Below are positions 1 through 64,000 of a stretch of DNA of 64,000 nucleotides, in pieces. The translations under genes and the position numbers were made by a program. Each line of letters opens with the position of its first letter. Position 1 is the first letter of the stretch. Location of the stretch: IMG/VR virus record IMGVR_UViG_3300047576_000027, positions 32,001-96,000 of that record. The stretch is one strand, 5' to 3'. The notes beneath the pieces are model-generated. The model was not told where the DNA came from. It searched no databases and was given only the letters and a program-made list of their open reading frames with translations. Origin of the DNA: a virus (taxonomy: Duplodnaviria > Caudoviricetes).

Positions 1-1109
1 GTCATGCTCGTGCTGCTTGTCGTTGGCGTGCCGAATACCTGCACCGTCCCCGCCGCGCCCGATAGCCCAAAGGCGTGCTCCGAATCTATCACGGTTTGGA
101 TCGATGCGACCAACCGGGACTCGGTGGGCATCATGGTCACCCAATCACCGTCGTTTACAGACGTGCCGAAGACGGCCGATTTTGTGGTGATGTACGGCGC
201 GTAATAAGTGACCACCAGCGCCGGGTTAGCCGAGAGGTAGTTGCCGGTTGGCAACCCGAGATTTCCAACAGAGAATTGAGTTGAGGAATCTATAGAAGTT
301 ATCGGGTAAGTGTTGTTGCCGAGGCCGGAACTTGCACCGCCAAACATGTTCACCTGGAGTCCTACCTGAAAGCCGGTGGTCGTCATCCCGGAGATGGTTA
401 CCTGAATCCTGTTTGGATTGCCCGACAGAACAGCGAGGTTCGCCACCGTCCCGCCCGCGACTGTAAAGGTCGGATTGGAGACGTAGGCCGTCGTTGGTTG
501 CGTCGTTTCGTTGGTGCAGGATGCCCCGGATGAGCCGCCGATGCCGCCGTACGCTGAGACATCGTTCAGCATCTTGTTCGCGAAATTAGTCCGCTCCGTG
601 CTGTTTAACTGCGACCAGACCAGTTCATAGGCCATGATCCACTGAGGCATCCAGTAATTCACGCCCCAGTCTGCCAGCCCTGTACCTGGTCCGTTGCCCA
701 TACAATAACCAAGGGCATCCGGCCCCGTCTCGATACAGACGAGCGCCATTGTCTTTTCGATGTTGTCGATCAGGTACTTTGCGGCTGTGAGGCTGGCCGT
801 CTGCGTGTTGTCGCAGTACCAGTTGACGGCAAAGTCGAGCGCCACCGTCCCGTCTGAACTGTTGACCAGGCTCTGCTGAGTCGTGTACGAGCCGATATTG
901 TTGCTGACGGAGTTCTGCACGGCCACCCATGCCGGGTTGGTGCTGACTCCCTTTGGGCAGGTTCCGGCGCTGTATCCGATCCGCGAGAGGATCGAACTGT
1001 TGAGCATCACTCGCGGGTGCGCCTGAACCGTGTAGCTAGTGCCGTTCAGGCTGACGGTGATCGCACTCAGGGACGGGGCGAGCGCGAGGAAGAGAAGCAA
1101 CTTTTTCAA
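1..1109 (-). CDS. Signal-peptide-bearing protein, possibly polysaccharide lyase/heparinase-like (runs off the window start)
   Basis: Not in the ORF track; read by hand. TTG start at 1109 overlaps the TGA of the upstream gene. Begins MKKLLLFLALAPSLSA-ITVSLNGTSYTVQAHPRVML and the frame stays open to the window edge. The HPR motif is typical of alginate-lyase/heparinase-type N-termini. Confidence 0.7.
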   Translation of the reverse strand, partial: MKKLLLFLALAPSLSAITVSLNGTSYTVQAHPRVMLNSSILSRIGYSAGTCPKGVSTNPAWVAVQNSVSNNIGSYTTQQSLVNSSDGTVALDFAVNWYCDNTQTASLTAAKYLIDNIEKTMALVCIETGPDALGYCMGNGPGTGLADWGVNYWMPQWIMAYELVWSQLNSTERTNFANKMLNDVSAYGGIGGSSGASCTNETTQPTTAYVSNPTFTVAGGTVANLAVLSGNPNRIQVTISGMTTTGFQVGLQVNMFGGASSGLGNNTYPITSIDSSTQFSVGNLGLPTGNYLSANPALVVTYYAPYITTKSAVFGTSVNDGDWVTMMPTESRLVASIQTVIDSEHAFGLSGAAGTVQVFGTPTTSSTSM

Positions 1110-2539
1110 TAGATCACCACCCCGGAACCAATAATCACTCCCGAGCCGACACTCGCGCCGCCGATTGACAGTCCCAAAGCCCCTATATTCGGCGGGTTGG
1201 AAGTGCTAACCCCCGCTATGTAAAGTCCTGCCGCGAGAGCGGGCGAGCCGGGTTGCAGATAAAAGTTTCCAGTTGACGGGCTTACCAGCAGAGGATTGGA
1301 TTCCACCGAATGAGAGCACCCGGTCGAGCCACAGTTTCCGGTCGCAGTTTCCCACGCTGAGTACGTGGAGTAGTATGTTCCGACTCCCCACTCAATGAAA
1401 TTGCTGGCCTGTACGCCGAAGGCATTGTACGTATAAACGTTCCCCGATCCGTCCGCGCCAGGATTCTCGCAACCGTTAGCAACGAGAAGTTGATTATTTG
1501 TATTTGCCTCGCTGATATTGTTTTTAATCAGATTGCTTTCGCAACCACCCGCCGTACTTCCCCCGTTCGGGCCTAGCACCTGTATTCCCGATCCACCGTT
1601 CCCCCATACCGTGTTGTTATAGATTTGATTCCCCGTCATCGAAGTTGCGCCATCTGCATAAGCGACGATTCCGCCTGCCCCGTTTCCATAGCTTATGTTG
1701 TAGTACGAAAGGGCATAGTTGTCTGCGTCAATTGCAATTCCAAAAACGTTGTTGTTGTAGATTGTGTTGAATCTGGTAGTGAACCCGTTGCCGACCGTAT
1801 CTGCCCAAATACCAGACCCGGTTGTGCTTACCTGCCCATTTCCGTTTGAAGCAGAAGTACTGTACTGAACGACCACATTTGTCGATGAAGATCCGGGGTG
1901 TATTTTGATTCCGGCAGCAAAAGCATCATTGCTTGTCGTGACATTGCCAATGGCTGTTGAATGCGTTACGAGTAAATTTGTGGCCTGATAGAACGCCAAG
2001 CCGCTTTCCTGATTCGAAGTCGCAGTATAGCCATTGACAATTACATTGGTGGTTGCGTCACAGCGAAGCCCCTCACCATTGTTGAGAGTTGTGATCCCGT
2101 TAAGGAACGTTACTCCGGTGCCTCCTAGAGAATAGATCCCCTTAGAAGTGGCTGCTGTCGTCTCCAGGCCGATAAAGGAAAGATATGACTGGCCGTTATT
2201 GTAAATCGCATAGATTCTAGTGCCGGACCCGGTTATGACAGGCATCGCACCAGACCCATACGATCCGAATGTGATCGGGTTACCGGATGAGCCACTGGAG
2301 GGGGGGATAAGCTCCTCTGCCCATGTGTCTCCAGACTGAAACAGTATCGAGTCTCCGGGACTAAAGGACTGCGCGTTAACGTGGGCTATAGTCTGCCATG
2401 CAGAGACTGTGCCGGTACAGTTAACTGCCGTCGCGGTCCCCGGATTTGAATCACTACCGGCAGAGGAATCTACACAGTAGGTCGTCGCGGAGAGTCTTAC
2501 TGATAACAGGATGGTTGCAATAATAGCCTGTCTCATCAT
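1106..2539 (-). CDS. Secreted right-handed beta-helix (pectin-lyase-like) protein
   Basis: Signal peptide MMRQAIIATILLSVRLSA; YCVDSSAGSDSNPGT..AWQTI..PGDSILF start; Asn/Gly-rich beta-helix repeats; C-terminal NPLLV..NFYLQPGSPA..NIGAL (choice-of-anchor-Q-like). Confidence 0.8.
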   Translation of the reverse strand: MMRQAIIATILLSVRLSATTYCVDSSAGSDSNPGTATAVNCTGTVSAWQTIAHVNAQSFSPGDSILFQSGDTWAEELIPPSSGSSGNPITFGSYGSGAMPVITGSGTRIYAIYNNGQSYLSFIGLETTAATSKGIYSLGGTGVTFLNGITTLNNGEGLRCDATTNVIVNGYTATSNQESGLAFYQATNLLVTHSTAIGNVTTSNDAFAAGIKIHPGSSSTNVVVQYSTSASNGNGQVSTTGSGIWADTVGNGFTTRFNTIYNNNVFGIAIDADNYALSYYNISYGNGAGGIVAYADGATSMTGNQIYNNTVWGNGGSGIQVLGPNGGSTAGGCESNLIKNNISEANTNNQLLVANGCENPGADGSGNVYTYNAFGVQASNFIEWGVGTYYSTYSAWETATGNCGSTGCSHSVESNPLLVSPSTGNFYLQPGSPALAAGLYIAGVSTSNPPNIGALGLSIGGASVGSGVIIGSGVVIY

Positions 2540-4266
2540 TGCTGATTCTCCAGGTACACGATGATCTCTACGCTTCCTGCAGTGAACGTGCTGACATTGG
2601 CTCCTACGTTCGTCAGATTGATCTGGATCACCCCCTTGTCAGCAACTTGCGCCTGTGGGGAGTAGTAAGCCTGCGCTGTAGTGGTCGAGGTGAGATCAAC
2701 ATAGTTTCCGGTGCCTGTATAGGTTGTGGCGCTTCCTAGAGAATTGCCAATTGTGGCGTGTGCCGAAGTTAACCCGGAAGCCGCAAAGGCTGTATCGACC
2801 CGGACGGTTATATGGCTTACGACCTGCTTCGGGAAAAGATTCTCAAGAGTCAACGTCTGTGTCAGGCCCGCAGTTGTAAAAGCAAAATACGGGACCGTCA
2901 TCTTGTACGCAAAGGGCTGGCGCATCGCATAGGCGATTCCGTTAGCTACGGTATATGATTCCGCAAGTTGCCCTGCCGTCGTCCAATGGGTTCCAATCCC
3001 GTCGCCCTGATACACATAAGTGGCGTTGGTGTTCGTTCCATACAGAGCCGGGTTGCTGTTCAGGTCGATGACGGAATCAAAACCATTGGTCCCGGCGAGG
3101 AGGTCAGACAGGACCGTTGAGCTGAGGGTCGCTGCGGCCGTTGTCTGCGCCCCGCTGTTTCTGGTTGTGTTCAGGATTGTAGGGACGATGCACTTCGCCT
3201 GTGCGTTTAAATTATGAACGCTAGTGCAGTAGTTCGTGTAAGTGGTCGCAATACTGGCAGCGGAACTGCCGTTGTAAATGTCGTTGGTTCCTCCCTCAAG
3301 AATGACGTTAATGGGACCGGTGTATCGGTTCATTATCGAGGCTACCTGCCCCGCGAAATTAGAGTACATCGTTGCCGCTGTTTCGCCACTAAGACATATG
3401 TTATAAAATGTTGAACCGCCTCCAAGAAGCTGCACCGTTGAAATGTACTCGTAACCAGCGGCCAGATTGTAATAATTCGCAGACGTTCCGTTCGTACCGT
3501 AACCGCAAGCGATGCTGTCTCCGACGAAGATGTTAACCGGTCTGTCGAATGCCAGCCCAGCGCTCTGCGGCAAATCGCCACGAGAGTAAAGGATCTGATT
3601 TGCCGCAAAGTTGTCCTGTGCGATCTGAGCAGCGGTGAGGGCAGTCGTGTATAGACGGACCATTTTAATGGTTCCGTAGAACGGGTAAGTTCCGAAAGCG
3701 CCGCCGATGTACCCCGCCGTGGTCCCGAGTGCTGAAGTGTTGCCATCTGTAATGTATCCACCGGCGGCAAGCCCGTTTATGTACAGTGTTGTCGGAGATC
3801 CAAAGACAACTGCAACTGAGGATGGCCCGACTGTCCTATCAACTGCCTCAGTCGATCCTCCTATGGATGGCGACCCCGCCTGGTATGCTGGAAGCTGAAG
3901 GCCGCTTCCAGTGATCGGATAAACCAGAGCTTCGGCGGTCGTAGAAGAGTTAGAAGCGAACCCGGAGAACGTAGGCGTATACCAGACTTCAATCGTCTGG
4001 ACACCATTCATCGATGGGATGCTCCAGAATCCCGCTCCCCCAACAAAAACAGTCCCCAACGTGTTTGTAGTAGGTGTTCCTCCACCGGACCAGGTGCCAG
4101 CGTTACTATTGCCACTCGAATCTGGCAAGGTAGTGGTGCTGGCATCTACCATATCGTAATAAGCCAACAGCCCAGAGTTTACAAATTGGGCATTCGCCGC
4201 CACCATAGTCGCAGTTTGTCCGTGTGCCGGTATCGCCAAAACGAAAAGAAGAAGTAGTTTTTTCAT
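2536..4266 (-). CDS. Secreted LamG/ConA-like lectin plus SGNH/GDSL esterase
   Basis: Signal peptide MKKLLLLFVLAIPAHG; LamG-like LLAYYDM..DSSGN..FYGTIKMVRLYTTALTAAQI; SGNH blocks FVGDSI, SGETA, GGTNDI, DGIGTH. Confidence 0.8.
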   Translation of the reverse strand: MKKLLLLFVLAIPAHGQTATMVAANAQFVNSGLLAYYDMVDASTTTLPDSSGNSNAGTWSGGGTPTTNTLGTVFVGGAGFWSIPSMNGVQTIEVWYTPTFSGFASNSSTTAEALVYPITGSGLQLPAYQAGSPSIGGSTEAVDRTVGPSSVAVVFGSPTTLYINGLAAGGYITDGNTSALGTTAGYIGGAFGTYPFYGTIKMVRLYTTALTAAQIAQDNFAANQILYSRGDLPQSAGLAFDRPVNIFVGDSIACGYGTNGTSANYYNLAAGYEYISTVQLLGGGSTFYNICLSGETAATMYSNFAGQVASIMNRYTGPINVILEGGTNDIYNGSSAASIATTYTNYCTSVHNLNAQAKCIVPTILNTTRNSGAQTTAAATLSSTVLSDLLAGTNGFDSVIDLNSNPALYGTNTNATYVYQGDGIGTHWTTAGQLAESYTVANGIAYAMRQPFAYKMTVPYFAFTTAGLTQTLTLENLFPKQVVSHITVRVDTAFAASGLTSAHATIGNSLGSATTYTGTGNYVDLTSTTTAQAYYSPQAQVADKGVIQINLTNVGANVSTFTAGSVEIIVYLENQQ

Positions 4267-7031
4267 TGTCCTATCACCAGAATTTCACAACTTTCCGCTG
4301 TCATTGAAGCATTCGAGGGCAAAGTCAGCGTCGTAGTACTCGGCGACGGCGGCGGGAAAGATGTGCAGCCGGTTCCGTAAGTCATCAGTGGCACCTGAGC
4401 AAACGGAGTCAGGAAAGCGAACGTCCCTGCCGATCCTGTTTGCGCATAACCGTTGAGAGCGCACGTCACCATCTTCTGTACGCCGTTGAGGCCCATTGAG
4501 CACTGCGCGGTGCCGGATGTGCCGGTGAAGTTAGAGATGAAGGGCATTGGATTGACGCTTGCCGCGCTTGTCGTATACGTGCTCGGTATATCCGTGCTCG
4601 TGGTGCGGACGTAAGGCCCGCACGTTGACCCCAGTTCCAATTGAGCACCCGACATGTAGATCGTCTGGCCAGTAGTTCCGGTCAGTACCTGCCAGCCGCG
4701 TGATCCGTCGCTTAACTGCCCCGTGTAGCAGTACCATGTTGGGGTAGTCGTGAGCGTGTGAGTTTGCCCGTGAGTATCGTCTATGCCGATAGACAGGGAC
4801 TCGCCGCCGACCGCGCCGCGCGCCCGAATAGAAGCTGAGTACGTAAGTCCCGATGTCACTGGCAGAGAATATTCCAGCCAACCCGTGCAGGTGCTACTGG
4901 TGAGAAACTTGAGCGACGTGTAGGTGCCCCAGATGTCCTGGTAGTCTGTGGAATTTGCCGTGTAAGTGCAGGGAGTTCCTGAGAAGTACCCGTACGGAAA
5001 CCACGGGTCAAAATTAAGAGTTCCGGGATCAAACTGGGAGTACGTCAGAAGATTGCTCATGTATCCCTGCCCATATGATCCGTTGGGGGTAACGATTTGT
5101 CCCTGGCTGTTGACAACGAACTGATTCGATAACCCGGCATTGAGCGTGCTTGCCTGAAGCAGATTTATATCCAGCGTCCCCGTGCAGTTGTTCACGCCGG
5201 TGACCGTGTTCTCTATGCAGGAGTTCACTGACGGCGTGCTCACCGTCGTGGCGAACGACTCCCGAATTTTGCTGGACACCACGGCACCGAGGGAGTTTGT
5301 TTCGCCGTCCCCGACGTAGTTTTGTTCCATTGTGCTGGTGTAAAGTTCGACGCCTGCCGTGGACTGCGCAAAGTAGGTTCCGTACGTTGCGGAATTGAAG
5401 TGAACGTCCTTGATATCGATGTCGGCAACTGCCGTTCCGCTTGGCCCGTCGAAATTGATGACCCGGAATCCGCCTTCCTGTGCGACGTTATCGACTTCGG
5501 TCCTGTTGTGCCCGGTGTTGCCGCTCGTGCCCTTGTTCCTGAACGTGATGCCCGTGCCGGCTGATCCGGTGCTCATGTAGCCGTTCAGGTAGTGGTGCTC
5601 CCCATAACTGGAACTTGTCGAAGCGTCAACGATGAGGACGTGACTGGTCGTGGTCATGCTGAAATCGTTGAAATGGAAGCCGTCAACCCAAATGTCAAGG
5701 TTGCTCTCCGCAACTGATGGCAGACCGCCGCCGACGCCGAGATCGTCGTAGCCGGACGTGTACCAGGCGTAGAGAGCGCCGCCGCCGTTGTTGAGATAAA
5801 CACTCGGGTTTTCCCAGTGATCTTCTTCAGAGGCAATCGAGTAAATGGCGGCCACTGAAGCGGTTCCCTCAAAGCTGCAATTCCGGAAGTTGTACTTGCC
5901 CGCGAAACTCGTCGGAGAAGCTGTCGGCCTGCCGAGCAGCAAAATCACCTTCGGATAAATCACCGAAGAAGTTATGGTGGACTCGAAATTCATCTGGTCG
6001 ATATCGACCGTGTAGGCACCGACGAAAGTGAACGCCGCCGGTTGACTACCACCAGTTTGCGGTTCGTAGTCCAGATAGCATCCTGAGCCGTGGCCACGGA
6101 TGTTCATCTTGTTCAGGGCACCAAAATTTACCGGCGAGTGAACCACGTACACGCCTGCGGAAACAGTGCAGGGGAAGTAAAGAGTCTGGCCCTCGGTCAA
6201 AGCGGCAATCGCATCGGCTATGGGGGTATCGTTATTCGTACTCCCGTCCGAGATCGCCCCGAAGTCCTCAACGCTTACGAGTTGTCTCTCCTTCGCCTGA
6301 ACTCCCTGCGGAACCGCCCCGGACCCTGCCGCCGTGAACTTGCCCAGCGGGTAAGTGCCGGTGCTGTCCAGTGTGTTGAGCACTCCAGAGACGTTGCAAA
6401 TGAACTCCGCGCCGGCCGGAACCGTACCCGTACAGGTGCCGTTCGTGAGGCCGAAGATTCCACTCGTACCGCCGAACCACGCGAGTGCTGGAGGTGTTGC
6501 ACCAGTTGCGATAGAGGTTGCCGAGAATGGCTCCGTGGTCGAGACGGCAGTGCCGTTATCGGTGATGCTGGATGCGATTGCGCTGCCTGCGGAATTACCC
6601 TTGAGGACGCTGGCGGTACTGGCTACATTTGCCCCATTGCCAGACAGACAAAAGACACTGCCGATGTATGAGAAGAGGTACGTGGTCCCGGCCACAAGTC
6701 CGCCAGAACCAACGGGCGTGCTGCAATTCGACTGGTCAAGCTGGACGGGACCGAGTCCCGCTACGTTCAGGGTTGAAGTTCCCGTATTCGTGTTGTTGGG
6801 GACGAATGAAACGATCAGGCCGGTCAAAGTCGTCACGGTCGGTGTCGGTGTCGGGCAAGTGTAGGTTGTAGTGCTGGCACCCGCAGAAGAACAAGCGGTG
6901 TTGTTGCCTGATCCAGGAGGGCCAGGCGTTCCCCCGCTGCCCCCCGGCGGGTTAATGATGACCTGTCCAAACGCCAAAGAAGCGAATATCAGCCCGAATG
7001 CGACCTTTCTTGCTCCCACGTTTATTTCCAC
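4263..7031 (-). CDS. Tailspike/tail-fibre-like protein with signal peptide (start may be GTG at 7019)
   Basis: Signal peptide RKVAFGLIFASLAFG-Q; tail-fibre N-domain GLIVSFVPNNTNTGTSTLNVAGLG; tailspike neck and beta-helix start VQAKERQLVSVEDFGAISDGSTNND; CBM-like C-terminal domain NLLTYSQFD..GAQLELGS..PYVRTT. Confidence 0.8.
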   Translation of the reverse strand: MEINVGARKVAFGLIFASLAFGQVIINPPGGSGGTPGPPGSGNNTACSSAGASTTTYTCPTPTPTVTTLTGLIVSFVPNNTNTGTSTLNVAGLGPVQLDQSNCSTPVGSGGLVAGTTYLFSYIGSVFCLSGNGANVASTASVLKGNSAGSAIASSITDNGTAVSTTEPFSATSIATGATPPALAWFGGTSGIFGLTNGTCTGTVPAGAEFICNVSGVLNTLDSTGTYPLGKFTAAGSGAVPQGVQAKERQLVSVEDFGAISDGSTNNDTPIADAIAALTEGQTLYFPCTVSAGVYVVHSPVNFGALNKMNIRGHGSGCYLDYEPQTGGSQPAAFTFVGAYTVDIDQMNFESTITSSVIYPKVILLLGRPTASPTSFAGKYNFRNCSFEGTASVAAIYSIASEEDHWENPSVYLNNGGGALYAWYTSGYDDLGVGGGLPSVAESNLDIWVDGFHFNDFSMTTTSHVLIVDASTSSSYGEHHYLNGYMSTGSAGTGITFRNKGTSGNTGHNRTEVDNVAQEGGFRVINFDGPSGTAVADIDIKDVHFNSATYGTYFAQSTAGVELYTSTMEQNYVGDGETNSLGAVVSSKIRESFATTVSTPSVNSCIENTVTGVNNCTGTLDINLLQASTLNAGLSNQFVVNSQGQIVTPNGSYGQGYMSNLLTYSQFDPGTLNFDPWFPYGYFSGTPCTYTANSTDYQDIWGTYTSLKFLTSSTCTGWLEYSLPVTSGLTYSASIRARGAVGGESLSIGIDDTHGQTHTLTTTPTWYCYTGQLSDGSRGWQVLTGTTGQTIYMSGAQLELGSTCGPYVRTTSTDIPSTYTTSAASVNPMPFISNFTGTSGTAQCSMGLNGVQKMVTCALNGYAQTGSAGTFAFLTPFAQVPLMTYGTGCTSFPPPSPSTTTLTLPSNASMTAESCEILVIGQ

Positions 7032-7411
7032 GTGAACGACACCCCGTCTCCGCTGTTTGTGGCGTCAATGTAAATCTGCCCGAGGTTCCACGACTGCGCA
7101 TTCCCAATCGGATTGCAGGCGTAGGAAGCTCCCGGCTGCCCTGCGGTGAGGGGTGGCCCGAGTGGCGTCCCTTTCTTGTTTGCCGCTGATACCCCGCTGT
7201 CGAAGCCGATCCATATCGTTCCCGAATTTGTAGAGTTCGCGGTGATCGTGCATACCGTTGCCATCGTCGGCGGATTGGTGACGTAAAGTTGAACCGGAAC
7301 GCCAGACGTGGTAACGGTGGTCGATCCCTGGTGAACAGCCTGAGCGAAAAGGGAGGCAACGAAAAGGGCCAAAACGCAGAAGGATCGGGCGCGATACATG
7401 GCACGGTACAT
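7022..7411 (-). CDS. Small beta-sandwich virion-type protein with signal peptide
   Basis: RARSFCVLALFVASLFA-QA, then an all-beta domain (ITANSTNSGTIWIG..GTPL..NLGQIYID) like the small jelly-roll proteins found before phage fibre genes. Confidence 0.6.
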   Translation of the reverse strand: MYRAMYRARSFCVLALFVASLFAQAVHQGSTTVTTSGVPVQLYVTNPPTMATVCTITANSTNSGTIWIGFDSGVSAANKKGTPLGPPLTAGQPGASYACNPIGNAQSWNLGQIYIDATNSGDGVSFTWK

Positions 7412-7480
7412 GAATGTATTGTATATCGTTGAAACTAAACGATAATTAAACTTGTAATCGGGAATTGAAACTGTTAAAAT
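7412..7480. promoter_or_regulatory. Divergent sigma70-type promoters
   Basis: Plus strand: TTGTAA (7452-7457), 17 bp, TAAAAT (7475-7480) with TG extension. Minus strand: TACAAT (7423-7418) 6 nt before the ATG at 7411 (leaderless). Confidence 0.7.
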
Positions 7481-7509
7481 TTTTGATGTGAGTACATCAG
7501 CATAACTCT

Positions 7510-7725
7510 ATGGGAACAAAGCGCGGCCTGGTGACTGACCAGCCTGCTGTCCGGCAATGGTTAATGGAGAATCGCGGAGTTTTGTCGCGTATATCCAGAA
7601 GTGTCGAGCCGCCTGTGAGTCCGCAGTTTGTTCGGCTGGTGGCTTACGGGATTGGGTCGGTTCGGGCGGACCACCCGGTGCGAAGAGAGTTGCTGGCGGC
7701 CGGGTGGCCGGGGGTGTTGCCTTAA
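7510..7725 (+). CDS. Small Cro-like/HTH DNA-binding protein (tentative)
   Basis: 71 aa, first gene after the promoter; LSRISRSVEPPVSPQFVRLVAYG resembles an HTH. Confidence 0.45.
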   Translation: MGTKRGLVTDQPAVRQWLMENRGVLSRISRSVEPPVSPQFVRLVAYGIGSVRADHPVRRELLAAGWPGVLP

Positions 7726-7896
7726 ATGAGCGATGAATCGAAATCGTCAATTGCGTGGGTTTGTGGCATCTTTTGCGCCTTGTTTTCTGCCTTTTTAGTG
7801 ACAACTGGAAGCGTTCCCGGGTGCGTAGCTTTTGGGCTTTTTTCACTTGGTTTTTTCCTGCAATCGGCAGCGTATACGATCAAGGGGAGAGACTAA
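7726..7896 (+). CDS. Small two-TM membrane protein
   Basis: Read by hand: MSDESKSSIAWVCGIFCALFSAFLVTTGSVPGCVAFGLFSLGFFLQSAAYTIKGRD; abuts both neighbours via TAA-ATG. Confidence 0.55.
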   Translation: MSDESKSSIAWVCGIFCALFSAFLVTTGSVPGCVAFGLFSLGFFLQSAAYTIKGRD

Positions 7897-8193
7897 ATGA
7901 TCGAAATTGGCCCTCAACTGAAAGAACTGAGAGGTAAGGAAATGAAGAAGGAAACGACCGTCATTACTGGTAGAATTTTCAGAGTCTTTTTTGAGAACAT
8001 CTACCGGCCAAACCCTCAGGAAACGCCTGATTCAATTCTCTCCTGCGTGGTGATAGCGGATACTACCGAAGATGCCATTCGTAAAGTTCATGATGCTTTT
8101 CCGGGAGAAGAAATTAACAGCGTCAACCTTGACACGGATTATCAATGGGAGGAGCAGGGCAAGAGGCCACGGGGAAAGACGGTCATTTTCTGA
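7897..8193 (+). CDS. Hypothetical protein
   Basis: ORF track; SD-like GGAGAG upstream. Confidence 0.5.
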   Translation: MIEIGPQLKELRGKEMKKETTVITGRIFRVFFENIYRPNPQETPDSILSCVVIADTTEDAIRKVHDAFPGEEINSVNLDTDYQWEEQGKRPRGKTVIF

Positions 8194-8238
8194 TGACCGT
8201 CATCAAGTTGTCCATTCTCGACCGGCTCCGGTGACCCC

Positions 8239-9423
8239 ATGCGCCCCCTGAAATTCCGAAAACTGTCCACACCGCTGCTTATAATCGGGGACAACCCGGC
8301 TTTCCTGGGCGGACTCTCGCGGATCGGCAGGGATATCGCCACGCTGGCCTGTACGATGCCGGAGTTCAGGATTGGCTATCTCGGGCGAGGATGCGGAAAC
8401 ACGCGACGGTTCCCGTTCGTTACCTACAACTTTCCGGAAGGCGACAACTGGGGAGAGAATCGGATTGAAGGCGTCTGGAAGGATTTCTCGAACGGGGTTG
8501 ATGGTGTCATCCTCACGACCGACGATCTGTCCCGGCGCGGATGGTTCGCGAACCCCCCAATGTACGGCACGCTGGCGAATTTTTTAGGCGAGGGCCGGTC
8601 ATTTCAGAAGTGGGCGTACACGCCCCTTGATTCATGCGGTCCAAACGGGTCAACGCTTGGAGTAGAAACCAGAATGACGGCGATGGGGTATGACCGCATT
8701 CTGACCCCTTCGGAGTGGGGGCGGGACGTTCTGATTCGGAGCGGCAGGCCGGATGCGGACTGGCTGCCTCATGGCCTGTTTATGGATGTATTTGCCATTG
8801 ACCCCAAGCCCCACGAAAAGATCGGATGGAATCCCGATGATGTCCATGTTGGGTTCGTCGCCAGCAATCAGGCACGTAAGGACTTCCCGGTCGCATTTGA
8901 GACGGCAGCACATCTGAAAGAGAAGTACGGGAACAGGTTCCATCTGTGGGTGCATACAGACACTCCCGTAAGATACTGGAACATTTATGCCCTCGCCGCT
9001 GATTATGGCGTTAACAGTTGCCTGATTCTCACCACGGACATGAATGATGCGGAACTGGCACTGAGGTATGCGGCCTGTGATTGTACAATTTTGCCGAGTG
9101 CAGGCGAGGGGTTCGGATACACCATCGCGGAGTCACTCGCCTGCGGAACCGCCTGCGTAGTGACAGATTATGCCGCCGGCCAGGAAATTGTCGAAGAGTC
9201 CTGCCGGGTCAAGCCGGTCACATTCCGGGTAGACACAATCTATAACGTCCAGCGTGCCGTGTTGTCAGGCTGGGGGTTCGCCGCCGCCGCTTACGGCCAG
9301 ATTGAGGAAAAACGAAAGGACCGCGAGTATCGGTCAGAGCAGTTACGGGAGAGCGTGGCGCACCTCCGTTGGGAGCGGTTGAAGTATCCGTGGATGAAGT
9401 GGCTGAGGCAGGGACTGAAATGA
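8239..9423 (+). CDS. GT-B fold glycosyltransferase (GT4 family)
   Basis: GGLSRI N-terminal loop, LPHG, VASNQARKDFP, PSAGEGFGYTIAESLACGTACVVTD (EGFG..E motif). Confidence 0.9.
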   Translation: MRPLKFRKLSTPLLIIGDNPAFLGGLSRIGRDIATLACTMPEFRIGYLGRGCGNTRRFPFVTYNFPEGDNWGENRIEGVWKDFSNGVDGVILTTDDLSRRGWFANPPMYGTLANFLGEGRSFQKWAYTPLDSCGPNGSTLGVETRMTAMGYDRILTPSEWGRDVLIRSGRPDADWLPHGLFMDVFAIDPKPHEKIGWNPDDVHVGFVASNQARKDFPVAFETAAHLKEKYGNRFHLWVHTDTPVRYWNIYALAADYGVNSCLILTTDMNDAELALRYAACDCTILPSAGEGFGYTIAESLACGTACVVTDYAAGQEIVEESCRVKPVTFRVDTIYNVQRAVLSGWGFAAAAYGQIEEKRKDREYRSEQLRESVAHLRWERLKYPWMKWLRQGLK

Positions 9424-9824
9424 GTTGCACAAAACCGAGGTTTTTCTATCCTGATCTCCCATGCTTGCTCCCCGATGGCCATATTGGGCCTTGCCACGTC
9501 CCAGGTAATACACCGAGTGCTGTTGTTGCCAGTCCCGAGCCCGTTCCATATGACGGTAATGCAGAAACTCACGGCCATACTGGTCCAGAATACGCACGCG
9601 TCGCGCTTCCTTCCAGCGTCCAGTTAGACCACCTGGAAGAAATCTGCGCCCTCTACGACAAGGCTTTTGGCGACTACCCGGAGCATGCCCATGAAGGAGA
9701 TTACGTCTTTCGGTTTATAAAAGCAGTCGTAGCGGCAGAGTCTGTCGGAGAAATTGACTACGCTGATCCGGATGCCACGATGAACATCATGCGGTCGATT
9801 GCCAACAGTCTGTTCTATGAATAA
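9420..9824 (+). CDS. Hypothetical protein with N-terminal CLLPDGHxGxxH motif
   Basis: ATG overlaps the GT4 stop (ATGA); Cys/His motif common in small phage proteins. Confidence 0.5.
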   Translation: MSCTKPRFFYPDLPCLLPDGHIGPCHVPGNTPSAVVASPEPVPYDGNAETHGHTGPEYARVALPSSVQLDHLEEICALYDKAFGDYPEHAHEGDYVFRFIKAVVAAESVGEIDYADPDATMNIMRSIANSLFYE

Positions 9825-10203
9825 CAATTCCACTCACATCATCCGCCACTACGCCGCGAAATTCGGACCCGACAAGCGTCCGTCCATCAGCCAGCTTTAC
9901 AGGTCCAATGATCAGATGGTCATCGGTATCCGTGAAGGCGTGAAAGTCGCATGGGGCGAAGACCCCAAAGCACAACAGGGCCGCGCTTTCGCCAGCGAAG
10001 AAGCGGCACTGAAGTTTTTAAGGCGAATCGCGGACCTCGATCAGGGTGTCCGCAAAGGGCACGTCTGCAAAGCCTGCGGATTCGCCCCGGCGGAACTCAT
10101 GGTGTGCCCGGAGAATAACGACGGGGCACACCGGATCGACCACGATCCTTCGGCGCGGATTGAAGAGATTGACGGGGAGTCGCGGGTGGCGAGGTTGAAT
10201 TGA
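9817..10203 (+). CDS. Hypothetical protein with CxxC..C..H motif
   Basis: Overlaps the upstream ORF end; CKACG..CPENNDGAH. Confidence 0.45.
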   Translation: MNNNSTHIIRHYAAKFGPDKRPSISQLYRSNDQMVIGIREGVKVAWGEDPKAQQGRAFASEEAALKFLRRIADLDQGVRKGHVCKACGFAPAELMVCPENNDGAHRIDHDPSARIEEIDGESRVARLN

Positions 10204-10538
10204 AATGTGGTGGCCGAATAAAATTCCAGAAGCTCGAATATCGGCATCTTCACAGCCGGAATATCGTCCTCCCGATTTTAGGGATTTAATAAGGCAGTTC
10301 GGGACGCGGAATGACATCAATCGGTTGATGGCGATCTTTGTCATCACTGGTGAATCAATTCCTGGATTCAGCATCTCGGAGAGTCAGGTAATTTGTGATT
10401 GCTATTTCGTCTCAGCGTGCGGTGCGCTTGCACTCGTTGGTGACCTTTGGAAAGACAAATTCAGGCCAGTCAAGTGACTATCGAGATTGTCCGGATCACA
10501 ATGGGTGACCGTCGTGAAGCGTAAGTGGATTTCCGAAG

Positions 10539-10871
10539 ATGAGATGCGCGCATTTATGCGTATTGCCGTGGAGCGGGAATGGGGGGACTGAACCGTATCG
10601 CGGTTACGAATTCAAAGGGATTGGATGGTGGTCGGTGGATTGTTCTTTTCGCGCTTATGCCTACATGCATAACTCTCCGCTCCACCCGTGCGACATGATG
10701 TATGTCGATTGTGTCGTGGATGACTGGACGGATTATAGACATTATGGTGAAGCAGTCGCGGCGAATACCGTAGCGAGCCTAAAGCGGCTGATCGACAAGG
10801 CCCACGACGATCCCACGAGTTTCAAGCCGACGAAGCTGGCCTCGTCACATATGGTCGAGTATGCGGATTGA
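10539..10871 (+). CDS. Hypothetical protein
   Basis: ORF track; overlaps the start of the next GT gene. Confidence 0.35.
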   Translation: MRCAHLCVLPWSGNGGTEPYRGYEFKGIGWWSVDCSFRAYAYMHNSPLHPCDMMYVDCVVDDWTDYRHYGEAVAANTVASLKRLIDKAHDDPTSFKPTKLASSHMVEYAD

Positions 10872-11586
10872 ACCCTGCTCCGTCATCTGCGCAGGCAAAG
10901 GCCCCTGGCTTCCCGGTCGCGGACGCCTGCGCTTAATCCACAACGAAGACAACCGCATGACGCCGTGTCAGGCTTACCAGAAGGCACTCAATCAGACCAA
11001 GGCGGAGGTGCTGGTGATGATTCATGAGGACGTGACGATCAGAGATCCGCATTGGTTGGCGATGATCCACGATCTGTTCGTGCCGATCTTTGACACTGGT
11101 GACCCCCGAGAGCCTAACCCGATAGTCGCGGCCGGGCTGGGGGGTGGAACGTCGCTGGGACGTCCTGATCTGTACCGGAAACCATTCAATATCTGGAACC
11201 TGGCACGCGGGGGATATGCGAGTAATCAGTCCGATGCCGAGGTTCACGGTGAGCGTTTTACTGGCGTAAAACGAGTTGCAGTGCTGGATGCTTTCGTCAT
11301 GGCGGTGCGGGTTGAGTGGTTGCGGCGGCGGGGCGGCTGGCCAGTAGATAATCTGACCTTTCACTGCCTGGACCTTTGGCTGGCCTGTGAGGTTGCGCGG
11401 GATGATAAGGAGATTTGGATGTACGGAGCGGATTGCACGCACCACGGCGGCGGGGTGAGCGTGACGGATAAATATAAAGATGCCGGGTGGCTACAGGGAG
11501 GAACGCTTTCGGAGGATCATTTGGCTCCGCACCGGTGGTTGGCGAATGTGTACCGCGACGTTTTGCCGATTGAGGTAAAGCGATGA
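10861..11586 (+). CDS. GT-A fold glycosyltransferase (GT2-like)
   Basis: AYQKAL..VLVMIHEDV (DxD-like), VAVLDAFVMAVR, FHCLDLWL, CTHHGGG. Confidence 0.85.
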   Translation: MRIEPCSVICAGKGPWLPGRGRLRLIHNEDNRMTPCQAYQKALNQTKAEVLVMIHEDVTIRDPHWLAMIHDLFVPIFDTGDPREPNPIVAAGLGGGTSLGRPDLYRKPFNIWNLARGGYASNQSDAEVHGERFTGVKRVAVLDAFVMAVRVEWLRRRGGWPVDNLTFHCLDLWLACEVARDDKEIWMYGADCTHHGGGVSVTDKYKDAGWLQGGTLSEDHLAPHRWLANVYRDVLPIEVKR

Positions 11587-12329
11587 CTAATATCGTAATC
11601 GTCAGCCGCGGCCGGATAAATCTGCTTCGCCAAACCATTGAGTCCCTGTCCAAAAACACGGACAAGAATACATTCACGCTAACCATAGTTTCCGACGAGG
11701 GCGCGGATGGCGACTTTCGATGTACCAGATACTTGCAGTCGCTGAACCGCAAGCACGTCTCGATCCTGGAGGTCCAGAATTCCGGTCATGTGCTGGCGCA
11801 ATTGAAAAACCTCGGGGCTTATTATTCTGAGCAGAGATTCGGGCGCGCGGACTGGTTGTATTTGAGTGACTCGGACGTTTACTTTCTTCCCGGATGGATG
11901 GACCAGTTGACCACTTTAGCCGTCCACAGCGAATGGGACGGATTTAAGTTGTGGGGCGGCCAAGTTCATCCATTTCATCATCCTCAGGAGGGCGGATCAT
12001 GGTGTCTGGCTCTACGATGCAGGTATGCCGCCGCGCAACAGCTGCACGATCTCACTATGTATGATTATTCCGTCCTCGACGGCCCCTCGTGGCTGATGCG
12101 ATGGTCAACGTGGGACTCAATTGGCCCGCTATCGCGTACCTGCGCCCTTGGCGCCTGCCAGTCCGAAGACGCCGAATGGTGTTCGCGGCTTGTTGCTTCC
12201 GGCGGCCGCATCGGCGTAATTCAGCCTCATGTAGTGATTCACACCGGCCTAGCTAATTCAAATGGCGATCCCGCCCCCGGCTTTGCCGAACGTCGCGCGC
12301 TGATACCCCCCGGAGTACTTGCAGAATGA
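11583..12329 (+). CDS. Glycosyltransferase family 2
   Basis: IVIVSRGR..LRQTIESL, IVSDEG, KNLG, LYLSDSDVYFLPGW, SEDAEWC, VIHTG. Confidence 0.85.
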   Translation: MTNIVIVSRGRINLLRQTIESLSKNTDKNTFTLTIVSDEGADGDFRCTRYLQSLNRKHVSILEVQNSGHVLAQLKNLGAYYSEQRFGRADWLYLSDSDVYFLPGWMDQLTTLAVHSEWDGFKLWGGQVHPFHHPQEGGSWCLALRCRYAAAQQLHDLTMYDYSVLDGPSWLMRWSTWDSIGPLSRTCALGACQSEDAEWCSRLVASGGRIGVIQPHVVIHTGLANSNGDPAPGFAERRALIPPGVLAE

Positions 12330-12880
12330 CCTTTGGCTCCGTAATGCAGTTCACCCGAAAAATATCCAGTCCGACCGCATTTGAAGACGAGGAATGCATG
12401 GCATACTACCATCTGCTGTGTTCGCTGGCGAGCGGGTCATCGATTCTGGAAATCGGACTTCAGTTCGGGCGATCATCGTCCATCGCATTGCAGGTTGCGG
12501 CGCATAACGACCTGGAGTACTACGGGGTGGACCCGTTTACCGATCCGCCGGAAGCGAAAGATGCGTGGGTCGCAATGGCTGGGTCTGTCAGCGACTGGCG
12601 ATCCGTGTCGTATACGAAATCTGCCGATGTGAATCCTAACTGGTGGCCCCAGTCCATCGGTCTCGCCCTGATCGACGGTGATCATTCCGCAACTGGCGTG
12701 CGAACAGACTGCAATCTCGTTATGCCGCGCATCACACCTCGCGGGTACATATGCTTCCACGACTACGGCCGGGATTCGCTACCGGATGTTTTCGCAACCG
12801 TGAATGAGATGATGATCGGGACGCCGTTCTGGCACGTCGCTACGGTCGGAACTTTGGGGATTTGGCAGAGGAATGCTTAG
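12326..12880 (+). CDS. Class I SAM-dependent methyltransferase (Methyltransf_24-like)
   Basis: ILEIGLQFGRSS, YGVDPF, LALIDGDHS, GYICFHDY. Confidence 0.88.
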   Translation: MTFGSVMQFTRKISSPTAFEDEECMAYYHLLCSLASGSSILEIGLQFGRSSSIALQVAAHNDLEYYGVDPFTDPPEAKDAWVAMAGSVSDWRSVSYTKSADVNPNWWPQSIGLALIDGDHSATGVRTDCNLVMPRITPRGYICFHDYGRDSLPDVFATVNEMMIGTPFWHVATVGTLGIWQRNA

Positions 12881-13499
12881 ACTGAATTGCGGATCCGGGC
12901 AAAGACGCTTCGGGTTTCCGCGTCTTCGCGTAACGGAAGAACACCCGTGCGAACTTTGCAGAGAAACAAAAGCGTGGCATCGCGAGCCGGTGAGTCGGCC
13001 AGCTTTCCCCCATCGCTACGTCCCCGGTGGCCCCAATGCCTGGGTGAACGTTGACATCAACCCGCGATGGAAGCCGGATATCGTGGCAGACTGCGCGTCC
13101 ATGCCGATGTTCGCGGACGGAAGTGCGGAATTGATTGTGGCGCATCATCAGGCAGAGCATATGCCCCTGGACGGGTCAAAGACATTTTTTACTGAATGCC
13201 ACCGGATACTCGCACCGGATGCGTCACTCCTGATTTTCGTTCCCGATCTAACGGCACTCGTAAAGGCATGGTCTGAGAGCCGCATCAGCGACTACATTTT
13301 CTGCGTTAATCTTCACGGTGCATTTATGGGTGCTGATGCTGACATTCATAAATGGTCATTCACCGCCAGGACGCTCAAAGAACATCTGTTGAAGTCTGCC
13401 CCGTGGTCAGAGGTTAAGCCTTTCGACTGGCGGAAGATTCCGGGGGCAGACATCGCGGGTCCGGATTTTTGGATTCTGGCTATCGAAGCGGTGAAGTGA
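12873..13499 (+). CDS. Class I SAM-dependent methyltransferase (Methyltransf_11-like) with Cys/His insertion
   Basis: LRLNCGSG..WVNVDI..PDIVAD..AHHQAEH..ECHRILAP..IFVPD..HKWSF. Confidence 0.85.
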   Translation: MLRLNCGSGQRRFGFPRLRVTEEHPCELCRETKAWHREPVSRPAFPHRYVPGGPNAWVNVDINPRWKPDIVADCASMPMFADGSAELIVAHHQAEHMPLDGSKTFFTECHRILAPDASLLIFVPDLTALVKAWSESRISDYIFCVNLHGAFMGADADIHKWSFTARTLKEHLLKSAPWSEVKPFDWRKIPGADIAGPDFWILAIEAVK

Positions 13500-13567
13500 T
13501 CACAGCCGGAAACGGTGTGGCTCAAGGATGTGGATTCGCAAGCGGTTGATTGCCGACCTGGGGAGTA

Positions 13568-13804
13568 TCACTCGCACTGAATGGTGTTCTGGTTGAACTT
13601 CTTCTTTTCACACGCCTTCGCACCATCTTCGTAGGCTTTGTTCAATTCAGCCGCCGCGGAGTCATACTGGGCTTTGGCGATAAAGTAGTTGCGCTGCGCA
13701 ATGGCGATGGACGTTCGTATCTTATCCGGAATCACCGGCAACGCTTCTTTGGTTTCCTGAGCGAACAAAAGAGAACCGAGGAAAAGAAGGCAGAGTATGC
13801 GCAT
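13568..13804 (-). CDS. Small secreted helical protein
   Basis: Signal peptide MRILCLLFLGSLLFA-Q; helical body; C-terminal Cys pair. Confidence 0.65.
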   Translation of the reverse strand: MRILCLLFLGSLLFAQETKEALPVIPDKIRTSIAIAQRNYFIAKAQYDSAAAELNKAYEDGAKACEKKKFNQNTIQCE

Positions 13805-14199
13805 TATTTCATTACCAGCCCAGCGGCTTTCCGCGTCGACGTCGCTACGAGATCCTCAACCGTGAAAGATGTATTCGTGACCGGGCCACCGAGGTTAACC
13901 AGCACGCCCGTGTAGCCTTCCGGGTTATCCAGCCTGCCCGTCACTCCGGAAATGGTTCTGACGGTTCCGTCCGCAAGCGTGCCGGTTACAGAATACGCAT
14001 ATCCAAGGACGGCCGAATTCTGCGTTCCGATCAGGAGAATATATTGCTCATTGCCGGGGACGAAGCCGTTGCAAAGTCCTTGGGGGGGCACTGCTGACTC
14101 ACACAGTTGCCACGGACCAGCGGCTATAAGGACCATATCGGAATTTTGGGAGATCGCGGGACTTGCAGCGATAAAAAGAAGGGAGACAATGGTTTTCAT
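13804..14199 (-). CDS. Small secreted beta protein
   Basis: Signal peptide MKTIVSLLFIAASPAIS-Q; Cys pair; TAGGTT -10 hexamer 7 nt upstream of the ATG. Confidence 0.65.
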   Translation of the reverse strand: MKTIVSLLFIAASPAISQNSDMVLIAAGPWQLCESAVPPQGLCNGFVPGNEQYILLIGTQNSAVLGYAYSVTGTLADGTVRTISGVTGRLDNPEGYTGVLVNLGGPVTNTSFTVEDLVATSTRKAAGLVMK

Positions 14200-14252
14200 G
14201 AATTAAAACCTATTCTTTTTCGCGATGCATGTCAAGGGTAATCTGAGTCTTT

Positions 14253-16496
14253 TTACGGGCAAATATTAACCACGCTGGAGTTGTTTATCAGGGAACCGGT
14301 GGGTAACCCCGAGCAAGACGTGGGGAGCGATCCCATCTGAACTTTCCCGACTGTATGCAATGCGTTCCCCGTACTTGTGTTCTGCCCGTATACCGCATCG
14401 CCCGTACTGGAAGAGAGTCCGCTCAGGCCGTTGCCAGTACCAGTCTGGACCACAGCAAACCCCGATCCTGCCGTTGCGAGCGTAACCGCGATGCCTGCAT
14501 TGGCCGAGAGCGCAATACCAGATCCGGATTGCTGGATGTTGATTCCCTCCGTGGAATTATTGACCGTCACGGTTTCAAGTCCCGTTATTTGAGTTGCGCC
14601 CGTTATGTTGGTGGCCCCCGCAACAAGACTGCCATTTATCGTTACGCCAGACTGGAACGTCGCCCCGCCAGCGCTGTTAAGGTTGGCCGTACCGCTGGGA
14701 CCAAACGTGAGCGGGCCGCCGACCAGATTTGCAGATTCGGTATACAGGTTATTGAAATAGTGGGATGCGTCCCCCAAGGTTGTGTTGGCCGTCACTGGAG
14801 TGATCTCGCTGGCACCGCTGCCGGTCAGGGTAATATTCGGCCCAAACGTCGGACTATCCAACGGCCCGACATTTTGCAGATGGGTTCCGGAAAGCGTTCC
14901 TGATACAGATAATGCCGCCAGCGATGTGGCCCCAGGGGTAACGGTGAGACTCGTGAACGTTGGCGTGTTGCCGCCAGTGACAACACACGCCCATGCGGTC
15001 CCGTTAAATACGCGCAGGCACGACAGCGAATCATCCCAGTACAACATGCCCTGCACCAGTCCCTCGCCCCAACTCAGAGGGTTTGTGACGTAGGCAATCG
15101 TAGATGTGATATTCCCGCAACACCAGCCGACGAACGCCCCGCTGATGTGGTTGCTGACAGGGGCGACCGTCAATGGAACGGTGAGACTGCCGATGGTGTA
15201 AGATCCGGCTACGGTAACACTTTCCGGAGAACTGTCCTCAAACGTTATCTGTACGCCGGGGGCAAGGCCGCCAGCGTTATTAACCAGCATGGACGTACTC
15301 ACGCCCCCGGTGAGCGCGCCGGTAATTTTCGCACTTGCGGGAGGTCCCGCTGAATGCCCGACGTCTACGTGACCACCGAGGTAAGCATCGGCACCAATAG
15401 TTCCCGTCGTCGTTATGGTGCCAGCCGGATAAAGAACACCGCCGACGTAACTGTTCGATGTGATCCCGCCATAGTTGGTGATGGCATCGTAGTATTTGCT
15501 GTCGGTCGCGTACCCCCCGCGAAAGAAGGCATAGCCGTTTGAATTGAATCCGTAAATGGACTCTACAGGGAGAGGCTTCGTGCATCCGGATTGCCCCTCA
15601 TCCTGCCAGGTAAGTCCGCCATCGCTCGTTGTTCCGCCAGAATCGTTAAACGTCGGGATGGCAGCCCCGGAGAGTCCTGTTCCGGTCGCCTGCTGTATGT
15701 GGCCGGCCGGGTCAACAATTTGAAACTGGATCGGATAAATAGTCGATGCGGCCCAGTTCGGAGACATCACGGGAGACGTACCGGACCATAGCACGGTGTC
15801 AGTCGGGCCAAAAGTCCCGATTGGCTGAGTCACAATGTTGTGCCCGAGCGTGTCATAACAAATATCAGCGGGCAGAGCCGGATTCGGATTATACAGCGTG
15901 GGTGGAATCACCAGCACGTCTTCAAACGACGGAGTTGTCGGATCGAACGCGGTCAGTGCTCCCCATGTAATCGGACTCGGTATGCCGCCTCCACTGGCTT
16001 TCACGTCGTACGGCCCGTTATCGGGATAGAAATACCAATAGCCTGTGGGACTGGCCGTGAATGGGTTCGTCAGGATGGTTCCGTTATTATCAGAAAAGAT
16101 CGCCGCTGGGGCGTTCACTGGCATGGAGTAGGAAACGTCCGTCTGGACGCCCGCGCTGGCGGTGATATTGAGCGTCGTGGGCGACGTGACGGAAGATATA
16201 GTGTAGGGTGTTCCGGAGATTGTGATCTGAAGATTGGACCATTCTCCGCTGGTGTTGAATGTGCCGCTGCTGGTTAAGGTAACGGTCGTGCCAGATGTCG
16301 AGACCGTGCCGGTTAAGCCGCCAGCGTAAAACACCGAGAGACTGCAAGAGGGGTAGCTCTGCTGCACCTTTGTCACCGACTGCACTCCGGACGTCACCAC
16401 CACCTGGCCACCCTGTGTACAGTAGCCTGAAACGCGGGCACGGGCGAAAAGAGACGGGGCGAGAATCAAAAACAGCAAGGCTACGCGCTTCAGCAT
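14253..16496 (-). CDS. Tail-fibre-like protein with signal peptide and head-binding-type N-domain
   Basis: MLKRVALLFLILAPSLFA-R; AIFSDNNGTILTNPFTASPTGYWYFYPDNGPYDV resembles tailspike virion-binding domains; CBM-like NWAASTIY..GLTW; fibre-type GMLYWDDSLSCLRVFNGTAW; C-terminal LPTSCSGLPTGSLINNSSVVNICP. Confidence 0.8.
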   Translation of the reverse strand: MLKRVALLFLILAPSLFARARVSGYCTQGGQVVVTSGVQSVTKVQQSYPSCSLSVFYAGGLTGTVSTSGTTVTLTSSGTFNTSGEWSNLQITISGTPYTISSVTSPTTLNITASAGVQTDVSYSMPVNAPAAIFSDNNGTILTNPFTASPTGYWYFYPDNGPYDVKASGGGIPSPITWGALTAFDPTTPSFEDVLVIPPTLYNPNPALPADICYDTLGHNIVTQPIGTFGPTDTVLWSGTSPVMSPNWAASTIYPIQFQIVDPAGHIQQATGTGLSGAAIPTFNDSGGTTSDGGLTWQDEGQSGCTKPLPVESIYGFNSNGYAFFRGGYATDSKYYDAITNYGGITSNSYVGGVLYPAGTITTTGTIGADAYLGGHVDVGHSAGPPASAKITGALTGGVSTSMLVNNAGGLAPGVQITFEDSSPESVTVAGSYTIGSLTVPLTVAPVSNHISGAFVGWCCGNITSTIAYVTNPLSWGEGLVQGMLYWDDSLSCLRVFNGTAWACVVTGGNTPTFTSLTVTPGATSLAALSVSGTLSGTHLQNVGPLDSPTFGPNITLTGSGASEITPVTANTTLGDASHYFNNLYTESANLVGGPLTFGPSGTANLNSAGGATFQSGVTINGSLVAGATNITGATQITGLETVTVNNSTEGINIQQSGSGIALSANAGIAVTLATAGSGFAVVQTGTGNGLSGLSSSTGDAVYGQNTSTGNALHTVGKVQMGSLPTSCSGLPTGSLINNSSVVNICP

Positions 16497-16538
16497 ACTT
16501 GCATTTTATGATACGCGCGGGTATGCTCAGAAAAGCAC

Positions 16539-16688
16539 ATGGATTCTAAACTTGTAAAACCACTAAAGAGACCCCCGCGAAAGATCATCGATCTGATCGC
16601 CATGAAGGTTTCCGAATGGGCCGGGACGGCTGATGGCGATGTAACGGATACCGAGTTTCGGGATGACGGGGTGACTCCTGATGCCTGA
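16539..16688 (+). CDS. Small hypothetical protein
   Basis: Read by hand: MDSKLVKPLKRPPRKIIDLIAMKV...; preceded by TTGCAT-17-TATGCT (16499-16527). Confidence 0.4.
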   Translation: MDSKLVKPLKRPPRKIIDLIAMKVSEWAGTADGDVTDTEFRDDGVTPDA

Positions 16689-17394
16689 ATCCGTGCCGGT
16701 CGTAATCGTCACTCGGAACAACCTGCATCTCACAAAACGCACGCTGAAATCCGTGCTGGAGCAGGACGTCCCGGTGGAAGTCCTCGTCGTAGAGAATGAC
16801 TCCAGCGACGGAACTGCGCAGTACCTGGCGACCAAGCATATTACCGTCATCCACACCCAGGAGCAGTGGGCGTTGGCGAAGTGCTGGAATGTGGCGTTGC
16901 AGTGTTTGTGGAAGGCGGGGTGGAAACGGGCACTGGTTCTAAACAACGACTGCGAAGTCGCCCCCTGTACCGCAAGAGTTCTCTCGGCAATGAACTGGCC
17001 GTTTGTAACCTGCGTCAGCGTTAATTCGGAGGAGCAATTCAACCGCGAACCGGAAATTGATTTAGACAGACTTAGGGCTACTGCGCGACCCCATCCGGAT
17101 TACAGTTGCTGGATGATCCGCAAAGAGGTCACAGACAAAAACATCTGGTTTAACGAGGAATGCTTTCCCGGATATTGTGAGGATTCATACCATCATAAAT
17201 CTCTTCACGATACTGGAATAACGGCCCGATGCATTGATTTGGCGTTCCTGCACCACGGAGCATCCACACTCAAACACGCCACCCCCCGCGAAGCCCGTAT
17301 CATCCGCGAGGGTGCCGACCGGAACCGGCAGAGGTTTAAGGCAAAATACGGATGCTTGCCCGGTACGCCTGCCTATGAGGCGCTATTCGCGTGA
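16681..17394 (+). CDS. Glycosyltransferase family 2
   Basis: VVIVTRN, VLVVENDSSDGT, LAKCWN, LVLNNDC, GYCEDSY, FLHHGAST. Confidence 0.9.
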   Translation: MPESVPVVIVTRNNLHLTKRTLKSVLEQDVPVEVLVVENDSSDGTAQYLATKHITVIHTQEQWALAKCWNVALQCLWKAGWKRALVLNNDCEVAPCTARVLSAMNWPFVTCVSVNSEEQFNREPEIDLDRLRATARPHPDYSCWMIRKEVTDKNIWFNEECFPGYCEDSYHHKSLHDTGITARCIDLAFLHHGASTLKHATPREARIIREGADRNRQRFKAKYGCLPGTPAYEALFA

Positions 17395-17673
17395 TAAGCC
17401 TGATTCTGAACGTCCTTGCCATCTCACCCGAACTGCTGTGGCGAGACTACAGATTTATCGGCTGCTTCCGTGATGCCTTCTGGTTTCACGCTTTCAGGAA
17501 CGCATCGGCGGATCTGCGGCTATACGAGACTTTGAATATTAGTGGGATTGACAAGAGGGGAGAAATATACGCTGACACCATTTGTTCGCTTTCCGGCTCC
17601 GAGTTTCACCGTTCTTCCACCGCTCAAGCATCGGGTGTATCCTTCGGTTGTCGTTCCGAGGGAGAAAAGGCCG

Positions 17674-18330
17674 ATGACGGCAGCTATCGGATTCAAATAC
17701 CGGGATGGTATCGTGCTATGCGCTGACACGCTGTTGAGTGGCTCCATCGTCAGTCGGCACGCCAGTAAGATCGGCGGGTTCCGTTTCTCAGACGGCGTAG
17801 TTGTGTTTGCCATCGCGGGGCATACCGATATGGCGGAAGCCGCCATTCAGCAATGTGAGGAGCCATTGTGCGATTACAGGGGAACTCCACGAAAAAGAGC
17901 GAAGATAGCACAACACATACGAGAGACCCTGAAGCATGAATATGAGGATTTCATTATTAAAAACAATTACGAGGGCACCGCGAGGGACTACGCGATAATT
18001 GCGGCGATCTACTCTGAAGTTGACGGCATCGGGCTATACGCTACACACGGCCCCCAGATGAAGCGTTCCAGGGGATGTGAATTTATCGGGTCAGGAGAAA
18101 CCCATGCAATGCTCGCTATGGAGCGATTCGGCGGATACGATGGGGCAAAGAACTCAAACCTCGCACGAGCTTCATTGATAGCCACATATGCGTTGGGAAG
18201 CGCGAAGCGATATCAGCAGGATGCCGTAGGCGGAAAATCCGTCATAATTCATCTTGAATCCTCGGGGATGGTAAGTACTGCCCACGGATGCAACGATTCA
18301 TTGATCGAGAAGTACGCATGTGCGCGGTAA
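17674..18330 (+). CDS. Proteasome-beta/HslV-like Ntn-hydrolase (threonine peptidase)
   Basis: GGAG SD then M-T-AAIGFKYRDGIVLCADT (N-terminal Thr), SKI, FAIAG, FIGSG, VGG: typical proteasome-subunit fold motifs. Confidence 0.75.
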   Translation: MTAAIGFKYRDGIVLCADTLLSGSIVSRHASKIGGFRFSDGVVVFAIAGHTDMAEAAIQQCEEPLCDYRGTPRKRAKIAQHIRETLKHEYEDFIIKNNYEGTARDYAIIAAIYSEVDGIGLYATHGPQMKRSRGCEFIGSGETHAMLAMERFGGYDGAKNSNLARASLIATYALGSAKRYQQDAVGGKSVIIHLESSGMVSTAHGCNDSLIEKYACAR

Positions 18331-18581
18331 CCAGGGAACTGCTAGTGCCGGTCGGGGAGCTTCGCTATATCCGCGTGGGATGCCAGCACTGCAATACAAA
18401 GGTGACAGTGGATCTTCACGAGGTCAGCAGTTTTGCTGTAGGCGTAACTGAGAGATGTCCTGGCTGTAAAAAGAATTATGATTTAAGTATTCCATCGGCA
18501 ATTGGAATGTTTCGGGACGCCTGCAAGACTTCAGCCGGGGTTCTCCAGTTGATGGATTTCATGGTTTCACCACCAGAGTAA
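18318..18581 (+). CDS. Zn-ribbon protein
   Basis: CQHC..CPGC. Confidence 0.5.
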   Translation: MCAVTRELLVPVGELRYIRVGCQHCNTKVTVDLHEVSSFAVGVTERCPGCKKNYDLSIPSAIGMFRDACKTSAGVLQLMDFMVSPPE

Positions 18582-18620
18582 ATACTTATTTTGCCGCCAG
18601 CCACTCGTTGATAAACTTTG

Positions 18621-18902
18621 CTACTGACCCACTACCCGAGACTCTAACTCTCCCCTCACCGGCAACCTCCGCCGCGAATCCAGAAAATCGTACAACTGCT
18701 TGATCTGGCCGGCGTTTAACTGGCTGAACGAGCCGACTCCAAATACAGACTTCGCTGCCATACTCAACTGCGAATGCCCCGACTTTCCGGCTGGTGATCC
18801 TGGTAGCGCAAGTTCTTGAGCGCGGGCATGGATCATGCGGTTAAGTTCAAATTTGTCGGCTGGCTTGAGGGGGGGCATGGGACTACCTGTCCAGTCTATC
18901 AA
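18621..18902 (-). CDS. Small hypothetical protein (weakly ORF6C-like)
   Basis: AAKSVFGVGSFSQLNAGQIKQLYDFL. Confidence 0.4.
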   Translation of the reverse strand: MIDWTGSPMPPLKPADKFELNRMIHARAQELALPGSPAGKSGHSQLSMAAKSVFGVGSFSQLNAGQIKQLYDFLDSRRRLPVRGELESRVVGQ

Positions 18903-19170
18903 TTATCGCCTGGACTTCGGCAGCTTTCAGTTGGGAAAACCATTCCGGCATGGGAATTTCCTGCGCCCCGATCCCCGGTAACCATCTCTCTCCTTCCTTG
19001 ATGAATACCACGCAGGGGCATGACGGCTCCCCGCATTCGTGATAATCAAATTGGTGCATTCCGAACGCATGCCCACATGCATCACAAAACTCTAAAAACG
19101 TTTCCGCACATATGGGGGTACTTAAGGGTGGAAGAGATTCATCGTAGGCGGTGTTTAGGTACTGCGTCAC
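18883..19170 (-). CDS. Cys/His-rich hypothetical protein
   Basis: CDACGHAFGMH..C..CPC. Confidence 0.5.
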   Translation of the reverse strand: MTQYLNTAYDESLPPLSTPICAETFLEFCDACGHAFGMHQFDYHECGEPSCPCVVFIKEGERWLPGIGAQEIPMPEWFSQLKAAEVQAIIDRLDR

Positions 19171-19340
19171 GGTATGCTCCGTATCGGTTGATCTTTAATC
19201 AGGTCGCAAGCGGACTTGTCTCCAGTACGGCAGGCTAAAATGACAGCGCACTTCGCAATACTACAGATCGCCATAACAAATGCAAATAAAGCCATTGCAA
19301 CGATGATTGGTGCGTTGTATTTCAGTTCCTTTTTTGTCAT
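19167..19340 (-). CDS. Small membrane protein
   Basis: Read by hand: MTKKELKYNAPIIVAMALFAFVMAICSIAKCAVILAC...; GTGA overlap with the next gene. Confidence 0.45.
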   Translation of the reverse strand: MTKKELKYNAPIIVAMALFAFVMAICSIAKCAVILACRTGDKSACDLIKDQPIRSIP

Positions 19341-19354
19341 TCAATCTTCTCGTA

Positions 19355-21298
19355 TTATTTCTGTACTGGCCTGATGTTTCCACTTTTTTGTCGCGCAGCG
19401 ATCTTGTCTTTTAGCATCGTCAAGCTTCCCTTTTCTCCTGGCTGAAGGCGCGGATTGTCAATCAAGCCAGCATATTTTTTTGGTACGGGATTACCCTTAG
19501 CCTTTCCGTACGCACGAGCGTCTTCAAGAAGTTGATCCAGTTCATCACCGCCTTTATCGCTCATTTTTTGTATGTCATCAGCGGTAAGGTGAGGTTTTTT
19601 CTCTGCCAGATACTGATCGAGATTATTAACTTTATTTAGCGCATCGCGATTCACTACACTGCCAGTACCGTGTTCAAGATCGGCGAGTTTGCCGGTAGAT
19701 TCGGGGATGCCCGCTGGTGAATTGATCGGGATGGCCTGAATGGTAACGGGTGATCCGGGGGCCGCCGCAGCTTTATAGGGAGTTATCGGGACGATGCCTT
19801 TGCCAGTGGCCGGTGCGCCATCTGGGATGGCCACGTGAAAATCAGTCGCTCCAGCCTGTTTCGCCGCTGCCAGCCTCCGTGATCCGCTGGTGAGGTTAAC
19901 GTTTCCGGTCTTGGGGTCATAGTGTCCGAATGACGCCGGGGCTTCACTGCCGGACTTCAACATATCGGCATAACGGGAAATATCCGCCGCTTTGGATGCA
20001 TCGCCTGAGATGTCCTCATGCCCCACGACTTTGGAGAGCGGGACGCGGTAGACCGGGATGCCGGGTCCGACGCCACCTCCAACACCTTCGAGTGCATCCC
20101 GCGCATCCGTTTGCCTGATGAGGTTGAATGGCGGTGCCGCAGAAGGCGTTACGGGTTGCTTGCCCGCTTTAACCGGAGTCTTGGGAGTCAGCCAGTCCGG
20201 CAACGTGACTTTAGTAAGATCCTCAGGCGAGGGGACGGTGACCGGCCTGGCCGGGTTGACTCCCTCGGGCAGAGAGATTGGGTTGATCGGTGTTGGCGAC
20301 GGCGTTACGGGATTGAATCCAGGCGGGAGACCGACGCCGAAAGAGCCACTCGGGGTACTCGAAGTCTTCACGGACGGCAACGAGAGTCCCGGATATCGCT
20401 CTGCCTGTAATCGCGCCGCGAACTGATCGGGAGATTCTCCCGCGAATGCGCGGGGCGATGTAGATTCCGGCAGGGATGTGAGATTCGCCGACATTGGGGA
20501 TGTGGGCGGTGGCGCGCTGTACTGATTAACGTCTGGCCTTGCTGTAGACGCTGAATACCCGGAATAATCGGGAGTCTGCCGGTTCAGGAAATCCTGGTGG
20601 AAGTCGTAGTCCCTGATGGCCTTTTTTACTTCTCCGCTGGTGGCTTTTGCGCCTTTCGCGATACCCTCACCTAACTGCTTCACTCCTTCGTAAACCGGCC
20701 TTCCTAATGCCACCGCAGCGGGCAGTTTCATTTCATGGGGAAGGACATAATCCAGTGCTGCCCCGCCAACTAATTTGCCGCTTCCGATGGCAACATCTCT
20801 GCCTCCAGCCTTGATTCCACTTCCTATCGCTGACGGGATTGAGCCAGCAACCGCACCGGCTTTTGTACCCGGAAGCGCACCGATGCCCTCTCCCAATCCA
20901 TACATCGCGCCCAGATTTACAGCATCCCCCAGTCCCTCACCGATATCGCCGCGCGTGAATGGTTCAGGCTTGACCTTGCCGTTCATGACATCCACCTGAT
21001 GCTGTGCCACTGCCATGCTTTGATCGGAAAACGGGGATTCAAAAGCCGAAGAAACCATCCCTGGCCAGTTCATCGGATTCAGCGGGGAGTTTGTGGTAAC
21101 GGTTTTCTTGAAGGTGTCCCAGATGCCAGGAGAGGAAGTGATCGGCGGCGGGTTCGCCGTGACATCCGCAAAATCGTCATACTGCCCTGGAAACTTTGCC
21201 TTGATTGCCCGTCCCAGCGTTGCCGGGTCCATATCGTCGTATGCGCCGGGACGCTGTTGTTTCTTCGCGTTTCCCAAGTCAACGACGGTCTGTGGCAT
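19355..21298 (-). CDS. Internal virion (DNA ejection) protein with ParB/Srx-like domain
   Basis: Last of three Ala/Gly/Pro-rich genes after the nozzle and GNAT genes; VPLSKV..YADMLKSG..LTSGSRRLAAAKQAG. Confidence 0.65.
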   Translation of the reverse strand: MPQTVVDLGNAKKQQRPGAYDDMDPATLGRAIKAKFPGQYDDFADVTANPPPITSSPGIWDTFKKTVTTNSPLNPMNWPGMVSSAFESPFSDQSMAVAQHQVDVMNGKVKPEPFTRGDIGEGLGDAVNLGAMYGLGEGIGALPGTKAGAVAGSIPSAIGSGIKAGGRDVAIGSGKLVGGAALDYVLPHEMKLPAAVALGRPVYEGVKQLGEGIAKGAKATSGEVKKAIRDYDFHQDFLNRQTPDYSGYSASTARPDVNQYSAPPPTSPMSANLTSLPESTSPRAFAGESPDQFAARLQAERYPGLSLPSVKTSSTPSGSFGVGLPPGFNPVTPSPTPINPISLPEGVNPARPVTVPSPEDLTKVTLPDWLTPKTPVKAGKQPVTPSAAPPFNLIRQTDARDALEGVGGGVGPGIPVYRVPLSKVVGHEDISGDASKAADISRYADMLKSGSEAPASFGHYDPKTGNVNLTSGSRRLAAAKQAGATDFHVAIPDGAPATGKGIVPITPYKAAAAPGSPVTIQAIPINSPAGIPESTGKLADLEHGTGSVVNRDALNKVNNLDQYLAEKKPHLTADDIQKMSDKGGDELDQLLEDARAYGKAKGNPVPKKYAGLIDNPRLQPGEKGSLTMLKDKIAARQKSGNIRPVQK

Positions 21299-21302
21299 GG
21301 CT

Positions 21303-23381
21303 TTATTTTACAAACTGACGCAATCCGTCCGGATCGGCCTTGGTTCCGGGGAGTGTCTGAATTCCCCCGTTCGCCTGTTTCGTCAACCCCTGATCCAGTT
21401 TTGAATACCCCTCCATCCATTTCGTAGCTTCGCCCAGTTTCGCCCGAAGTGTCTGCGGGTCTTTTGCGTCAAGGGCTTTCTCCCAGTGTTCAACCATCGT
21501 TGGCGACGAGCCGCCGCGCAGTCCGCCATGGGCCATTGAGACAGCGGTAGACAGGAATCCAAGTTCAGAGGACAGTTTTGCAAATACCTGAGTCTTTGTC
21601 GGGTCTTTCCCGAGTTTATTCGTAAGGAAATCGTTCCAGCGGGTTGCCACAACACCGAGATCGCCATCCTTGTCAGCTTTGTCAATAATGCCGTTGATGT
21701 CCTTCATATGATCGAGGATCAGACGTGCGTTGTTCGCGCGATCGCGCATCGAGGTTGTAATATTGGCGGGGTCGAGGCCAAGTTGCGCCATGCGGGTTTC
21801 GATCTGATATTTATCGCGTGCGTTCGTGGCTGATTTCGCTAAAGTCGTATCGCCATTTGCAATCTGCTTGACAATGCTATCCAGTCGGCTGGACGAATCA
21901 AATGGGGCAATCGTACTTGACGGTAATGCGCCAGTCGCGGGGTGAAGTGCGGGAGTTCCGGGCGCAGCGGGAATTGGCGTCTCCCCTGCTTTAGCCGGGA
22001 CACCTGGAGCAGCGAGTGGAACAGGTCTGGTAAGAGTAGAAGATTTATTCACTCCCTCGGGAGACGTGACACTGGTATGTTCTGTCTCGTGGCCCATCAT
22101 GGACGGATTGATTCCCGGCGCCGTCACGGGTGTCCCGTGCCCGAACGGATTGAACAGGATTTCATGCCCGTCGCCATCTATCCCGCCATTCGCCATTCGG
22201 GTTAGTGTCGAAACTGGCATCGCCGGTGCTCCGCCAGCGGTCAGATCACCGGGAAGTCGCGCCACGTTTGTAAGACCGTTCGGGCCAGCGACGGTTTGAA
22301 CGGGTCCAATAGACGGGGAGTAGTACAACAGTCCGCTAATAAGGTCGCGATGCTCCCGAACGTACGGAAATTTTTTCGCGTCAATCGTCTGCCCATGAAT
22401 ATCTACGCGATCCGCGTCGGACAACGATGATGCCGGGATATCTCCAGGAGTATTGACCGGGCGCAACATTGAACCGACCTGAATTGGTTGTAGTCCGCCT
22501 GCTTCAGCTTCGTATTGCGCCTTGACAATCGAAGGAAGAGAATCCCAGTACGGACTTTTCTTCATTTGCGCTATTTGATATTGCTTATAGGCCAGCGTCG
22601 TCTGTTGTGTCTCCTGCGCCTGCCGAAGAGCTTCCTGATGGGACAATCTCTGCTGCATGACTTGCAACAGGGCCGGGCGGTTTGCCGGTGCGGCCCATCG
22701 GGGATCACTCATCGTCTCCCGCACAATCTGGGCTGGATCTTCGGGAACGGGAAGGTTAGGGATAGTCGCTACGGTTGGTGTCGTCGGCTGTACGCTCGGC
22801 AACAACGGTGCCGCCGCTGTCCCGCCGCCCCTCAACCCGTTCTGAATCGCGGCGATAGCGGGAGACGCCGTGACGGGTGGCGCTGGTTCTTTGATACCAC
22901 CTTCCACATTCGTAACGGGATTCCCGGCTGGTTGCGCTGCAACTGGGGGTGCTGGCGGCTGTTCTGCCGCTATTGCGGGTAACCCGATCATGCTGGTGAA
23001 TCCGGTCGGGTTAATACTGCCCTGATCGGGAGGCGGTGGCACGGGTTGCCCCGGCGTCACGCCCGGAGCGGCACCCGGTTGCGGCGGGGGTGTCTGTGGC
23101 GGGGGGCCGATAACGCTGTGAAGCGCCTGTTCGTCTTGGATTCTCTTCTGAACGGTAGACTGGAAATCTGCCGCGATCTTTCCTATCGGCTTACCTGCGA
23201 TCAAATCGGACTGGTGCCTCAGGAGTGCCGTGCGGGTCTGTGGATCGGTTTCGGTCTGCGCCGCCTGCCCGATCATATCCGCGAAATGGTCACGCCGCGC
23301 TTCCAGTTGTGCGCGTACCTGCGCGCCATACTGTTGCGCCGCCTGCCCCATGCCGCCGATCAGATTTGCGAAGCCTGCCAT
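21303..23381 (-). CDS. Internal virion (DNA ejection) protein
   Basis: MAGFANLIGGMGQAAQ start, Pro/Gln-rich, helical C-terminus; podovirus synteny. Confidence 0.65.
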   Translation of the reverse strand: MAGFANLIGGMGQAAQQYGAQVRAQLEARRDHFADMIGQAAQTETDPQTRTALLRHQSDLIAGKPIGKIAADFQSTVQKRIQDEQALHSVIGPPPQTPPPQPGAAPGVTPGQPVPPPPDQGSINPTGFTSMIGLPAIAAEQPPAPPVAAQPAGNPVTNVEGGIKEPAPPVTASPAIAAIQNGLRGGGTAAAPLLPSVQPTTPTVATIPNLPVPEDPAQIVRETMSDPRWAAPANRPALLQVMQQRLSHQEALRQAQETQQTTLAYKQYQIAQMKKSPYWDSLPSIVKAQYEAEAGGLQPIQVGSMLRPVNTPGDIPASSLSDADRVDIHGQTIDAKKFPYVREHRDLISGLLYYSPSIGPVQTVAGPNGLTNVARLPGDLTAGGAPAMPVSTLTRMANGGIDGDGHEILFNPFGHGTPVTAPGINPSMMGHETEHTSVTSPEGVNKSSTLTRPVPLAAPGVPAKAGETPIPAAPGTPALHPATGALPSSTIAPFDSSSRLDSIVKQIANGDTTLAKSATNARDKYQIETRMAQLGLDPANITTSMRDRANNARLILDHMKDINGIIDKADKDGDLGVVATRWNDFLTNKLGKDPTKTQVFAKLSSELGFLSTAVSMAHGGLRGGSSPTMVEHWEKALDAKDPQTLRAKLGEATKWMEGYSKLDQGLTKQANGGIQTLPGTKADPDGLRQFVK

Positions 23382-23584
23382 TAGGTATCCCTATCCCAGT
23401 CAAAGTTGACAGGAGATTTTACGGCAATTTCCAGGTATGGAGTACCATCTTTCAGCTTGCACAGAATCAGGCAGTTTGGATCACTCACGAAGGCTCCCTG
23501 TGTGGTCGCCTCAGTGACAATGATACTCACTTGAATATCCGAATCATATTCACCGAGAGACTGGATTAACTGTGAAATCTTCAT
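23381..23584 (-). CDS. Small hypothetical protein inserted between ejection genes
   Basis: GGAGGG SD; MKISQLIQSL start typical of small phage ORFs. Confidence 0.5.
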   Translation of the reverse strand: MKISQLIQSLGEYDSDIQVSIIVTEATTQGAFVSDPNCLILCKLKDGTPYLEIAVKSPVNFDWDRDT

Positions 23585-23625
23585 AGGCTGCTGCCCCTCC
23601 GGAACTCTTGAATATCTGGCATTTT

Positions 23626-24273
23626 TTATGTTCCACCCAGAGCCATCTGCGGATTAGATGGCGATGGGCTAAAGAGACCCGCAAGGGACCCCAGCGCACT
23701 CGTTCCGCCAGTCAGTGGAGCAGTCAATAACCCGAACAGCCCGCTACCGAGTCCCGCATAAGTTTGCAGCATCTGCTGTTGCTGTTGCGCCAATGCCTGA
23801 CTCAAACTGGCGTTCGTTGATGACCCGGTATTGAGCGCCGAATTCCCCACATTGAACAAGTTCGTCCCGACACCTTCTTGCGCAATTCCGATCTGCGGCA
23901 GCGTTGTCGCGGCGGTCGTACGTGCAGAATTGAAAAGATTCTGAACCCCCGCAGCAGGCGAAAGTTGGGCATTGAACAGACTTGCCGACCTGCCGCCGCC
24001 ACGAGGCTGTAATGCCGATGCGGACTGAATTGCATTCTGATCAGTTGCGCGGGTCTGGTTGATAGAGGGCGCAAGTAACGCAGCAGTGTTGGCGGAATTG
24101 CCGCCTAAGACGGTGCTTAGAAAGTTGGTCCCCTGGGTGACATTTCCCTGTCCGGCATTCAGGAGATTCGTTCCGGCAGCGTTGGCGGCGTTGGAGTTGG
24201 AGATCGCCTCGCCGGTAATGGCATTGGCCTGATTGTTACTGTTCTTTTGCGCCTGGCTCGGTCCAAAGCTCAC
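23626..24273 (-). CDS. Internal virion / DNA pilot protein (P22 gp7-like)
   Basis: Ala/Gly/Asn/Gln-rich with a C-terminal Gly-rich hydrophobic segment; position in the module. Confidence 0.65.
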   Translation of the reverse strand: MSFGPSQAQKNSNNQANAITGEAISNSNAANAAGTNLLNAGQGNVTQGTNFLSTVLGGNSANTAALLAPSINQTRATDQNAIQSASALQPRGGGRSASLFNAQLSPAAGVQNLFNSARTTAATTLPQIGIAQEGVGTNLFNVGNSALNTGSSTNASLSQALAQQQQQMLQTYAGLGSGLFGLLTAPLTGGTSALGSLAGLFSPSPSNPQMALGGT

Positions 24274-24770
24274 TGAATCCCCCCTTCGGCAACCATATCA
24301 TCCAACACGGAAGGCTCAAGCACGGAAGGTTCCACTGGCAGCAATTCCACGGGCGGTAACTGTCTCGGCCCAATCTGCTTCGACATTACGCACCACGGCT
24401 CCGCCACCATCCCCCGAGACTCCGCGAGTGCCGCCATACGTCCCGGCTTCACAAAAGCATACGTCCAGACCGGCCCGCACTTGGCGTACAGAATCTCTTC
24501 CATCCGGCGCATCAGCCGCCCGAATAGATGTGAATAGCCTTTCTCGATTTTCGTTGGCTCAACGTGCAGTTTCAGTTGCGCGAAACAGTATCCGACGATC
24601 TTCCCGTCCAGGATCACGCCGAAAGCGGTTGCCGTTTTTAAGTCCGGCAGATTCGCCCCTTCAGCCCGGAAGTCCGGCTCCAGCGTCTGGATTTCTTCGG
24701 GAGTCAGTTCGCGGATTTCCGGTTCATCCGTGGGCAGCACTGGTTTCGGGATTTTGATCGGCTCGATCAT
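24270..24770 (-). CDS. GNAT-fold protein
   Basis: IRELTPEE..GVILDGKIVG..LHVEP..LMRRME; usual podovirus position between tail and ejection genes. Confidence 0.55.
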   Translation of the reverse strand: MIEPIKIPKPVLPTDEPEIRELTPEEIQTLEPDFRAEGANLPDLKTATAFGVILDGKIVGYCFAQLKLHVEPTKIEKGYSHLFGRLMRRMEEILYAKCGPVWTYAFVKPGRMAALAESRGMVAEPWCVMSKQIGPRQLPPVELLPVEPSVLEPSVLDDMVAEGGIQ

Positions 24771-24864
24771 GAGAGTGTCTTGGTGCTAATTATAGCGTTT
24801 TTACTATCAACCTCCACGTCAGCCTCCGAGGTGGATACCACCGGCTCTCAGTCGGCGAGTCGCT

Positions 24865-25800
24865 TTACTGCCTGAAAAACGCCCGCCTGATGAGGTTTGG
24901 CGGCAACGCCCCCGTGGAACTGCCAGAAACACTTGCACTCCCGCTCAGTGTCACCGGGTGCGTATGTGGCTCTGCGGGTACGGTCGCGCCAGTACCCGAC
25001 ATGACCGTTTGAGTCCCGCTGTCATTGCCGGTACTCCCGCTGACCAGTGCGCTTCCGGATGCCGTCACCGTGCCGTTCGTCGCGGCATTCAACCCGCTGT
25101 TTGCAGCTCCGTATTCAAGAAACACCCCGGTAGGCGATACTCCGGAAATGTTCGGCAGCATGACGCTCCCGATAGTGCCGTCCGATTTCAGGTAATTGTG
25201 CGCTGCGCCATCGTAAAGCGCCCATCCAGTGCCGGGATCTACCTCAAACGGGACCGGACCCATCCCGCTACCGGATTCTCCCGGTCCCCATTGCCATCCC
25301 GATCCGGTCCATCGCAGGACATGCAAATAATCGGTAACGCTCACCAGGAGTCCCGCGTGGACCGCAGAAAGTGATCCTGCGAGAGCGGTGAGTTGGGACT
25401 GGGTACGGTACAGGGTTCCGTCCATGTATGCCCACGAGAACGTGGCTCCCGCCGTGTAACGGAAAAGCACTCCGGAGTCGCCAGTGGTCGGCGCAAACTC
25501 AATTACAAGTCCATCCTGAGCATAAGGTGCTCCCGTTGTGGGATTGTTGTTCGGAACGGTCGCGAGGGCTGGAACGAATGCGTACTGGGGGCCTGATGCC
25601 GTCCCGCTTGCGCCCTCTATCGAGTCGGCAGTGATGTTTTGGACTATGGTGGTTGTGGTAGTGGTCGAGGTGGCCGCCGCCGCCGCGGCGAGAGCGTTAT
25701 TAGCTGCGCTGATGGCGGCATTTGTCCTGTCGTACAGGTCTGAGATATTCGCCTGATAAGGGCCTCCGGGAATGGTCAGTCTGGCGGGAGGGAGGGGCAT
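24865..25800 (-). CDS. Short tail fibre / collar protein (no signal peptide)
   Basis: HVLRWTGSGW; collar-like PGTGWALYDG..MLPNI; C-terminal PHTH..LPPNLIRRAFFRQ. Confidence 0.6.
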   Translation of the reverse strand: MPLPPARLTIPGGPYQANISDLYDRTNAAISAANNALAAAAAATSTTTTTTIVQNITADSIEGASGTASGPQYAFVPALATVPNNNPTTGAPYAQDGLVIEFAPTTGDSGVLFRYTAGATFSWAYMDGTLYRTQSQLTALAGSLSAVHAGLLVSVTDYLHVLRWTGSGWQWGPGESGSGMGPVPFEVDPGTGWALYDGAAHNYLKSDGTIGSVMLPNISGVSPTGVFLEYGAANSGLNAATNGTVTASGSALVSGSTGNDSGTQTVMSGTGATVPAEPHTHPVTLSGSASVSGSSTGALPPNLIRRAFFRQ

Positions 25801-25808
25801 GGCGGTGG

Positions 25809-28800
25809 TTAGGTCTTAAAAACTGCAAGTGAAATATAACTATCTTCCACCCATTGTTTTGTCTCTATCGTGAAGTCATCAGTAAACAGGGCGAAGTTCA
25901 CACCGCCACCGTCCAGCATGTACGCTGCGGACAGAAATTTAATTGCCTGTGGGAGCATTTGTTCCTGGATCATGAACTGGCCGCCAGTTGAGGGTATAGT
26001 AACCACGAAAGACACTCCGTTTTGCTGCTGAATGGTGAAGGTAACAGGAGCGGTACTTATAAGTCCAGCGTATAATCTTTTGTGTGTTTTCCATCCCGGA
26101 AAGGCTAATGAAATGAACTGCGTCAGTACTCTTGTACTCAGAAAAGGCTGAATGTAAAAAGCAGGCTCAACGGCATATATACGTGGTCCGTCAGGACCGC
26201 CGCTCCAACTGAGTTTGATGGATATATTCCGGTACAAAGCCAGTTCTCCCGGCACCGAGGAAATATTCACGATATTTTGCTGTCGCGCCGCGACGGAAGT
26301 GACGTTGACAACAGGCGAGTTAATTGAATTGTTGTTATAAAACTGAGCAGTCGCGATAACTCCCGCCTGATCTGAATCCACTATCCAGTCAGTAGGTAAC
26401 TTTTGTGTTCTTTCATCCCCCCCATCCAAAGAAGGAATCTGCAACAAAGAATTTATCGTCGCCCCATTGTCCGTATCGCCGCCGACCTGGTACAGATTCC
26501 CCAATGTCCGCGATAACTGGATAATCTGCATATTATTCGGTGAGTTTACCAGCCCCTCAACCAGATACTCGTACGACATCGGATCGTTGAATGAATGCGG
26601 AAACCATCGTTTCTTCGGGATCTCGAAGCGGAACGTGACCTGATTGCCCTCGGTGTCCAGATACAAAAAACTAATCTCGTTATCAAGACACGACAACCGC
26701 ATAAACGAAGTCTGCGTCATGTCCACCGGATAGAGGCCGTTCGTCACCGCTGCGGGTTGTCCTTCGTGAGGAAACAGCGGGTAAAGTTTTGGATCGGTGA
26801 CATTTTCCCCCGCCCTGATCGGTCCAGCGATAAATCCCGTCGCGCCCGATGGCATACGCCCCATCTGGCCCCCGGCAGATTCCCCATTTGCACCAGAACC
26901 CGGAAGGCGACGGGAGCCGGACGAATTGGTACGGCGACTGACCCTCCAGCGCCTGGATAAAAGAATAGCGGACGAGAAAGGTGTTTAGTCGTGATCCGGC
27001 AAACACCAAACCGTTCCATACTTCGCCGGTCACCAGCGGTTCACTGGGTCCGGAAAGTTCGATGGTATTCTGGTCGCTCACACCATCGAGATTGGCGGTA
27101 TTTGTGAAATAGAGCGTCCCCGCATTTACCAGGTCTCCCAACCCGAATGCCACAGGGGCAAAGGGGCCTTCCAGTGGCCCGAATACAATCGGCAACGGCT
27201 GGTTGGCGAGCGTAGGCGACTCGATGGAATAAGCGGCATTTGTCAGTACGCCAGCGTCTGACTGGATCTCAAGGTACGCGGGTGAATGCGGTTGCCCGCG
27301 TGTCAAATAAGCTACACCATTCAGCAGTATGATGGAATTCTGCAATAGATTGACATTGAACGTCGTACCGCTCACCCAGATGACCGAAGTGCCCACCACG
27401 TTCACCACGCCCGTCCATGCCAGTCCGAGAGTCGGCCACGGCTGAAGTTGGGTCAGATCGGGCGATGGGTTGGTGGCTATGGTTTCATCGGCCAGCCCGT
27501 CCGTGAACGAGTTCGGACTGGCGTTGTTGTTCTGCACCGACCCGACATAAACGAATTCGGTGAGTGTTCCGCCCTCGCGGTAGATGTCCGAATAATCGAC
27601 TCCGCCTGCTGTGGTTGTTGCCGGGGTGGCTACTATCGACTCCCGAAGCGGATCAAGCGAATATCGGGTTGTCGGCCCCGGAACTGAGAGTGCCCCGGTT
27701 GAGGAATCGCGGAAAACTGAATCGTAGAAGTACCCCGATGGCGCATTCGGCTGGATTACCGGCCCGTACGTACCGAAGAAATACCACCAGTCAAATCCCC
27801 AGTTGCAGACCCCCGTGGAGACGATTGTTATCCCGACCGCCTGAACGGCGGAAAAATCAAGGGCCAGATTGCCTCCGTTTTGAATCCCCTGCGAGATCGG
27901 AATGACGATTTCGCCCCAGACCCCGGCACTGTTCTGTCCAAATGAACCGAGATCCTTCTGCGTTAGATTCCATTGCCAGAAGTTGCCCGTGAACGGTGTT
28001 CCGCCCGTTGCTGTCGCGGGGTCAATATCAATCAACAGCGTAAGCGTAGCGACGGTGAGAGGAGTTTCAAGAAACAGCGAGATATGCAGGTAATCGTTCG
28101 CGGGGTCGATGGTCCGGCCGTTTGCGTTCAGGCAATTGACCGGCGACCCGAACTTGATCCGGGCCGTGCCCGTCCCCGCCGCCGATCCCGAGTATGCGAT
28201 GAAATTGAACAGCGATGTTATGGTTTCCGTGGTGGCGTGTGCCAGTGCCGTGTAACAGTACCAGGAAAGCAACCCCGTCACGACTGATCCGGCACCGGCG
28301 GCGAAGGTGTGGACTGTTGAGCATCGCACCGAATAGGCGGTGCCGTCCGGTGAAAGAACGACGGAGAGAACGCGAATCACGTCTGTATGTGTTCCGTCTG
28401 CAATCTGAATAAGGGAGTTCCTGTCCAGACCGCCCGGCAAGCCGTTCAGCACCAGAGAACACAACCCGGTCGATCCTGAGTCGTACTGGATAGCCTGCAC
28501 ATAGGAGGTCGCGATGGGGGTGTGAATCTCGCGAATCGTAACCGTTTCCTGGTTCCCGCCGCCTGAGTTGAGGACGATATTCATCCTCGCCCCGGTCCAG
28601 TTTGTTACGCCCGCAGACGGATTGATACATGCCCATCCCGCCGTACCTGAGTTGTAAAGGATATTCGCGATGGTGAATGCCCCGCCGTTGGTACGATCCT
28701 CGCCACCAGTGATACTCACGAAAGGGAGGGAAACGGTCCAGCCTACCGCCGAATTACCAGTCTCGACGGCGACGGATGCCGGGATGCCGAAATCGATGTT

Positions 28801-29265
28801 CGGGGCAGCATTCGGCGGGGTTACCCCGATTGCCCTCAGCGTCCCGTCCGCGCGGACTTTTACCTGCTTGTCCTGGTCGTAAACATACATCCACGATTCG
28901 GGTGAATTGTTGGGACGAAACGGGATCAGAGATAAAGGATTACCGGAGTAGCCAGAATCGATCTCGGCCAGAGCGGTTTCCTGGCCCTCCCACAGTTGAG
29001 TGCCGTTGCCGACAATGTAGGTGTAACCGGATGATACAAGGGATTCGTCCGGGTCGTTCAGTCGGCGGATTGAGTGCAGGAGTTTCGGGCCTCCGACGCC
29101 GGCTCCGAAAACCGAATAACCTGGCCGACCGTCGATTCGGCCTTCAGAGATGACTCTTGTGTTGAAAAGGTAGGGGAATGAACCTGGCGGCATCCGGTCT
29201 ACCGGATGCACGAGGTCTATGCCGGAACAATCCATCCGGACCGGCAGTCTTTGAACTTCGGGCAA
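25809..29265 (-). CDS. Tail nozzle / tail tubular protein B, interrupted by a frameshift at 26803-26811
   Basis: ORF 26683..29265 (GIDLVHPVDRMPPG..NTRVISEGRIDGRPG; propeller-like LYFT..AIGRDGIYRW) joins ORF 25809..26864 (ENVTDPKLYPLF..KKRWF..) if one G of GGGGGAAAA is skipped; about 1150 aa in total. Confidence 0.8.
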
Positions 29266-29298
29266 ATTTCAGTTTAGCGGATTGTCCGTCAGCAGTTT

Positions 29299-29448
29299 TT
29301 ACCCAACCCTCTTCATCATCCGCTCCAACTCCATCACCTGAATATCCTGGCTCTCCATCAGCGTCAGATGCAGGAACAGATTCGCGTCCTGGTCGCGTTC
29401 GGCCAGTTCTTTGAACTTCATGAGCGTGATCCACCATGTAGCGGTCAC
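29299..29448 (-). CDS. Small hypothetical protein
   Basis: Read by hand: MTATWWITLMKFKELAERDQDANLFLHL...; GTGA-coupled to the upstream ORF. Confidence 0.45.
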   Translation of the reverse strand: MTATWWITLMKFKELAERDQDANLFLHLTLMESQDIQVMELERMMKRVG

Positions 29449-29625
29449 TTCACCCTCCACTTATGGGAACGACGGGGACTGATGACTGTCAATCGCCCAC
29501 AAGAGACGCATGTGACACAGTAGTTTTCAGGGGGCCATACCCAGACGTGCGTGTACCCACAATGACAGCATCGGAGCATTCCGTAGGCCCACTTCTCATC
29601 GTGGTGACGATGGGTCACTTCACCC
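29443..29625. repeat. 13-bp direct repeat GGTCACTTCACCC flanking the Zn-ribbon gene
   Basis: Exact copies at 29443-29455 and 29613-29625. Confidence 0.85.
29445..29618 (-). CDS. Small Zn-ribbon protein
   Basis: GTG start overlaps the upstream TGA; CCHCG..CVSCG. Confidence 0.55.
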   Translation of the reverse strand: MTHRHHDEKWAYGMLRCCHCGYTHVWVWPPENYCVTCVSCGRLTVISPRRSHKWRVK

Positions 29626-30949
29626 CCGCCATCGGCCTGATATCCGGTCGCATCCCTTCTTCGCGCTGCCACTGGCCGAAAAGCGGTTCAAAGTATTTTA
29701 TCTTCGCGGCGTTTACGCCCTTCCGCGTCGAAACGGCACGCATGAAGTTATCGTACAGTTCCATCGTGGCCTTGAGTTCCGTACCGCCGCACTTAACGAG
29801 CAGATAATTACAGCAATAATCGATAACGTCCTGAAGGTTTTCTTCCCCGATCTGAAGGTATTGATTTGCAGTCGGCAACGGTGCCGGGGTCACCACGTCG
29901 GCACCAATGGAATAGGGTTGATCGACCGCGCCAGGGTTAATGACAGCGAAGTCGTAGAGGATACCAGCCATCTGCGGAATCCCGATCTGGTTGCGCCAAA
30001 ACGGGCACCCGGCATCGATGGCGGCCAGAGAATCGATCAGCAACGGATTTCCGTTACAGGTGAGCCGAATGATGGAACGGGCATCGCGGGCGAAAGCTAC
30101 CGCCTGCTTGTAGCGCTGGGATGCATATTGGGCACGGAGGGGATCTACGATCTGATTCCCGCCGGTCAGAATTTCCTCCATCGCCGCATATTTGATGGCG
30201 TAACACCATTCGTCCGGCACACCGATCAATGATGCGGGATTGGTAATATCAATCAGCAACGAATCGACCGTCACCGCTTCCAGTGTCCCGGCATTGAGCG
30301 GCGGGGGATACATCTGCAATACGAGCGGTGCAAGTTCGGCTTCCGAGTACGCCAGCGGCGCGCCGGGATCGACTTCCCATGCCTCGCTGGAATGGTCGAA
30401 CATCCATACGTCGTCGCGCCATAGATTCGACCATGCGCCGCCCGAATCCTGCCACGAGACACGGTGAACGAATACCGATGACTGGTCGAAACTCACGAGG
30501 CCGTTGGGTGGGGATACCGGTTCAAAATCGAAATGGACAGCGTTCGGGAAGTGTACGTCCAGGATGAATCTGTTCCGGGCACGCTGGATCGCTCCAGGGA
30601 TTGCAGATATCGGGACTTGCCCCGATGCATTCGCACCCGAGATGCCACTCGCCGGTTCGAGAAGGTGGTATTGAATCTCAGTTGTGAGTTGAGAGAGCGT
30701 CGTGGTCCGCGAGCGCAGAAGCGGGAGTTTTTGGCTCAGGTCGTAGAATGGACTGCGATCAGTCGGGCGAGCGTTAAAGGACCCTCTTTGACGCCAGAAA
30801 CTTGTGAGCGAACCAAAGACGCGGAGAGCCTCGTAGATTGCGTATGTGATTTCCGGTACAGTCCAAAAAACGGCGCTAGAATCATCGAGTAAAGAGGATA
30901 TCTGCGATATCAACTGCGTCAGCGTGATCTGACTGTAGCCGCTCGGCAC
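29615..30949 (-). CDS. Head-tail adaptor / tail tubular protein A-like
   Basis: ITLTQLISQISSLLDD..FWTVPEITYAIYEAL; LQMYPPP; IGVPDEWCYAIKYAA. Confidence 0.7.
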   Translation of the reverse strand: MPSGYSQITLTQLISQISSLLDDSSAVFWTVPEITYAIYEALRVFGSLTSFWRQRGSFNARPTDRSPFYDLSQKLPLLRSRTTTLSQLTTEIQYHLLEPASGISGANASGQVPISAIPGAIQRARNRFILDVHFPNAVHFDFEPVSPPNGLVSFDQSSVFVHRVSWQDSGGAWSNLWRDDVWMFDHSSEAWEVDPGAPLAYSEAELAPLVLQMYPPPLNAGTLEAVTVDSLLIDITNPASLIGVPDEWCYAIKYAAMEEILTGGNQIVDPLRAQYASQRYKQAVAFARDARSIIRLTCNGNPLLIDSLAAIDAGCPFWRNQIGIPQMAGILYDFAVINPGAVDQPYSIGADVVTPAPLPTANQYLQIGEENLQDVIDYCCNYLLVKCGGTELKATMELYDNFMRAVSTRKGVNAAKIKYFEPLFGQWQREEGMRPDIRPMAGVK

Positions 30950-31050
30950 TATGGACTTAGGTTACCGCAGTTTACAGGAGCCCATCCCCATCACCTCAAG
31001 AGCCATCCGGAGATTGTCCAGTGCTTCACAGGTGACTCCGGGCATCGTCA

Positions 31051-31239
31051 CTACTTCTTCGTATACCCGTTCTTCGGAGCAGGGGAATCCATCGTCGCTC
31101 CCGGCTTCTCCTGGGCGCGACCCAGTTTTGAACTGTCGGGGTAAACCTTCACCGGCATCTCGCGGTCGCCGGCGGATGCGCTGGTGTTCGGAACGGGTGA
31201 ATCCATTGAATTGCTTTTTCCGGGGGCTGTTTCGGTCAT
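31051..31239 (-). CDS. Small disordered virion-region protein
   Basis: AGGAG SD; internal repeat SMDSPVP/TMDSPAP. Confidence 0.55.
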   Translation of the reverse strand: MTETAPGKSNSMDSPVPNTSASAGDREMPVKVYPDSSKLGRAQEKPGATMDSPAPKNGYTKK

Positions 31240-31273
31240 ATTGAGTTCTCCTGTTTTAGAGTTTAGCGCAATG

Positions 31274-33094
31274 TCAATTACAGAACCACCCTGTATAGCC
31301 GTAAACATAAGTGCAATCCACGCTGCCCAATGCAGGTACGGTGGCATTGAGAACCGTCAACGGAGAAAAGGTCGTATTGATAAACGTGATCCTCCTTTGA
31401 TCCCAGCCGCGCGCTATAGAGGTTAAAGCCGTGCTGCCCGTAAGTCCGATAACTGCCGGATCGAGTGGGCCGGGGTCGAACGATGCGGCACTGGCCATAG
31501 TGGGAACGGTTGGTGCTCCGACATTATTTGCATAGACCCTATACGGGGTGGTTGACGAGTCCGTGAGGGGGCCGTTCGCATTTCCGCTGAGTTGGTTGCC
31601 GGTAACCGACCAGTTTGACACTCCAGAACCAATCGCAATACCGTAAGACTGAGTCGTTCCAACGTCGTAATAAGAACCGTTGAACTGACCACCGGTTATG
31701 TTCAAGCTCGTGACATTCCCTGCTGCGTACAGGCCATCGTACACGCCAATGCTGGCTATGCTGTTGCCAAGCGACCAAGCCCCGTTAATGGTGATGTTTG
31801 TACCTCCCAGGATGTCAAACCCGTGGTGGCCGTTTATCACCGACTTATAGTCGGTAAATTTTATCTGCGAAATCGTCCCCGTGCTGCCAATGTAAACCCC
31901 GTCCTGCGTGGCGCAAGCCGACGCTGAATTCGCGAATATCCAATCGTTAACTATCCCCCCTGGCGGCGGGTTGATTACAAGCCCCTGCCCCGGATTGCAG
32001 TCCAGATAGACATTTATCCAGTTGCCAAATCTGGCAGTCTGGCCGCTCGGCGGGTCAATGAGAGCATCCTTGCCGCACCCGGTCACGTAGGTATTAGTGA
32101 TATCTTCCGCAGCGTCGCCAAGGATGTGGATGCCAATGCTCGTCAGGCCGACGTCCGTACAGGCGATCTGAATGTTATTGAGGAATGTGTTGCCGCCGTT
32201 GTCTGCATTAAACGTGATTCCGTCCCCGTTGTTGTACAGGATCACGATATTGTCCCAGGTGCCACGCTGGGTGATCTCCCCCGTTTGGTAAATCCCGTTG
32301 TTGACGTAGTCAATGTTTATGTTTTTGAGGTTCAACTGAGCTTGATTATTGATATAAATTCCCGTGTTCGTATTAGATGTGGCAGGTCCGATAATTCTGA
32401 GATTCTGAAGGCAGTTGCCCTGTCCGACGCCGCCTGGAGAATGGGGGCCGTCCTCGAATATGATATTGCCGGTGGAAGGACCGAGCCAATTCAGGACTAC
32501 TGCGGGGAACGTTGAAACGCCCGACACGCACACGCCTTGTCCAATAATGGATATCTGACCGTATATATTCCATGTTCCTGCCTGGACTAAAACGTTACCG
32601 CCAGATGGTATTGTCGTCGCTGCCTCTTGAATTCCTGCGGATGCGCTTTGGACAGTCCATTGCCCGCTGTGACTGTTGGCGCAGGTCATGATAATGGTCC
32701 CTGAAGGTGCGCCAGACACGGCCGTTCCGCCCGTGACAAGACAAGATTCCGGAGTGCCAGTTCCACCGGAAGCATACATGTAGTAATTAACGTTTGTTCC
32801 GTTGACGCCGGGAGGGACTGGCCTTAGAGTGATGGAGTTTGAGCCCGGGTTGAGAGTCCCGCCTGGAGCCTGCGCCGCGAAATTAAAGTTGCTCGCGATA
32901 ACGCTTCCCTGCCCGGCGATTACCTGGCTGTAGAGATTCGCGAAATTGGTATTGATCGTGGCCCTGGAGTCGCTCACCAGCTCCGTTCCCTGTATGACCG
33001 TGGGCGGCGGGGGAGTCTGCGAAAATGCAGGCCACGCTAAAATAAGGGTTGCCGCTATGGATGCTGTAAGTCTGGTCAAGGCGTCAGTCTTCAT
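31274..33094 (-). CDS. Tailspike-like beta-helix protein with signal peptide (paralog 2)
   Basis: Likely start MKTDALTRLTASIAATLILAWPAFS-Q; anchor motif ELVSDSRATINTNFANLY; GIQEAA..GGNVLV followed by beta-helix repeats. Confidence 0.8.
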   Translation of the reverse strand: MKTDALTRLTASIAATLILAWPAFSQTPPPPTVIQGTELVSDSRATINTNFANLYSQVIAGQGSVIASNFNFAAQAPGGTLNPGSNSITLRPVPPGVNGTNVNYYMYASGGTGTPESCLVTGGTAVSGAPSGTIIMTCANSHSGQWTVQSASAGIQEAATTIPSGGNVLVQAGTWNIYGQISIIGQGVCVSGVSTFPAVVLNWLGPSTGNIIFEDGPHSPGGVGQGNCLQNLRIIGPATSNTNTGIYINNQAQLNLKNINIDYVNNGIYQTGEITQRGTWDNIVILYNNGDGITFNADNGGNTFLNNIQIACTDVGLTSIGIHILGDAAEDITNTYVTGCGKDALIDPPSGQTARFGNWINVYLDCNPGQGLVINPPPGGIVNDWIFANSASACATQDGVYIGSTGTISQIKFTDYKSVINGHHGFDILGGTNITINGAWSLGNSIASIGVYDGLYAAGNVTSLNITGGQFNGSYYDVGTTQSYGIAIGSGVSNWSVTGNQLSGNANGPLTDSSTTPYRVYANNVGAPTVPTMASAASFDPGPLDPAVIGLTGSTALTSIARGWDQRRITFINTTFSPLTVLNATVPALGSVDCTYVYGYTGWFCN

Positions 33095-33108
33095 CTCTTG
33101 TTTTCGCC

Positions 33109-35193
33109 TTAAAAGGTGGTAAGTGCCGACCGTTTCCAGGTGTTCGTCGCCGTGCAGACGTAAAAATACGAGGTGTCCCAAACCGCCGTTCCCGTTATGC
33201 ACGTGCTGGAGCTGCTGGGAGGGGTTGCAAGAGGTTGATTAAAAACCCCGGTAATAGTCAGGTTTCCGGCACTGTCCACGATCAAAGGCGAAACCAACCC
33301 CGATCCTGTCTCGAACACCGCGTTCAGTTTTCCACCTATCGGCCCCAACCACCACACCCCGCTGGCAGTCGTGCTACCTCCTATGGAGAAGATCAAGTTT
33401 GATATATTCCCTGAGGCCGAACGGTCAACCAGCAGGCTTGATGCCGATTGTCCGGAACCGAAAATAGAAGACGGGCCAGTTGTCGTGACGAGCGGAGCCT
33501 GCAACGATACGCTTGCATTTACTGTTTGCGGGTATTGCACACCATCGCACTCGTAAACGCCGTTTAAAACTGACGTCCCAATACCGGACGGAAACACGCA
33601 TCCCCACCCGACTCCGCTGTTGGCTCTCACCTGGTTCCAGTCGTTATTTGTGACCGAGATAAATGTCCCTGCCCCGCTTCCCTTGTCATCGGTCCTGTTC
33701 CCAATTATTGTGGCGCGCGCGCTCTGCACGTTTATGGTCGGGTGAGTATAACTCGTGTTGCCCTGCCTGAAAAAGTGCCCGTCATTAACGATAAGACTTC
33801 CGCCCCCGGAGGTTGAGTCGCTGATGCTTGATATGTCGGCAGCCAGAGTCCACATCCAGGCATTAGTTATCTGTAAGTCCATCTCTCCATCCCCCGACAG
33901 CAAAACCAGAGGGCTGGAACCGGCAGTGCCGCCAGGATAGAAGAAGAAGTTTGTCGCCTTGACGTTCGTTGGTTGCCCCGGACAGCTTGAATTGGATACG
34001 TTCAGAACGGGAATGGAACCCAAGCTCCCCTGTGAAAAGCTGGTATTTGTGAACTCGTAGAATCCGCAGGTGATGTTTATATCGCCGTTGGTGTCAACCG
34101 TGGTGTTTACGAAGTGTGCGGGGAATGCCCACCCGCCAGATCCGACTACCGAATTGTATCCGCCGACCGAGTGAATCGAATAGGTGAAGTAATCAGTAAC
34201 ATGCAGGTCGTCTGCGCGCCCTATGTAAAGACCGTATATGTTGTTGGACAAATTTGTGAACGCGCTCAGTTGATTTGCTGTCATTTGATTCGCGACGGTT
34301 CCGTAAGGCCAAAATCGGACTTTGTCCAGATAAGTAGAGTCTGCTGCTCCGTCGATCTGAATCCCCTTGTCAAACATCGATGCCTGTAGATTTGTAATGG
34401 ATGAGCCGCCCGCCTCAGCCCTCATGTCAACAACGTCCCATGCCAAAAAGACGCTTACATTGGTAATCGAAAATCTGGATACACCCTGAAAATAGAATGT
34501 TGGTGGCCAGTGGGTATAAAGGGAAATATTCGTCGAATCCGGTTGCGCATAAGTTACATTGAAATCGTGTACAACACAGCCGAATCCGGCAAAAGGAGCA
34601 CCGATAAACAGACCTTGCACGGTCAGGGGAAAATCAGCAGCAACCGTCAACGTCGTCGTCCAGATACCTTGCCCTCCAATGTTTTGATTTAGAGGGCAGT
34701 AAACCGGCCCGTGTATGGTCACCGGAGCGGTGATCTGCACGCTGGTATTGCCCGCGGCGATGGCTTCAGGGAGTCCTCCCGCAACAGACCGGACTGACCA
34801 TGCTCCGCTATGTGAATTGGCCGCAATGAACGTTATCGTCCCGACAGATGCCCCCGAGATGCACGACCCGCCAGTTATCATATCGGACTCGGCATTCCCC
34901 GACCCGCCATAAAAATATAGCCAGTGGTCCGTGTCGTTTCCATTGACGCCCTGGGGACACGGAGACAGTGTGACTATGTTGAAGCCGGGGGAAATGGTGC
35001 CGCCCGGCATCTGCGGCGTAAAATTGTAGTTCTGGGCGGCTACAATCGGGAGACTGAGGAACTGATTCTCCAGGTATGCGAAATTATTGTTAATAATCGT
35101 GGGGCCGTTGCTGATGAGGTCGTTGGGCTGAATAACCGTTATCTGACCTGCCGCCACAGATGAAAACAACAATGCCAGAACAATCTTTTCCAT
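33109..35193 (-). CDS. Tailspike-like beta-helix protein with signal peptide (paralog 1)
   Basis: AGGAG SD, MEKIVLALLFSSVAAG-Q; anchor motif DLISNGPTIINNNFAYL; beta-helix; C-terminal CITGTAVWDTSYFYVCTATNTWKR fibre motif. Confidence 0.8.
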   Translation of the reverse strand: MEKIVLALLFSSVAAGQITVIQPNDLISNGPTIINNNFAYLENQFLSLPIVAAQNYNFTPQMPGGTISPGFNIVTLSPCPQGVNGNDTDHWLYFYGGSGNAESDMITGGSCISGASVGTITFIAANSHSGAWSVRSVAGGLPEAIAAGNTSVQITAPVTIHGPVYCPLNQNIGGQGIWTTTLTVAADFPLTVQGLFIGAPFAGFGCVVHDFNVTYAQPDSTNISLYTHWPPTFYFQGVSRFSITNVSVFLAWDVVDMRAEAGGSSITNLQASMFDKGIQIDGAADSTYLDKVRFWPYGTVANQMTANQLSAFTNLSNNIYGLYIGRADDLHVTDYFTYSIHSVGGYNSVVGSGGWAFPAHFVNTTVDTNGDINITCGFYEFTNTSFSQGSLGSIPVLNVSNSSCPGQPTNVKATNFFFYPGGTAGSSPLVLLSGDGEMDLQITNAWMWTLAADISSISDSTSGGGSLIVNDGHFFRQGNTSYTHPTINVQSARATIIGNRTDDKGSGAGTFISVTNNDWNQVRANSGVGWGCVFPSGIGTSVLNGVYECDGVQYPQTVNASVSLQAPLVTTTGPSSIFGSGQSASSLLVDRSASGNISNLIFSIGGSTTASGVWWLGPIGGKLNAVFETGSGLVSPLIVDSAGNLTITGVFNQPLATPPSSSSTCITGTAVWDTSYFYVCTATNTWKRSALTTF

Positions 35194-35207
35194 TATTTTC
35201 ACTTCTC

Positions 35208-37775
35208 CTAAAATGACAAAAACGGTGCGTGCGTTGCCTGCCAGTGCCCGTCGTTCCACGGCCCCGCGAACGGCCAGTCTTCGTATGTAAGCCTTGTGAT
35301 TCCAATATTTTCGTCGTTAACTTCCAGATCCACTATCAGATTCTCATACCGCTCCCGATGATAATTAGCCAGTTGCAGGCTGAAGTACGGATTGGGGTGA
35401 TCCATATCCGCGCCGGGGTACGTCGCACATTTCTCAAGTGCCATCTCCAGAATTATTTCTCCGCGATTCGCAATGGGTGGGGGGAGAATAGGATTCTGCG
35501 CGGTCAGGTCGGTTTCCTTGACAAAGTAGATGAACGGGTACAGGTAACCATTAAAAGATGGCGCAGGCCACAGTTCATACCGCGCTACCCCGCTCGTGAG
35601 AATTGATTCGGCGTTGATAGTGAACACGTCGCCGGCCACGTAAATGAGCGGACTCCCCCATGTATTGTTGTCGTCTTCCCACGGGATCGGCAGTTCCTGC
35701 CAGGTCGGCCCTGTTCCGCTGGGCCAGTAAACCTGTACGCCATCCGCGAGATCCTGCGGGGTTGTGGATGTGACAACCGGCAGGGAGAATACCAGTTGTC
35801 CGGCCCGCATCCACTGGAATGTGGCTACCCCGGCAGGGCCGCCGGTTACCACCTGGATGATGTAGACGGCACTGTCCGGGTATGTATATCCGAGTGTAGT
35901 TACAGAAACAGGTGCCGGGTCTGTGGGAGATGTTACGGAGTTTACCGGGCCGATGATGCCGCCAAGATTGTTCGTAAAATCGTAGAATGCGATAGCGTAC
36001 GTCTGCCCCTGGTTGGTCCGTTGCGGGTCGAGCATCGCCAGTTCATATTCCGTCGCCTGAGTCCACAACCTGTATCCGTCTTTGATGGATACGGCTACCT
36101 CAAAATAGCCGAAGTCGGCGGGGACCGGATAATACACCTGCAAAATCTGATAAGCGACAACTGAGACATCCTCGCCCGCCCACGGCTGATCGATGAGAAT
36201 TTGGTTGGCTGAAAGCCATCCGGTAATCGTGTAGTAGGGGAAAAGCAAACCGCCGGCCCGTATCTGAGATCCGATCATGGATGGGGTCCATTCCGTCCCC
36301 GTGCCGGTGATAAGGTTCGGATTCCCGTTCGCCACATTCGTTGATACCCATCCGGCAGAGTAAAGCGTCGGCGGGGCGAATGTTCCGGACTTTCTCCGCC
36401 AGGACCAGTCCTTGCGTGCCTGAAGAGCGTGCCATGAATCGTTGATCATTTGCTCGGCAAGCTGGATGCCGATAGCGGGACAACGGTCGAGAAGCCTGTT
36501 TGAGAGAGTATTGAAATCGTCTCCGCCAGTCGATCCCGAGATGAGTGCCGGACGCGGTCGTATAGTCCACGGCGCGGGGGCCATCGGGTAATTTTCGTAA
36601 TTCCGGTTGGATACGGACACCTCTTCGTCAGCGGTTGCAAGCTCAGCAATGAATTTGTCTGCCCGTGTCTCGTGCAGGCTGGCAAGTTCCAGGTTGAAAT
36701 AAACGTTCGGATGCTCGCTGTCCTGCCCCGGAAACCGTGCGCAGGCAGCAAGCGCCATCTCCAGAATCACATCCCCGCGATTAGCGACAAATGGCGGCAG
36801 CGTCGGATTTTCCGCGTTGATATCGTATTCTTTTGCGATGTAAATATAGGGGTAAACGGAACCGGCGCCCGTGGGTGTCGGAGATGGCCATAATTCATAT
36901 CGAGGCGCACTCTGTGTTACCTGTGATTTACAATTGATAATGAACGAATCCCCGGCCACGTATGTACCGGCCGGCCAGTAAACCTGCACGCCATCACTCA
37001 GGTCCTGCACGCTCCCCGAAGTGATCTGTATCGGCTGAAAGGACTGCTGTCCTGCGCGAAGCCACTGGAATGTGGCCGTTCCCACTGTGCCGCCGGACAC
37101 GACCTGAACGACGTACGATGCGTCTGCCGGATAACTGTAACCGAATGTTGTAGTACTTATGGGTGCCGGACCGGTGGGCGACGTGACCGGGATTACGGGA
37201 CCGATAACACCGCTGTAGTTGACGGTAAAGTCGCGGAATGCTGTAGCAAAAGCCGTTCCCTGGTTGGTCCGCTGCGGGTCGAGGACTGCCAGTTCGTTCT
37301 GAGTTACCGAAGTCCAGAGCCTCTGGTTGTTCTGAGTCGAAACAACGACATGGAAATAGTTGAAATCCGCCGGAACGGAATAGTAAGTCCGCAGTATTTG
37401 GTACTGCTGCGATAAGACGTCGGGGCCAGCCCACGGCTGGTCGATCAGTATCTGGCCGGGGGAAAGATACTGCGAGATCGTGTAGAACGGATAAAGGGGA
37501 CCGCCGATCCGGATTTGCAATCCGACCATTTGGGGAGTCCAGTTGCCCGTTCCGCTGATGAGATTGGGATAGCCAAGTGCGGCGGCTGTGGATGCCGCCC
37601 CGACACTGTACACAACTGGCGGCGAAAACGTGCCCGATCTCCGCCTGAAACTCCACTCCCTGCGCGCCTGGAACTGGTGCCACGCATCATTAACCAACTG
37701 GCCCGCGAGAACAATCCCCACCGCCGGGCAGCGATTCTGGAGTCGATTGGTGAGCGTGGTGAAATTATCGGCCAT
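35208..37775 (-). CDS. Head-tail adaptor-like protein made of two tandem copies
   Basis: MADNFTTLTNRLQNRCPAVG..WSFRRRSGTF repeated as DDFNTLSNRLLDRCPAIG..WSWRRKSGTF from about 36520; each half has RYELWP..YP.IY. Confidence 0.75.
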   Translation of the reverse strand: MADNFTTLTNRLQNRCPAVGIVLAGQLVNDAWHQFQARREWSFRRRSGTFSPPVVYSVGAASTAAALGYPNLISGTGNWTPQMVGLQIRIGGPLYPFYTISQYLSPGQILIDQPWAGPDVLSQQYQILRTYYSVPADFNYFHVVVSTQNNQRLWTSVTQNELAVLDPQRTNQGTAFATAFRDFTVNYSGVIGPVIPVTSPTGPAPISTTTFGYSYPADASYVVQVVSGGTVGTATFQWLRAGQQSFQPIQITSGSVQDLSDGVQVYWPAGTYVAGDSFIINCKSQVTQSAPRYELWPSPTPTGAGSVYPYIYIAKEYDINAENPTLPPFVANRGDVILEMALAACARFPGQDSEHPNVYFNLELASLHETRADKFIAELATADEEVSVSNRNYENYPMAPAPWTIRPRPALISGSTGGDDFNTLSNRLLDRCPAIGIQLAEQMINDSWHALQARKDWSWRRKSGTFAPPTLYSAGWVSTNVANGNPNLITGTGTEWTPSMIGSQIRAGGLLFPYYTITGWLSANQILIDQPWAGEDVSVVAYQILQVYYPVPADFGYFEVAVSIKDGYRLWTQATEYELAMLDPQRTNQGQTYAIAFYDFTNNLGGIIGPVNSVTSPTDPAPVSVTTLGYTYPDSAVYIIQVVTGGPAGVATFQWMRAGQLVFSLPVVTSTTPQDLADGVQVYWPSGTGPTWQELPIPWEDDNNTWGSPLIYVAGDVFTINAESILTSGVARYELWPAPSFNGYLYPFIYFVKETDLTAQNPILPPPIANRGEIILEMALEKCATYPGADMDHPNPYFSLQLANYHRERYENLIVDLEVNDENIGITRLTYEDWPFAGPWNDGHWQATHAPFLSF

Positions 37776-37841
37776 TCAACATCACAAATAAAAATAGCCA
37801 CCGCCCCGAAGACGATGGCCCGATGATTCAAGTGTCAAAAG

Positions 37842-38162
37842 TCAGCCTTTCTTCATGGACCGTTCTTTTTTCTTCATTCCCGCACTTTCGTGCTTACGGC
37901 CAGCTTCCTTGTGCATCCCAACCGCCTCATCCAGCCGCGCCTTGAACTGATGACCGAGCGTTTTTCTGAGATGACCGACAGCACTGGACATCGAAGTATG
38001 GACGGCAGACTCCCGCTTGTGCATCCCATAAGGGTCGCCCTTATTGCCCTTTTCGAGCCGCTCCGTGTGACTGATTAAGCCACCCACGGCCGGTTCAAAC
38101 CGGATGTCGGATACTTTGCTCTCCATGTGTTTTTGGCTCAGGTCTTCGGGCATTAGGATCAA
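37842..38162 (-). CDS. Small His/Lys-rich protein
   Basis: Basic C-terminus KHESAGMKKKERSMKKG. Confidence 0.55.
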   Translation of the reverse strand: MILMPEDLSQKHMESKVSDIRFEPAVGGLISHTERLEKGNKGDPYGMHKRESAVHTSMSSAVGHLRKTLGHQFKARLDEAVGMHKEAGRKHESAGMKKKERSMKKG

Positions 38163-38353
38163 TCCTTTTTGTGAGACGCTTTTCGGTAGACTTCCGCGAG
38201 TCTCGCCCGCTTGCCAAGTTTACCTGGTGCTTTTGCGTCTTTCTGGAGAGTCTTCAATGGAATCGTGCGCCCAGCCTTAATGTGAAGTTCTTTGCGCAAA
38301 GCTCCTTTTTTGGGATGAACATCCTGCATCCAATGCTCTTTTTCCTCAGCCAT
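38159..38353 (-). CDS. Small basic phage protein
   Basis: KKGALRKELHIKAGRTIP..GKLGKRARLAE, a pattern common in podovirus head regions. Confidence 0.7.
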   Translation of the reverse strand: MAEEKEHWMQDVHPKKGALRKELHIKAGRTIPLKTLQKDAKAPGKLGKRARLAEVYRKASHKKD

Positions 38354-38531
38354 TCACCCCTCCGCTCCCCGTTCCCATCACCGCTTCCAGCCGGTCAATA
38401 TCCTCCCGGTTGGTCACTACTTTACTCAGTCCCTCCGCGAATTGAAGTTCAAGAGCATCCGGCCTGGTAACGATCCGGTTTACGTTTTCCAGGTTGAAGC
38501 GGTCCCCGTTGGCAAATTTGAAGATTAGCAA
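38346..38531 (-). CDS. Hypothetical protein
   Basis: GGAGGGG SD, TTG start. Confidence 0.5.
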   Translation of the reverse strand: MLIFKFANGDRFNLENVNRIVTRPDALELQFAEGLSKVVTNREDIDRLEAVMGTGSGGVNG

Positions 38532-38563
38532 TGGATCACCCCCTCCGGGGTATAGTTACCCCT

Positions 38564-38809
38564 TTAGCCAACGCGCGAGAAAACCGCTACTGAGGCCGCC
38601 CAGGCTCCCGCCGTTACGAAAGTAATGGTACTGCCGGATATGGTGACCCCCACGGCAATCGCAGTGGTAGGGCTGGCATTCACCCACCGGATATCCGCCT
38701 GAGGACAGGCGAACGTATCGCCATTATTTCCCGCGAGCGTGTAAACCTTGAGAATGCAGTCCCCAATGTCGCTGCGCTGCGTCACTGCTGTTGCTGTAAG
38801 AGCGGCCAT
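38564..38809 (-). CDS. Small virion beta protein
   Basis: GGGAGA SD; Ala/Thr/Val-rich; follows the decoration gene. Confidence 0.6.
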   Translation of the reverse strand: MAALTATAVTQRSDIGDCILKVYTLAGNNGDTFACPQADIRWVNASPTTAIAVGVTISGSTITFVTAGAWAASVAVFSRVG

Positions 38810-38850
38810 CTGTTCTCCCTGTAATCGCTCAATCTTTAATCACTGAATCG

Positions 38851-39486
38851 TTAGTCGCTGAATCCGATGTTGATATCGGCAGTGCCGACTGTGATCCCGC
38901 CGGATGTGCTCGTGGTCGCCGTAGTCCAGACTCCGAGAGCCTGAGTAGGCGCTGCGGTGCCTACCGCGCTGCTGATCGCATTGGCACTGTTGGCTGCTGT
39001 GTTGGCGCTGGCGAATCCGCCCTGAGTGATTGACCCGGACGCGGCCAGAGTAGCGTTCTGTTTCTGGAGAATAAGATCCGTTACGTAAAGCTGTGGATTG
39101 CCATCCGACCCGTTGACGCCCGGGGTGGTGGTAACCGCTACCTGGAACACACCCGCAACGCGGTTGGGCGCGGCGGTGGGGCCGAGGTCGCAGAACCGGG
39201 GATCGTTGGTGACGAGGGCCGTGAGGGTATTACTGCCCCCGCCCGCTGATCCGGGCTGGCCCTGAACTTTCCAGTACGCAAGCTGACCAGGCGCGACTGC
39301 TCCGACTGGCGTGGCTGATGTGGCTCCGGAGTCGAGCTGGACCCGAAGGTACTTGCCGCCAACGTTTTGGTCGGTGAAGGAACAACCGATTTCGCCGGGA
39401 CTATAAATAGGAGTCGGCGTGTTGGTTTTGTCGGGCGTCCCATTGTACATATAGGGGTTCGCAATCGTCGGATAAACTTGAGCCAT
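38851..39486 (-). CDS. Capsid decoration/cement protein
   Basis: Directly downstream of the capsid gene; PGEIG..GKYLRVQL..GQLAYW..VAGVFQ. Confidence 0.65.
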   Translation of the reverse strand: MAQVYPTIANPYMYNGTPDKTNTPTPIYSPGEIGCSFTDQNVGGKYLRVQLDSGATSATPVGAVAPGQLAYWKVQGQPGSAGGGSNTLTALVTNDPRFCDLGPTAAPNRVAGVFQVAVTTTPGVNGSDGNPQLYVTDLILQKQNATLAASGSITQGGFASANTAANSANAISSAVGTAAPTQALGVWTTATTSTSGGITVGTADINIGFSD

Positions 39487-39605
39487 AATGACTTAACTCC
39501 GTTTTTCGGTTGAATTCTGTATTGCAAAAAATTGTTCTGCGTGATTCGATTTTACTCTCCGAAAGCAGGCTCTCGGGGTCAAGATTGTTGAAAACAAACG
39601 ACTTA

Positions 39606-40805
39606 TCACCCCTGGCAGTTAAAGCCGTACGTTACGTATCCCGGCAAAAAACTAAAATTGTGCGCCAGCAACACTTTCCCCACCAGCTTCGTGTTCCCCG
39701 CCGACGGAATAAATCCGTCATCATCCAACGACCCGTCAAACGGCTTGGATTTGCTGGTCCGGTACTTGATCATCGGCTTGCGGATGTTCTCCACCCAGAT
39801 GGTTTCGCCGAAGATGTTGCCGCCGGTCCCTACGCCGCCCGACCCGTTGCCCCACATCGCGGACGGTGCCGGGTAGGAGGTAGCATTTGAACCGGTCGCG
39901 TAATTGATCATGCGGGTCGCGGTGCGGTCGTTGGTGCCGTTGGTGTTCGGAGTCGTTGCCGGGTTGGTTGACGCCACGCCGTTGGCGGGGTTCATCAGGT
40001 ACGATCCGGGCGCGTAACGCGAAGCATAGATTACAGCCGCGTTGTATTCGAGTCCCCTGAATCCGCCCTTGGCTGTCGTGACGTTCTGAAATCGCTGCTG
40101 GGTCTGGAAGTTGTTGCGGATGAAACTGTAAGCGATGGCGGTCGTGGTGATAACGTTCGGTTCGTACTTGCCGGAACCGAAGTTGACCGCCTGGTACATC
40201 TGATCGAGAATCGGCAGCGTGATCGTGCCTCCCGCGAAGTTGTACGGTTTGGGAGCCAGCATACGGCCGCCGTAGAGGGATCGGGTCAGGGTTCCGTAAA
40301 CCGGATAGGTATTGCCGTCCCATCCGATGTTGATACCGTCCGAGGATGCTTCCAGCAGACCATTCGGGAACTTTGAAAATGCCGCCGACTGGCCCTGAAG
40401 ATAGCGCTGAATCGCAGTCTGCGCGCCCAACTGGACGAAGGCCGCGTCCACGCGCTCCGTCACGAGGTTGACGATTGCGAGCGCATCGCCCGCTACGTTG
40501 AACACGCGGATGGCTTCCTTGTTGAAGGGAATCATCGCCACGTTGAACTTGGGCAGGAACTGGAGCGCCTGCTCGATCTGCCGCTGGTCAGCCGGCAAGT
40601 CCTGGCCCATTGAGTAAGGACCGCCATCCTGCACGTCGTACTCGATGTTGTCATTCCAGTTCAGGCCACCCATTATTTGTTCATGGCACTCGTCGCCAAT
40701 CAGGGACATCGTGGGATCGTGCTGGAAGACCATATCGCGAAGTTGCGGATTCTGGTCGATGTATCGCCGTGTGGTTACGGCGAGCATCCCTGCGGTATCT
40801 GGCAT
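39606..40805 (-). CDS. Major capsid protein (HK97 fold)
   Basis: GGAGG SD; follows the scaffold; FPNGL..YGTLTRS..PNVITTT..QTQQRF..GFRGLEYNAAVIYASRYAP. Confidence 0.85.
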   Translation of the reverse strand: MPDTAGMLAVTTRRYIDQNPQLRDMVFQHDPTMSLIGDECHEQIMGGLNWNDNIEYDVQDGGPYSMGQDLPADQRQIEQALQFLPKFNVAMIPFNKEAIRVFNVAGDALAIVNLVTERVDAAFVQLGAQTAIQRYLQGQSAAFSKFPNGLLEASSDGINIGWDGNTYPVYGTLTRSLYGGRMLAPKPYNFAGGTITLPILDQMYQAVNFGSGKYEPNVITTTAIAYSFIRNNFQTQQRFQNVTTAKGGFRGLEYNAAVIYASRYAPGSYLMNPANGVASTNPATTPNTNGTNDRTATRMINYATGSNATSYPAPSAMWGNGSGGVGTGGNIFGETIWVENIRKPMIKYRTSKSKPFDGSLDDDGFIPSAGNTKLVGKVLLAHNFSFLPGYVTYGFNCQG

Positions 40806-40839
40806 AAATTAGTTCCTCCGAAATTCCTTAGTACCGGTA

Positions 40840-41724
40840 TTAGTTCGTCAACTCTGCCGATTGAACGTCCATCGCCAGGCTTCGTAGCAGGGCACTGCGA
40901 TCAAACCCTTCCGCACCCTTGTGAACAGAGAGAGCGCTGGGCGTTGCATCTGCCCCTCCGTTGATCAGGCGGGATGAGTTCTGCTGCTTGCGCTCCTCGT
41001 CCCACCTGGCCCGCTCTGCCGCCACGGCTGCCTTGATTTCATTGGCACGGGCTTCCTGCTGAAACTTCTCGCGCTCCGGCTTATCCCACTCGTCGTAGGC
41101 GGCTTCCAGGTTTCCGTTCGTTTTTTCGGTCGCGAGTTTCGTTACGGCATCGAAGTCCAGCGGGGTTTTCCGCTGGGCAGAGATGTGCTTGAGCACAATC
41201 TTTCCGGCGCCCGTTACGAGTTCGCCCCACTTTGGGGCATATCCTTCGGCGATCCGTTTGTCCACAAGTCGCTGGATATCTGCCTCAGCGACGGCTGGCG
41301 AAGTTCCCGCCTTAATCCGCGCATCAACCAGCGACTGGACCTGCGCTTCGGTTAGCGTTCCCGATCCCGTGCTCACTGGCGGTGTCACGGCTGGCAACTC
41401 CCCTGCGGCGGCTTTGGTAAATGCGTCTGCCCCCCATTTGTCGTTAAAAGCCTTGATCGCCTTGTCATTGGCAACGATGGCCGCGACGTTCTTTTCATAC
41501 CATTCGCGAGTCTGTCGCGCACCGACCTTCCCTGCCGCCTGGTCGCCTTCCAGTTCAGCCTGAAGTGCCTGGCGCTCATTCATGATGCGGTCAAACTCAG
41601 ACTGTTGCTTCAACCCGGCAGCTTTCGCTTTCACCGCATCACGCTGCACAGCTTTTGTGACGACGGCTTTTTCCGCGTCGTCCAATCCGTCTGTCAGCCA
41701 TCCCAAAAATTCGTTTACGTCCAT
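40840..41724 (-). CDS. Scaffolding protein
   Basis: Charged coiled-coil protein immediately upstream of the capsid gene. Confidence 0.75.
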   Translation of the reverse strand: MDVNEFLGWLTDGLDDAEKAVVTKAVQRDAVKAKAAGLKQQSEFDRIMNERQALQAELEGDQAAGKVGARQTREWYEKNVAAIVANDKAIKAFNDKWGADAFTKAAAGELPAVTPPVSTGSGTLTEAQVQSLVDARIKAGTSPAVAEADIQRLVDKRIAEGYAPKWGELVTGAGKIVLKHISAQRKTPLDFDAVTKLATEKTNGNLEAAYDEWDKPEREKFQQEARANEIKAAVAAERARWDEERKQQNSSRLINGGADATPSALSVHKGAEGFDRSALLRSLAMDVQSAELTN

Positions 41725-41730
41725 AGATTT

Positions 41731-42129
41731 TTACTGTGCTCCTGGTACTGGGGGTGTTCCGCCCTGAGGTATTCCTGAAGGCGCTGCGCCTTGTGGCGTT
41801 GCGCCTCCTGGTATTGCCTGAATTCCCGATGACTGACCGGTCGGTTGCAACGCCTGTTGCGCCGCCATCGGCAAGAGTGAAGTTGCCAGCGCGATAATTT
41901 GCGCGCACGGCTGTTCTGACCCCGGCACGGCCCCGGACTGCACGATTTGCTTGCACGCCGCCACGATGGAATCAACCGCCTGCTTGGTCGGCCCTACCGC
42001 CGAAATCAGTGCGGCCATGGCGGACTGCTGATTCGTCCCTCCGGGCGCGCCACCGGTTCCCGCCGCCGACTGAAGGTCCGGCAATGGCGGAAGCGGAGCG
42101 GCATTCGGAGATTGGGTAGACGGACTCAC
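41731..42129 (-). CDS. Pro/Gly/Gln-rich head-region protein
   Basis: ORF track; GTGA-coupled. Confidence 0.65.
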   Translation of the reverse strand: MSPSTQSPNAAPLPPLPDLQSAAGTGGAPGGTNQQSAMAALISAVGPTKQAVDSIVAACKQIVQSGAVPGSEQPCAQIIALATSLLPMAAQQALQPTGQSSGIQAIPGGATPQGAAPSGIPQGGTPPVPGAQ

Positions 42130-42278
42130 TTACAGGCTGGCCCTTCCAGGCGCGCACCGGGCGCACCCTTGCTTTTCGCCAGAGTCGCGGAGCCCATAGT
42201 TTTCTTCATGCCCCCGCTGCTGTTGCGCTTGCCCATCGCTCCGTCGCTCTTTTTGCCCATCTTTTCGGCGTTCTTCAT
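42126..42278 (-). CDS. Tiny Lys/Gly/Met-rich basic protein
   Basis: Read by hand: MKNAEKMGKKSDGAMGKRNSSGGMKKTMGSATLAKSKGAPGARLEGPACK. Confidence 0.6.
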   Translation of the reverse strand: MKNAEKMGKKSDGAMGKRNSSGGMKKTMGSATLAKSKGAPGARLEGPACK

Positions 42279-42287
42279 TGGGATCGC

Positions 42288-42407
42288 CTACTTTTTCATC
42301 GATTCGTGTTTTTCGGTCTTCTTCGCCATTTTGGACTCGTGCTTCTTGCCCATATGGCCCTCGGCCTTTTTGCCGAAAGTTTTCTTTTCCTCGTGCTCTT
42401 TTTTCAT
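42288..42407 (-). CDS. Tiny Lys/His/Glu-rich protein
   Basis: Read by hand: MKKEHEEKKTFGKKAEGHMGKKHESKMAKKTEKHESMKK; AGGAG SD. Confidence 0.65.
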   Translation of the reverse strand: MKKEHEEKKTFGKKAEGHMGKKHESKMAKKTEKHESMKK

Positions 42408-42469
42408 TTACGCGACTCCTGAAATTTAGATGAGCGCCGAGGCGCTGGAATACTGACCGTTAAAGCGCA

Positions 42470-42694
42470 TCATGCGAGCGCGCCTTTTCCCCGCAAACGG
42501 GCGAGAGATTCGGATTTGGTTGTAGCCCCGGACTTGCTCAACTTCCCGGCGTTGGTTCCGGCGAACTTTTGGGGTTTGCCCATTGCGCCGACTTTGGCGA
42601 ACGGCGAACGACTCATTCCCAGCGCGGAGGCTTTGCCGCCGATGCCGGGTTCGTTGTCGTTGTTGCCCGCTGTGATAGCGCCGTTATATGCCAC
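42470..42694 (-). CDS. Small basic Gly/Ala/Lys-rich protein
   Basis: ORF track; first gene of the head operon. Confidence 0.6.
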   Translation of the reverse strand: MAYNGAITAGNNDNEPGIGGKASALGMSRSPFAKVGAMGKPQKFAGTNAGKLSKSGATTKSESLARLRGKGALA

Positions 42695-42800
42695 TAAACG
42701 TCATGATGAATGCAAAGGGGTTAGCAATGGAAATGAGGCATGTCCCTGAATTTCCCCAGACTTCGGTAGAGATTCCGCATTGTGCTAACATTTGGGAAAG

Positions 42801-42968
42801 GTGCCTGAAAATAAAAGCACAGTCTACATGTCTCCAAAGGAAGTCGCTGGACTCTACGGGGTCTGCACGAAGACCGTACTCCGCTGGATCAGGGACAAAA
42901 AAATCCACACCGTTCAGATCACGGACGGCGGTCGGCGATTTATTCAGGAGAAGGATTTACCCAAGTGA
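42801..42968 (+). CDS. Excisionase/MerR-type (HTH_17-like) DNA-binding protein
   Basis: Read by hand: MPENKSTVYMSPKEVAGLYGVCTKTVLRWIRDKKIHTVQITDGGRRFIQEKDLPK. Confidence 0.8.
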   Translation: MPENKSTVYMSPKEVAGLYGVCTKTVLRWIRDKKIHTVQITDGGRRFIQEKDLPK

Positions 42969-42991
42969 CGGGACGAATAATCGAGGCTTAA

Positions 42992-43156
42992 ATGATCGGC
43001 ACAAACACAATCACGTTCAACATGGAACAGGCCAAAGACATCCTGGAAAAACACATCAAGGACGAGATCCTGCGCGACGGGGATTTCTCCGTAACGAAAG
43101 TGGATTACGACTACACCAAGTCGGCGTTCACAATTACGATGGAACCGAAGGGGTAA
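42992..43156 (+). CDS. Hypothetical protein
   Basis: Read by hand: MIGTNTITFNMEQAKDILEKHIK...; GAGG SD. Confidence 0.55.
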   Translation: MIGTNTITFNMEQAKDILEKHIKDEILRDGDFSVTKVDYDYTKSAFTITMEPKG

Positions 43157-43163
43157 GAGCCGA

Positions 43164-43520
43164 TTGACCGACTCCGATCTTGCGGGACTCGCCGACAAGT
43201 GGCAGAAGATCCTTTGGCTTCGCGATTGGGAAGTAAAGGTCCGGTTCGCACGGCACTTTGATTTGCCGGATGGCAAGGATGCGCATGTCACCTTCAGCAG
43301 GCCACACCGTACCGCCAGCATCAGGATTCTTGACTCTCAGGACTACGATCCGGGATGGACGAATTTCCCGGAAGATCCGGAAGCATCGCTTGTACATGAA
43401 CTGCTCCACCTCCACTTCGCCGTCTTCGATGAAGACTTCGGGTCAGAGATGATTAAACGTGAAGAGGTCGTGGTGAATGCGCTTGAGAAGGCTTTCGTTC
43501 GGCTGGCACGCGGCCAGTGA
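43164..43520 (+). CDS. Small HExxH zinc metallopeptidase-like protein
   Basis: WQKILWLRDWEV..LVHELLHL..EEVVV. Confidence 0.75.
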   Translation: MTDSDLAGLADKWQKILWLRDWEVKVRFARHFDLPDGKDAHVTFSRPHRTASIRILDSQDYDPGWTNFPEDPEASLVHELLHLHFAVFDEDFGSEMIKREEVVVNALEKAFVRLARGQ

Positions 43521-43798
43521 CCGTGAGTTTCCTTCTGACATGCCTTAACCGGAACTCCTCTGGCTCCGCGCCATCACACTTCAGGCACACCGGGATGTTA
43601 TTTACGTGCAAACGGGTTCCTTCGCCGCAGTTGTAGCAATCGGACATTCAGGGAGTTTACCGCTTGAGCGGTGGTTGTGTCTGGTCAATTTTGATCAGTA
43701 GTGCGCGAATGGGCCGTGGAAGATTATCGCGATTTAATTGATTCCACGATAGTCTCAAAGCAGCGCCGATACAACTTCAGCCCTCACAATAACACAAA

Positions 43799-45814
43799 TC
43801 ATCCCGATGATGTTATGGTAGGTCCGTTGCTATTTTGGCCCATTGCGGGAGGTGCCTGATCCGTCGCCTTGCGGCCCTGAGCATTAGCTATCATGCCGAT
43901 CCCCAGTTGCTGCTGAAGTGCAAGTCTGCCTAACTCATCAGGCGGAACGGTTATGCCAGCAGGAACAAAAGCTGCCAGTTTCCCCATTTTTTCCCACAAA
44001 GTAAAAACCGAGCAAAATCCCATTTTCGACATCATAAAATACTTCATCAACTCCTCCTGGTTCGCCGAATTCAGCAAACTTGAAGGATCAAACTGGCAAG
44101 TGAACGACTGTAGCATCACCTTGCAGCGCTCATAAGCAGGACGAGGATTCTCCAGGCCAAGAGCATTCTCATCCCCTGCGATATCCCCTGGTTCTCCGTC
44201 TGGCACATCGTCCGGAATCTGAGTCCCATAATCGAAATCGAAATCTTCCCTGGTCGCCGCCGAAGGACCTAGCATCGCCACGCGCTTCGCGAGCGTCCCG
44301 AATTCCATCATGCCGTACAACTGAAATTCGGCGAGGGACTTATAGCAACCCTCGAGTGCTCTGGACCGCAGGCGAACTCCCGGCGTCATGGTCTTAAACA
44401 GCGTGTCAATAGTATCGTCGGAAGGCATCTGCCCGAGAGACGCCAGCGATGAAGGATCGACCGTGCCGGCCGTACGCATCATCATTTGGATCGACCACTC
44501 TATCGACTGCATGATCATCGCATCCAGCGGCGGCGGGTGAATAATATTCAATCCCTTCCCCGACGCCATATTAGTCCGGATCTTCATCCCCGCCGCGCGG
44601 GTATCTGCCTTCTGAACCTCGGCCTTTGATACGTTGCGGTCAGCCACAATCCCCGGTTGCGCGACCTGTTCGCAATGGTCGTCCACCACGCGGAGTTTTT
44701 TGTTGACCGATTCTTCCAGCGGGATACAGTCCCACAGCGGAGCTTTGCCGAACCAGGCTTTCGGCCACGGGTTGAGGGTAAACTTGATGAGCGGGAACTT
44801 CGCGTGCCAGTATGGGCACGGGCCATCATGCAACAGCGTATTGCCGCCCCAGACGATCATGCGATTAAACGGATAGAGCGGCGCGTCTGGCTTTACCTCA
44901 TAGGACCATTGCGTCTGGCCCTGCCATTGCTTTTTCTTCGGTCCCGGAATGCCGGTTATCGGATCAGATTCGCCAGGGACTTCTACCTCTTCCCACGGCC
45001 CCATGCGCACGGTTTGCGAAGTTTTATTGACGCGCGGGTCTTTCAGATACAGGGTATTGACGAAAACAGTGGGGGTGGCCGGGATGCCCTGATCAGTGCC
45101 GGTTTTCTTGGCGAGCGGGCCTCCGCGTTCGCCAGGACCTTCAATCAAACGGGTTAGCCATCCGAAAAAGCCTAAACCCCTGCCGCCAACGTCCGGCTTG
45201 ACGTCTTTGTTGAACTCTTCCTTCACCCAGTCCGGAGTGCGGGCACGCCGGACGATAACGCCTTTGCAGTCCTGAAACGTGTGGTAGGAGATGGGATCGA
45301 CCGGATAGACGTTTCGGGGGTCTTCCGCCTCGACCATGAAATCGTTCAGTCGGCGGGAGAAATAGTGATGGAGAACGCCGGTTCCCGCAAAGGTCCAGTA
45401 GCGGATGACGTCGCCGATGCGGAGGTCGATCTGGTTATCAATGTACCATCGCTCTGCCTCTTTATTGCTATTCTCAGCTTGTTTTTGATATTTGGGGTTT
45501 AGTGTGGTGTAGTTCCAGAAGTACCTCGTGTCTGTCAGCATTGCGGTCAGATCTTCCGCGATTTTCGCGATAAGATTCACGCGCGTCTGAGAGAGTTTGC
45601 GCCCGCCGCTGGGTGAGTAGGATGCGGTGGACTGGTTCTCGAATGCGAATATGGCCCGTTCAGCGATGGCGATTTTGTCGAAACCTACCGCGGTCTCGAT
45701 GAACTCCTTGCCGCGAACCAGCATCAGGTCGCACCACTTGACGATATCGCCCTCGCGGGTGTCCGGTTTTACTTCTTCATAGTTCAGAGCTGGCAGGTCG
45801 AAGAAATCAGGCAC
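43799..45814 (-). CDS. Portal protein (P22/podovirus-like)
   Basis: 671 aa between terminase and head genes; VNLI..L..L, FAGTGV, DPRNVYPVD, PYWHAKFPL..PWPKAWFG. Confidence 0.88.
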   Translation of the reverse strand: MPDFFDLPALNYEEVKPDTREGDIVKWCDLMLVRGKEFIETAVGFDKIAIAERAIFAFENQSTASYSPSGGRKLSQTRVNLIAKIAEDLTAMLTDTRYFWNYTTLNPKYQKQAENSNKEAERWYIDNQIDLRIGDVIRYWTFAGTGVLHHYFSRRLNDFMVEAEDPRNVYPVDPISYHTFQDCKGVIVRRARTPDWVKEEFNKDVKPDVGGRGLGFFGWLTRLIEGPGERGGPLAKKTGTDQGIPATPTVFVNTLYLKDPRVNKTSQTVRMGPWEEVEVPGESDPITGIPGPKKKQWQGQTQWSYEVKPDAPLYPFNRMIVWGGNTLLHDGPCPYWHAKFPLIKFTLNPWPKAWFGKAPLWDCIPLEESVNKKLRVVDDHCEQVAQPGIVADRNVSKAEVQKADTRAAGMKIRTNMASGKGLNIIHPPPLDAMIMQSIEWSIQMMMRTAGTVDPSSLASLGQMPSDDTIDTLFKTMTPGVRLRSRALEGCYKSLAEFQLYGMMEFGTLAKRVAMLGPSAATREDFDFDYGTQIPDDVPDGEPGDIAGDENALGLENPRPAYERCKVMLQSFTCQFDPSSLLNSANQEELMKYFMMSKMGFCSVFTLWEKMGKLAAFVPAGITVPPDELGRLALQQQLGIGMIANAQGRKATDQAPPAMGQNSNGPTITSSG

Positions 45815-45876
45815 TTAACGAACAGTATAGTGCCTGCGAGAACGCGGACTGTTCGGGAGTCGCCCCGCAATTGTAT

Positions 45877-46350
45877 TCATTCACTGTCAGCACCATCGGA
45901 GAGCGGCCTCTCCATAGTCCACGGCCCCGACTGAATCGCGGCGCGGACCTCGTTCACCAGCGAATCAATAACCTCTTTCGGCGCGTGCGGGCGCATCGGC
46001 GGGGCTTCGGTTACAGGTTCGTTCCCGGAAGCGTAATTCGATGCTTCGTGTACCGATCCCGTCTCCCGCTCGTATTGCGTCATGGACATGATCTCGCGGC
46101 GCTCAAATCCCTGGCGGGAATAGACCTCGGGCATCTGCTGGTCGGCCCGCGGCGGAGTTCGGCGTTCGCCGGTGATGGGGTTGACATACACAACGGCACG
46201 CTCTGCCGAATGAATTTGCGCATGTCGCTCCACCCGATCCCGCGTGCAACACGGACAGACACGCACGGCCCCTTCGTTTCTGGTGCCGTTCGGGCAGCGC
46301 CATGAAACGAGGGTTCTGCGACCTGTGGTTATTTTGGCGAGGTCAGGCAT
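45877..46350 (-). CDS. Hypothetical protein (Cys-containing) upstream of portal
   Basis: ORF track. Confidence 0.6.
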   Translation of the reverse strand: MPDLAKITTGRRTLVSWRCPNGTRNEGAVRVCPCCTRDRVERHAQIHSAERAVVYVNPITGERRTPPRADQQMPEVYSRQGFERREIMSMTQYERETGSVHEASNYASGNEPVTEAPPMRPHAPKEVIDSLVNEVRAAIQSGPWTMERPLSDGADSE

Positions 46351-46356
46351 GGCTGG

Positions 46357-46668
46357 CTACCATCTGTATTGGCCTTTGAGTATCAACGAGCTGATTTCTA
46401 CGGTCGTAAACACTTGCGGAGTATGGGCGATGGCCCATGCGAGTCCCTGAACCGGAACGTAAAAATTAGCAATTGCCTCGTCCCAGTCCCACGGCACTTC
46501 TGGCTTCTCTCCGAGAAGCGCAGCGCGACAAAGCATGTCTTCTGCCTTGTAACGATCACCTCCGTAGAACTCAATCATTTTTCGGCGGCTCAGATAATCT
46601 GGTTCGGGTGCTGTTTTTTGGGCGATTGGGGGCGTAACTCCTCCGCTACCCTTGTTGCGGAACCACAT
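46357..46668 (-). CDS. Hypothetical protein
   Basis: AGGAG SD. Confidence 0.5.
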   Translation of the reverse strand: MWFRNKGSGGVTPPIAQKTAPEPDYLSRRKMIEFYGGDRYKAEDMLCRAALLGEKPEVPWDWDEAIANFYVPVQGLAWAIAHTPQVFTTVEISSLILKGQYRW

Positions 46669-46763
46669 GATCCTGCTCCTTCTGAATTGCGACCGTCTGT
46701 TTCATGATCCCCATCGAATGGACATCGCAGGATCTCCCCGCGCATCATGGACGTGTCGCAAAA

Positions 46764-47021
46764 TTATGTAATCCTCTGCCTCTCAAAATGCCGCAACCCG
46801 CGCGTGTCCCAAAGGAACGCGGCCATGTCCCGGCCGACCCGTTCCAGGTCGAACCGCTTCGCTGCGTCGGGAGCGATGCTGAACATGACGGTGAGTGAGC
46901 CATCGGATTCGAGATTCACGATGCATGGCTGGCGCTGGGGTGGTGGCTGGATTGCCGTTGGCTGAATCGGCACTGGCGGGATCGCCACTGGCGGGGAAAG
47001 TTTTTGGGCGGTTGGATGCAT
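46764..47021 (-). CDS. Hypothetical protein
   Basis: ORF track. Confidence 0.5.
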   Translation of the reverse strand: MHPTAQKLSPPVAIPPVPIQPTAIQPPPQRQPCIVNLESDGSLTVMFSIAPDAAKRFDLERVGRDMAAFLWDTRGLRHFERQRIT

Positions 47022-47026
47022 AAGTT

Positions 47027-47281
47027 CTATGGCCTGATTATACTATCTGGCAGCGCGGCCGGTGGTTGCGGTGCCACCGTAGTAGTAGCCTGCGTCGTAG
47101 TGGTTGTTCCAGGCGGCGGCGAAGCCGGTTGCCGGTTTCCCGAGATGGCCCCGGCGATTCCCACTGCCCCGGCCACCAGTTCCCCGATGGTTCCGCCATC
47201 CTTGTTCCCATGCAGTTCCAGAATCACGACTACGGCCAGTACCATTGCGAGGGCGATGATCTGGCCTGCGTGTTCCTTCAT
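47027..47281 (-). CDS. Small two-TM membrane protein, holin candidate
   Basis: IIALAMVLAVVVILEL and IGELVAGAVGIAGAIS; TATCCT 6 nt before the ATG. Confidence 0.5.
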   Translation of the reverse strand: MKEHAGQIIALAMVLAVVVILELHGNKDGGTIGELVAGAVGIAGAISGNRQPASPPPGTTTTTQATTTVAPQPPAALPDSIIRP

Positions 47282-47375
47282 GAGAGAAGGATATCAGAAT
47301 CTTAATTTACTATTTTGACAATGACCGCAACTGTAAGGAACCCGGTATCGCGCAACTCAGTGATTTGTCCGAAGA

Positions 47376-47823
47376 GTGCGTCGTCGTTTCCAAGCGCCAG
47401 ATCCAATGCCTTCCCTAGTTAAGATCGAGACACCAGAAGGACATGGCACTGGCTTCTTGTGTCTTTACAACGAGGCCCACGATGTTTGCGGAATCGCCAC
47501 GGCGAGACACGTAGTGGAGCACGCGGATGAATGGCAGCAGCCGGTGCGGATAACAAAGCCACAATCAAGCCTGACTCATTTCGCGAAAGAGAGCGATAGG
47601 GTTATTTTCCTGGACGATGAAACAGATTCAGCGGTGATTCTTTTTTTTGGCGGCATCCACGAGAAGCTTCAGTTTCCAGAGATTCTCGTACCACTCCTCC
47701 CGCCCGAAAAGAACATCCCGATTGGAGTTGAGGTTGGCTGGTTGGGATTCCCCGGAATCGACCCTGGTACACTGTGTTTTTTCTCGGGAAACATTAGCGC
47801 GCGAAAGCGCTCGTCCTACCTCC
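47376..47823 (+). pseudogene. Truncated trypsin-like serine protease
   Basis: VKIETPEGHGTGF, ATARHVV (His), DSAVI (Asp), VGWLGFP; similarity stops at SSYL before any GxSGGP catalytic-Ser motif. Confidence 0.7.
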
Positions 47824-48314
47824 ATCTGCCGAGTTTCGGCGTGATACCTGTACTCGCAGTCCCTAAGTGCTTTCTTAATCTCGGGAAACTTCCGGCTGAC
47901 ATCCTCCGTGCTGTCCTTCAGACCTTCACCATGAAGCAGCGCAAGTGCCCTGATGTATCGGTCGGCTGTTGGCCCGACCTTGGCTTTGTCATTTTCCCAC
48001 TTGGAAACCGTAGTCGAGTCCACTGCCATATGGCCGGAAAACTCCGCTGCCGTCATTTTCAGATACTTACGGAGATAGCGAACCTCCGCTCCACTCAGAT
48101 TCCATGGCTTTTCGACTACAGCAAGCGCTATGCAGCGCATCAGATCGGCCATATCCGGAATGATCGGATCTTTGTTGCCACACTTTCGGCACTTGATTAG
48201 TTCAACGCCAATCAAGAGTACGTTCAGTCCGCTTTCAGTAAACTGGTACTCGCCTCGCGCCACTGTAGCGGGCGCGCCGCAATTGCTGCATTCCCACTCC
48301 TTCGGCTGTTTCAT
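47628..48314 (-). CDS. MqsA/YgiT-type zinc-finger + Xre HTH antitoxin, C-terminus read through into protease DNA
   Basis: CSNC..CRKC, then LSGAEVRYLRKYLKMTAAEFS..VDSTTVSKWEND. Confidence 0.8.
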   Translation of the reverse strand: MKQPKEWECSNCGAPATVARGEYQFTESGLNVLLIGVELIKCRKCGNKDPIIPDMADLMRCIALAVVEKPWNLSGAEVRYLRKYLKMTAAEFSGHMAVDSTTVSKWENDKAKVGPTADRYIRALALLHGEGLKDSTEDVSRKFPEIKKALRDCEYRYHAETRQMEVGRALSRANVSREKTQCTRVDSGESQPANLNSNRDVLFGREEWYENLWKLKLLVDAAKKKNHR

Positions 48315-48438
48315 ATCGATAATTTAGCCTCTTCGTCCTGTCCTGTAGTCAAGTGCATAATTCACGCAAATTGTCCAGCGAAACTCGTCATTGTACCTTG
48401 TACCGCACTTTTCACAGGTCACTGTCATGGCATCTCCC

Positions 48439-49371
48439 TTACCAGTCATCCGTGGCATGTTTCCGCCATTCCGAGAAGGATTCGTATTCGCCTTCAAAAA
48501 CGGGGGAGCGGCGCTGGTAGTCGATGTCGCCAACGGGAGTTTCGGACAACTCCTGCCTCTCAGACTCTAAATTGTAGGTCCACTTGTGGGCCGCCCACAG
48601 CGCGAGATTTGATGCCATAAACCGGTCATCGTGCGAACCCCGGCTTCCAACTGCCCTCGCTTTACGGACGTCCACTTCTGCGCTTGCGTACTCTTCGCGG
48701 AGCCATTTGGACCGGATGACAACGTTCTCTTGCATCAGGTGACGCCGTGACCGATACCAGAGAATTTTCAGGCTCTCAAAATTAGAACGCCATCCAAGTG
48801 CCTGCGTTTCCTCTGCGACGTCTGCGATATGTTCCCAGTGCCAGAGATTAGCGTATCCAAGCCGGATCAATTCCTGAGTGGTCAGCATCCCGCACCCAGG
48901 GTATCCTTCCCATATCAACTCACACTGGTCTTCGTCATCGCTGCGAAATATATTCCCCAAAATAAAGGCAATTCTCGCGATCTCAATTGCGTCACACGGA
49001 GCCGCAAATTCTGCAACCTGCACATCGAGGTAGCGTACCCTCTGGCGTTTCGTATGTGGATCGATGTCCGGCACCTTTTGTCCGTTTTCCTCTTTCCAGC
49101 AAAGCCGGGTCATGGCGCTCACGTCGTAGATGATGATCGCGCCGTTGTCTTTTTTCTTGTCGTCCGATGCGCGGGTTGCGCGGGACCAGCCGGTGATGCC
49201 CTCGCTCGAATCCAGACCCATGATGTACTTGTGACCCTTTTGGGGCGGTTCAAACATCAACAAAATGCCGCGCGGGTCACGTTTTACTTCTTCCCATGAT
49301 TCTTCGGTGAAGTCTTCAATTCCGGAACCGGTCGGGAGATAGAGGCGCGGGGGGAATGATGGCTGGGTCAC
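48439..49371 (-). CDS. terL: Terminase large subunit, RNase-H-like nuclease part
   Basis: EPPQKGHKYIMGLDSSEG, QVAEF, LIWEG, GYANLW, LGW, HDDRFMAS. Confidence 0.85.
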   Translation of the reverse strand: MTQPSFPPRLYLPTGSGIEDFTEESWEEVKRDPRGILLMFEPPQKGHKYIMGLDSSEGITGWSRATRASDDKKKDNGAIIIYDVSAMTRLCWKEENGQKVPDIDPHTKRQRVRYLDVQVAEFAAPCDAIEIARIAFILGNIFRSDDEDQCELIWEGYPGCGMLTTQELIRLGYANLWHWEHIADVAEETQALGWRSNFESLKILWYRSRRHLMQENVVIRSKWLREEYASAEVDVRKARAVGSRGSHDDRFMASNLALWAAHKWTYNLESERQELSETPVGDIDYQRRSPVFEGEYESFSEWRKHATDDW

Positions 49372-50672
49372 GCCACCACCTCTACGCTATAAAGGTGTGG
49401 ATCACGCTCATCAAGTTCCATCTTTTCAAGCAGTTCTGTCGGCAAGGCACCCTGACCCCACAATGAAAACGATTGCTCCGGCGAAGCTGGATAGGTTGCA
49501 AGAAATTTTCCCAATTCGCCCCGGCGCGCAAATATCTCCCGCTCAGTCTCCCACCACGCAAGCTGCTCAATCGTCGCGCGGATGGTGACTCCGTTATTCC
49601 ATTCGGCAGACGTTCGCTCGATCAGTTCGGCGTGCTCCAGTGTGTGCTTTGATGGTGTCCAGTTTGGCGGTGGCACTCTTCGGTATTTCCTGGAGTTAAA
49701 AAACCAGGGAATAAAGACATAGACCCAGGATTCCCAGCCCGCTTCTTTGTTCCGGCATGATTCGCTGACTTCCCGCCAGTAGCCGGTTGGCCCCGCTGAG
49801 GTTCCCTCCTGGATGTGCAGCGTTGACCGCGCCTTCGGGATCGTTGGCATTAGGGAGAAATTGATATCGTAATCCGCGTTGTAGTAAAGTGGCACCTCAG
49901 TCAAATGCGAAACATCCTGAGTGGTCCCGACGCCCATCCCGCTTTTCTGGTTAGCCATCTGGTAAACCAGCCGTGAATCGAGCGGAAACTTAAAGCCAAT
50001 TTCAGTAGCCTTCACGTCCGGGTAGACTTCCGGCATCAGCCACCACGGAAGGTTGTTAATGGCCTTCTTGTCGCGGTCGTAAAGTTCGTCCGCGCCAGCG
50101 GGGTTGAGCGCTCCCGCAAAAGCTCTCGTTCCCTTCCAGAAGAGCATTCGGTGGATTGTCAGCATCCGGCAGATGGCCGTGTAGTACTGTTGCCGTGTCT
50201 TGTGGGCGATTACGCGAATCCCTTCGGTGAATCCGTATTTGGCATACTCCGCATAGACTTCCTCTTCGCGCTTGCCAATGGCACTAATGAGCCGCTCCTG
50301 CGACTCCTGAAACCGAACGGGGCCAAGTGTCTCTTCGCCAGTCGTAGTGCCAGTATCGATCCCTATGGAATGATAACGCTGCGCATAGTAGGAAAAATCT
50401 GCCTTGCAAATCAAACGCTCTGACTGAATAAAAGCCTGTTCCTTGTCATCGGGAAGTCGCGTCAGTTGCCCCGGAGGCAGAGCCTGCCCGCGATCATCAA
50501 ACCGGAGCTTCTCCAGCTTCGCGGCTTTCTCCAGTGAACGGTCGCGCGACAGACGCTCGTAAACAAGACCAGCGCGTTTGGCCTGATGGAGGCGGGATTC
50601 CGTGATGGAGGAAGAGTACAAAAAGACAACCTGATCTGGGCTACGGTCAGTTGACAGCAGTCGTGGGCGCAA
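49368..50672 (-). CDS. terL: Terminase large subunit, ATPase part (start probably TTG at 50621)
   Basis: Walker-A-like AHKTRQQYYT, Walker-B-like HLTEV, coupling motif EGTSAG, VFIPWF, YPASPEQSF. Confidence 0.85.
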   Translation of the reverse strand: MRPRLLSTDRSPDQVVFLYSSSITESRLHQAKRAGLVYERLSRDRSLEKAAKLEKLRFDDRGQALPPGQLTRLPDDKEQAFIQSERLICKADFSYYAQRYHSIGIDTGTTTGEETLGPVRFQESQERLISAIGKREEEVYAEYAKYGFTEGIRVIAHKTRQQYYTAICRMLTIHRMLFWKGTRAFAGALNPAGADELYDRDKKAINNLPWWLMPEVYPDVKATEIGFKFPLDSRLVYQMANQKSGMGVGTTQDVSHLTEVPLYYNADYDINFSLMPTIPKARSTLHIQEGTSAGPTGYWREVSESCRNKEAGWESWVYVFIPWFFNSRKYRRVPPPNWTPSKHTLEHAELIERTSAEWNNGVTIRATIEQLAWWETEREIFARRGELGKFLATYPASPEQSFSLWGQGALPTELLEKMELDERDPHLYSVEVVA

Positions 50673-50961
50673 TCGGCGGATCTGGCACGGCTACCACCGC
50701 CTTGTGCGGCACTCGTTCCCGAAACAAACCAGACGCCATGTTCGCGGCCCAGTGCTGAAAGTCCGGATTACCAGCGAGTTCCGTTGGCCGCGCCGGGATC
50801 GCCGCGCCGTTGTTCTTATGCTCGGTCCAAAGTTTCGACACAATAGCGCAGACCGTCGTGTGATCGGGACCGCCAGGGCCGCAGATTTGCTTGCAGGACG
50901 GACAGGGCTGGCCGGGAACTGGCTTGTAGCCGGCGATGTGCTCGTAATCAACAATGTTCAT
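50647..50961 (-). CDS. Hypothetical protein with CxxC motif
   Basis: GGAGA SD before MNIVDYEH; CPSCKQIC..H..C. Confidence 0.5.
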   Translation of the reverse strand: MNIVDYEHIAGYKPVPGQPCPSCKQICGPGGPDHTTVCAIVSKLWTEHKNNGAAIPARPTELAGNPDFQHWAANMASGLFRERVPHKAVVAVPDPPIAPTTAVN

Positions 50962-51299
50962 ATGTTCTCCACTATACAGAATTCGGAGTCGGCACCGGCA
51001 GGCAAAGGAACGGCGCATGAAGTTACCCATGGCAATGGCGCGCGGCTGAACCCGGATGGGCCGGGCCATGGATAAAACCATGCGGGGACCATAACTGGAT
51101 CGGGGTTTATGTTTGACCAGTGGAGAACCACCGCACTGGCTGGGCTGAAAATATAATAGTACTCAATAACAGTCACAGGGGCCACGTCCGGCACCGGCAG
51201 GCTCCCCACGTCTGCGATGGCTATCGCCTTTGCGGGCGTCACCCTCGCCACCAGCGGCGCAAGCAGCACGCTGAAGAATCCTCGTCTTGTTAGTTTCAT
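50958..51299 (-). CDS. Small protein with twin-arginine (Tat-like) N-terminus
   Basis: MKLTRRGFFSVLLAPLVA. Confidence 0.5.
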   Translation of the reverse strand: MKLTRRGFFSVLLAPLVARVTPAKAIAIADVGSLPVPDVAPVTVIEYYYIFSPASAVVLHWSNINPDPVMVPAWFYPWPGPSGFSRAPLPWVTSCAVPLPAGADSEFCIVENI

Positions 51300-51357
51300 A
51301 TGCCCCCTTCACCGATTGTCTTCTCATGTTATCCCATGGCCATCAAACCGGGAAAGA

Positions 51358-51549
51358 TCAAGGCTTTTTCAGTTCCTCTATCCTCGCGCCGATGATTGCG
51401 GTCAGCGTCCACATTTCATCGAAGGTTTCACGGTCAGGCTCTTTGCCTCCGCCCGCGATCCGGCTAACTGAGCGGGCGGCACTGTAGAGTGCCTTAATAC
51501 GGCGCAGTTTGGGCGCGAGTTGGACCTTTGTTTTTTTGGATTGGCTCAT
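51358..51549 (-). CDS. Hypothetical protein
   Basis: GAGGAG SD. Confidence 0.5.
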   Translation of the reverse strand: MSQSKKTKVQLAPKLRRIKALYSAARSVSRIAGGGKEPDRETFDEMWTLTAIIGARIEELKKP

Positions 51550-51568
51550 ACATCTCCTCGTTTAAGTT

Positions 51569-52024
51569 TCATTGGCGGGGATGCCTTTCACACGGGCTAA
51601 AAACAGCCCGGGTCACGGGATCTCCTTCTTCATCCACTTCCCCGGTTTCCTCGTAGTCGATAATTCCACACGAGCAAGTCCGGTACGATTCAAACTTATC
51701 TACAGCCAGTTGCGCCTGGCGTTCGATTCCGCCGCTTTCACGGAATGATTGAATCGTCAGTGGAATTGAAACAACGAAATACTGGCCATCTGACCGAAGC
51801 CCGGTTATAGAGGCGATAATGCGGCCATCGGCCGTACGCTGGAAGTCATGCGAATTGACATCCAGCCACGATCTTGAATCGTCACACTTTAGTGGCGAGG
51901 TATCACCCTTGCTCCAAAATCGCCGCATGGTGACCGCACTCGGTTCATATCTGATTCGGGGGACATTCCGAAAAATGACGATGTTTGCGTACCTCAATTC
52001 AGCATCTGTAAGTTCTTCGGTCAT
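51569..52024 (-). CDS. Hypothetical protein
   Basis: GGAGG SD before MTEELTD; ATGA-coupled. Confidence 0.5.
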   Translation of the reverse strand: MTEELTDAELRYANIVIFRNVPRIRYEPSAVTMRRFWSKGDTSPLKCDDSRSWLDVNSHDFQRTADGRIIASITGLRSDGQYFVVSIPLTIQSFRESGGIERQAQLAVDKFESYRTCSCGIIDYEETGEVDEEGDPVTRAVFSPCERHPRQ

Positions 52025-52257
52025 CCCGGAACCTCCCACCAATGAGCCCCCACCGGCTTCTCGTGATACCCCATCGCCATCAGATCGATGCATCCGGAAC
52101 GAATCTTCCGGATCGACCCTGCGTCATCGGGGGACTCTCGTGCCACCATCAGCAACAGTCTCATCCCCGCATGGTATGCCTGATCGCCGTATGCCTCAAG
52201 CAGCCCATCGGCACTGTGCCAGGGATGTACCGGCGTCTCTCTTGTGTCTGACATCAA
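52021..52257 (-). CDS. Hypothetical protein
   Basis: Coupled ORF. Confidence 0.5.
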   Translation of the reverse strand: MMSDTRETPVHPWHSADGLLEAYGDQAYHAGMRLLLMVARESPDDAGSIRKIRSGCIDLMAMGYHEKPVGAHWWEVPG

Positions 52258-52640
52258 TCCTCCCCCTCATCAATGGCATCCCGCTCCAGCGCGGCAACCA
52301 TTCGCTCCCTCAAACTCAATTTCTCTTCATCCCCTACCCCGTACGTAATTTCAGTATCGTGCCGCGATGGCTGTTCGGTGATAATGAAAACGGGTGCGGG
52401 TTCGCCGGTTTTCGGGTTCAGCCTTTCGGTCAGTTCCAGTTCCTTCAGGTCGTTCATGCGGCGCATCTCGCGGGATATCGTGGCGAACGGGGTGGCGAAG
52501 TCAAGGAAAAAGTTTTTGATACCGGAGCGACGACTGTATATCAGGAACGCCAGCGAAAGGGCGGCCATTACCACGATGGCTATTGTGATGGTTTTGTCCG
52601 TCATCACTCCACACCCCGTTTTGTCGGATTCCACCGGCAC
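52254..52640 (-). CDS. Membrane-anchored hypothetical protein
   Basis: TM segment ITIAIVVMAALSLAFLIY. Confidence 0.55.
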   Translation of the reverse strand: MPVESDKTGCGVMTDKTITIAIVVMAALSLAFLIYSRRSGIKNFFLDFATPFATISREMRRMNDLKELELTERLNPKTGEPAPVFIITEQPSRHDTEITYGVGDEEKLSLRERMVAALERDAIDEGED

Positions 52641-52804
52641 CCCGGACTGTCACAGGCATACCCCTCACAGTCCTCCATGAGTCCGGTTCGGAGGTCGCGG
52701 CGCTGCCATTTTTTGACCACACAAAGAGAACCGCATTCGCAGCGAAAGGCGGTTGTGGCCTGTTTTGACGAGAACCACTTCATGAGCCGGTCGCGGATCG
52801 TCAC
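52604..52804 (-). CDS. Small Cys-rich protein
   Basis: CECG..CDSPGC. Confidence 0.45.
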   Translation of the reverse strand: MTIRDRLMKWFSSKQATTAFRCECGSLCVVKKWQRRDLRTGLMEDCEGYACDSPGCRWNPTKRGVE

Positions 52805-53070
52805 AGCTCTATCGCCTCGAAGATACCGTTTCTGGATCGTCCGCTCTCATCACCAGCCAGTTGTTCGCGAAACCAGACCGCGAGTCCATATGGACCTCTG
52901 GCCTCCATTTCACGATTAAGATCCGCGATACTTATCTTTACCTTGCGGCCCTGGAATTTGCCGACCACGTGATGACCGCTCTTTGAGAAACGCAGGCCGT
53001 TGTAGGTCGGATCTTCTTCAGTGCGAGCGATGTAGTTGAGTGAGCAGATGAGTGGGTTTTGGATCTTCAT
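52801..53070 (-). CDS. Hypothetical protein
   Basis: Coupled ORF. Confidence 0.45.
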   Translation of the reverse strand: MKIQNPLICSLNYIARTEEDPTYNGLRFSKSGHHVVGKFQGRKVKISIADLNREMEARGPYGLAVWFREQLAGDESGRSRNGIFEAIEL

Positions 53071-53195
53071 TTAGTTTCTTACCCTAGAGATTTCAATCAC
53101 GTCAGCCTGCGCGTAGTTCTCAGATGTAACGTCAGCGATCCGCACAGCCACGAACGGAGGATACCTTCGCCGTCCGTATTCGTCAGACGCTTGCT

Positions 53196-53759
53196 TCATA
53201 ACTCAATCACCCTCCCGTCCGTAATACAAAGCCTCGACCTTACACTCGCGGTCAGTTCACGTACCCGGTCGAGAGTTGCCTTGCCGTATTCGCCGCCCGT
53301 CGCATCGCACAGTTCCCGAAGGAACTCCGGTGCGGGGTCAGGACCGACATAGAAGACATCAACCTTTAACCCTGCCGCCGCCCTGATCGCGGCGCTCTCG
53401 CTGTCCGGTTCCCCATCGGTAATCAAAACGACGTGCTGTACTCCTCCATCCTTCACCTTCAGAAACGCCTGTGCCATGTTAGTTCCGCCGTGCGTATCGG
53501 GCACCGGATCACCGGGGGCCATCTCACTGCAATCGGACGCGAACTCGAAACGGCGCACATCGCGGAACTCTGCGGCCAATACCCTGAGTTGCTGAATCTT
53601 CGTTTTCCCCGCGCCAATCCATTCGTTCATCGATCCGGAAAGATCGAGCAGGAGGGCTGAGGTTCCAGGCAACGTACTGCCCGTTCCGTATTTTGCCGCC
53701 AGGGCGGACCTGAGTCGCGATCCCAGACTGACACTGCCTCTCGTCGTTATCTCACCCAT
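53196..53759 (-). CDS. VWA (von Willebrand A) domain protein
   Basis: MIDAS LLLDLSGSM, GGTNM, VLITDGEPD, LCDATGG. Confidence 0.9.
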   Translation of the reverse strand: MGEITTRGSVSLGSRLRSALAAKYGTGSTLPGTSALLLDLSGSMNEWIGAGKTKIQQLRVLAAEFRDVRRFEFASDCSEMAPGDPVPDTHGGTNMAQAFLKVKDGGVQHVVLITDGEPDSESAAIRAAAGLKVDVFYVGPDPAPEFLRELCDATGGEYGKATLDRVRELTASVRSRLCITDGRVIEL

Positions 53760-54255
53760 TCCTTAATAACTCCCCCACTTCCGAGAGCACCTGATCGAGT
53801 TTCCCCTTGGCCTCGCGGACTTCCCTGAATTTGTCGGCAGAACCGCCAAGGTCCGGATGATTCTTTTTCGCCAGTACGCGGTAACCCTCGGTGACGATGC
53901 GTTCCAGCAGCGGCATGGATTCGAGGTCCAGATCGCTCAATGAATCGACCCCGCCGTTCTGCATGGCAAGCCATTCCATGTACCCGCGCCGGAACTTCTC
54001 GTGCTCTGCTGCTTTATCCCATCCGATTACGGCCATCTCGGCTTTCTCCCAGGCGCGGATGACGAGCCATGTATTGGCGGTCGATACGCGCAACGCTTTT
54101 AATGCTGTCTCTGCCTGCTCCCACTGGTAAATCTCCAGATTGGCTTTTCCCCAAAACTTCGGCGGGGGCGGGGTAACCGGGCCGCTGGGCGCGTTTACGG
54201 CGTAGGCTTTTGCTTCTTCCTGTCCAGTCTCGTAATTCCAGGCCACTGGAGTCAT
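53752..54255 (-). CDS. J-domain (DnaJ-like) protein
   Basis: GYRVLAKKNHPDLGGSADKFREVREA (HPD motif). Likely leaderless start at GTG 54246 after TTGTAA-17-TAGAAT. Confidence 0.85.
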   Translation of the reverse strand: MTPVAWNYETGQEEAKAYAVNAPSGPVTPPPPKFWGKANLEIYQWEQAETALKALRVSTANTWLVIRAWEKAEMAVIGWDKAAEHEKFRRGYMEWLAMQNGGVDSLSDLDLESMPLLERIVTEGYRVLAKKNHPDLGGSADKFREVREAKGKLDQVLSEVGELLRNG

Positions 54256-54311
54256 TCTATCGCTGGCCGTATCGTTTTACAAGTTTTAAATTACGCGATA
54301 CTATAAATTCC

Positions 54312-54833
54312 ATGCCCCAACTGGTCGGCATCTGCCAGAAGTGCCGCAGTCTGATGCCGCTGACCCGGCACCATATCATTCCGAAGTCGAAGGGTGGAAC
54401 GTGGGATACCGATAACATTGCGCTGGTCTGCCGTCCGTGCCACGACGAACTGGATGCGGCAGCCGGGGTCGGGAAGTTACCGGCATTACCGGCAGAGCAT
54501 CATCGGGCAAGGAAGAGAGCGGCCGAGAAGCGCCGACGGACACGGCAACGGATGCTAAAGCGCGGCGGGTGTATCGATTGCGGCGGATCCATCGCGAAAA
54601 AACTAAAACCGTCAGTTCGGTGCCAGAAATGCCAGTGGCAACACGACGATAAACTCTGGGCAGATGCGCGGGAGAGTTTGCGGGCGAGTAAGGCGGGGCT
54701 TATCCCTGAGCATGGCAAGTGCTCGCGTTGCTCGGATGTGAGCAGAAAGATCACTGGCGGGCTGTGCCGGAACTGTGCGGCGAAAACTCAGGATACCGCC
54801 AAAGTAATCGACGAATTTTTCAGACAGGCGTGA
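54312..54833 (+). CDS. HNH endonuclease with extra C-terminal Cys fingers
   Basis: CQKC..TRHHIIPKSKGG..NIALVCRPCH; TACTAT 7 nt before the ATG at 54312. Confidence 0.85.
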   Translation: MPQLVGICQKCRSLMPLTRHHIIPKSKGGTWDTDNIALVCRPCHDELDAAAGVGKLPALPAEHHRARKRAAEKRRRTRQRMLKRGGCIDCGGSIAKKLKPSVRCQKCQWQHDDKLWADARESLRASKAGLIPEHGKCSRCSDVSRKITGGLCRNCAAKTQDTAKVIDEFFRQA

Positions 54834-54847
54834 GGGGACTCACGGCT

Positions 54848-55630
54848 TCACTGCACACTACCACTGCCATCATCATCTTCCGGCTCCACATCCACATCAA
54901 TCGTCATAACCCCGAGCGCCCCCGAAACTGCCGATCCATGCCCCGCGCCGCCAAAGTTCTGAACGATCTGGACACCGGACTTTCCCTTCGTAATCAGACC
55001 CGCGATTTCAAGCACCCGGTCCCTGCTGTGCTCATCGCCAGGTTTCCGCACGCTCATCACACCATGGCATCCAGGGCAGGTGCGGCAGTAGAGAATTTCC
55101 TCGTGCTCCTCCGTCTCGCCGGTCTCGGCATTCTTTCGCTTCACTACTGTGGTGGCCAGTATCCGATACCCCGCTGTCTCCATCGGCAACCCGGCAGGCG
55201 CACTAACCCACCCCAGTCCGTCACACCGCTCACAAAATTCATCCCTCGTCATGGCATCGCCTGCCATGTCCCTGACTATCCCTGCTGCGCGCCTTTGGGC
55301 ATGAGCGATAGCGATCTGGCTTGATGCCCGCTGGAACCAGTTGCCAAACTCCAGAAGATCGATATCGCACTGCTTGGCAACTGTCTGTAACCGCAATACC
55401 CGGCCCGGCGTGCTGATTAGTTCCAAAAACCTGCGAAACCTCGGGTCCTGGTCACGCGCCAGCGCCTGCTGGACAGCAACGTCCGTTTCAACCCCAATCT
55501 CTTCGAGGTATGCGCCGTAGACCTCATCCTCCTTGCCTTTACCGGATGCGGGGACCAGGCCACGGAGGCCATCTTTTTCTTTTAGGGTTTTTGGGGGTTT
55601 GCGGTCGGGCATGGGCTTGTGGTCGGCCAT
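54848..55630 (-). CDS. Probable terminase small subunit with CxxCxG zinc-finger insertion
   Basis: HTH-like LQTVAKQCDIDLLEF, helical core, RDRVLEIAGL..GVQIVQNF, acidic tail; CERCDGLG and CPGCHG; lies upstream of terL in the same transcription direction. Confidence 0.5.
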   Translation of the reverse strand: MADHKPMPDRKPPKTLKEKDGLRGLVPASGKGKEDEVYGAYLEEIGVETDVAVQQALARDQDPRFRRFLELISTPGRVLRLQTVAKQCDIDLLEFGNWFQRASSQIAIAHAQRRAAGIVRDMAGDAMTRDEFCERCDGLGWVSAPAGLPMETAGYRILATTVVKRKNAETGETEEHEEILYCRTCPGCHGVMSVRKPGDEHSRDRVLEIAGLITKGKSGVQIVQNFGGAGHGSAVSGALGVMTIDVDVEPEDDDGSGSVQ

Positions 55631-55907
55631 GGTCTCAAGTTACCCCATTCGATCTTTTCCAGACAACCATTGCAGTCAGGGCAAACCATAAGTTCCCCGT
55701 TCGAAAGATATAACTTATGGCCGCAGTTTCTGCAAATGCAATTTTCGGAACTGGCCACTCCCTGAGTTGGCGAAGGCGAATGACTCGCTTGCCAGGCTGC
55801 GTGCCGCTGTGGATACTCTCGATGCCACCGGGCTGTCACAGATTCCAACTCTGCCAGCCACGCTTTCAAGAACTCACTTGTAATTCGGCTTGGTCTGTCT
55901 TCCACGC

Positions 55908-56207
55908 TCATTTATCCTCATAGCGGCATGATGCAAAAAGTCGGAAAATTCCACAAGGATCACTGTAGTCGTCCTCTACGTCCTCGATAACATCACACTC
56001 AACACAATTCTCCGCCAGCACGTGAAGCCGAAAGCGTACGCCGCACCCGTCACAGTACCATGCGGCTTTTGTTCCTTCCGTTAGGTGATCTACTCTGAAA
56101 TCGTCTTTTTTGCAGGCGGGGCAACGGATGTAACGCCCTGGTTTGGTGAAGGACTCCTGCATCCGAGCGTCTCCCGTTACCGACTCGATTAATTGGCGGC
56201 CCGTCAT
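55908..56207 (-). CDS. Zn-ribbon protein
   Basis: CPACK..CDGCG. Confidence 0.5.
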   Translation of the reverse strand: MTGRQLIESVTGDARMQESFTKPGRYIRCPACKKDDFRVDHLTEGTKAAWYCDGCGVRFRLHVLAENCVECDVIEDVEDDYSDPCGIFRLFASCRYEDK

Positions 56208-56455
56208 GGTTCTATTATTACAAGTTTAAAGCTATTTTTTGATTTTAAATTTTGTAAAATTTTGTAAACTGTGTCGGTACGGCGCCGGTTTTGCCGGATG
56301 CCCGGGTACCCACCTTGAACAATGACGCGCATTTATTGATAATCCGGGACAATCAATCGGTCGCGCCGGTGGCCAGCCGGCGAGAGCGCAGAGCGGAAAG
56401 GAATAGCTCGGGATGGTCAGCCGGGTGAGCCAGGATGGTCCAGCCGGAGAGTGAA

Positions 56456-56520
56456 TCGTCTCACAAACGTATTAATTTCTTTCTCGTCTCTCAAAGGGGC
56501 GATTGTGGTATTATTAAGTC
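56456..56520 (+). promoter_or_regulatory. Putative res/recombinase-binding site and leaderless promoter
   Basis: Direct repeats TCGTCTCACAAA (56456) and TCGTCTCTCAAA (56484); TGG-TATTAT 6 nt before the recombinase ATG. Confidence 0.55.
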
Positions 56521-57192
56521 ATGAGAATAGCTATCTACGCGAGGGTTTCAACCCTCGACAAGTGCCCCAGGTGCCGGAAGTTGGGTGAGCGCATGGGCGG
56601 GACTAAACTATGGTGCTCATCTTGTAAGGTCGAGTTCCAGGGGAAAGGCCAGGACACCGTGAACCAACTTGCGCAACTACGCGAGTATGCCCGGATGCAG
56701 GCCTGGGAAATCACAACTGAGTTCATCGACCGCAAGGGCGCCAAGAACGGAGATCGCGATCAGTTCAGGCTCATGTTCGAAGCCGCTGAACGGAAAGAGT
56801 TTGACGTTGTGCTGGTCTGGGCACTCGACCGATTCACCCGCGAGGGAATTGAGGGAACATTCAACTACATCGCGAGACTGCTATCAGTAGGATGTCAGTT
56901 CTACTCGATGACGGAGGAACACTTCCGAACTACCGGACCCGCCGGTTCGCTCATGATCGCGATTGCGGCCTGGATTGCGCAGCAGGAGCGCATCCGTATT
57001 AGCGAGCGCACAAAAGCGGGACTCGCCATAGCTCGTAGTCAAGGCCGCATCGGCGGCCGGAAGCCGATTGAAAAGGATACGGCGCGCATTCTCGAGCTTC
57101 GGGCGGGCGGCTTATCTCTCAGTGAGATAGCCGCGCAGGTCAGCGTGTCCCGTGCGACCGTGGCGCGGGTGTGTACTGGCGCGGGGAAATAA
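56521..57192 (+). CDS. Small serine recombinase (resolvase/invertase) with Zn-ribbon insertion
   Basis: IYARVST catalytic Ser, VWALDRFTR, ERIRISERTKAGL..GRIGGR, C-terminal HTH. Confidence 0.93.
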   Translation: MRIAIYARVSTLDKCPRCRKLGERMGGTKLWCSSCKVEFQGKGQDTVNQLAQLREYARMQAWEITTEFIDRKGAKNGDRDQFRLMFEAAERKEFDVVLVWALDRFTREGIEGTFNYIARLLSVGCQFYSMTEEHFRTTGPAGSLMIAIAAWIAQQERIRISERTKAGLAIARSQGRIGGRKPIEKDTARILELRAGGLSLSEIAAQVSVSRATVARVCTGAGK

Positions 57193-57253
57193 TTATCAAC
57201 AACGCTTGTAATTGATGATAAATGGGAGTAGAGTGTTAGATACGAGGTGACTT

Positions 57254-57517
57254 ATGACGACAAAAGACCTAAGCTTTCAACGCTCGCAGTGGATCAACAG
57301 CAGCTTGGGAAATCCCCAAACTCACCATCAGGATCTAGCCGTTTATCGCGGCCGCGCCGTCCCTTACGATCCGGCCAGGCCTTGGAGCGAGTATGCACTG
57401 GACCAAGCCGAGTGGCGCATCTCGGTCGGTTGTGGCACCGATGCTGCCTTGAACGCGGACCGTCTCGCGCTGGCGGCACAGCGGCAACCCCGCTCCGGAT
57501 GCGAACAGGGAGAATGA
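57254..57517 (+). CDS. Hypothetical protein
   Basis: GAGGTG SD. Confidence 0.5.
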   Translation: MTTKDLSFQRSQWINSSLGNPQTHHQDLAVYRGRAVPYDPARPWSEYALDQAEWRISVGCGTDAALNADRLALAAQRQPRSGCEQGE

Positions 57518-57522
57518 GGTAA

Positions 57523-57780
57523 ATGCGCCTAACCGCCATTCTCGAATATCCCGACTCACTCACCCGCGAGCAGTTGGGCGCGCGGCTAAGTAAGTGCGGA
57601 CTGACTATCATCAAGGTTACTTTCTCCACGCGGGGACGGCGCCCGCCACCAGCAAGCGTGGTCAGCGAAGCTCGGGAACTTTATGCTTCCGGCGTTCGGC
57701 AGGTGGAGATTGCACGCAGGTTGTGCGTTAGTCAGAGTTCGGTTTCGGGTTGGGTGAACGCGCGGGACGCGCGCTCTTAG
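57523..57780 (+). CDS. Small HTH regulator (paralog A)
   Basis: RELYASGVRQVEIARRLCVSQSSVSGW. Confidence 0.75.
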   Translation: MRLTAILEYPDSLTREQLGARLSKCGLTIIKVTFSTRGRRPPPASVVSEARELYASGVRQVEIARRLCVSQSSVSGWVNARDARS

Positions 57781-57941
57781 GCTCAACCCGCGTCGATCCG
57801 ATCATCAGAAACCCATCGTGCGTTCGCGTGGCTTTACGTCCCTGCCGGGCGAACCATTCCTCAACGACTCGATATTCCCATAGCGGCAAGCGCAATGTAG
57901 TTGGTCGCGTTCGTAGGATAAACTTAACAATTTCAAGAGCT

Positions 57942-58145
57942 TCACGCGGTCTGCTTGGCATGAATCGCACCCATCGTGCGCCAATCCTCGCGTGTTGCGT
58001 TCAGATGATCGCGTGATTCTCTCTCACGCGGAAGAACCACGCGGCCGCAACGGGAACATGTTTTGGCTTCTCTTCCAGCGCGGCGATTCGCGTTCCATGC
58101 GCGACAAGTGGGACAGCGCCAGTCGCTGCCACGCAAGGTTGTCAT
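57942..58145 (-). CDS. Small zinc-finger protein
   Basis: DWRCPTCRAWN..CSRCG; TATCAT 6 nt before the ATG. Confidence 0.55.
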   Translation of the reverse strand: MTTLRGSDWRCPTCRAWNANRRAGREAKTCSRCGRVVLPRERESRDHLNATREDWRTMGAIHAKQTA

Positions 58146-58217
58146 GATTCAATGATAGATCACATAAATATTCACAAGTGTGCATATTTATTCATTGACA
58201 ATTCTTTCTAATCCCTC

Positions 58218-58292
58218 TTGACATCGCAACCGGCGCTAGCCTAAACTCTCCCCAGAAGCCGCTAACCCCCACCGAGGGTAGCGGCTTTTCCC
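58218..58292 (+). promoter_or_regulatory. Promoter followed immediately by a terminator-like hairpin
   Basis: TTGACA (58218)-18-TAAACT (58242); stem AAGCCGCTA(A)CCC/GGGTAGCGGCTT then TTC. Confidence 0.55.
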
Positions 58293-58299
58293 GTTTCTG

Positions 58300-58665
58300 C
58301 CCTCCCTGCACCAGATATCTGGAGTTACTGCACCAGATTCCGCCAAAAATCCAAATCTGGTGAAGTCCTTTGTTTTCAATAAGATAACCTAGAAAATAAA
58401 CCAGTTCACCAGTTTCACCCGACGCGGCCGCTCATCTCTATATAGTCTATATACTCTCACATGTATAAGTAAGTACAGTTTGTATTGAGAAGGTATGGCT
58501 ACATTAGAGATTAGTCTATAAATACTTAAAGTGGAGTAATATCTAGGTTACAAGATAGATCCTAAAGGACTTATCGTTGCACCAGAATTCACGCTGCACA
58601 GGATTGGCGGTCGGAAATCCCGTGCAGTGAATATTGAGTCACGTAGAATCAACAACTTACGTAGC
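58300..58665. other. Origin-like non-coding region
   Basis: TGCACCAGA repeats at 58307, 58329 and 58578; inverted repeats on both sides of an AT-rich core; IHF consensus AATCAACAACTTA near 58647. Confidence 0.55.
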
Positions 58666-58745
58666 TTCCGTGTGGAGTCCCAGTACGCGGTGATAGATAT
58701 TACAGTGTTGACAAGTGCATATGGATATGGATTAGACTGTCAAGT

Positions 58746-58877
58746 ATGAATACATCTCACTTGGATGCCCTCGAATTGAGAATTGTTGCTGCGGTGGTGT
58801 TGATTTTGTTGCTGCTGGCGGGCGGTCTTTTCCTCGTATTGAGCGACAACGGCTGGATTGCGGAGATAGGAATATGA
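58746..58877 (+). CDS. Small single-TM protein
   Basis: Read by hand: MNTSHLDALELRIVAAVVLILLLLAGGLFLVL...; TAGACT 7 nt upstream. Confidence 0.55.
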   Translation: MNTSHLDALELRIVAAVVLILLLLAGGLFLVLSDNGWIAEIGI

Positions 58878-59125
58878 GACTAACGCCAGATCAAATCCTC
58901 ACGGCAGCCGAATGGCTTGATGTAAACGAGGGGGAAGACGGTGAAGCAACGGCCTGCCATGCGGTTGCAGCTTGGCTGACAGCATTGGCTGTCAAACGCA
59001 AAACGGATAGTGCTGTCCGGAGCATCGCGCGGCAGACAGGCAGGTCGCTACGTGAGTCGCGGGTAGCACTGAAGAGAGGACTGGAGAGAGGACTGGAGAG
59101 ATCGAGTCAGCCATGCCACGACTAA
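58874..59125 (+). CDS. Hypothetical protein
   Basis: ATGA-coupled. Confidence 0.55.
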   Translation: MRLTPDQILTAAEWLDVNEGEDGEATACHAVAAWLTALAVKRKTDSAVRSIARQTGRSLRESRVALKRGLERGLERSSQPCHD

Positions 59126-59409
59126 CCGTCGTAGTCGAATTCCCTATTGCCGTCGATCACACCCAGTTAACCGCGCACTTGGCCAGGATCGGCATGAAAG
59201 TACTGGAGATCAGGGAGAACGCGCGCCGTAAAACCGACAAGTGGGTCATTTTGAAAGTGCTGGAGATGGCCCACAAAGGCGTGAAACAGAAGGACATTGC
59301 CAGACGGCTGAATGTGAGCACGGCGTCGGTGTCGAAGTGGGTTAACGAGGATTTGAAGCGTGCCGGCGCGCGTGCTGCACACGTTAGCGAGGATTTAAGG
59401 AGGAAGTAA
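59113..59409 (+). CDS. Small HTH regulator (paralog B)
   Basis: LEMAHKGVKQKDIARRLNVSTASVSKW. Confidence 0.78.
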   Translation: MPRLTVVVEFPIAVDHTQLTAHLARIGMKVLEIRENARRKTDKWVILKVLEMAHKGVKQKDIARRLNVSTASVSKWVNEDLKRAGARAAHVSEDLRRK

Positions 59410-59687
59410 TGCTACTGAACATCATCATCGAATGCGATAAGCGACCGGACACGGATACGCTGATATCCCACGTCGAGAAGTTGGGAGTGAAGGTCAAAGC
59501 AATCACGCCGAGCTTGCTGACGGTTGACCACAGGCGCACGGCACCGGCTGTTATCGATAAGGCTGTTGAGATGTACGAATCCGGCTTGGGTTGCAGCGAC
59601 ATCGCACACAGCATGGGGATCAGTCTTTCCAGGGTCCAGAACTACGTCCGAAAAAATCTCGGTCGGTATGAGGCGATTCTCCGCTAA
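59409..59687 (+). CDS. Small HTH regulator (paralog C)
   Basis: VEMYESGLGCSDIAHSMGISLSRVQNY. Confidence 0.75.
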   Translation: MLLNIIIECDKRPDTDTLISHVEKLGVKVKAITPSLLTVDHRRTAPAVIDKAVEMYESGLGCSDIAHSMGISLSRVQNYVRKNLGRYEAILR

Positions 59688-59896
59688 TGGCCCGCCCACG
59701 AAAAGACGCCGCACACGTCCGCCAAGTCCGTCAGGCCGCCGCGCATAAGCGCTGGGACAGACTCAGTGCGCCGGAGAGGCAGGCAGCGCTACGGCCTGCT
59801 ATTGCGGCAAGCCCGCTGACTAAGCCAGGGAGTCGCCGGCCGGTCGGTGGATTGTCTGTCAGTGATAATTTTACAAACGTTGACAAATCTTGGTAG
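59687..59896 (+). CDS. Small basic protein
   Basis: AAHKRWDRLSAPERQAA motif; TAATG-coupled. Confidence 0.55.
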   Translation: MARPRKDAAHVRQVRQAAAHKRWDRLSAPERQAALRPAIAASPLTKPGSRRPVGGLSVSDNFTNVDKSW

Positions 59897-59915
59897 CGGT
59901 GAAGAAAAATAGTTG

Positions 59916-59945
59916 TTGACACGTGCATTTAGCACGTGATATCCT
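59916..59945 (+). promoter_or_regulatory. Early promoter with palindromic operator
   Basis: TTGACA-18-TATCCT; CACGTGC-N5-GCACGTG palindrome (59920-59938) in the spacer. Confidence 0.7.
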
Positions 59946-59990
59946 TTTCTCATAAGCAGGCTGGTGACGGCCTGAAGAAGGAGAAAAGAG

Positions 59991-60461
59991 ATGCAACCGA
60001 TCTGGGAATACGTGGCCAATCTTGGCGACATCGACGTAGCAAAATACGGCGGATTCATTGTCTACCGGGATACCACGGGAGTATATCCTCCCGAAGTGGA
60101 AATCTATGAACCATCCGAAGATGAGAATGGCGGCATGATGTATCGCTTTTCTCTCAATCCTCCACGATTCAAGACTTTGAACGCTGGCCAATGGGATTCA
60201 AGCAATCCGAAGAATATGCACTGGCACCGTGAATGGTTCGCACAGAAGGATAAGCTGGAATCGGCCGCCAGCACTTCCGGTATCACTCCGATGGAGTTAT
60301 TGCGGGACTTGCACAGTAAAGATCCTGTTCGCCGGGCGCTTGGATATCAGGCACTCATCGCAAATTTCGGACCCTTTGAGTTTGACCAATACCCGGTTAA
60401 ACTCACGGAGTCCGAAGCTCAGGAGCGTTACCAGGTCGGTTATTTACAGGCGGTGCGGTAA
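59991..60461 (+). CDS. Hypothetical early protein
   Basis: AGGAG SD. Confidence 0.7.
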   Translation: MQPIWEYVANLGDIDVAKYGGFIVYRDTTGVYPPEVEIYEPSEDENGGMMYRFSLNPPRFKTLNAGQWDSSNPKNMHWHREWFAQKDKLESAASTSGITPMELLRDLHSKDPVRRALGYQALIANFGPFEFDQYPVKLTESEAQERYQVGYLQAVR

Positions 60462-60667
60462 TGCAGACTTCCCACAAAGGCATCCAGCCATTCAGCACAG
60501 CGCGCGAAGCGCTGACCTTCATGGCCTCAGCGGACGGATACCTTACCGTCCTGCACGGCAACTACGAATGCACCGTGCCGATGTCCGGCTACCCGCAACA
60601 GGCGCAAGAGGCTCTGGACCGTATCAACGATCCTTGGCCCGCCGACTGCGTTCAGTCGATTCGCTGA
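60461..60667 (+). CDS. Hypothetical early protein
   Basis: TAATG-coupled. Confidence 0.55.
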   Translation: MQTSHKGIQPFSTAREALTFMASADGYLTVLHGNYECTVPMSGYPQQAQEALDRINDPWPADCVQSIR

Positions 60668-60699
60668 CTCATTTACGAAAAGCAGAGGAGAAAACTAAC

Positions 60700-61063
60700 A
60701 TGGAAATCTACACACCCGGCATTAAAGAAATCGCATATGAATGCGCCGGCTTCGCTCAGGACAATTTCGACCGTGAGGATTCCGAGGGGTGGCAATTACG
60801 CCCTGACGCCTGAAGCTATCTGGCAGGAATGGCACGCTAAGGACGCCGTGGAGCCTCCTGCGATGCCGTGGCAATTCCCCGCTGAATACTATTATCAGTG
60901 CGAGCGTATCGGCGGGGCGGACTTCGCGGATGATATCAGGCGGTTGTCGGGTTCGTCAGTAGACGATGTCGATCCGCGCGATGAGATGGAAGCCGCTTTT
61001 GACCGCGCTGCGGAATTGCAGTGTCCCGCATTCGTGCCGGATGTGCGCGGAGAGGAAGTATAA
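60700..61063 (+). pseudogene. Early protein apparently frameshifted at GGGG 60786-60789
   Basis: Strong GAGGAG SD before ATG 60700; that frame stops at 60813, but removing one G joins it to ORF 60737..61063 (..DSEG-GNYALTPEAIW..). Confidence 0.45.
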
Positions 61064-61067
61064 GCCC

Positions 61068-61259
61068 GTGAACAACCCACAACCCACCATTGATCGCGCC
61101 CTCGCCGAAGCATTGCTGGTCGAAGCCCGCGAAGCTCAGACCGCGTACTGGGACGTTCTGGGCAGGCTCGAAGAAGCTCTCGGCGGAATCGCCGTCGACC
61201 AGAACGCAGACCTCGAAGACGCCGATATCGAATCCCTTCTCGACGGAGATCCGGTATAG
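61068..61259 (+). CDS. Small acidic protein
   Basis: GTG start after GAGGA; acidic C-terminus. Confidence 0.55.
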   Translation: MNNPQPTIDRALAEALLVEAREAQTAYWDVLGRLEEALGGIAVDQNADLEDADIESLLDGDPV

Positions 61260-61271
61260 GGGAGAAGCAGA

Positions 61272-61472
61272 ATGAAATCACTCACGCTGAATGAACTGAC
61301 CGAACTCCAAGCCGTTGTGACCGGCGATTACTCGTATATCTCGCAGGGGCACAACAAAACCGTCATATACATCGCACACTGGCCCAGCAACCGGCACGTA
61401 ACGCTCCGCCATTGCGACAACTACACCAATACCCGGATGGCGTGGCTGGACCAGCGGCCGTACGCTGCATAG
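61272..61472 (+). CDS. Hypothetical protein
   Basis: GGGGAG SD. Confidence 0.55.
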   Translation: MKSLTLNELTELQAVVTGDYSYISQGHNKTVIYIAHWPSNRHVTLRHCDNYTNTRMAWLDQRPYAA

Positions 61473-61573
61473 TCCGGACTTCCGGACGTGCCTGCACGGT
61501 AATGCGTGCGGGCTCGCCCGAGATAGTTGGGACGGGACGATAAAGCCCGAATCCATCGGGCAGGAGAAAAAAA

Positions 61574-63031
61574 GTGAATACCAAGAATCCCGGCGCGCAA
61601 CTCATCGAGCGCGCGCAAAAAACAGGAAGTTCTGCCGCCACGGCAAAAGGCGCATTCCGCGCACTGGTCGCCAAACTCAAGATTATGCCTGACGTTTTCG
61701 CGATGGCGAAACGGGAGAAAAGGACGACGACGCGCGCGGCCTGGTATGCCGCGCAGCATAAACGCCGCGCCGATGCTCGCTATGAGCCGATGGCCGCAAA
61801 ACAGGCCAAGTCCCTGCGACTGCCCACGCGGGACATGCTCGCATCGTGCAAGCGACTGCCAGCCGGCTTGACCGCTGCCGAGCGCGCATCCATCCAACCG
61901 ATGCGCGAAGCGGTAACTGCCTGGCGAGCCAGACCGCTCTACGTTCGCGCTTATTTTTCCACTCCGAATGGCGTACCGGACAAAGAGCGGAAATTGGCCG
62001 AGGTGCACAAAGGCTACATGGGAGAGTCCCCCATTTGCGCCCGGTATGCGGAATACAATTACGCTTGGGGTGCGCTGCGCGTCCACTCGCCCGGTAAATG
62101 CGTGCTCCCGTCCAGCGTCGGAATGCGGGAGACTGGCAGTAATCGGGACTGGACCAAGCGCAGCACCCTGGACCGCAAGGCAAACTATTTCCTCGCTTAC
62201 CCGCGCGTGGAAGATCGCGAAACGAAGGGCGCGTGGACTGGCTACCTCGTGGTTCCAACCGCATACCGGCAGCCGAATAAAGAGCTCGTCATCAAGCGCA
62301 GTAAGCACCATATCTGCATACCGGGTATGATGCGCGCCGATGTCCCCATCACGAAGGGCGACGGCAGGCGCGTCTGGCCCGCACATATTCAGCGCCGGAT
62401 TCTCTCGATCATCGCGCCTGCCCCTATCTCGTTTTCCGCCGTGCGGACGGGCGGTGCGAAAAAGGCAGCCATATCCGGCGCTCTCCTCGCCGATCACGCA
62501 GTGTCTGGTATGTGGCTGACCAGCGATGCTTACACTGCTCGCGAGGTTCGCGAGTGGCTCAAGACCGAGCTGAATCGCGCACTGGCGCATCCCGCGCGCC
62601 TCTCAAGCGATCTGTATGTACTTCCGTCCGTTGATGCGGATATGGTTACACGCCACGACGCCACGGGAGCACAAACCGGCGTGGCCGTTCGCCGGGACTA
62701 TGGCTGGGAGCACGGGGTAGACCGTGCCGAGTGCGACCGGGAAACCGCGCGGAAAACTGAGATCGCCGCGCAGCGGGCGCGTGAAGCAAGAGCGACGGCT
62801 AAACAGCAGCGCCGTGAGCGGTTGTTTGCGCGACTGGCAACTATACCGGTCCGCGCAGAAATGGTTCGGGCTGAGGGCGCGTGTATGGCTGGTATCGAGT
62901 CCTGGTGCCGGGCGCACGGCAAAAGCGTGGGAGAGACAGTGCCTCTCCGCACGCTCGCGAGCGACAACCAGGCACGGGCGTACGCGCTGCGGATTGCCCA
63001 TCGAATCCTTGCCTCGCAGGTGAACGCATGA
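61574..63031 (+). CDS. Large Arg/Ala-rich hypothetical protein with C-terminal GACxxG domain
   Basis: AGGAG SD; VRAEMVRAEGACMAGIESWC motif seen in phage proteins of unknown function. Confidence 0.7.
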   Translation: MNTKNPGAQLIERAQKTGSSAATAKGAFRALVAKLKIMPDVFAMAKREKRTTTRAAWYAAQHKRRADARYEPMAAKQAKSLRLPTRDMLASCKRLPAGLTAAERASIQPMREAVTAWRARPLYVRAYFSTPNGVPDKERKLAEVHKGYMGESPICARYAEYNYAWGALRVHSPGKCVLPSSVGMRETGSNRDWTKRSTLDRKANYFLAYPRVEDRETKGAWTGYLVVPTAYRQPNKELVIKRSKHHICIPGMMRADVPITKGDGRRVWPAHIQRRILSIIAPAPISFSAVRTGGAKKAAISGALLADHAVSGMWLTSDAYTAREVREWLKTELNRALAHPARLSSDLYVLPSVDADMVTRHDATGAQTGVAVRRDYGWEHGVDRAECDRETARKTEIAAQRAREARATAKQQRRERLFARLATIPVRAEMVRAEGACMAGIESWCRAHGKSVGETVPLRTLASDNQARAYALRIAHRILASQVNA

Positions 63032-63293
63032 GCCATGACCGTGCCGGATGGCGAGAGAGGAAACGGGATGGCGCAAAGTCATCCCGTCCGCGCGGCGGGC
63101 AGCCGGGCGCGAGGAATGTCGGGAAGATCCGGGACTTGATTGGCCAGACGTTCGGGCAGCTCACCGTGACAGTGTTCGCGGGGCGCGAACCTGAACACGG
63201 CCATAACCTCGACGCCAGGGCGTTATCCGACTCTGCGTGCTGAATTATAGAGAGCGCGGCAACCCCGCGCCCTGAAAGGAGGGTGACTGATGA

Positions 63294-63386
63294 GAAAGTA
63301 AGCGGAGAGCGCGCCTGCCTTGAGGAGTCGGGCGCGTAACGCACCACTCGAAAAGAGTGCCGGATCTCAAGCTCCGGATGCGTTTA
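63294..63386 (+). ncRNA. Twister-like self-cleaving ribozyme (type P5 permutation), candidate
   Basis: GCG-GAGAG-CGCGC...GCGCG-UAA-CGC; P3 CACUC/GAGUG; P4 CCGGA/UCCGG with loop UCUCAAGC. Confidence 0.6.
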
Positions 63387-63400
63387 AGGGGAAAAAGACA

Positions 63401-63610
63401 ATGCCAAAGTTTAACGTAAAAATAGACCGTTCGCGCGTCACCGAATCGTCAGTTGAGATTGAAGTCTCTGCAAAAGACGAATGTGCCGCGCAGGAGAAAG
63501 CCGAGAAGATGGTAGAGAAAGCTATCGTGAAGGGTGATTGCGATTCTGAGTTTGACTGGGAAGAGACGAACACAGATGACAGCTATGAATATGAGGTGAC
63601 TAAGTTATGA
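63401..63610 (+). CDS. Small acidic phage protein
   Basis: MPKFNVKI..EIEVSAKDECAAQEKA; AAGGGG SD. Confidence 0.65.
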   Translation: MPKFNVKIDRSRVTESSVEIEVSAKDECAAQEKAEKMVEKAIVKGDCDSEFDWEETNTDDSYEYEVTKL

Positions 63611-63843
63611 AAACAGTCCACTTCATTAACCATGATCACCCGGCCGCTAAAGCCGCCCAAATCACATCAGACGCCATGCGGCGCGCCTACGCCGAAGCCC
63701 GCGCGAAACAAACCAGGCGCGAGACTCAGGCCGCTCGCCGGAAAGCACTCTCCGCGCTGGCCAAAATCGAGAGCGTTCACGCTTACGTTTCTGCCACGCT
63801 GGCGACTACGCCCGATGCGTGGTATACGCGGGAGGTGAGGTAA
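63607..63843 (+). CDS. Hypothetical protein
   Basis: ATGA-coupled. Confidence 0.55.
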   Translation: MKTVHFINHDHPAAKAAQITSDAMRRAYAEARAKQTRRETQAARRKALSALAKIESVHAYVSATLATTPDAWYTREVR

Positions 63844-64000
63844 TGAGCATGTGGACAGACGCATTGACGGATGAGCGCGTGGCCGAAGCAAAAACCGTCT
63901 ATCAGGCACTGGAGCGGATCGGCTGGAATGGCTTGTCACGGAACGACCGCAATATTCTTCAGGTGCTCGGATACCTCACGCTGGAACGGGACGATATCTC

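Follow-up and report, generated by a model that had tools for sequence, protein, structure and literature searches.

In the standard view, a tailed-phage virion is assembled entirely within the cytoplasm. The tailspikes of P22, Sf6, Pam1 and Pan3 are cytoplasmic proteins with no leader, and the P22 tailspike binds finished heads. Among phage-encoded Sec substrates, filamentous phage pIII and the Shiga toxin subunits of Stx phages acquire disulfides as they fold in the periplasm. Filamentous virions, which assemble at the membrane during extrusion, carry pIII as a receptor-binding protein; Stx leaves the cell at lysis and forms no part of a virion. The proteins described here differ from both in being candidate tailspikes of a tailed phage. 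The phage of this study shares with the P22-type tailspikes (P22 gp9, Sf6 gp14, Pam1 and Pan3; PDB 2vnl, 7sg7, 8eb7, 7eeq, 9vyg) an N-terminal head-binding sandwich, a beta-helix body (in the model of gene 35193, listed below) and a gene location beside the adaptor and nozzle, but it adds a cleavable predicted leader and position-specific Cys pairs. Leaderless cytoplasmic synthesis is not what we found in this phage, as all of its large tailspike candidates carry leaders.

Tunturi 1 and 2 (PP887698, PP885685) possess terminase, portal, capsid, adaptors and nozzle homologous to those of the phage studied here, although the core proteins are only 22–28% identical and the genomes measure 63 kb against 107 kb. 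In Tunturi 1, gp12–14, gp16 and gp17 have leaders and lie between adaptors, and gp12 contains the same head-binding module as our phage. The published description of Tunturi 1 and 2 mentions neither signal peptides nor virion proteomics, and records clear plaques and no annotated integrase for Tunturi 1 (PMC11924767). One 400-aa gene in the early region of Tunturi 1 is labelled 'tail protein'. The fibres of Tunturi 3, whose host strain is the same as that of Tunturi 1, are leaderless; the leaders are therefore a trait of the phage lineage.

Three further systems resemble parts of the locus. In the Cellulophaga podovirus phi18:3, gp85–87 (KC821620) begin with a leader followed by Q and carry the GenBank note 'structural protein, MS/MS proteomics', with the leaders unremarked in the record. 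This phage infects a Bacteroidota host and its proteins have few Cys; the likeness to our phage is one of features, and its structural note could reflect co-purification. Pantoea stewartii WceF is an exported trimeric tailspike-like beta-helix that keeps a P22-like head domain and does not bind virions (PMC7949094). It is chromosomal, Tat-exported and off the virion, whereas the leaders here are of Sec type and sit on phage genes in a tail operon; the setting of an exported exopolysaccharide (EPS) enzyme is found not for the phage genes but for some of their relatives. The closest published parallel found is a set of Porphyromonas gingivalis prophage genes without assigned function, which encode a signal peptide followed by Gln and, in the available part of the report, are read as envelope modifiers, with no tail proteins named there (PMC10367356). 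Within the titles and abstracts searched, a scope that most subscription literature lies outside, we found no reports of Sec-exported tail proteins and no tailed phage for which this export route is described.

The phage is uncultured and comes from peat metagenome runs. The window, the whole 64,000-nucleotide stretch analysed, covers bases 32,001–96,000 of a 107,603-base virus record (a podophage of ~107.6 kb). A capsid search matched only Tunturi 1 and 2, podoviruses of Acidobacteriota, among cultured phages; Sulfotelmatobacter accounted for two of four genome-bin matches, and the best-named homologues of the 2539 protein belong to Terracidiphilus and Sulfotelmatobacter. On these grounds the host is probably acidobacterial. 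The genes that concern us are the following, the leader-bearing ones being named by their start coordinates.

1..1109, minus strand: 1109, leader-bearing protein, 5' part in the window, C-terminal tail as in 2539
1106..2539, minus strand: 2539, leader and right-handed beta-helix, 477 aa, short Gly-rich C-terminal tail
2536..4266, minus strand: 4266, leader, LamG lectin and SGNH/GDSL esterase, 576 aa (PF13472, PF13385)
4263..7031, minus strand: 7031, tailspike-like protein, 922 aa, leader, Q at +1, 19 Cys
7022..7411, minus strand: 7411, small beta-rich protein with leader
13568..14199, minus strand: 14199 and 13804, small leader-bearing proteins (131 aa, 78 aa), one mature Cys pair each
14253..16496, minus strand: 16496, fibre/spike, 747 aa, leader 1–18
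24865..25800, minus strand: 24865, fibre/needle candidate, 311 aa, leaderless, zero Cys
25809..29265, minus strand: nozzle-like gene, leaderless, interrupted near 26807 by a one-base frameshift
29615..30949, minus strand: adaptor 2 (30949), SU10-adaptor family through homologues, no leader
31274..33094, minus strand: 33094, paralogue of 35193, 606 aa, leader 1–25, Q at +1
33109..35193, minus strand: 35193, tailspike-like protein, 694 aa, leader 1–16, Q at +1
35208..37775, minus strand: adaptor 1, a ~416-aa adaptor duplicated in tandem, leaderless
39606-40805: capsid, PHROG family match
43799-45814: portal, PHROG family match
49368-50672: terminase, PHROG family match

A sequence-only reading of the window had proposed that ten minus-strand genes start with signal peptides, often followed by Q, and that the core virion genes and 24865 lack them. 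Basic-hydrophobic-small-residue (Sec-type) N-termini are indeed present in all ten genes at the starts given above. Leaders were called by a strict von Heijne-type rule, not by a trained predictor; applied to 8,895 internal positions the rule fired at 0.11%, and among shuffled N-termini at 1.2%. Nine of the ten genes satisfied it; the exception, 2539, failed solely from an Arg at −4 and has close homologues with clear leaders. The rule called no leader in any of 16 genes for the virion core and for packaging, a set that takes in capsid, portal, both adaptors, nozzle and 24865. The h-regions are short, small residues occupy −1 and −3, and Q stands at +1 after the predicted cut in seven of the ten. 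As a class, leaders are conserved in dozens of contigs and in a cultured phage; some sister phages have leaderless orthologues.

Start codons situated downstream of the hydrophobic segment could in principle have produced the same pattern. No start codon lies near the cut in 16496, 33094, 35193 or 2539, none occurs from the leader end to residue 40 or later in 2539, 33094 and 35193, and 7 of 11 relatives have none within −5 to +8 of the cut; one homologue, L013, has an ATG at +1. For 7031 the start may be the GTG at 7019, and the leader is kept with both starts. Downstream true starts were therefore rejected as a general explanation. Sec-type leaders are real and lineage-wide.

Evidence on the fate of these proteins comes from related phages, of which ~90 loci were compared (locus scans with the single proteins 35193 and 30949 gave no matches). 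In alignments, the predicted cleavage site falls within ~1–3 residues of Met1 of the leaderless orthologues. A Cys pair in the head-binding module is present in 18 of 19 leader-bearing copies and in none of 10 leaderless ones, a count in which a few start sites were set by eye. On the capsid tree the leader state changes at least eight times, and all six supported independent pairs are concordant for leader and Cys pair (6/6, p=0.031). On the module's own tree both states are mixed and a single leaderless clade is not rejected (p-AU 0.118); allele swapping is therefore possible, and the six pairs may represent swaps of two allele types rather than independent origins. Leader-bearing and leaderless alleles do replace each other among close phages. 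The stalk domain of 35193 and 33094 follows the same trend, with two or more Cys in 67 of 76 leader-bearing proteins against 12 of 62 leaderless ones, in a set called with a relaxed leader rule that miscalled at least three proteins. Within phage loci the corresponding figures are 8/8 leader-bearing and 0/5 leaderless copies, the domain using alternative Cys pairs; the stalk-domain tree offers one supported pair and has no power.

The association of these proteins with cysteine had been noted before as paired Cys in many of them. What stands of that claim is the position-specific pairs linked to the leader. Total Cys density (0.7–2.1% in the large leader proteins against 1.3% in adaptor 30949 and the portal) gives no separation, and three leader-bearing proteins have odd counts; bulk density and parity were accordingly rejected as discriminators. 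As read from their sequences, three phage protein families occur in putatively exported and cytoplasmic versions. The covariation of leader and Cys pair, together with cleavage sites in register, makes it very probable that the leader-bearing versions are exported to an oxidising compartment and fold there with disulfides, as the sequence-only reading had suggested.

Attachment to the virion is a separate question, and the head-binding module speaks to it most directly. Its fold was predicted on an insert-less homologue, P0172 (pLDDT 82), standing in for the N-module of 16496. The top five rows of a Foldseek search of PDB were phage tail or neck structures, and a search of BFVD reached N-termini of viral pectate-lyase spikes (E 5e-7). 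The head-binding domains of P22, Sf6 and Pam1 matched at Z 6.5–7.4, values that pilins reach as well and that are nonspecific alone for a common transthyretin/CnaB sandwich. As the fold is common, the structural match needs synteny to carry weight. The module adjoins adaptors or nozzle in many related loci, with leader present or absent, and the slot between adaptor and nozzle holds a leaderless copy in L009 and leader-bearing copies in L012 and L013; 16496 and 7031 themselves lie downstream, outside the adaptor/nozzle cluster. Sequence matches of the 16496 module are to tailspike N-termini, and the module resembles the head-binding domain of Pan3 spikes as well. Predicted fold, sequence and synteny agree that the 16496 family has a head-binding sandwich domain, as the earlier reading had it; in 16496 this P22/Pam1-like domain spans ~aa 19–190, has a small domain inserted and bears the leader-linked Cys pair. 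In many copies of the module the mature N-terminus starts with R-x-R, a motif that can hinder Sec export when it stands just after the cut.

The two leader genes previously placed between adaptor genes are 35193 and 33094, and both do sit between adaptors 1 and 2. Mature 35193 comprises an INxNF helix, a ~100-aa Cys-paired stalk/insert domain, a right-handed beta-helix and a C-terminal phage tail domain. Its predicted model is a right-handed beta-helix with VIA Z 31 to AlgE4 and phi29 gp12 and Z 25–27 to many tailspikes; the tail matches phrog_17312 (E 9e-8) and the C-terminus matches cyanophage virion proteins. In 33094 the INxNF helix is followed by a stalk domain whose Cys pair is unlike that of 35193, and by a probable beta-helix. 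The ~100-aa domain that the two share beside the helix occurs in 1,371 clusters; among the best 150 of these a leader was called by rule in 69, with Gln at +1 in 51 of the 69. The candidate INxNF anchor has one PDB match, a weak one to the N-terminus of a T4-like baseplate gp10 (E=0.3), and none in PHROG, and here it is confined to leader-bearing proteins. Profile searches did not bear out a suspected adaptor–spike fusion, P0067.

The VSVEDFGA neck of 7031 precedes a probable beta-helix and matches tailspikes of Sf6, Klebsiella and E. coli phages (best E 7e-5), in line with its earlier assignment; the 'tail-fibre N-domain' claimed for the same protein drew no phage match. PDB sequence searches with 35193, 7031 and 1109 gave no match. 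The family of 7411 has 43 members, six with a leader, and is mostly leaderless and found in head/tail regions of related phages. The 2539 protein is 40–55% identical to host-type secreted proteins, and one homologue lies among Wzy and glycosyltransferase genes (an EPS locus) on a 696-kb contig. The full 1109 gene encodes 1,094 aa (genome 29825-33109, extending past the window) and has no Pfam or PDB match; 1109, 13804 and 14199 returned no family matches. Tailspike or anchor features are confined to four of the ten genes (16496, 7031, 33094 and 35193), and no virion anchor was seen in 1109, 2539, 4266, 13804 or 14199, so the ten genes form two classes.

No large leaderless tailspike was found in the phage genome. 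Its only leaderless fibre/needle candidate is 24865, which has no Pfam or PHROG match, and apart from the nozzle, cement, ejection protein and 24865, every long protein of fibre composition in the phage genome and the Tunturi 1 structural arm bears a leader. We infer virion attachment because of this absence and because the leader proteins of phi18:3 are annotated as virion proteins detected by MS.

We therefore favour, with a probability of roughly 0.55, the reading that exported spikes attach to virions afterwards. In such a podovirus of Acidobacteriota type, head, adaptors and nozzle would be built in the cytoplasm and the tailspikes sent through host Sec. Signal peptidase I would cut the leader and leave an N-terminal module as at the start of leaderless orthologues, and the spike chains would fold and form disulfides in the periplasm, as the Cys-pair covariation suggests. 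Anchor-bearing spikes (16496, and probably 33094, 35193 and 7031) would reach the adaptor/nozzle collar and bind it when the two compartments are mixed by holin lesions or by lysis; docking at lysis is plausible for these four. The phage endolysin, a soluble lysozyme that lacks a SAR domain, is encoded beside small membrane proteins; such an enzyme would imply large holin lesions and is consistent with periplasmic spikes meeting particles. The proteins 1109, 2539, 4266 and the small ones would be captured host-type glycan enzymes or lectins, released at lysis or hung on spikes. The phage would be likely to gain stability from the disulfides and the freedom to recruit secreted host domains that cannot fold in the cytoplasm. 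The sequence-only reading had offered action on the lysogen surface as an alternative, which is weakened: in the annotated part of the phage genome only a resolvase-type recombinase and no integrase was seen, and Tunturi 1, with the same leaders, has clear plaques and no annotated integrase.

The explanation that survives best besides attachment is export without any place on the virion. In that case glycan lyases, esterases and lectins in the periplasm or at the surface would either thin the host capsule so that progeny can leave or block superinfection, and the head-binding domain would persist solely to help folding or trimer formation, by analogy with WceF. That enzyme is itself a precedent (PMC7949094), and exported tailspike-like relatives exist on chromosomes, two of them in apparent EPS loci. 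Of 400 acidobacterial genomes, 5 encode stalk-domain proteins with leader and Cys pair, and phage reference genes had no match within ~10 kb of them; the 2539 family is host-type, its relatives chromosomal and one within an EPS locus, and five of the ten genes have neither anchor nor phage-family link. For the spikes, however, the leader-bearing module fills the very adaptor–nozzle slot used by leaderless orthologues in sister phages, shows ~50% conservation across the two classes and seldom occurs in chromosomes (besides the centre genome, 2 of 400 acidobacterial genomes), and an off-virion role would leave the phage with one 311-aa leaderless fibre. As an account of the whole set it is unlikely; for 1109, 2539 and 4266 it is the likeliest reading, and a soluble role is no less likely than attachment for the class without anchors.

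We consider it improbable that there are two pools, part of each spike escaping export through an internal start, a weak leader or slow translocation and assembling in the cytoplasm, with a different task for the exported pool. The replacement of leader-bearing and leaderless alleles among close phages, the Arg-rich mature N-termini and the ATG at +1 in L013 would suit such an arrangement. Against it, a start codon close to the cut is missing from most genes, and the Cys pair is gained strictly together with the leader, which implies that selection acts on the oxidised form. Still more doubtful is that the leaders are uncleaved anchors holding spikes in the inner membrane or in vesicles, for membrane maturation or vesicle travel. 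Cleavage in this analysis is a prediction alone, yet the short h-regions, the small −1/−3 residues, Q at +1 (7/10 genes, 51/69 homologues) and a cut in register with the leaderless Met1 all argue against it. It is scarcely credible that the rule-based prediction has picked up N-termini that are hydrophobic by chance or produced by faulty gene calls, given a background of 0.1–1.2%, class-wide conservation in dozens of contigs and a cultured phage, and the Cys-pair covariation.

The analysis tested whether leader and cysteine pair switch together on the capsid tree, whether the cleavage sites are in register and whether any large spike lacks a leader. We regard the chances as even that the results describe a tailed-phage lineage with Sec-exported, cleaved, disulfide-bonded spikes added at lysis, leader and Cys pair being switched gene by gene. 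Sister phages with and without the leader provide a natural comparison, and the cultured Tunturi 1 makes testing cheap. Should the spikes never join the virion, infection by a large soil-phage lineage would still involve the secretion of tailspike-like enzymes. If export followed by attachment is true, signal-peptide filters would misclassify real virion proteins as secreted accessory genes, phages could wear disulfide-rich, host-derived glycan enzymes, and the addition of spikes from the periplasm would tie virion assembly to the timing of lysis.

The small domain inserted in the N-terminal module of 16496 (window 16110-16320), a leader-bearing gene with a P22/Pam1-like head-binding domain, is similar both to a domain in adaptor 1 (aa 45-125) and to one in the nozzle proteins P0179 and P0183. 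In two loci the head-binding module forms almost the whole of a short protein:
L076:4560-5108, leaderless 182-aa protein, nearly the head-binding module alone
L085:13369-13917, leaderless 182-aa protein, nearly the head-binding module alone
Both loci share an order in which this protein is followed by the adaptor and then by long leader-bearing fibres, and the leaderless protein might serve in the cytoplasm as a socket that receives the exported fibres. An acidobacterial chromosome (L125:6080-16518) encodes a 1,538-aa leader-bearing protein containing the module, flanked by ORFs judged by eye to be capsid-like and adaptor-like; this is possibly a domesticated prophage cluster.

Similar Gly/hydrophobic tails of ~18 aa terminate the leader-bearing beta-helix protein 2539 (window 1106-1160) and the 1,094-aa leader-bearing protein 1109 (genome 29825-29880). 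Related phages have this type of tail on leader-bearing proteins that lack an anchor, and some homologues of 2539 have it too, whereas a PPxNL-type tail closes most of the host-type homologues. The ~18-aa tail could be a docking or trimer tag.

Further leader-like genes, three in number, lie outside the window (L100) near lysozyme and holin-like genes:
genome 15677-16324 and 19537-20667, three leader-like genes
A Pfam search of these three genes returned no family above the cut-off. Four leader-bearing genes in a row, which share domains with 2539 and with the tailspike-like protein 35193, accompany a resolvase on a 43-kb contig (L098). No matches to the tail genes of this phage were found near them, and the contig may represent a different kind of element.

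Interspersed with the exported genes on the plus strand are four glycosyltransferases and two methyltransferases (window 8239-13499 and 16681-17394), none with a leader. The set is kept in L008, and its possible targets are DNA, the virion or a host glycan.

One additional base near 26807 breaks the nozzle gene (window 25809-29265) into two ORFs. We attribute this split either to misassembly or to a mutation in the strain, because the nozzle is a single ORF in relatives and the base is absent from a related strain (run X3). The large terminase is encoded by two genes (window 48439-50672), a split kept in most relatives; it is unsplit in the cultured podovirus Tunturi 1, L028 and L094. Adaptor 1 (window 35208-37775) is a diverged tandem duplication of 855 aa, compared with about 416 aa in relatives; its halves share about 66% DNA identity, and contigs from other runs also span the duplication. 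In relatives, adaptor 2 carries an N-terminal fusion partner that has no leader and is beta-helix or lectin-like:
L082:15323-18568, adaptor 2 fusion
L083:13852-16569, adaptor 2 fusion
L090:10516-13212, adaptor 2 fusion
These fusions may provide another route to displaying glycan-binding modules.

Follow-up and report, generated by a model that had tools for sequence, protein, structure and literature searches.

Twister ribozymes are common and well known in phage operons and, to our knowledge, the role that they play there is still unexplained. Phage operons also contain other small self-cleaving ribozymes, twister-sister (RF02681) and the hammerhead; in its loops and pseudoknots the element described here follows the twister pattern.

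The literature covers the tolerance of twisters to sequence change at the positions that matter below. The conserved GC of L2 forms the pseudoknot T2, and an "essentially invariant" G-C pair extends P4 (reviewed in PMC5408937). Exhaustive mutagenesis of the Osa-1-4 twister (Kobori and Yokobayashi 2016; PMC5113685) showed that activity can still be detected in 71% of single and 30% of double mutants, and that G13 is among only four positions at which every substitution leaves less than 0.2 relative activity; the assay was a 2 h co-transcriptional one, and its authors state that such values imply a much larger loss of rate. A survey of ~1,950 natural twisters, in which the 2-bp pseudoknot T2 is named PK1, found that a single PK1 imperfection lowers mean cleavage from 0.76 to 0.53, wobbles being harmless and most other mismatches strongly harmful (PMC11662667). 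Imperfections in the fourth P4 pair are milder (0.76 to 0.58), and the authors of the survey raise the possibility that stacking of P3 stabilises the 2-bp pseudoknot (PMC11662667).

A type-P5 twister layout in an intergenic gap

The window analysed here is a stretch of 64 kb, bases 32001-96000 of a 107,603-bp IMG/VR virus record. A preliminary description had proposed a twister-like ribozyme within what is a 157-nt gap, with an HNH-like ORF (63028-63243) on its 5' side and, on its 3' side, a 69-codon gene beginning at 63401. All of the segments that it had listed lie where it had placed them, on the + strand, by direct reading of the sequence:

63302-63304, +: P2' GCG (read from the sequence; together with L1', positions 1-9 of our own twister-P5 model)
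63305-63309, +: L1' GAGAG (read from the sequence), with G63305 in the general-base position and A63306 as the partner in the A.A pair (position roles from PMC5408937)
63307-63309, +: T1 strand GAG, complementary to CUC 63366-63368
63310-63317/63329-63336, +: P1 hairpin CGCGCCUG/CGGGCGCG (hairpin 63310-63336), 8 contiguous pairs
63337-63339, +: U^AA, with the predicted scissile bond U63337/A63338 and A63338 in the general-acid position
63340-63342, +: P2 CGC, 3 bp with 63302-63304
63343-63344, +: L2, the T2 dinucleotide AC; C63344 can pair with G63371, and A63343 lies opposite C63372
63345-63359, +: P3 hairpin CACUC-GAAAA-GAGUG, abutting both T2 and P4
63360-63364/63373-63377, +: P4 CCGGA/UCCGG, made of CCGG/CCGG and the closing pair A63364-U63373
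63365-63372, +: L4 UCUCAAGC, in which CUC 63366-63368 is the T1 strand and GC 63371-63372 the T2 strand
63379-63384, +: UGCGUU, a perfect complement of AACGCA 63338-63343

The element has the architecture of a type-P5 twister, one with a 3-bp P2 and a P3 stem. The helices P2'/P2, P1 and P4 follow one another in the permuted order, UAA lying between P1 and P2, and the placement of UAA relative to these two helices is identical to that in Rfam RF02684 and in 88 natural matches. P1 has one U.G among its 8 contiguous pairs and 2-3 further distal pairs. The P3 hairpin exactly fills the gap from L2 to P4, and the element occupies the sense strand of an intergenic site. When 63240-63400 was folded with RNAfold, the minimum free energy structure consisted of P2, P1, P3 and P4 in the twister arrangement. 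The T1 pseudoknot proposed earlier between GAG of L1' and CUC of L4 was borne out, three Watson-Crick pairs joining L1' GA-NNN to L4 U-NNN-A; the conserved U...AAGC of L4 is present in UCUCAAGC (63365-72), as are all of the catalytic nucleotides A63338, A63339, G63305 and A63306 (roles from PMC5408937 and PMC11662667). Two features depart from the family. In T2 the L2 dinucleotide should form two complementary pairs with the GC of L4 AAGC; here AC 63343-44 stands against GC 63371-72, with one C-G pair and one A.C mismatch, and the pair that closes L4 is A63364-U63373 instead of G-C.

We searched for the layout with a descriptor that demands only features present in the candidate: U-NNN-AAGC held by a stem of 4 bp or more, upstream of it GA and the sequence complementary to NNN, an adjacent P1 that has 5 or more pairs and ends at UAA, a P2 of 3 bp, and no more than 30 nt from P2 to P4. 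It matched once in the genome, at the candidate site, and 0 times in 46 Mb of random sequence (Markov-1). When P1 and the order of the elements were dropped from the descriptor, there were 0.075 matches per shuffled genome. The bare words GGAGAG..TAAC..TCTCAAGC returned at least 118 (~120) listed matches in IMG/VR that are essentially stemless, with at most 8 summed P1+P2+P4 pairs among those listed, as compared to 16 in the element. These bare-word matches had been candidates for homologues and were set aside as chance matches without stems, among those listed; they served as a control. Since the descriptor found nothing in the random sequence and matches by sequence words were stemless, the twister layout of the element is not a product of chance, and we estimate far below one such match per ~250,000 windows.

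Covariance models and natural phage twisters

The covariance-model search named as a check in the preliminary description, which had listed the absence of a match among the outcomes that would count against its reading, did not support a ribozyme assignment. At the Rfam 15 gathering threshold there was no match in the 64-kb window or in the rest of the genome, and at E<=10 the 401 nt from 63150 to 63550 gave no twister, twister-sister (RF02681), hammerhead, pistol or hatchet match; RF02684 alone against the genome, also at E<=10, had no match. For calibration we used our own model, built from 42 Rfam-validated phage twister-P5 ribozymes that were fetched from IMG/VR with a canonical pattern, and run with filters off. 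With this model the candidate ranks first in the window and in the genome, at 14.6 bits (E ~0.2 per window, about 0.2-0.3 per window or genome), as compared to the RF02684 gathering score of 37.6 bits. The alignment covers the 5' half only (P2'-L1'-P1-UAA-P2), the P4 of the model being placed on the P3 hairpin. Natural twisters reach ~35-75 bits with the same model, some P3-bearing and partial matches only 17-32 bits. No second twister was found in the genome with either Rfam or our model.

The fetched phage twisters score 39-68 bits with Rfam and often form arrays of 6-8 per locus. Natural P3-bearing twisters (seven sequences were available, nearly all of one family) still score 48.7-55.5 bits with the Rfam model, so the P3 insertion alone cannot explain the Rfam miss. 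We attribute the shortfall to five substitutions, each at a position that the models take for a conserved single nucleotide; of these, four make up two pairs that are compensated in three dimensions, the L4-closing pair (A-U) and the middle pair of T1 (U-A).

The comparison set consists of the 88 matches of our model in IMG/VR phage contigs. Natural P2 helices fall into two classes: a 4-bp class, CGCA/UGCG followed by GC, and a 3-bp class that includes AGCA...UGC-GC, UGCA...UGC-AC, GAC...GUC-AC and GCG...CGC-GC. The candidate, A-GCG...CGC-AC, belongs to the 3-bp class, and two natural elements (L140:7178-7234 and L136:7255-7312) have the same P2, GCG/CGC. Three natural P3-bearing elements (L133, L135 and L145) fold as P2, 2 nt, P3 and an abutting P4, which is exactly the topology of the candidate. 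The T1 pairs covary in the natural set, the middle pair included (L137); the U-A that the candidate has as its middle T1 pair is rare, yet lies within this natural covariation.

The preliminary description had taken an L2 of AC in place of NGC as the anomaly. That expectation does not hold for phage twisters with a 3-bp P2, in which the T2 dinucleotide follows P2 directly, and AC is itself a natural T2 dinucleotide, though only with an L4 of AAGU. The natural states of T2 are GC:GC, GC:GU, AC:GU, CC:GG, CG:CG and GG:CC, and T2 is complementary or G.U in all full-length matches among the 88. The natural 3-bp-P2 classes UAA UGC AC and UAA GUC AC always have L4 AAGU: a dedicated IMG/VR scan for GCAGAGGG...UAAUGC-AC...GUCCCAAG[C/U]C gave U (AAGU) in 110 of 110 distinct sequences and AAGC in none. 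The earlier caveat that T2 is imperfect thus located a real problem and understated it, as the A.C falls at a pair that is complementary in all natural comparators examined. The L4-closing pair is G-C in 88 of the 88 natural matches, and a search of IMG/VR for an A-U or G.U closing pair (R..T) in the commonest class, UAAUGCGGC, gave 0 matches. On the published mutagenesis and the survey of natural twisters at both positions, the closing A-U is unusual and probably tolerable, and the A.C of T2 is the serious defect.

Natural phage twister-P5 arrays are dense, with up to 12 pattern matches in a 12-kb locus (L206, among loci L133-L254). A 141-kb phage contig encodes a tmRNA (93 bits) and two tRNAs at and near L135:3103-3488, and a P3-bearing twister-P5 lies ~7 kb away in the same locus.

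Genomic setting and a complement of the product 5' end

The features that flank the element are the following:

63028-63243, +: truncated HNH-endonuclease-like ORF of 71 codons (weak PHROG match to phrog_374, E 0.005)
63276-63301, +: Shine-Dalgarno AAGGAGG and 3-codon minigene AUG AGA AAG UAA (minigene 63290-63301), by direct reading
63386-63610, +: Shine-Dalgarno-like AAGGGG (63386-91) and the 69-codon gene from 63401, first of about seven small + strand genes

Upstream of the HNH-like ORF is a gene of 485 aa that is 83% identical to a homologue on another contig (L124). The nucleotide homology runs into the HNH-like ORF and ends near 63205-63212, beyond which L124 carries a longer intact ORF with cysteine motifs and the sequence of the window differs. 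The comparison thus places the element ~80 nt inside a segment that replaces the 3' part of the HNH-like ORF, with a mosaic or recombination junction at that distance upstream of it.

The minigene has a strong, near-perfect Shine-Dalgarno sequence 7 nt upstream, and ends with its stop codon directly against P2'. It may be what is left of an ORF deleted from a former unit of twister, Shine-Dalgarno and ORF, or a translational gate. Among natural phage twister-P5 elements a stop codon lies within 8 nt of the start of P2' in 72% and a Shine-Dalgarno sequence within 40 nt after P4 in 94%; in the present element AAGGGG is placed 8 nt past P4. The hammerhead core 8-mer CUGAUGAG (63287-94) overlaps the start of the minigene, and the idea of a hammerhead drawn from it was rejected, an 8-mer being expected by chance and no hammerhead model matching. 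For the 69-codon gene we found no Pfam or PHROG family. The gap with the element lies within a long run of small + strand genes that converges on a primase-helicase gene and DNA methylase genes, and neither a sigma-70 promoter nor a + strand terminator was found near the element. GC-rich hairpins of the form AGCGCGG-loop-CCGCGC precede ribosome-binding sites in the window (63254-63270) and on L131, a contig with a gene homologous to that of 69 aa (73-95 and 273-296), and may be a shared intergenic signal.

In IMG/VR, JGI metagenomes and GTDB genomes, patterns fixing P2, T1 and L4 turned up no homologue of the element. Stricter patterns, with P2, T1 and the A-U closing pair fixed, gave 0 matches in IMG/VR, 0 in GTDB and 1 in JGI (L132), a stemless chance match; the exact 18-mer of the L4 hairpin had two matches in IMG/VR, both in coding repeats and unrelated. 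A search of IMG/VR with both flanking proteins found no related locus. No homologue of the element was found with relatives of the 485-aa gene, one contig (L124) stopping ~340 nt past the gene and another (L125) having a different downstream gene, or with homologues of the 69-aa gene (52-66% identity), which, where DNA was available, are preceded by short gaps or by an unrelated 153-nt leader. This leader, at the position of the element in one group of the homologues (L127:2471-2625, also L128-L130), is structured, with a 10-bp long-range closing helix CUGCCCUUGG/CCAAGGGCAG. It has no Rfam match at E<=1 and may be an unclassified structured RNA in the position of the twister-like element. The contig L125, which is related to the present phage, also has a sub-threshold match to the SymR antitoxin RNA next to a phage integrase gene (11126-11203, - strand; 35.4 bits, gathering 61).

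The weak P5 (AAAGUA/UGCGUUU) of the preliminary description is a poor pairing. The 3' GCGUU is better read as the complement of AACGC 63338-42, and we rejected the P5 in favour of a helix between 63338-43 and 63379-84. Its 5' strand, AACGCA 63338-43, is the sequence with which the predicted 3' cleavage product would begin, and the helix closes a three-way junction with P3 and P4. The three-way-junction fold has an energy of -33.7 kcal/mol, as compared to -32.9 kcal/mol for the twister-type secondary structure, and the predicted 3' product alone adopts the three-way-junction fold at -17.7 kcal/mol. A complement of at least 5 nt to the 5' end of the product was present in 15 of 80 natural phage twister-P5 elements versus 5.0+-2.1 in shuffled flanks, a count that includes related sequences from the same arrays and an enrichment that is indicative only. 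These complements are 5-7 nt long, lie just after P4 and often right before the Shine-Dalgarno sequence, and occur in about one fifth of natural elements, ~3-fold over shuffles. Their recurrence suggests that a refolding step may follow cleavage.

A slow, active or unrelated element

Membership of the phage type-P5 twister lineage, or descent from it, is in our view very likely. The opposing account, in which an unrelated three-hairpin structured leader, with a part in processing, stability or regulation, resembles a twister by coincidence, is the least probable of those that we considered. It would fit the absence of significance with Rfam and with our own model (E about 0.2-0.3), the lack of homologues in our searches, and an alternative three-way junction as stable as the twister-type fold; it is opposed by the helix-for-helix match to natural P3-bearing type-P5 twisters and by the joint occurrence of UAA, GA with the T1 complement, U..AAGC, and the order and spacing of P1 to P4, which was found 0 times in 46 Mb of random sequence.

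As to what the element does, our preferred reading, to which we give an even chance, is that of a crippled member of the lineage that has kept the whole fold and the active site and has lost most or all of its cleavage activity. Its position is the usual one in phages, in the order stop codon, ribozyme, Shine-Dalgarno and start codon. It retains a T1 that is complementary throughout and all of the active-site nucleotides (U^A, A, G, A), with the first pair of T2 and the L4-closing pair altered. Low activity is expected because T2 is weakened at a pair that nature and mutagenesis agree cannot be mismatched; we infer it from the published mutagenesis and from natural variation. Any cutting at U63337/A63338 would be orders of magnitude slower than in canonical twisters, and at that rate little of the operon transcript would probably be processed. 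If the RNA were cleaved, general ribozyme chemistry predicts an upstream RNA that terminates with the P1 hairpin and a cyclic phosphate, and a downstream RNA that starts with a base-paired 5'-OH, its first six nucleotides being paired with 63379-84. The folds indicate that the junction of P3 and P4 would then close just before the ribosome-binding site of the 63401 gene. Set against decay, all helices are perfect and two of the departures are compensated, which looks like continued selection on the twister fold.

A working variant, in which A.C (possibly as an A+.C wobble) and A-U are tolerated in a P3-bearing context, would cleave U63337^A63338 fast enough to split the operon transcript before the 63401 gene; we regard this as possible and somewhat unlikely. 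The complete active site and T1, the perfect helices with their two compensated changes, the typical placement between stop codon and Shine-Dalgarno, and the exact complementarity of the first six nucleotides of the product to 63379-84, a feature enriched in natural elements, all argue for it. Imperfections are broadly tolerated, the fourth P4 pair included (PMC11662667), an A+.C wobble is isosteric with G.U, which occurs naturally at the first T2 pair, and the Osa-1-4 data come from a twister without P3, the stacking of which may stabilise a 2-bp pseudoknot (PMC11662667). On the other hand, A.C is absent from the 110 natural AC-type twisters, the closing pair is G-C in 88/88, G13 substitutions fall below 0.2 relative activity (PMC5113685), and neither a covariance model nor a homologue with the variant conserved lends support. 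A narrower form of the idea, a natural twister with a non-canonical T2 (A+.C) and A-U whose cleavage is conditional, for instance pH-dependent or gated by ribosomes at the minigene stop, is improbable; if ribosome gating were true, self-cleavage would be coupled to translation, and the expression of the downstream small-gene cassette with it. Slightly less probable again is a base error or minority allele at 63343 or 63372, the real population having a canonical T2 (GC:GC or AC:GU) and, but for the A-U closing pair, an ordinary active twister. The record is a metagenome-assembled contig and one transition, at 63343 or at 63372, is enough to give a natural T2, but consensus errors in assemblies are rare and the A-U closing pair would stay unusual.

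The reading of a disabled or slow twister-lineage copy and its rivals differ in what they imply. If the element cleaves, the sequence rules by which twisters are found (Rfam models, descriptors) are too narrow, and T2 is less essential in the presence of P3. If it does not, it is a rare, freshly disabled ribozyme at a recombination junction, one that would show how such elements are lost or are retained for structure alone. With the whole fold kept and a pair broken that is otherwise always kept in nature, it is a ready-made test case. The comparison set adds a clean covariation of T2 (GC:GC, GC:GU and AC:GU, never AC:GC), and the recurrent 3' complement may bear on the role of phage twisters after cutting.

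The element is not a new kind of RNA; it is a natural off-consensus copy whose critical mismatch could be reverted by one base change. With type-P5 twisters (RF02684, clan CL00120) it has in common the order of its elements, the 3-bp P2 class and a complementary T1, and with natural phage twisters the L4 pattern U-NNN-AAGC. It differs in that the first T2 pair of the natural type-P5 ribozymes is G-C, G.U or A-U and that of the candidate A.C, in that their L4-closing pair is G-C and its own A-U, and in that they occur in arrays and the candidate as a single copy. Its nearest counterpart in T2 is the AC:GU class (UAAUGC-AC...GUCCCAAGU, 110 distinct sequences), which likewise has AC right after a 3-bp P2 but in which the L4 partner of the A is always U, where the candidate has C (AAGC). 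Among laboratory variants it resembles the Osa-1-4 G13 mutants (PMC5113685), in which the equivalent L2 purine of T2 is replaced and its partner C31 kept. Those, however, are mutants of a type-P1 twister with a 4-bp P2 and without P3, whereas the candidate is natural and P3-bearing.
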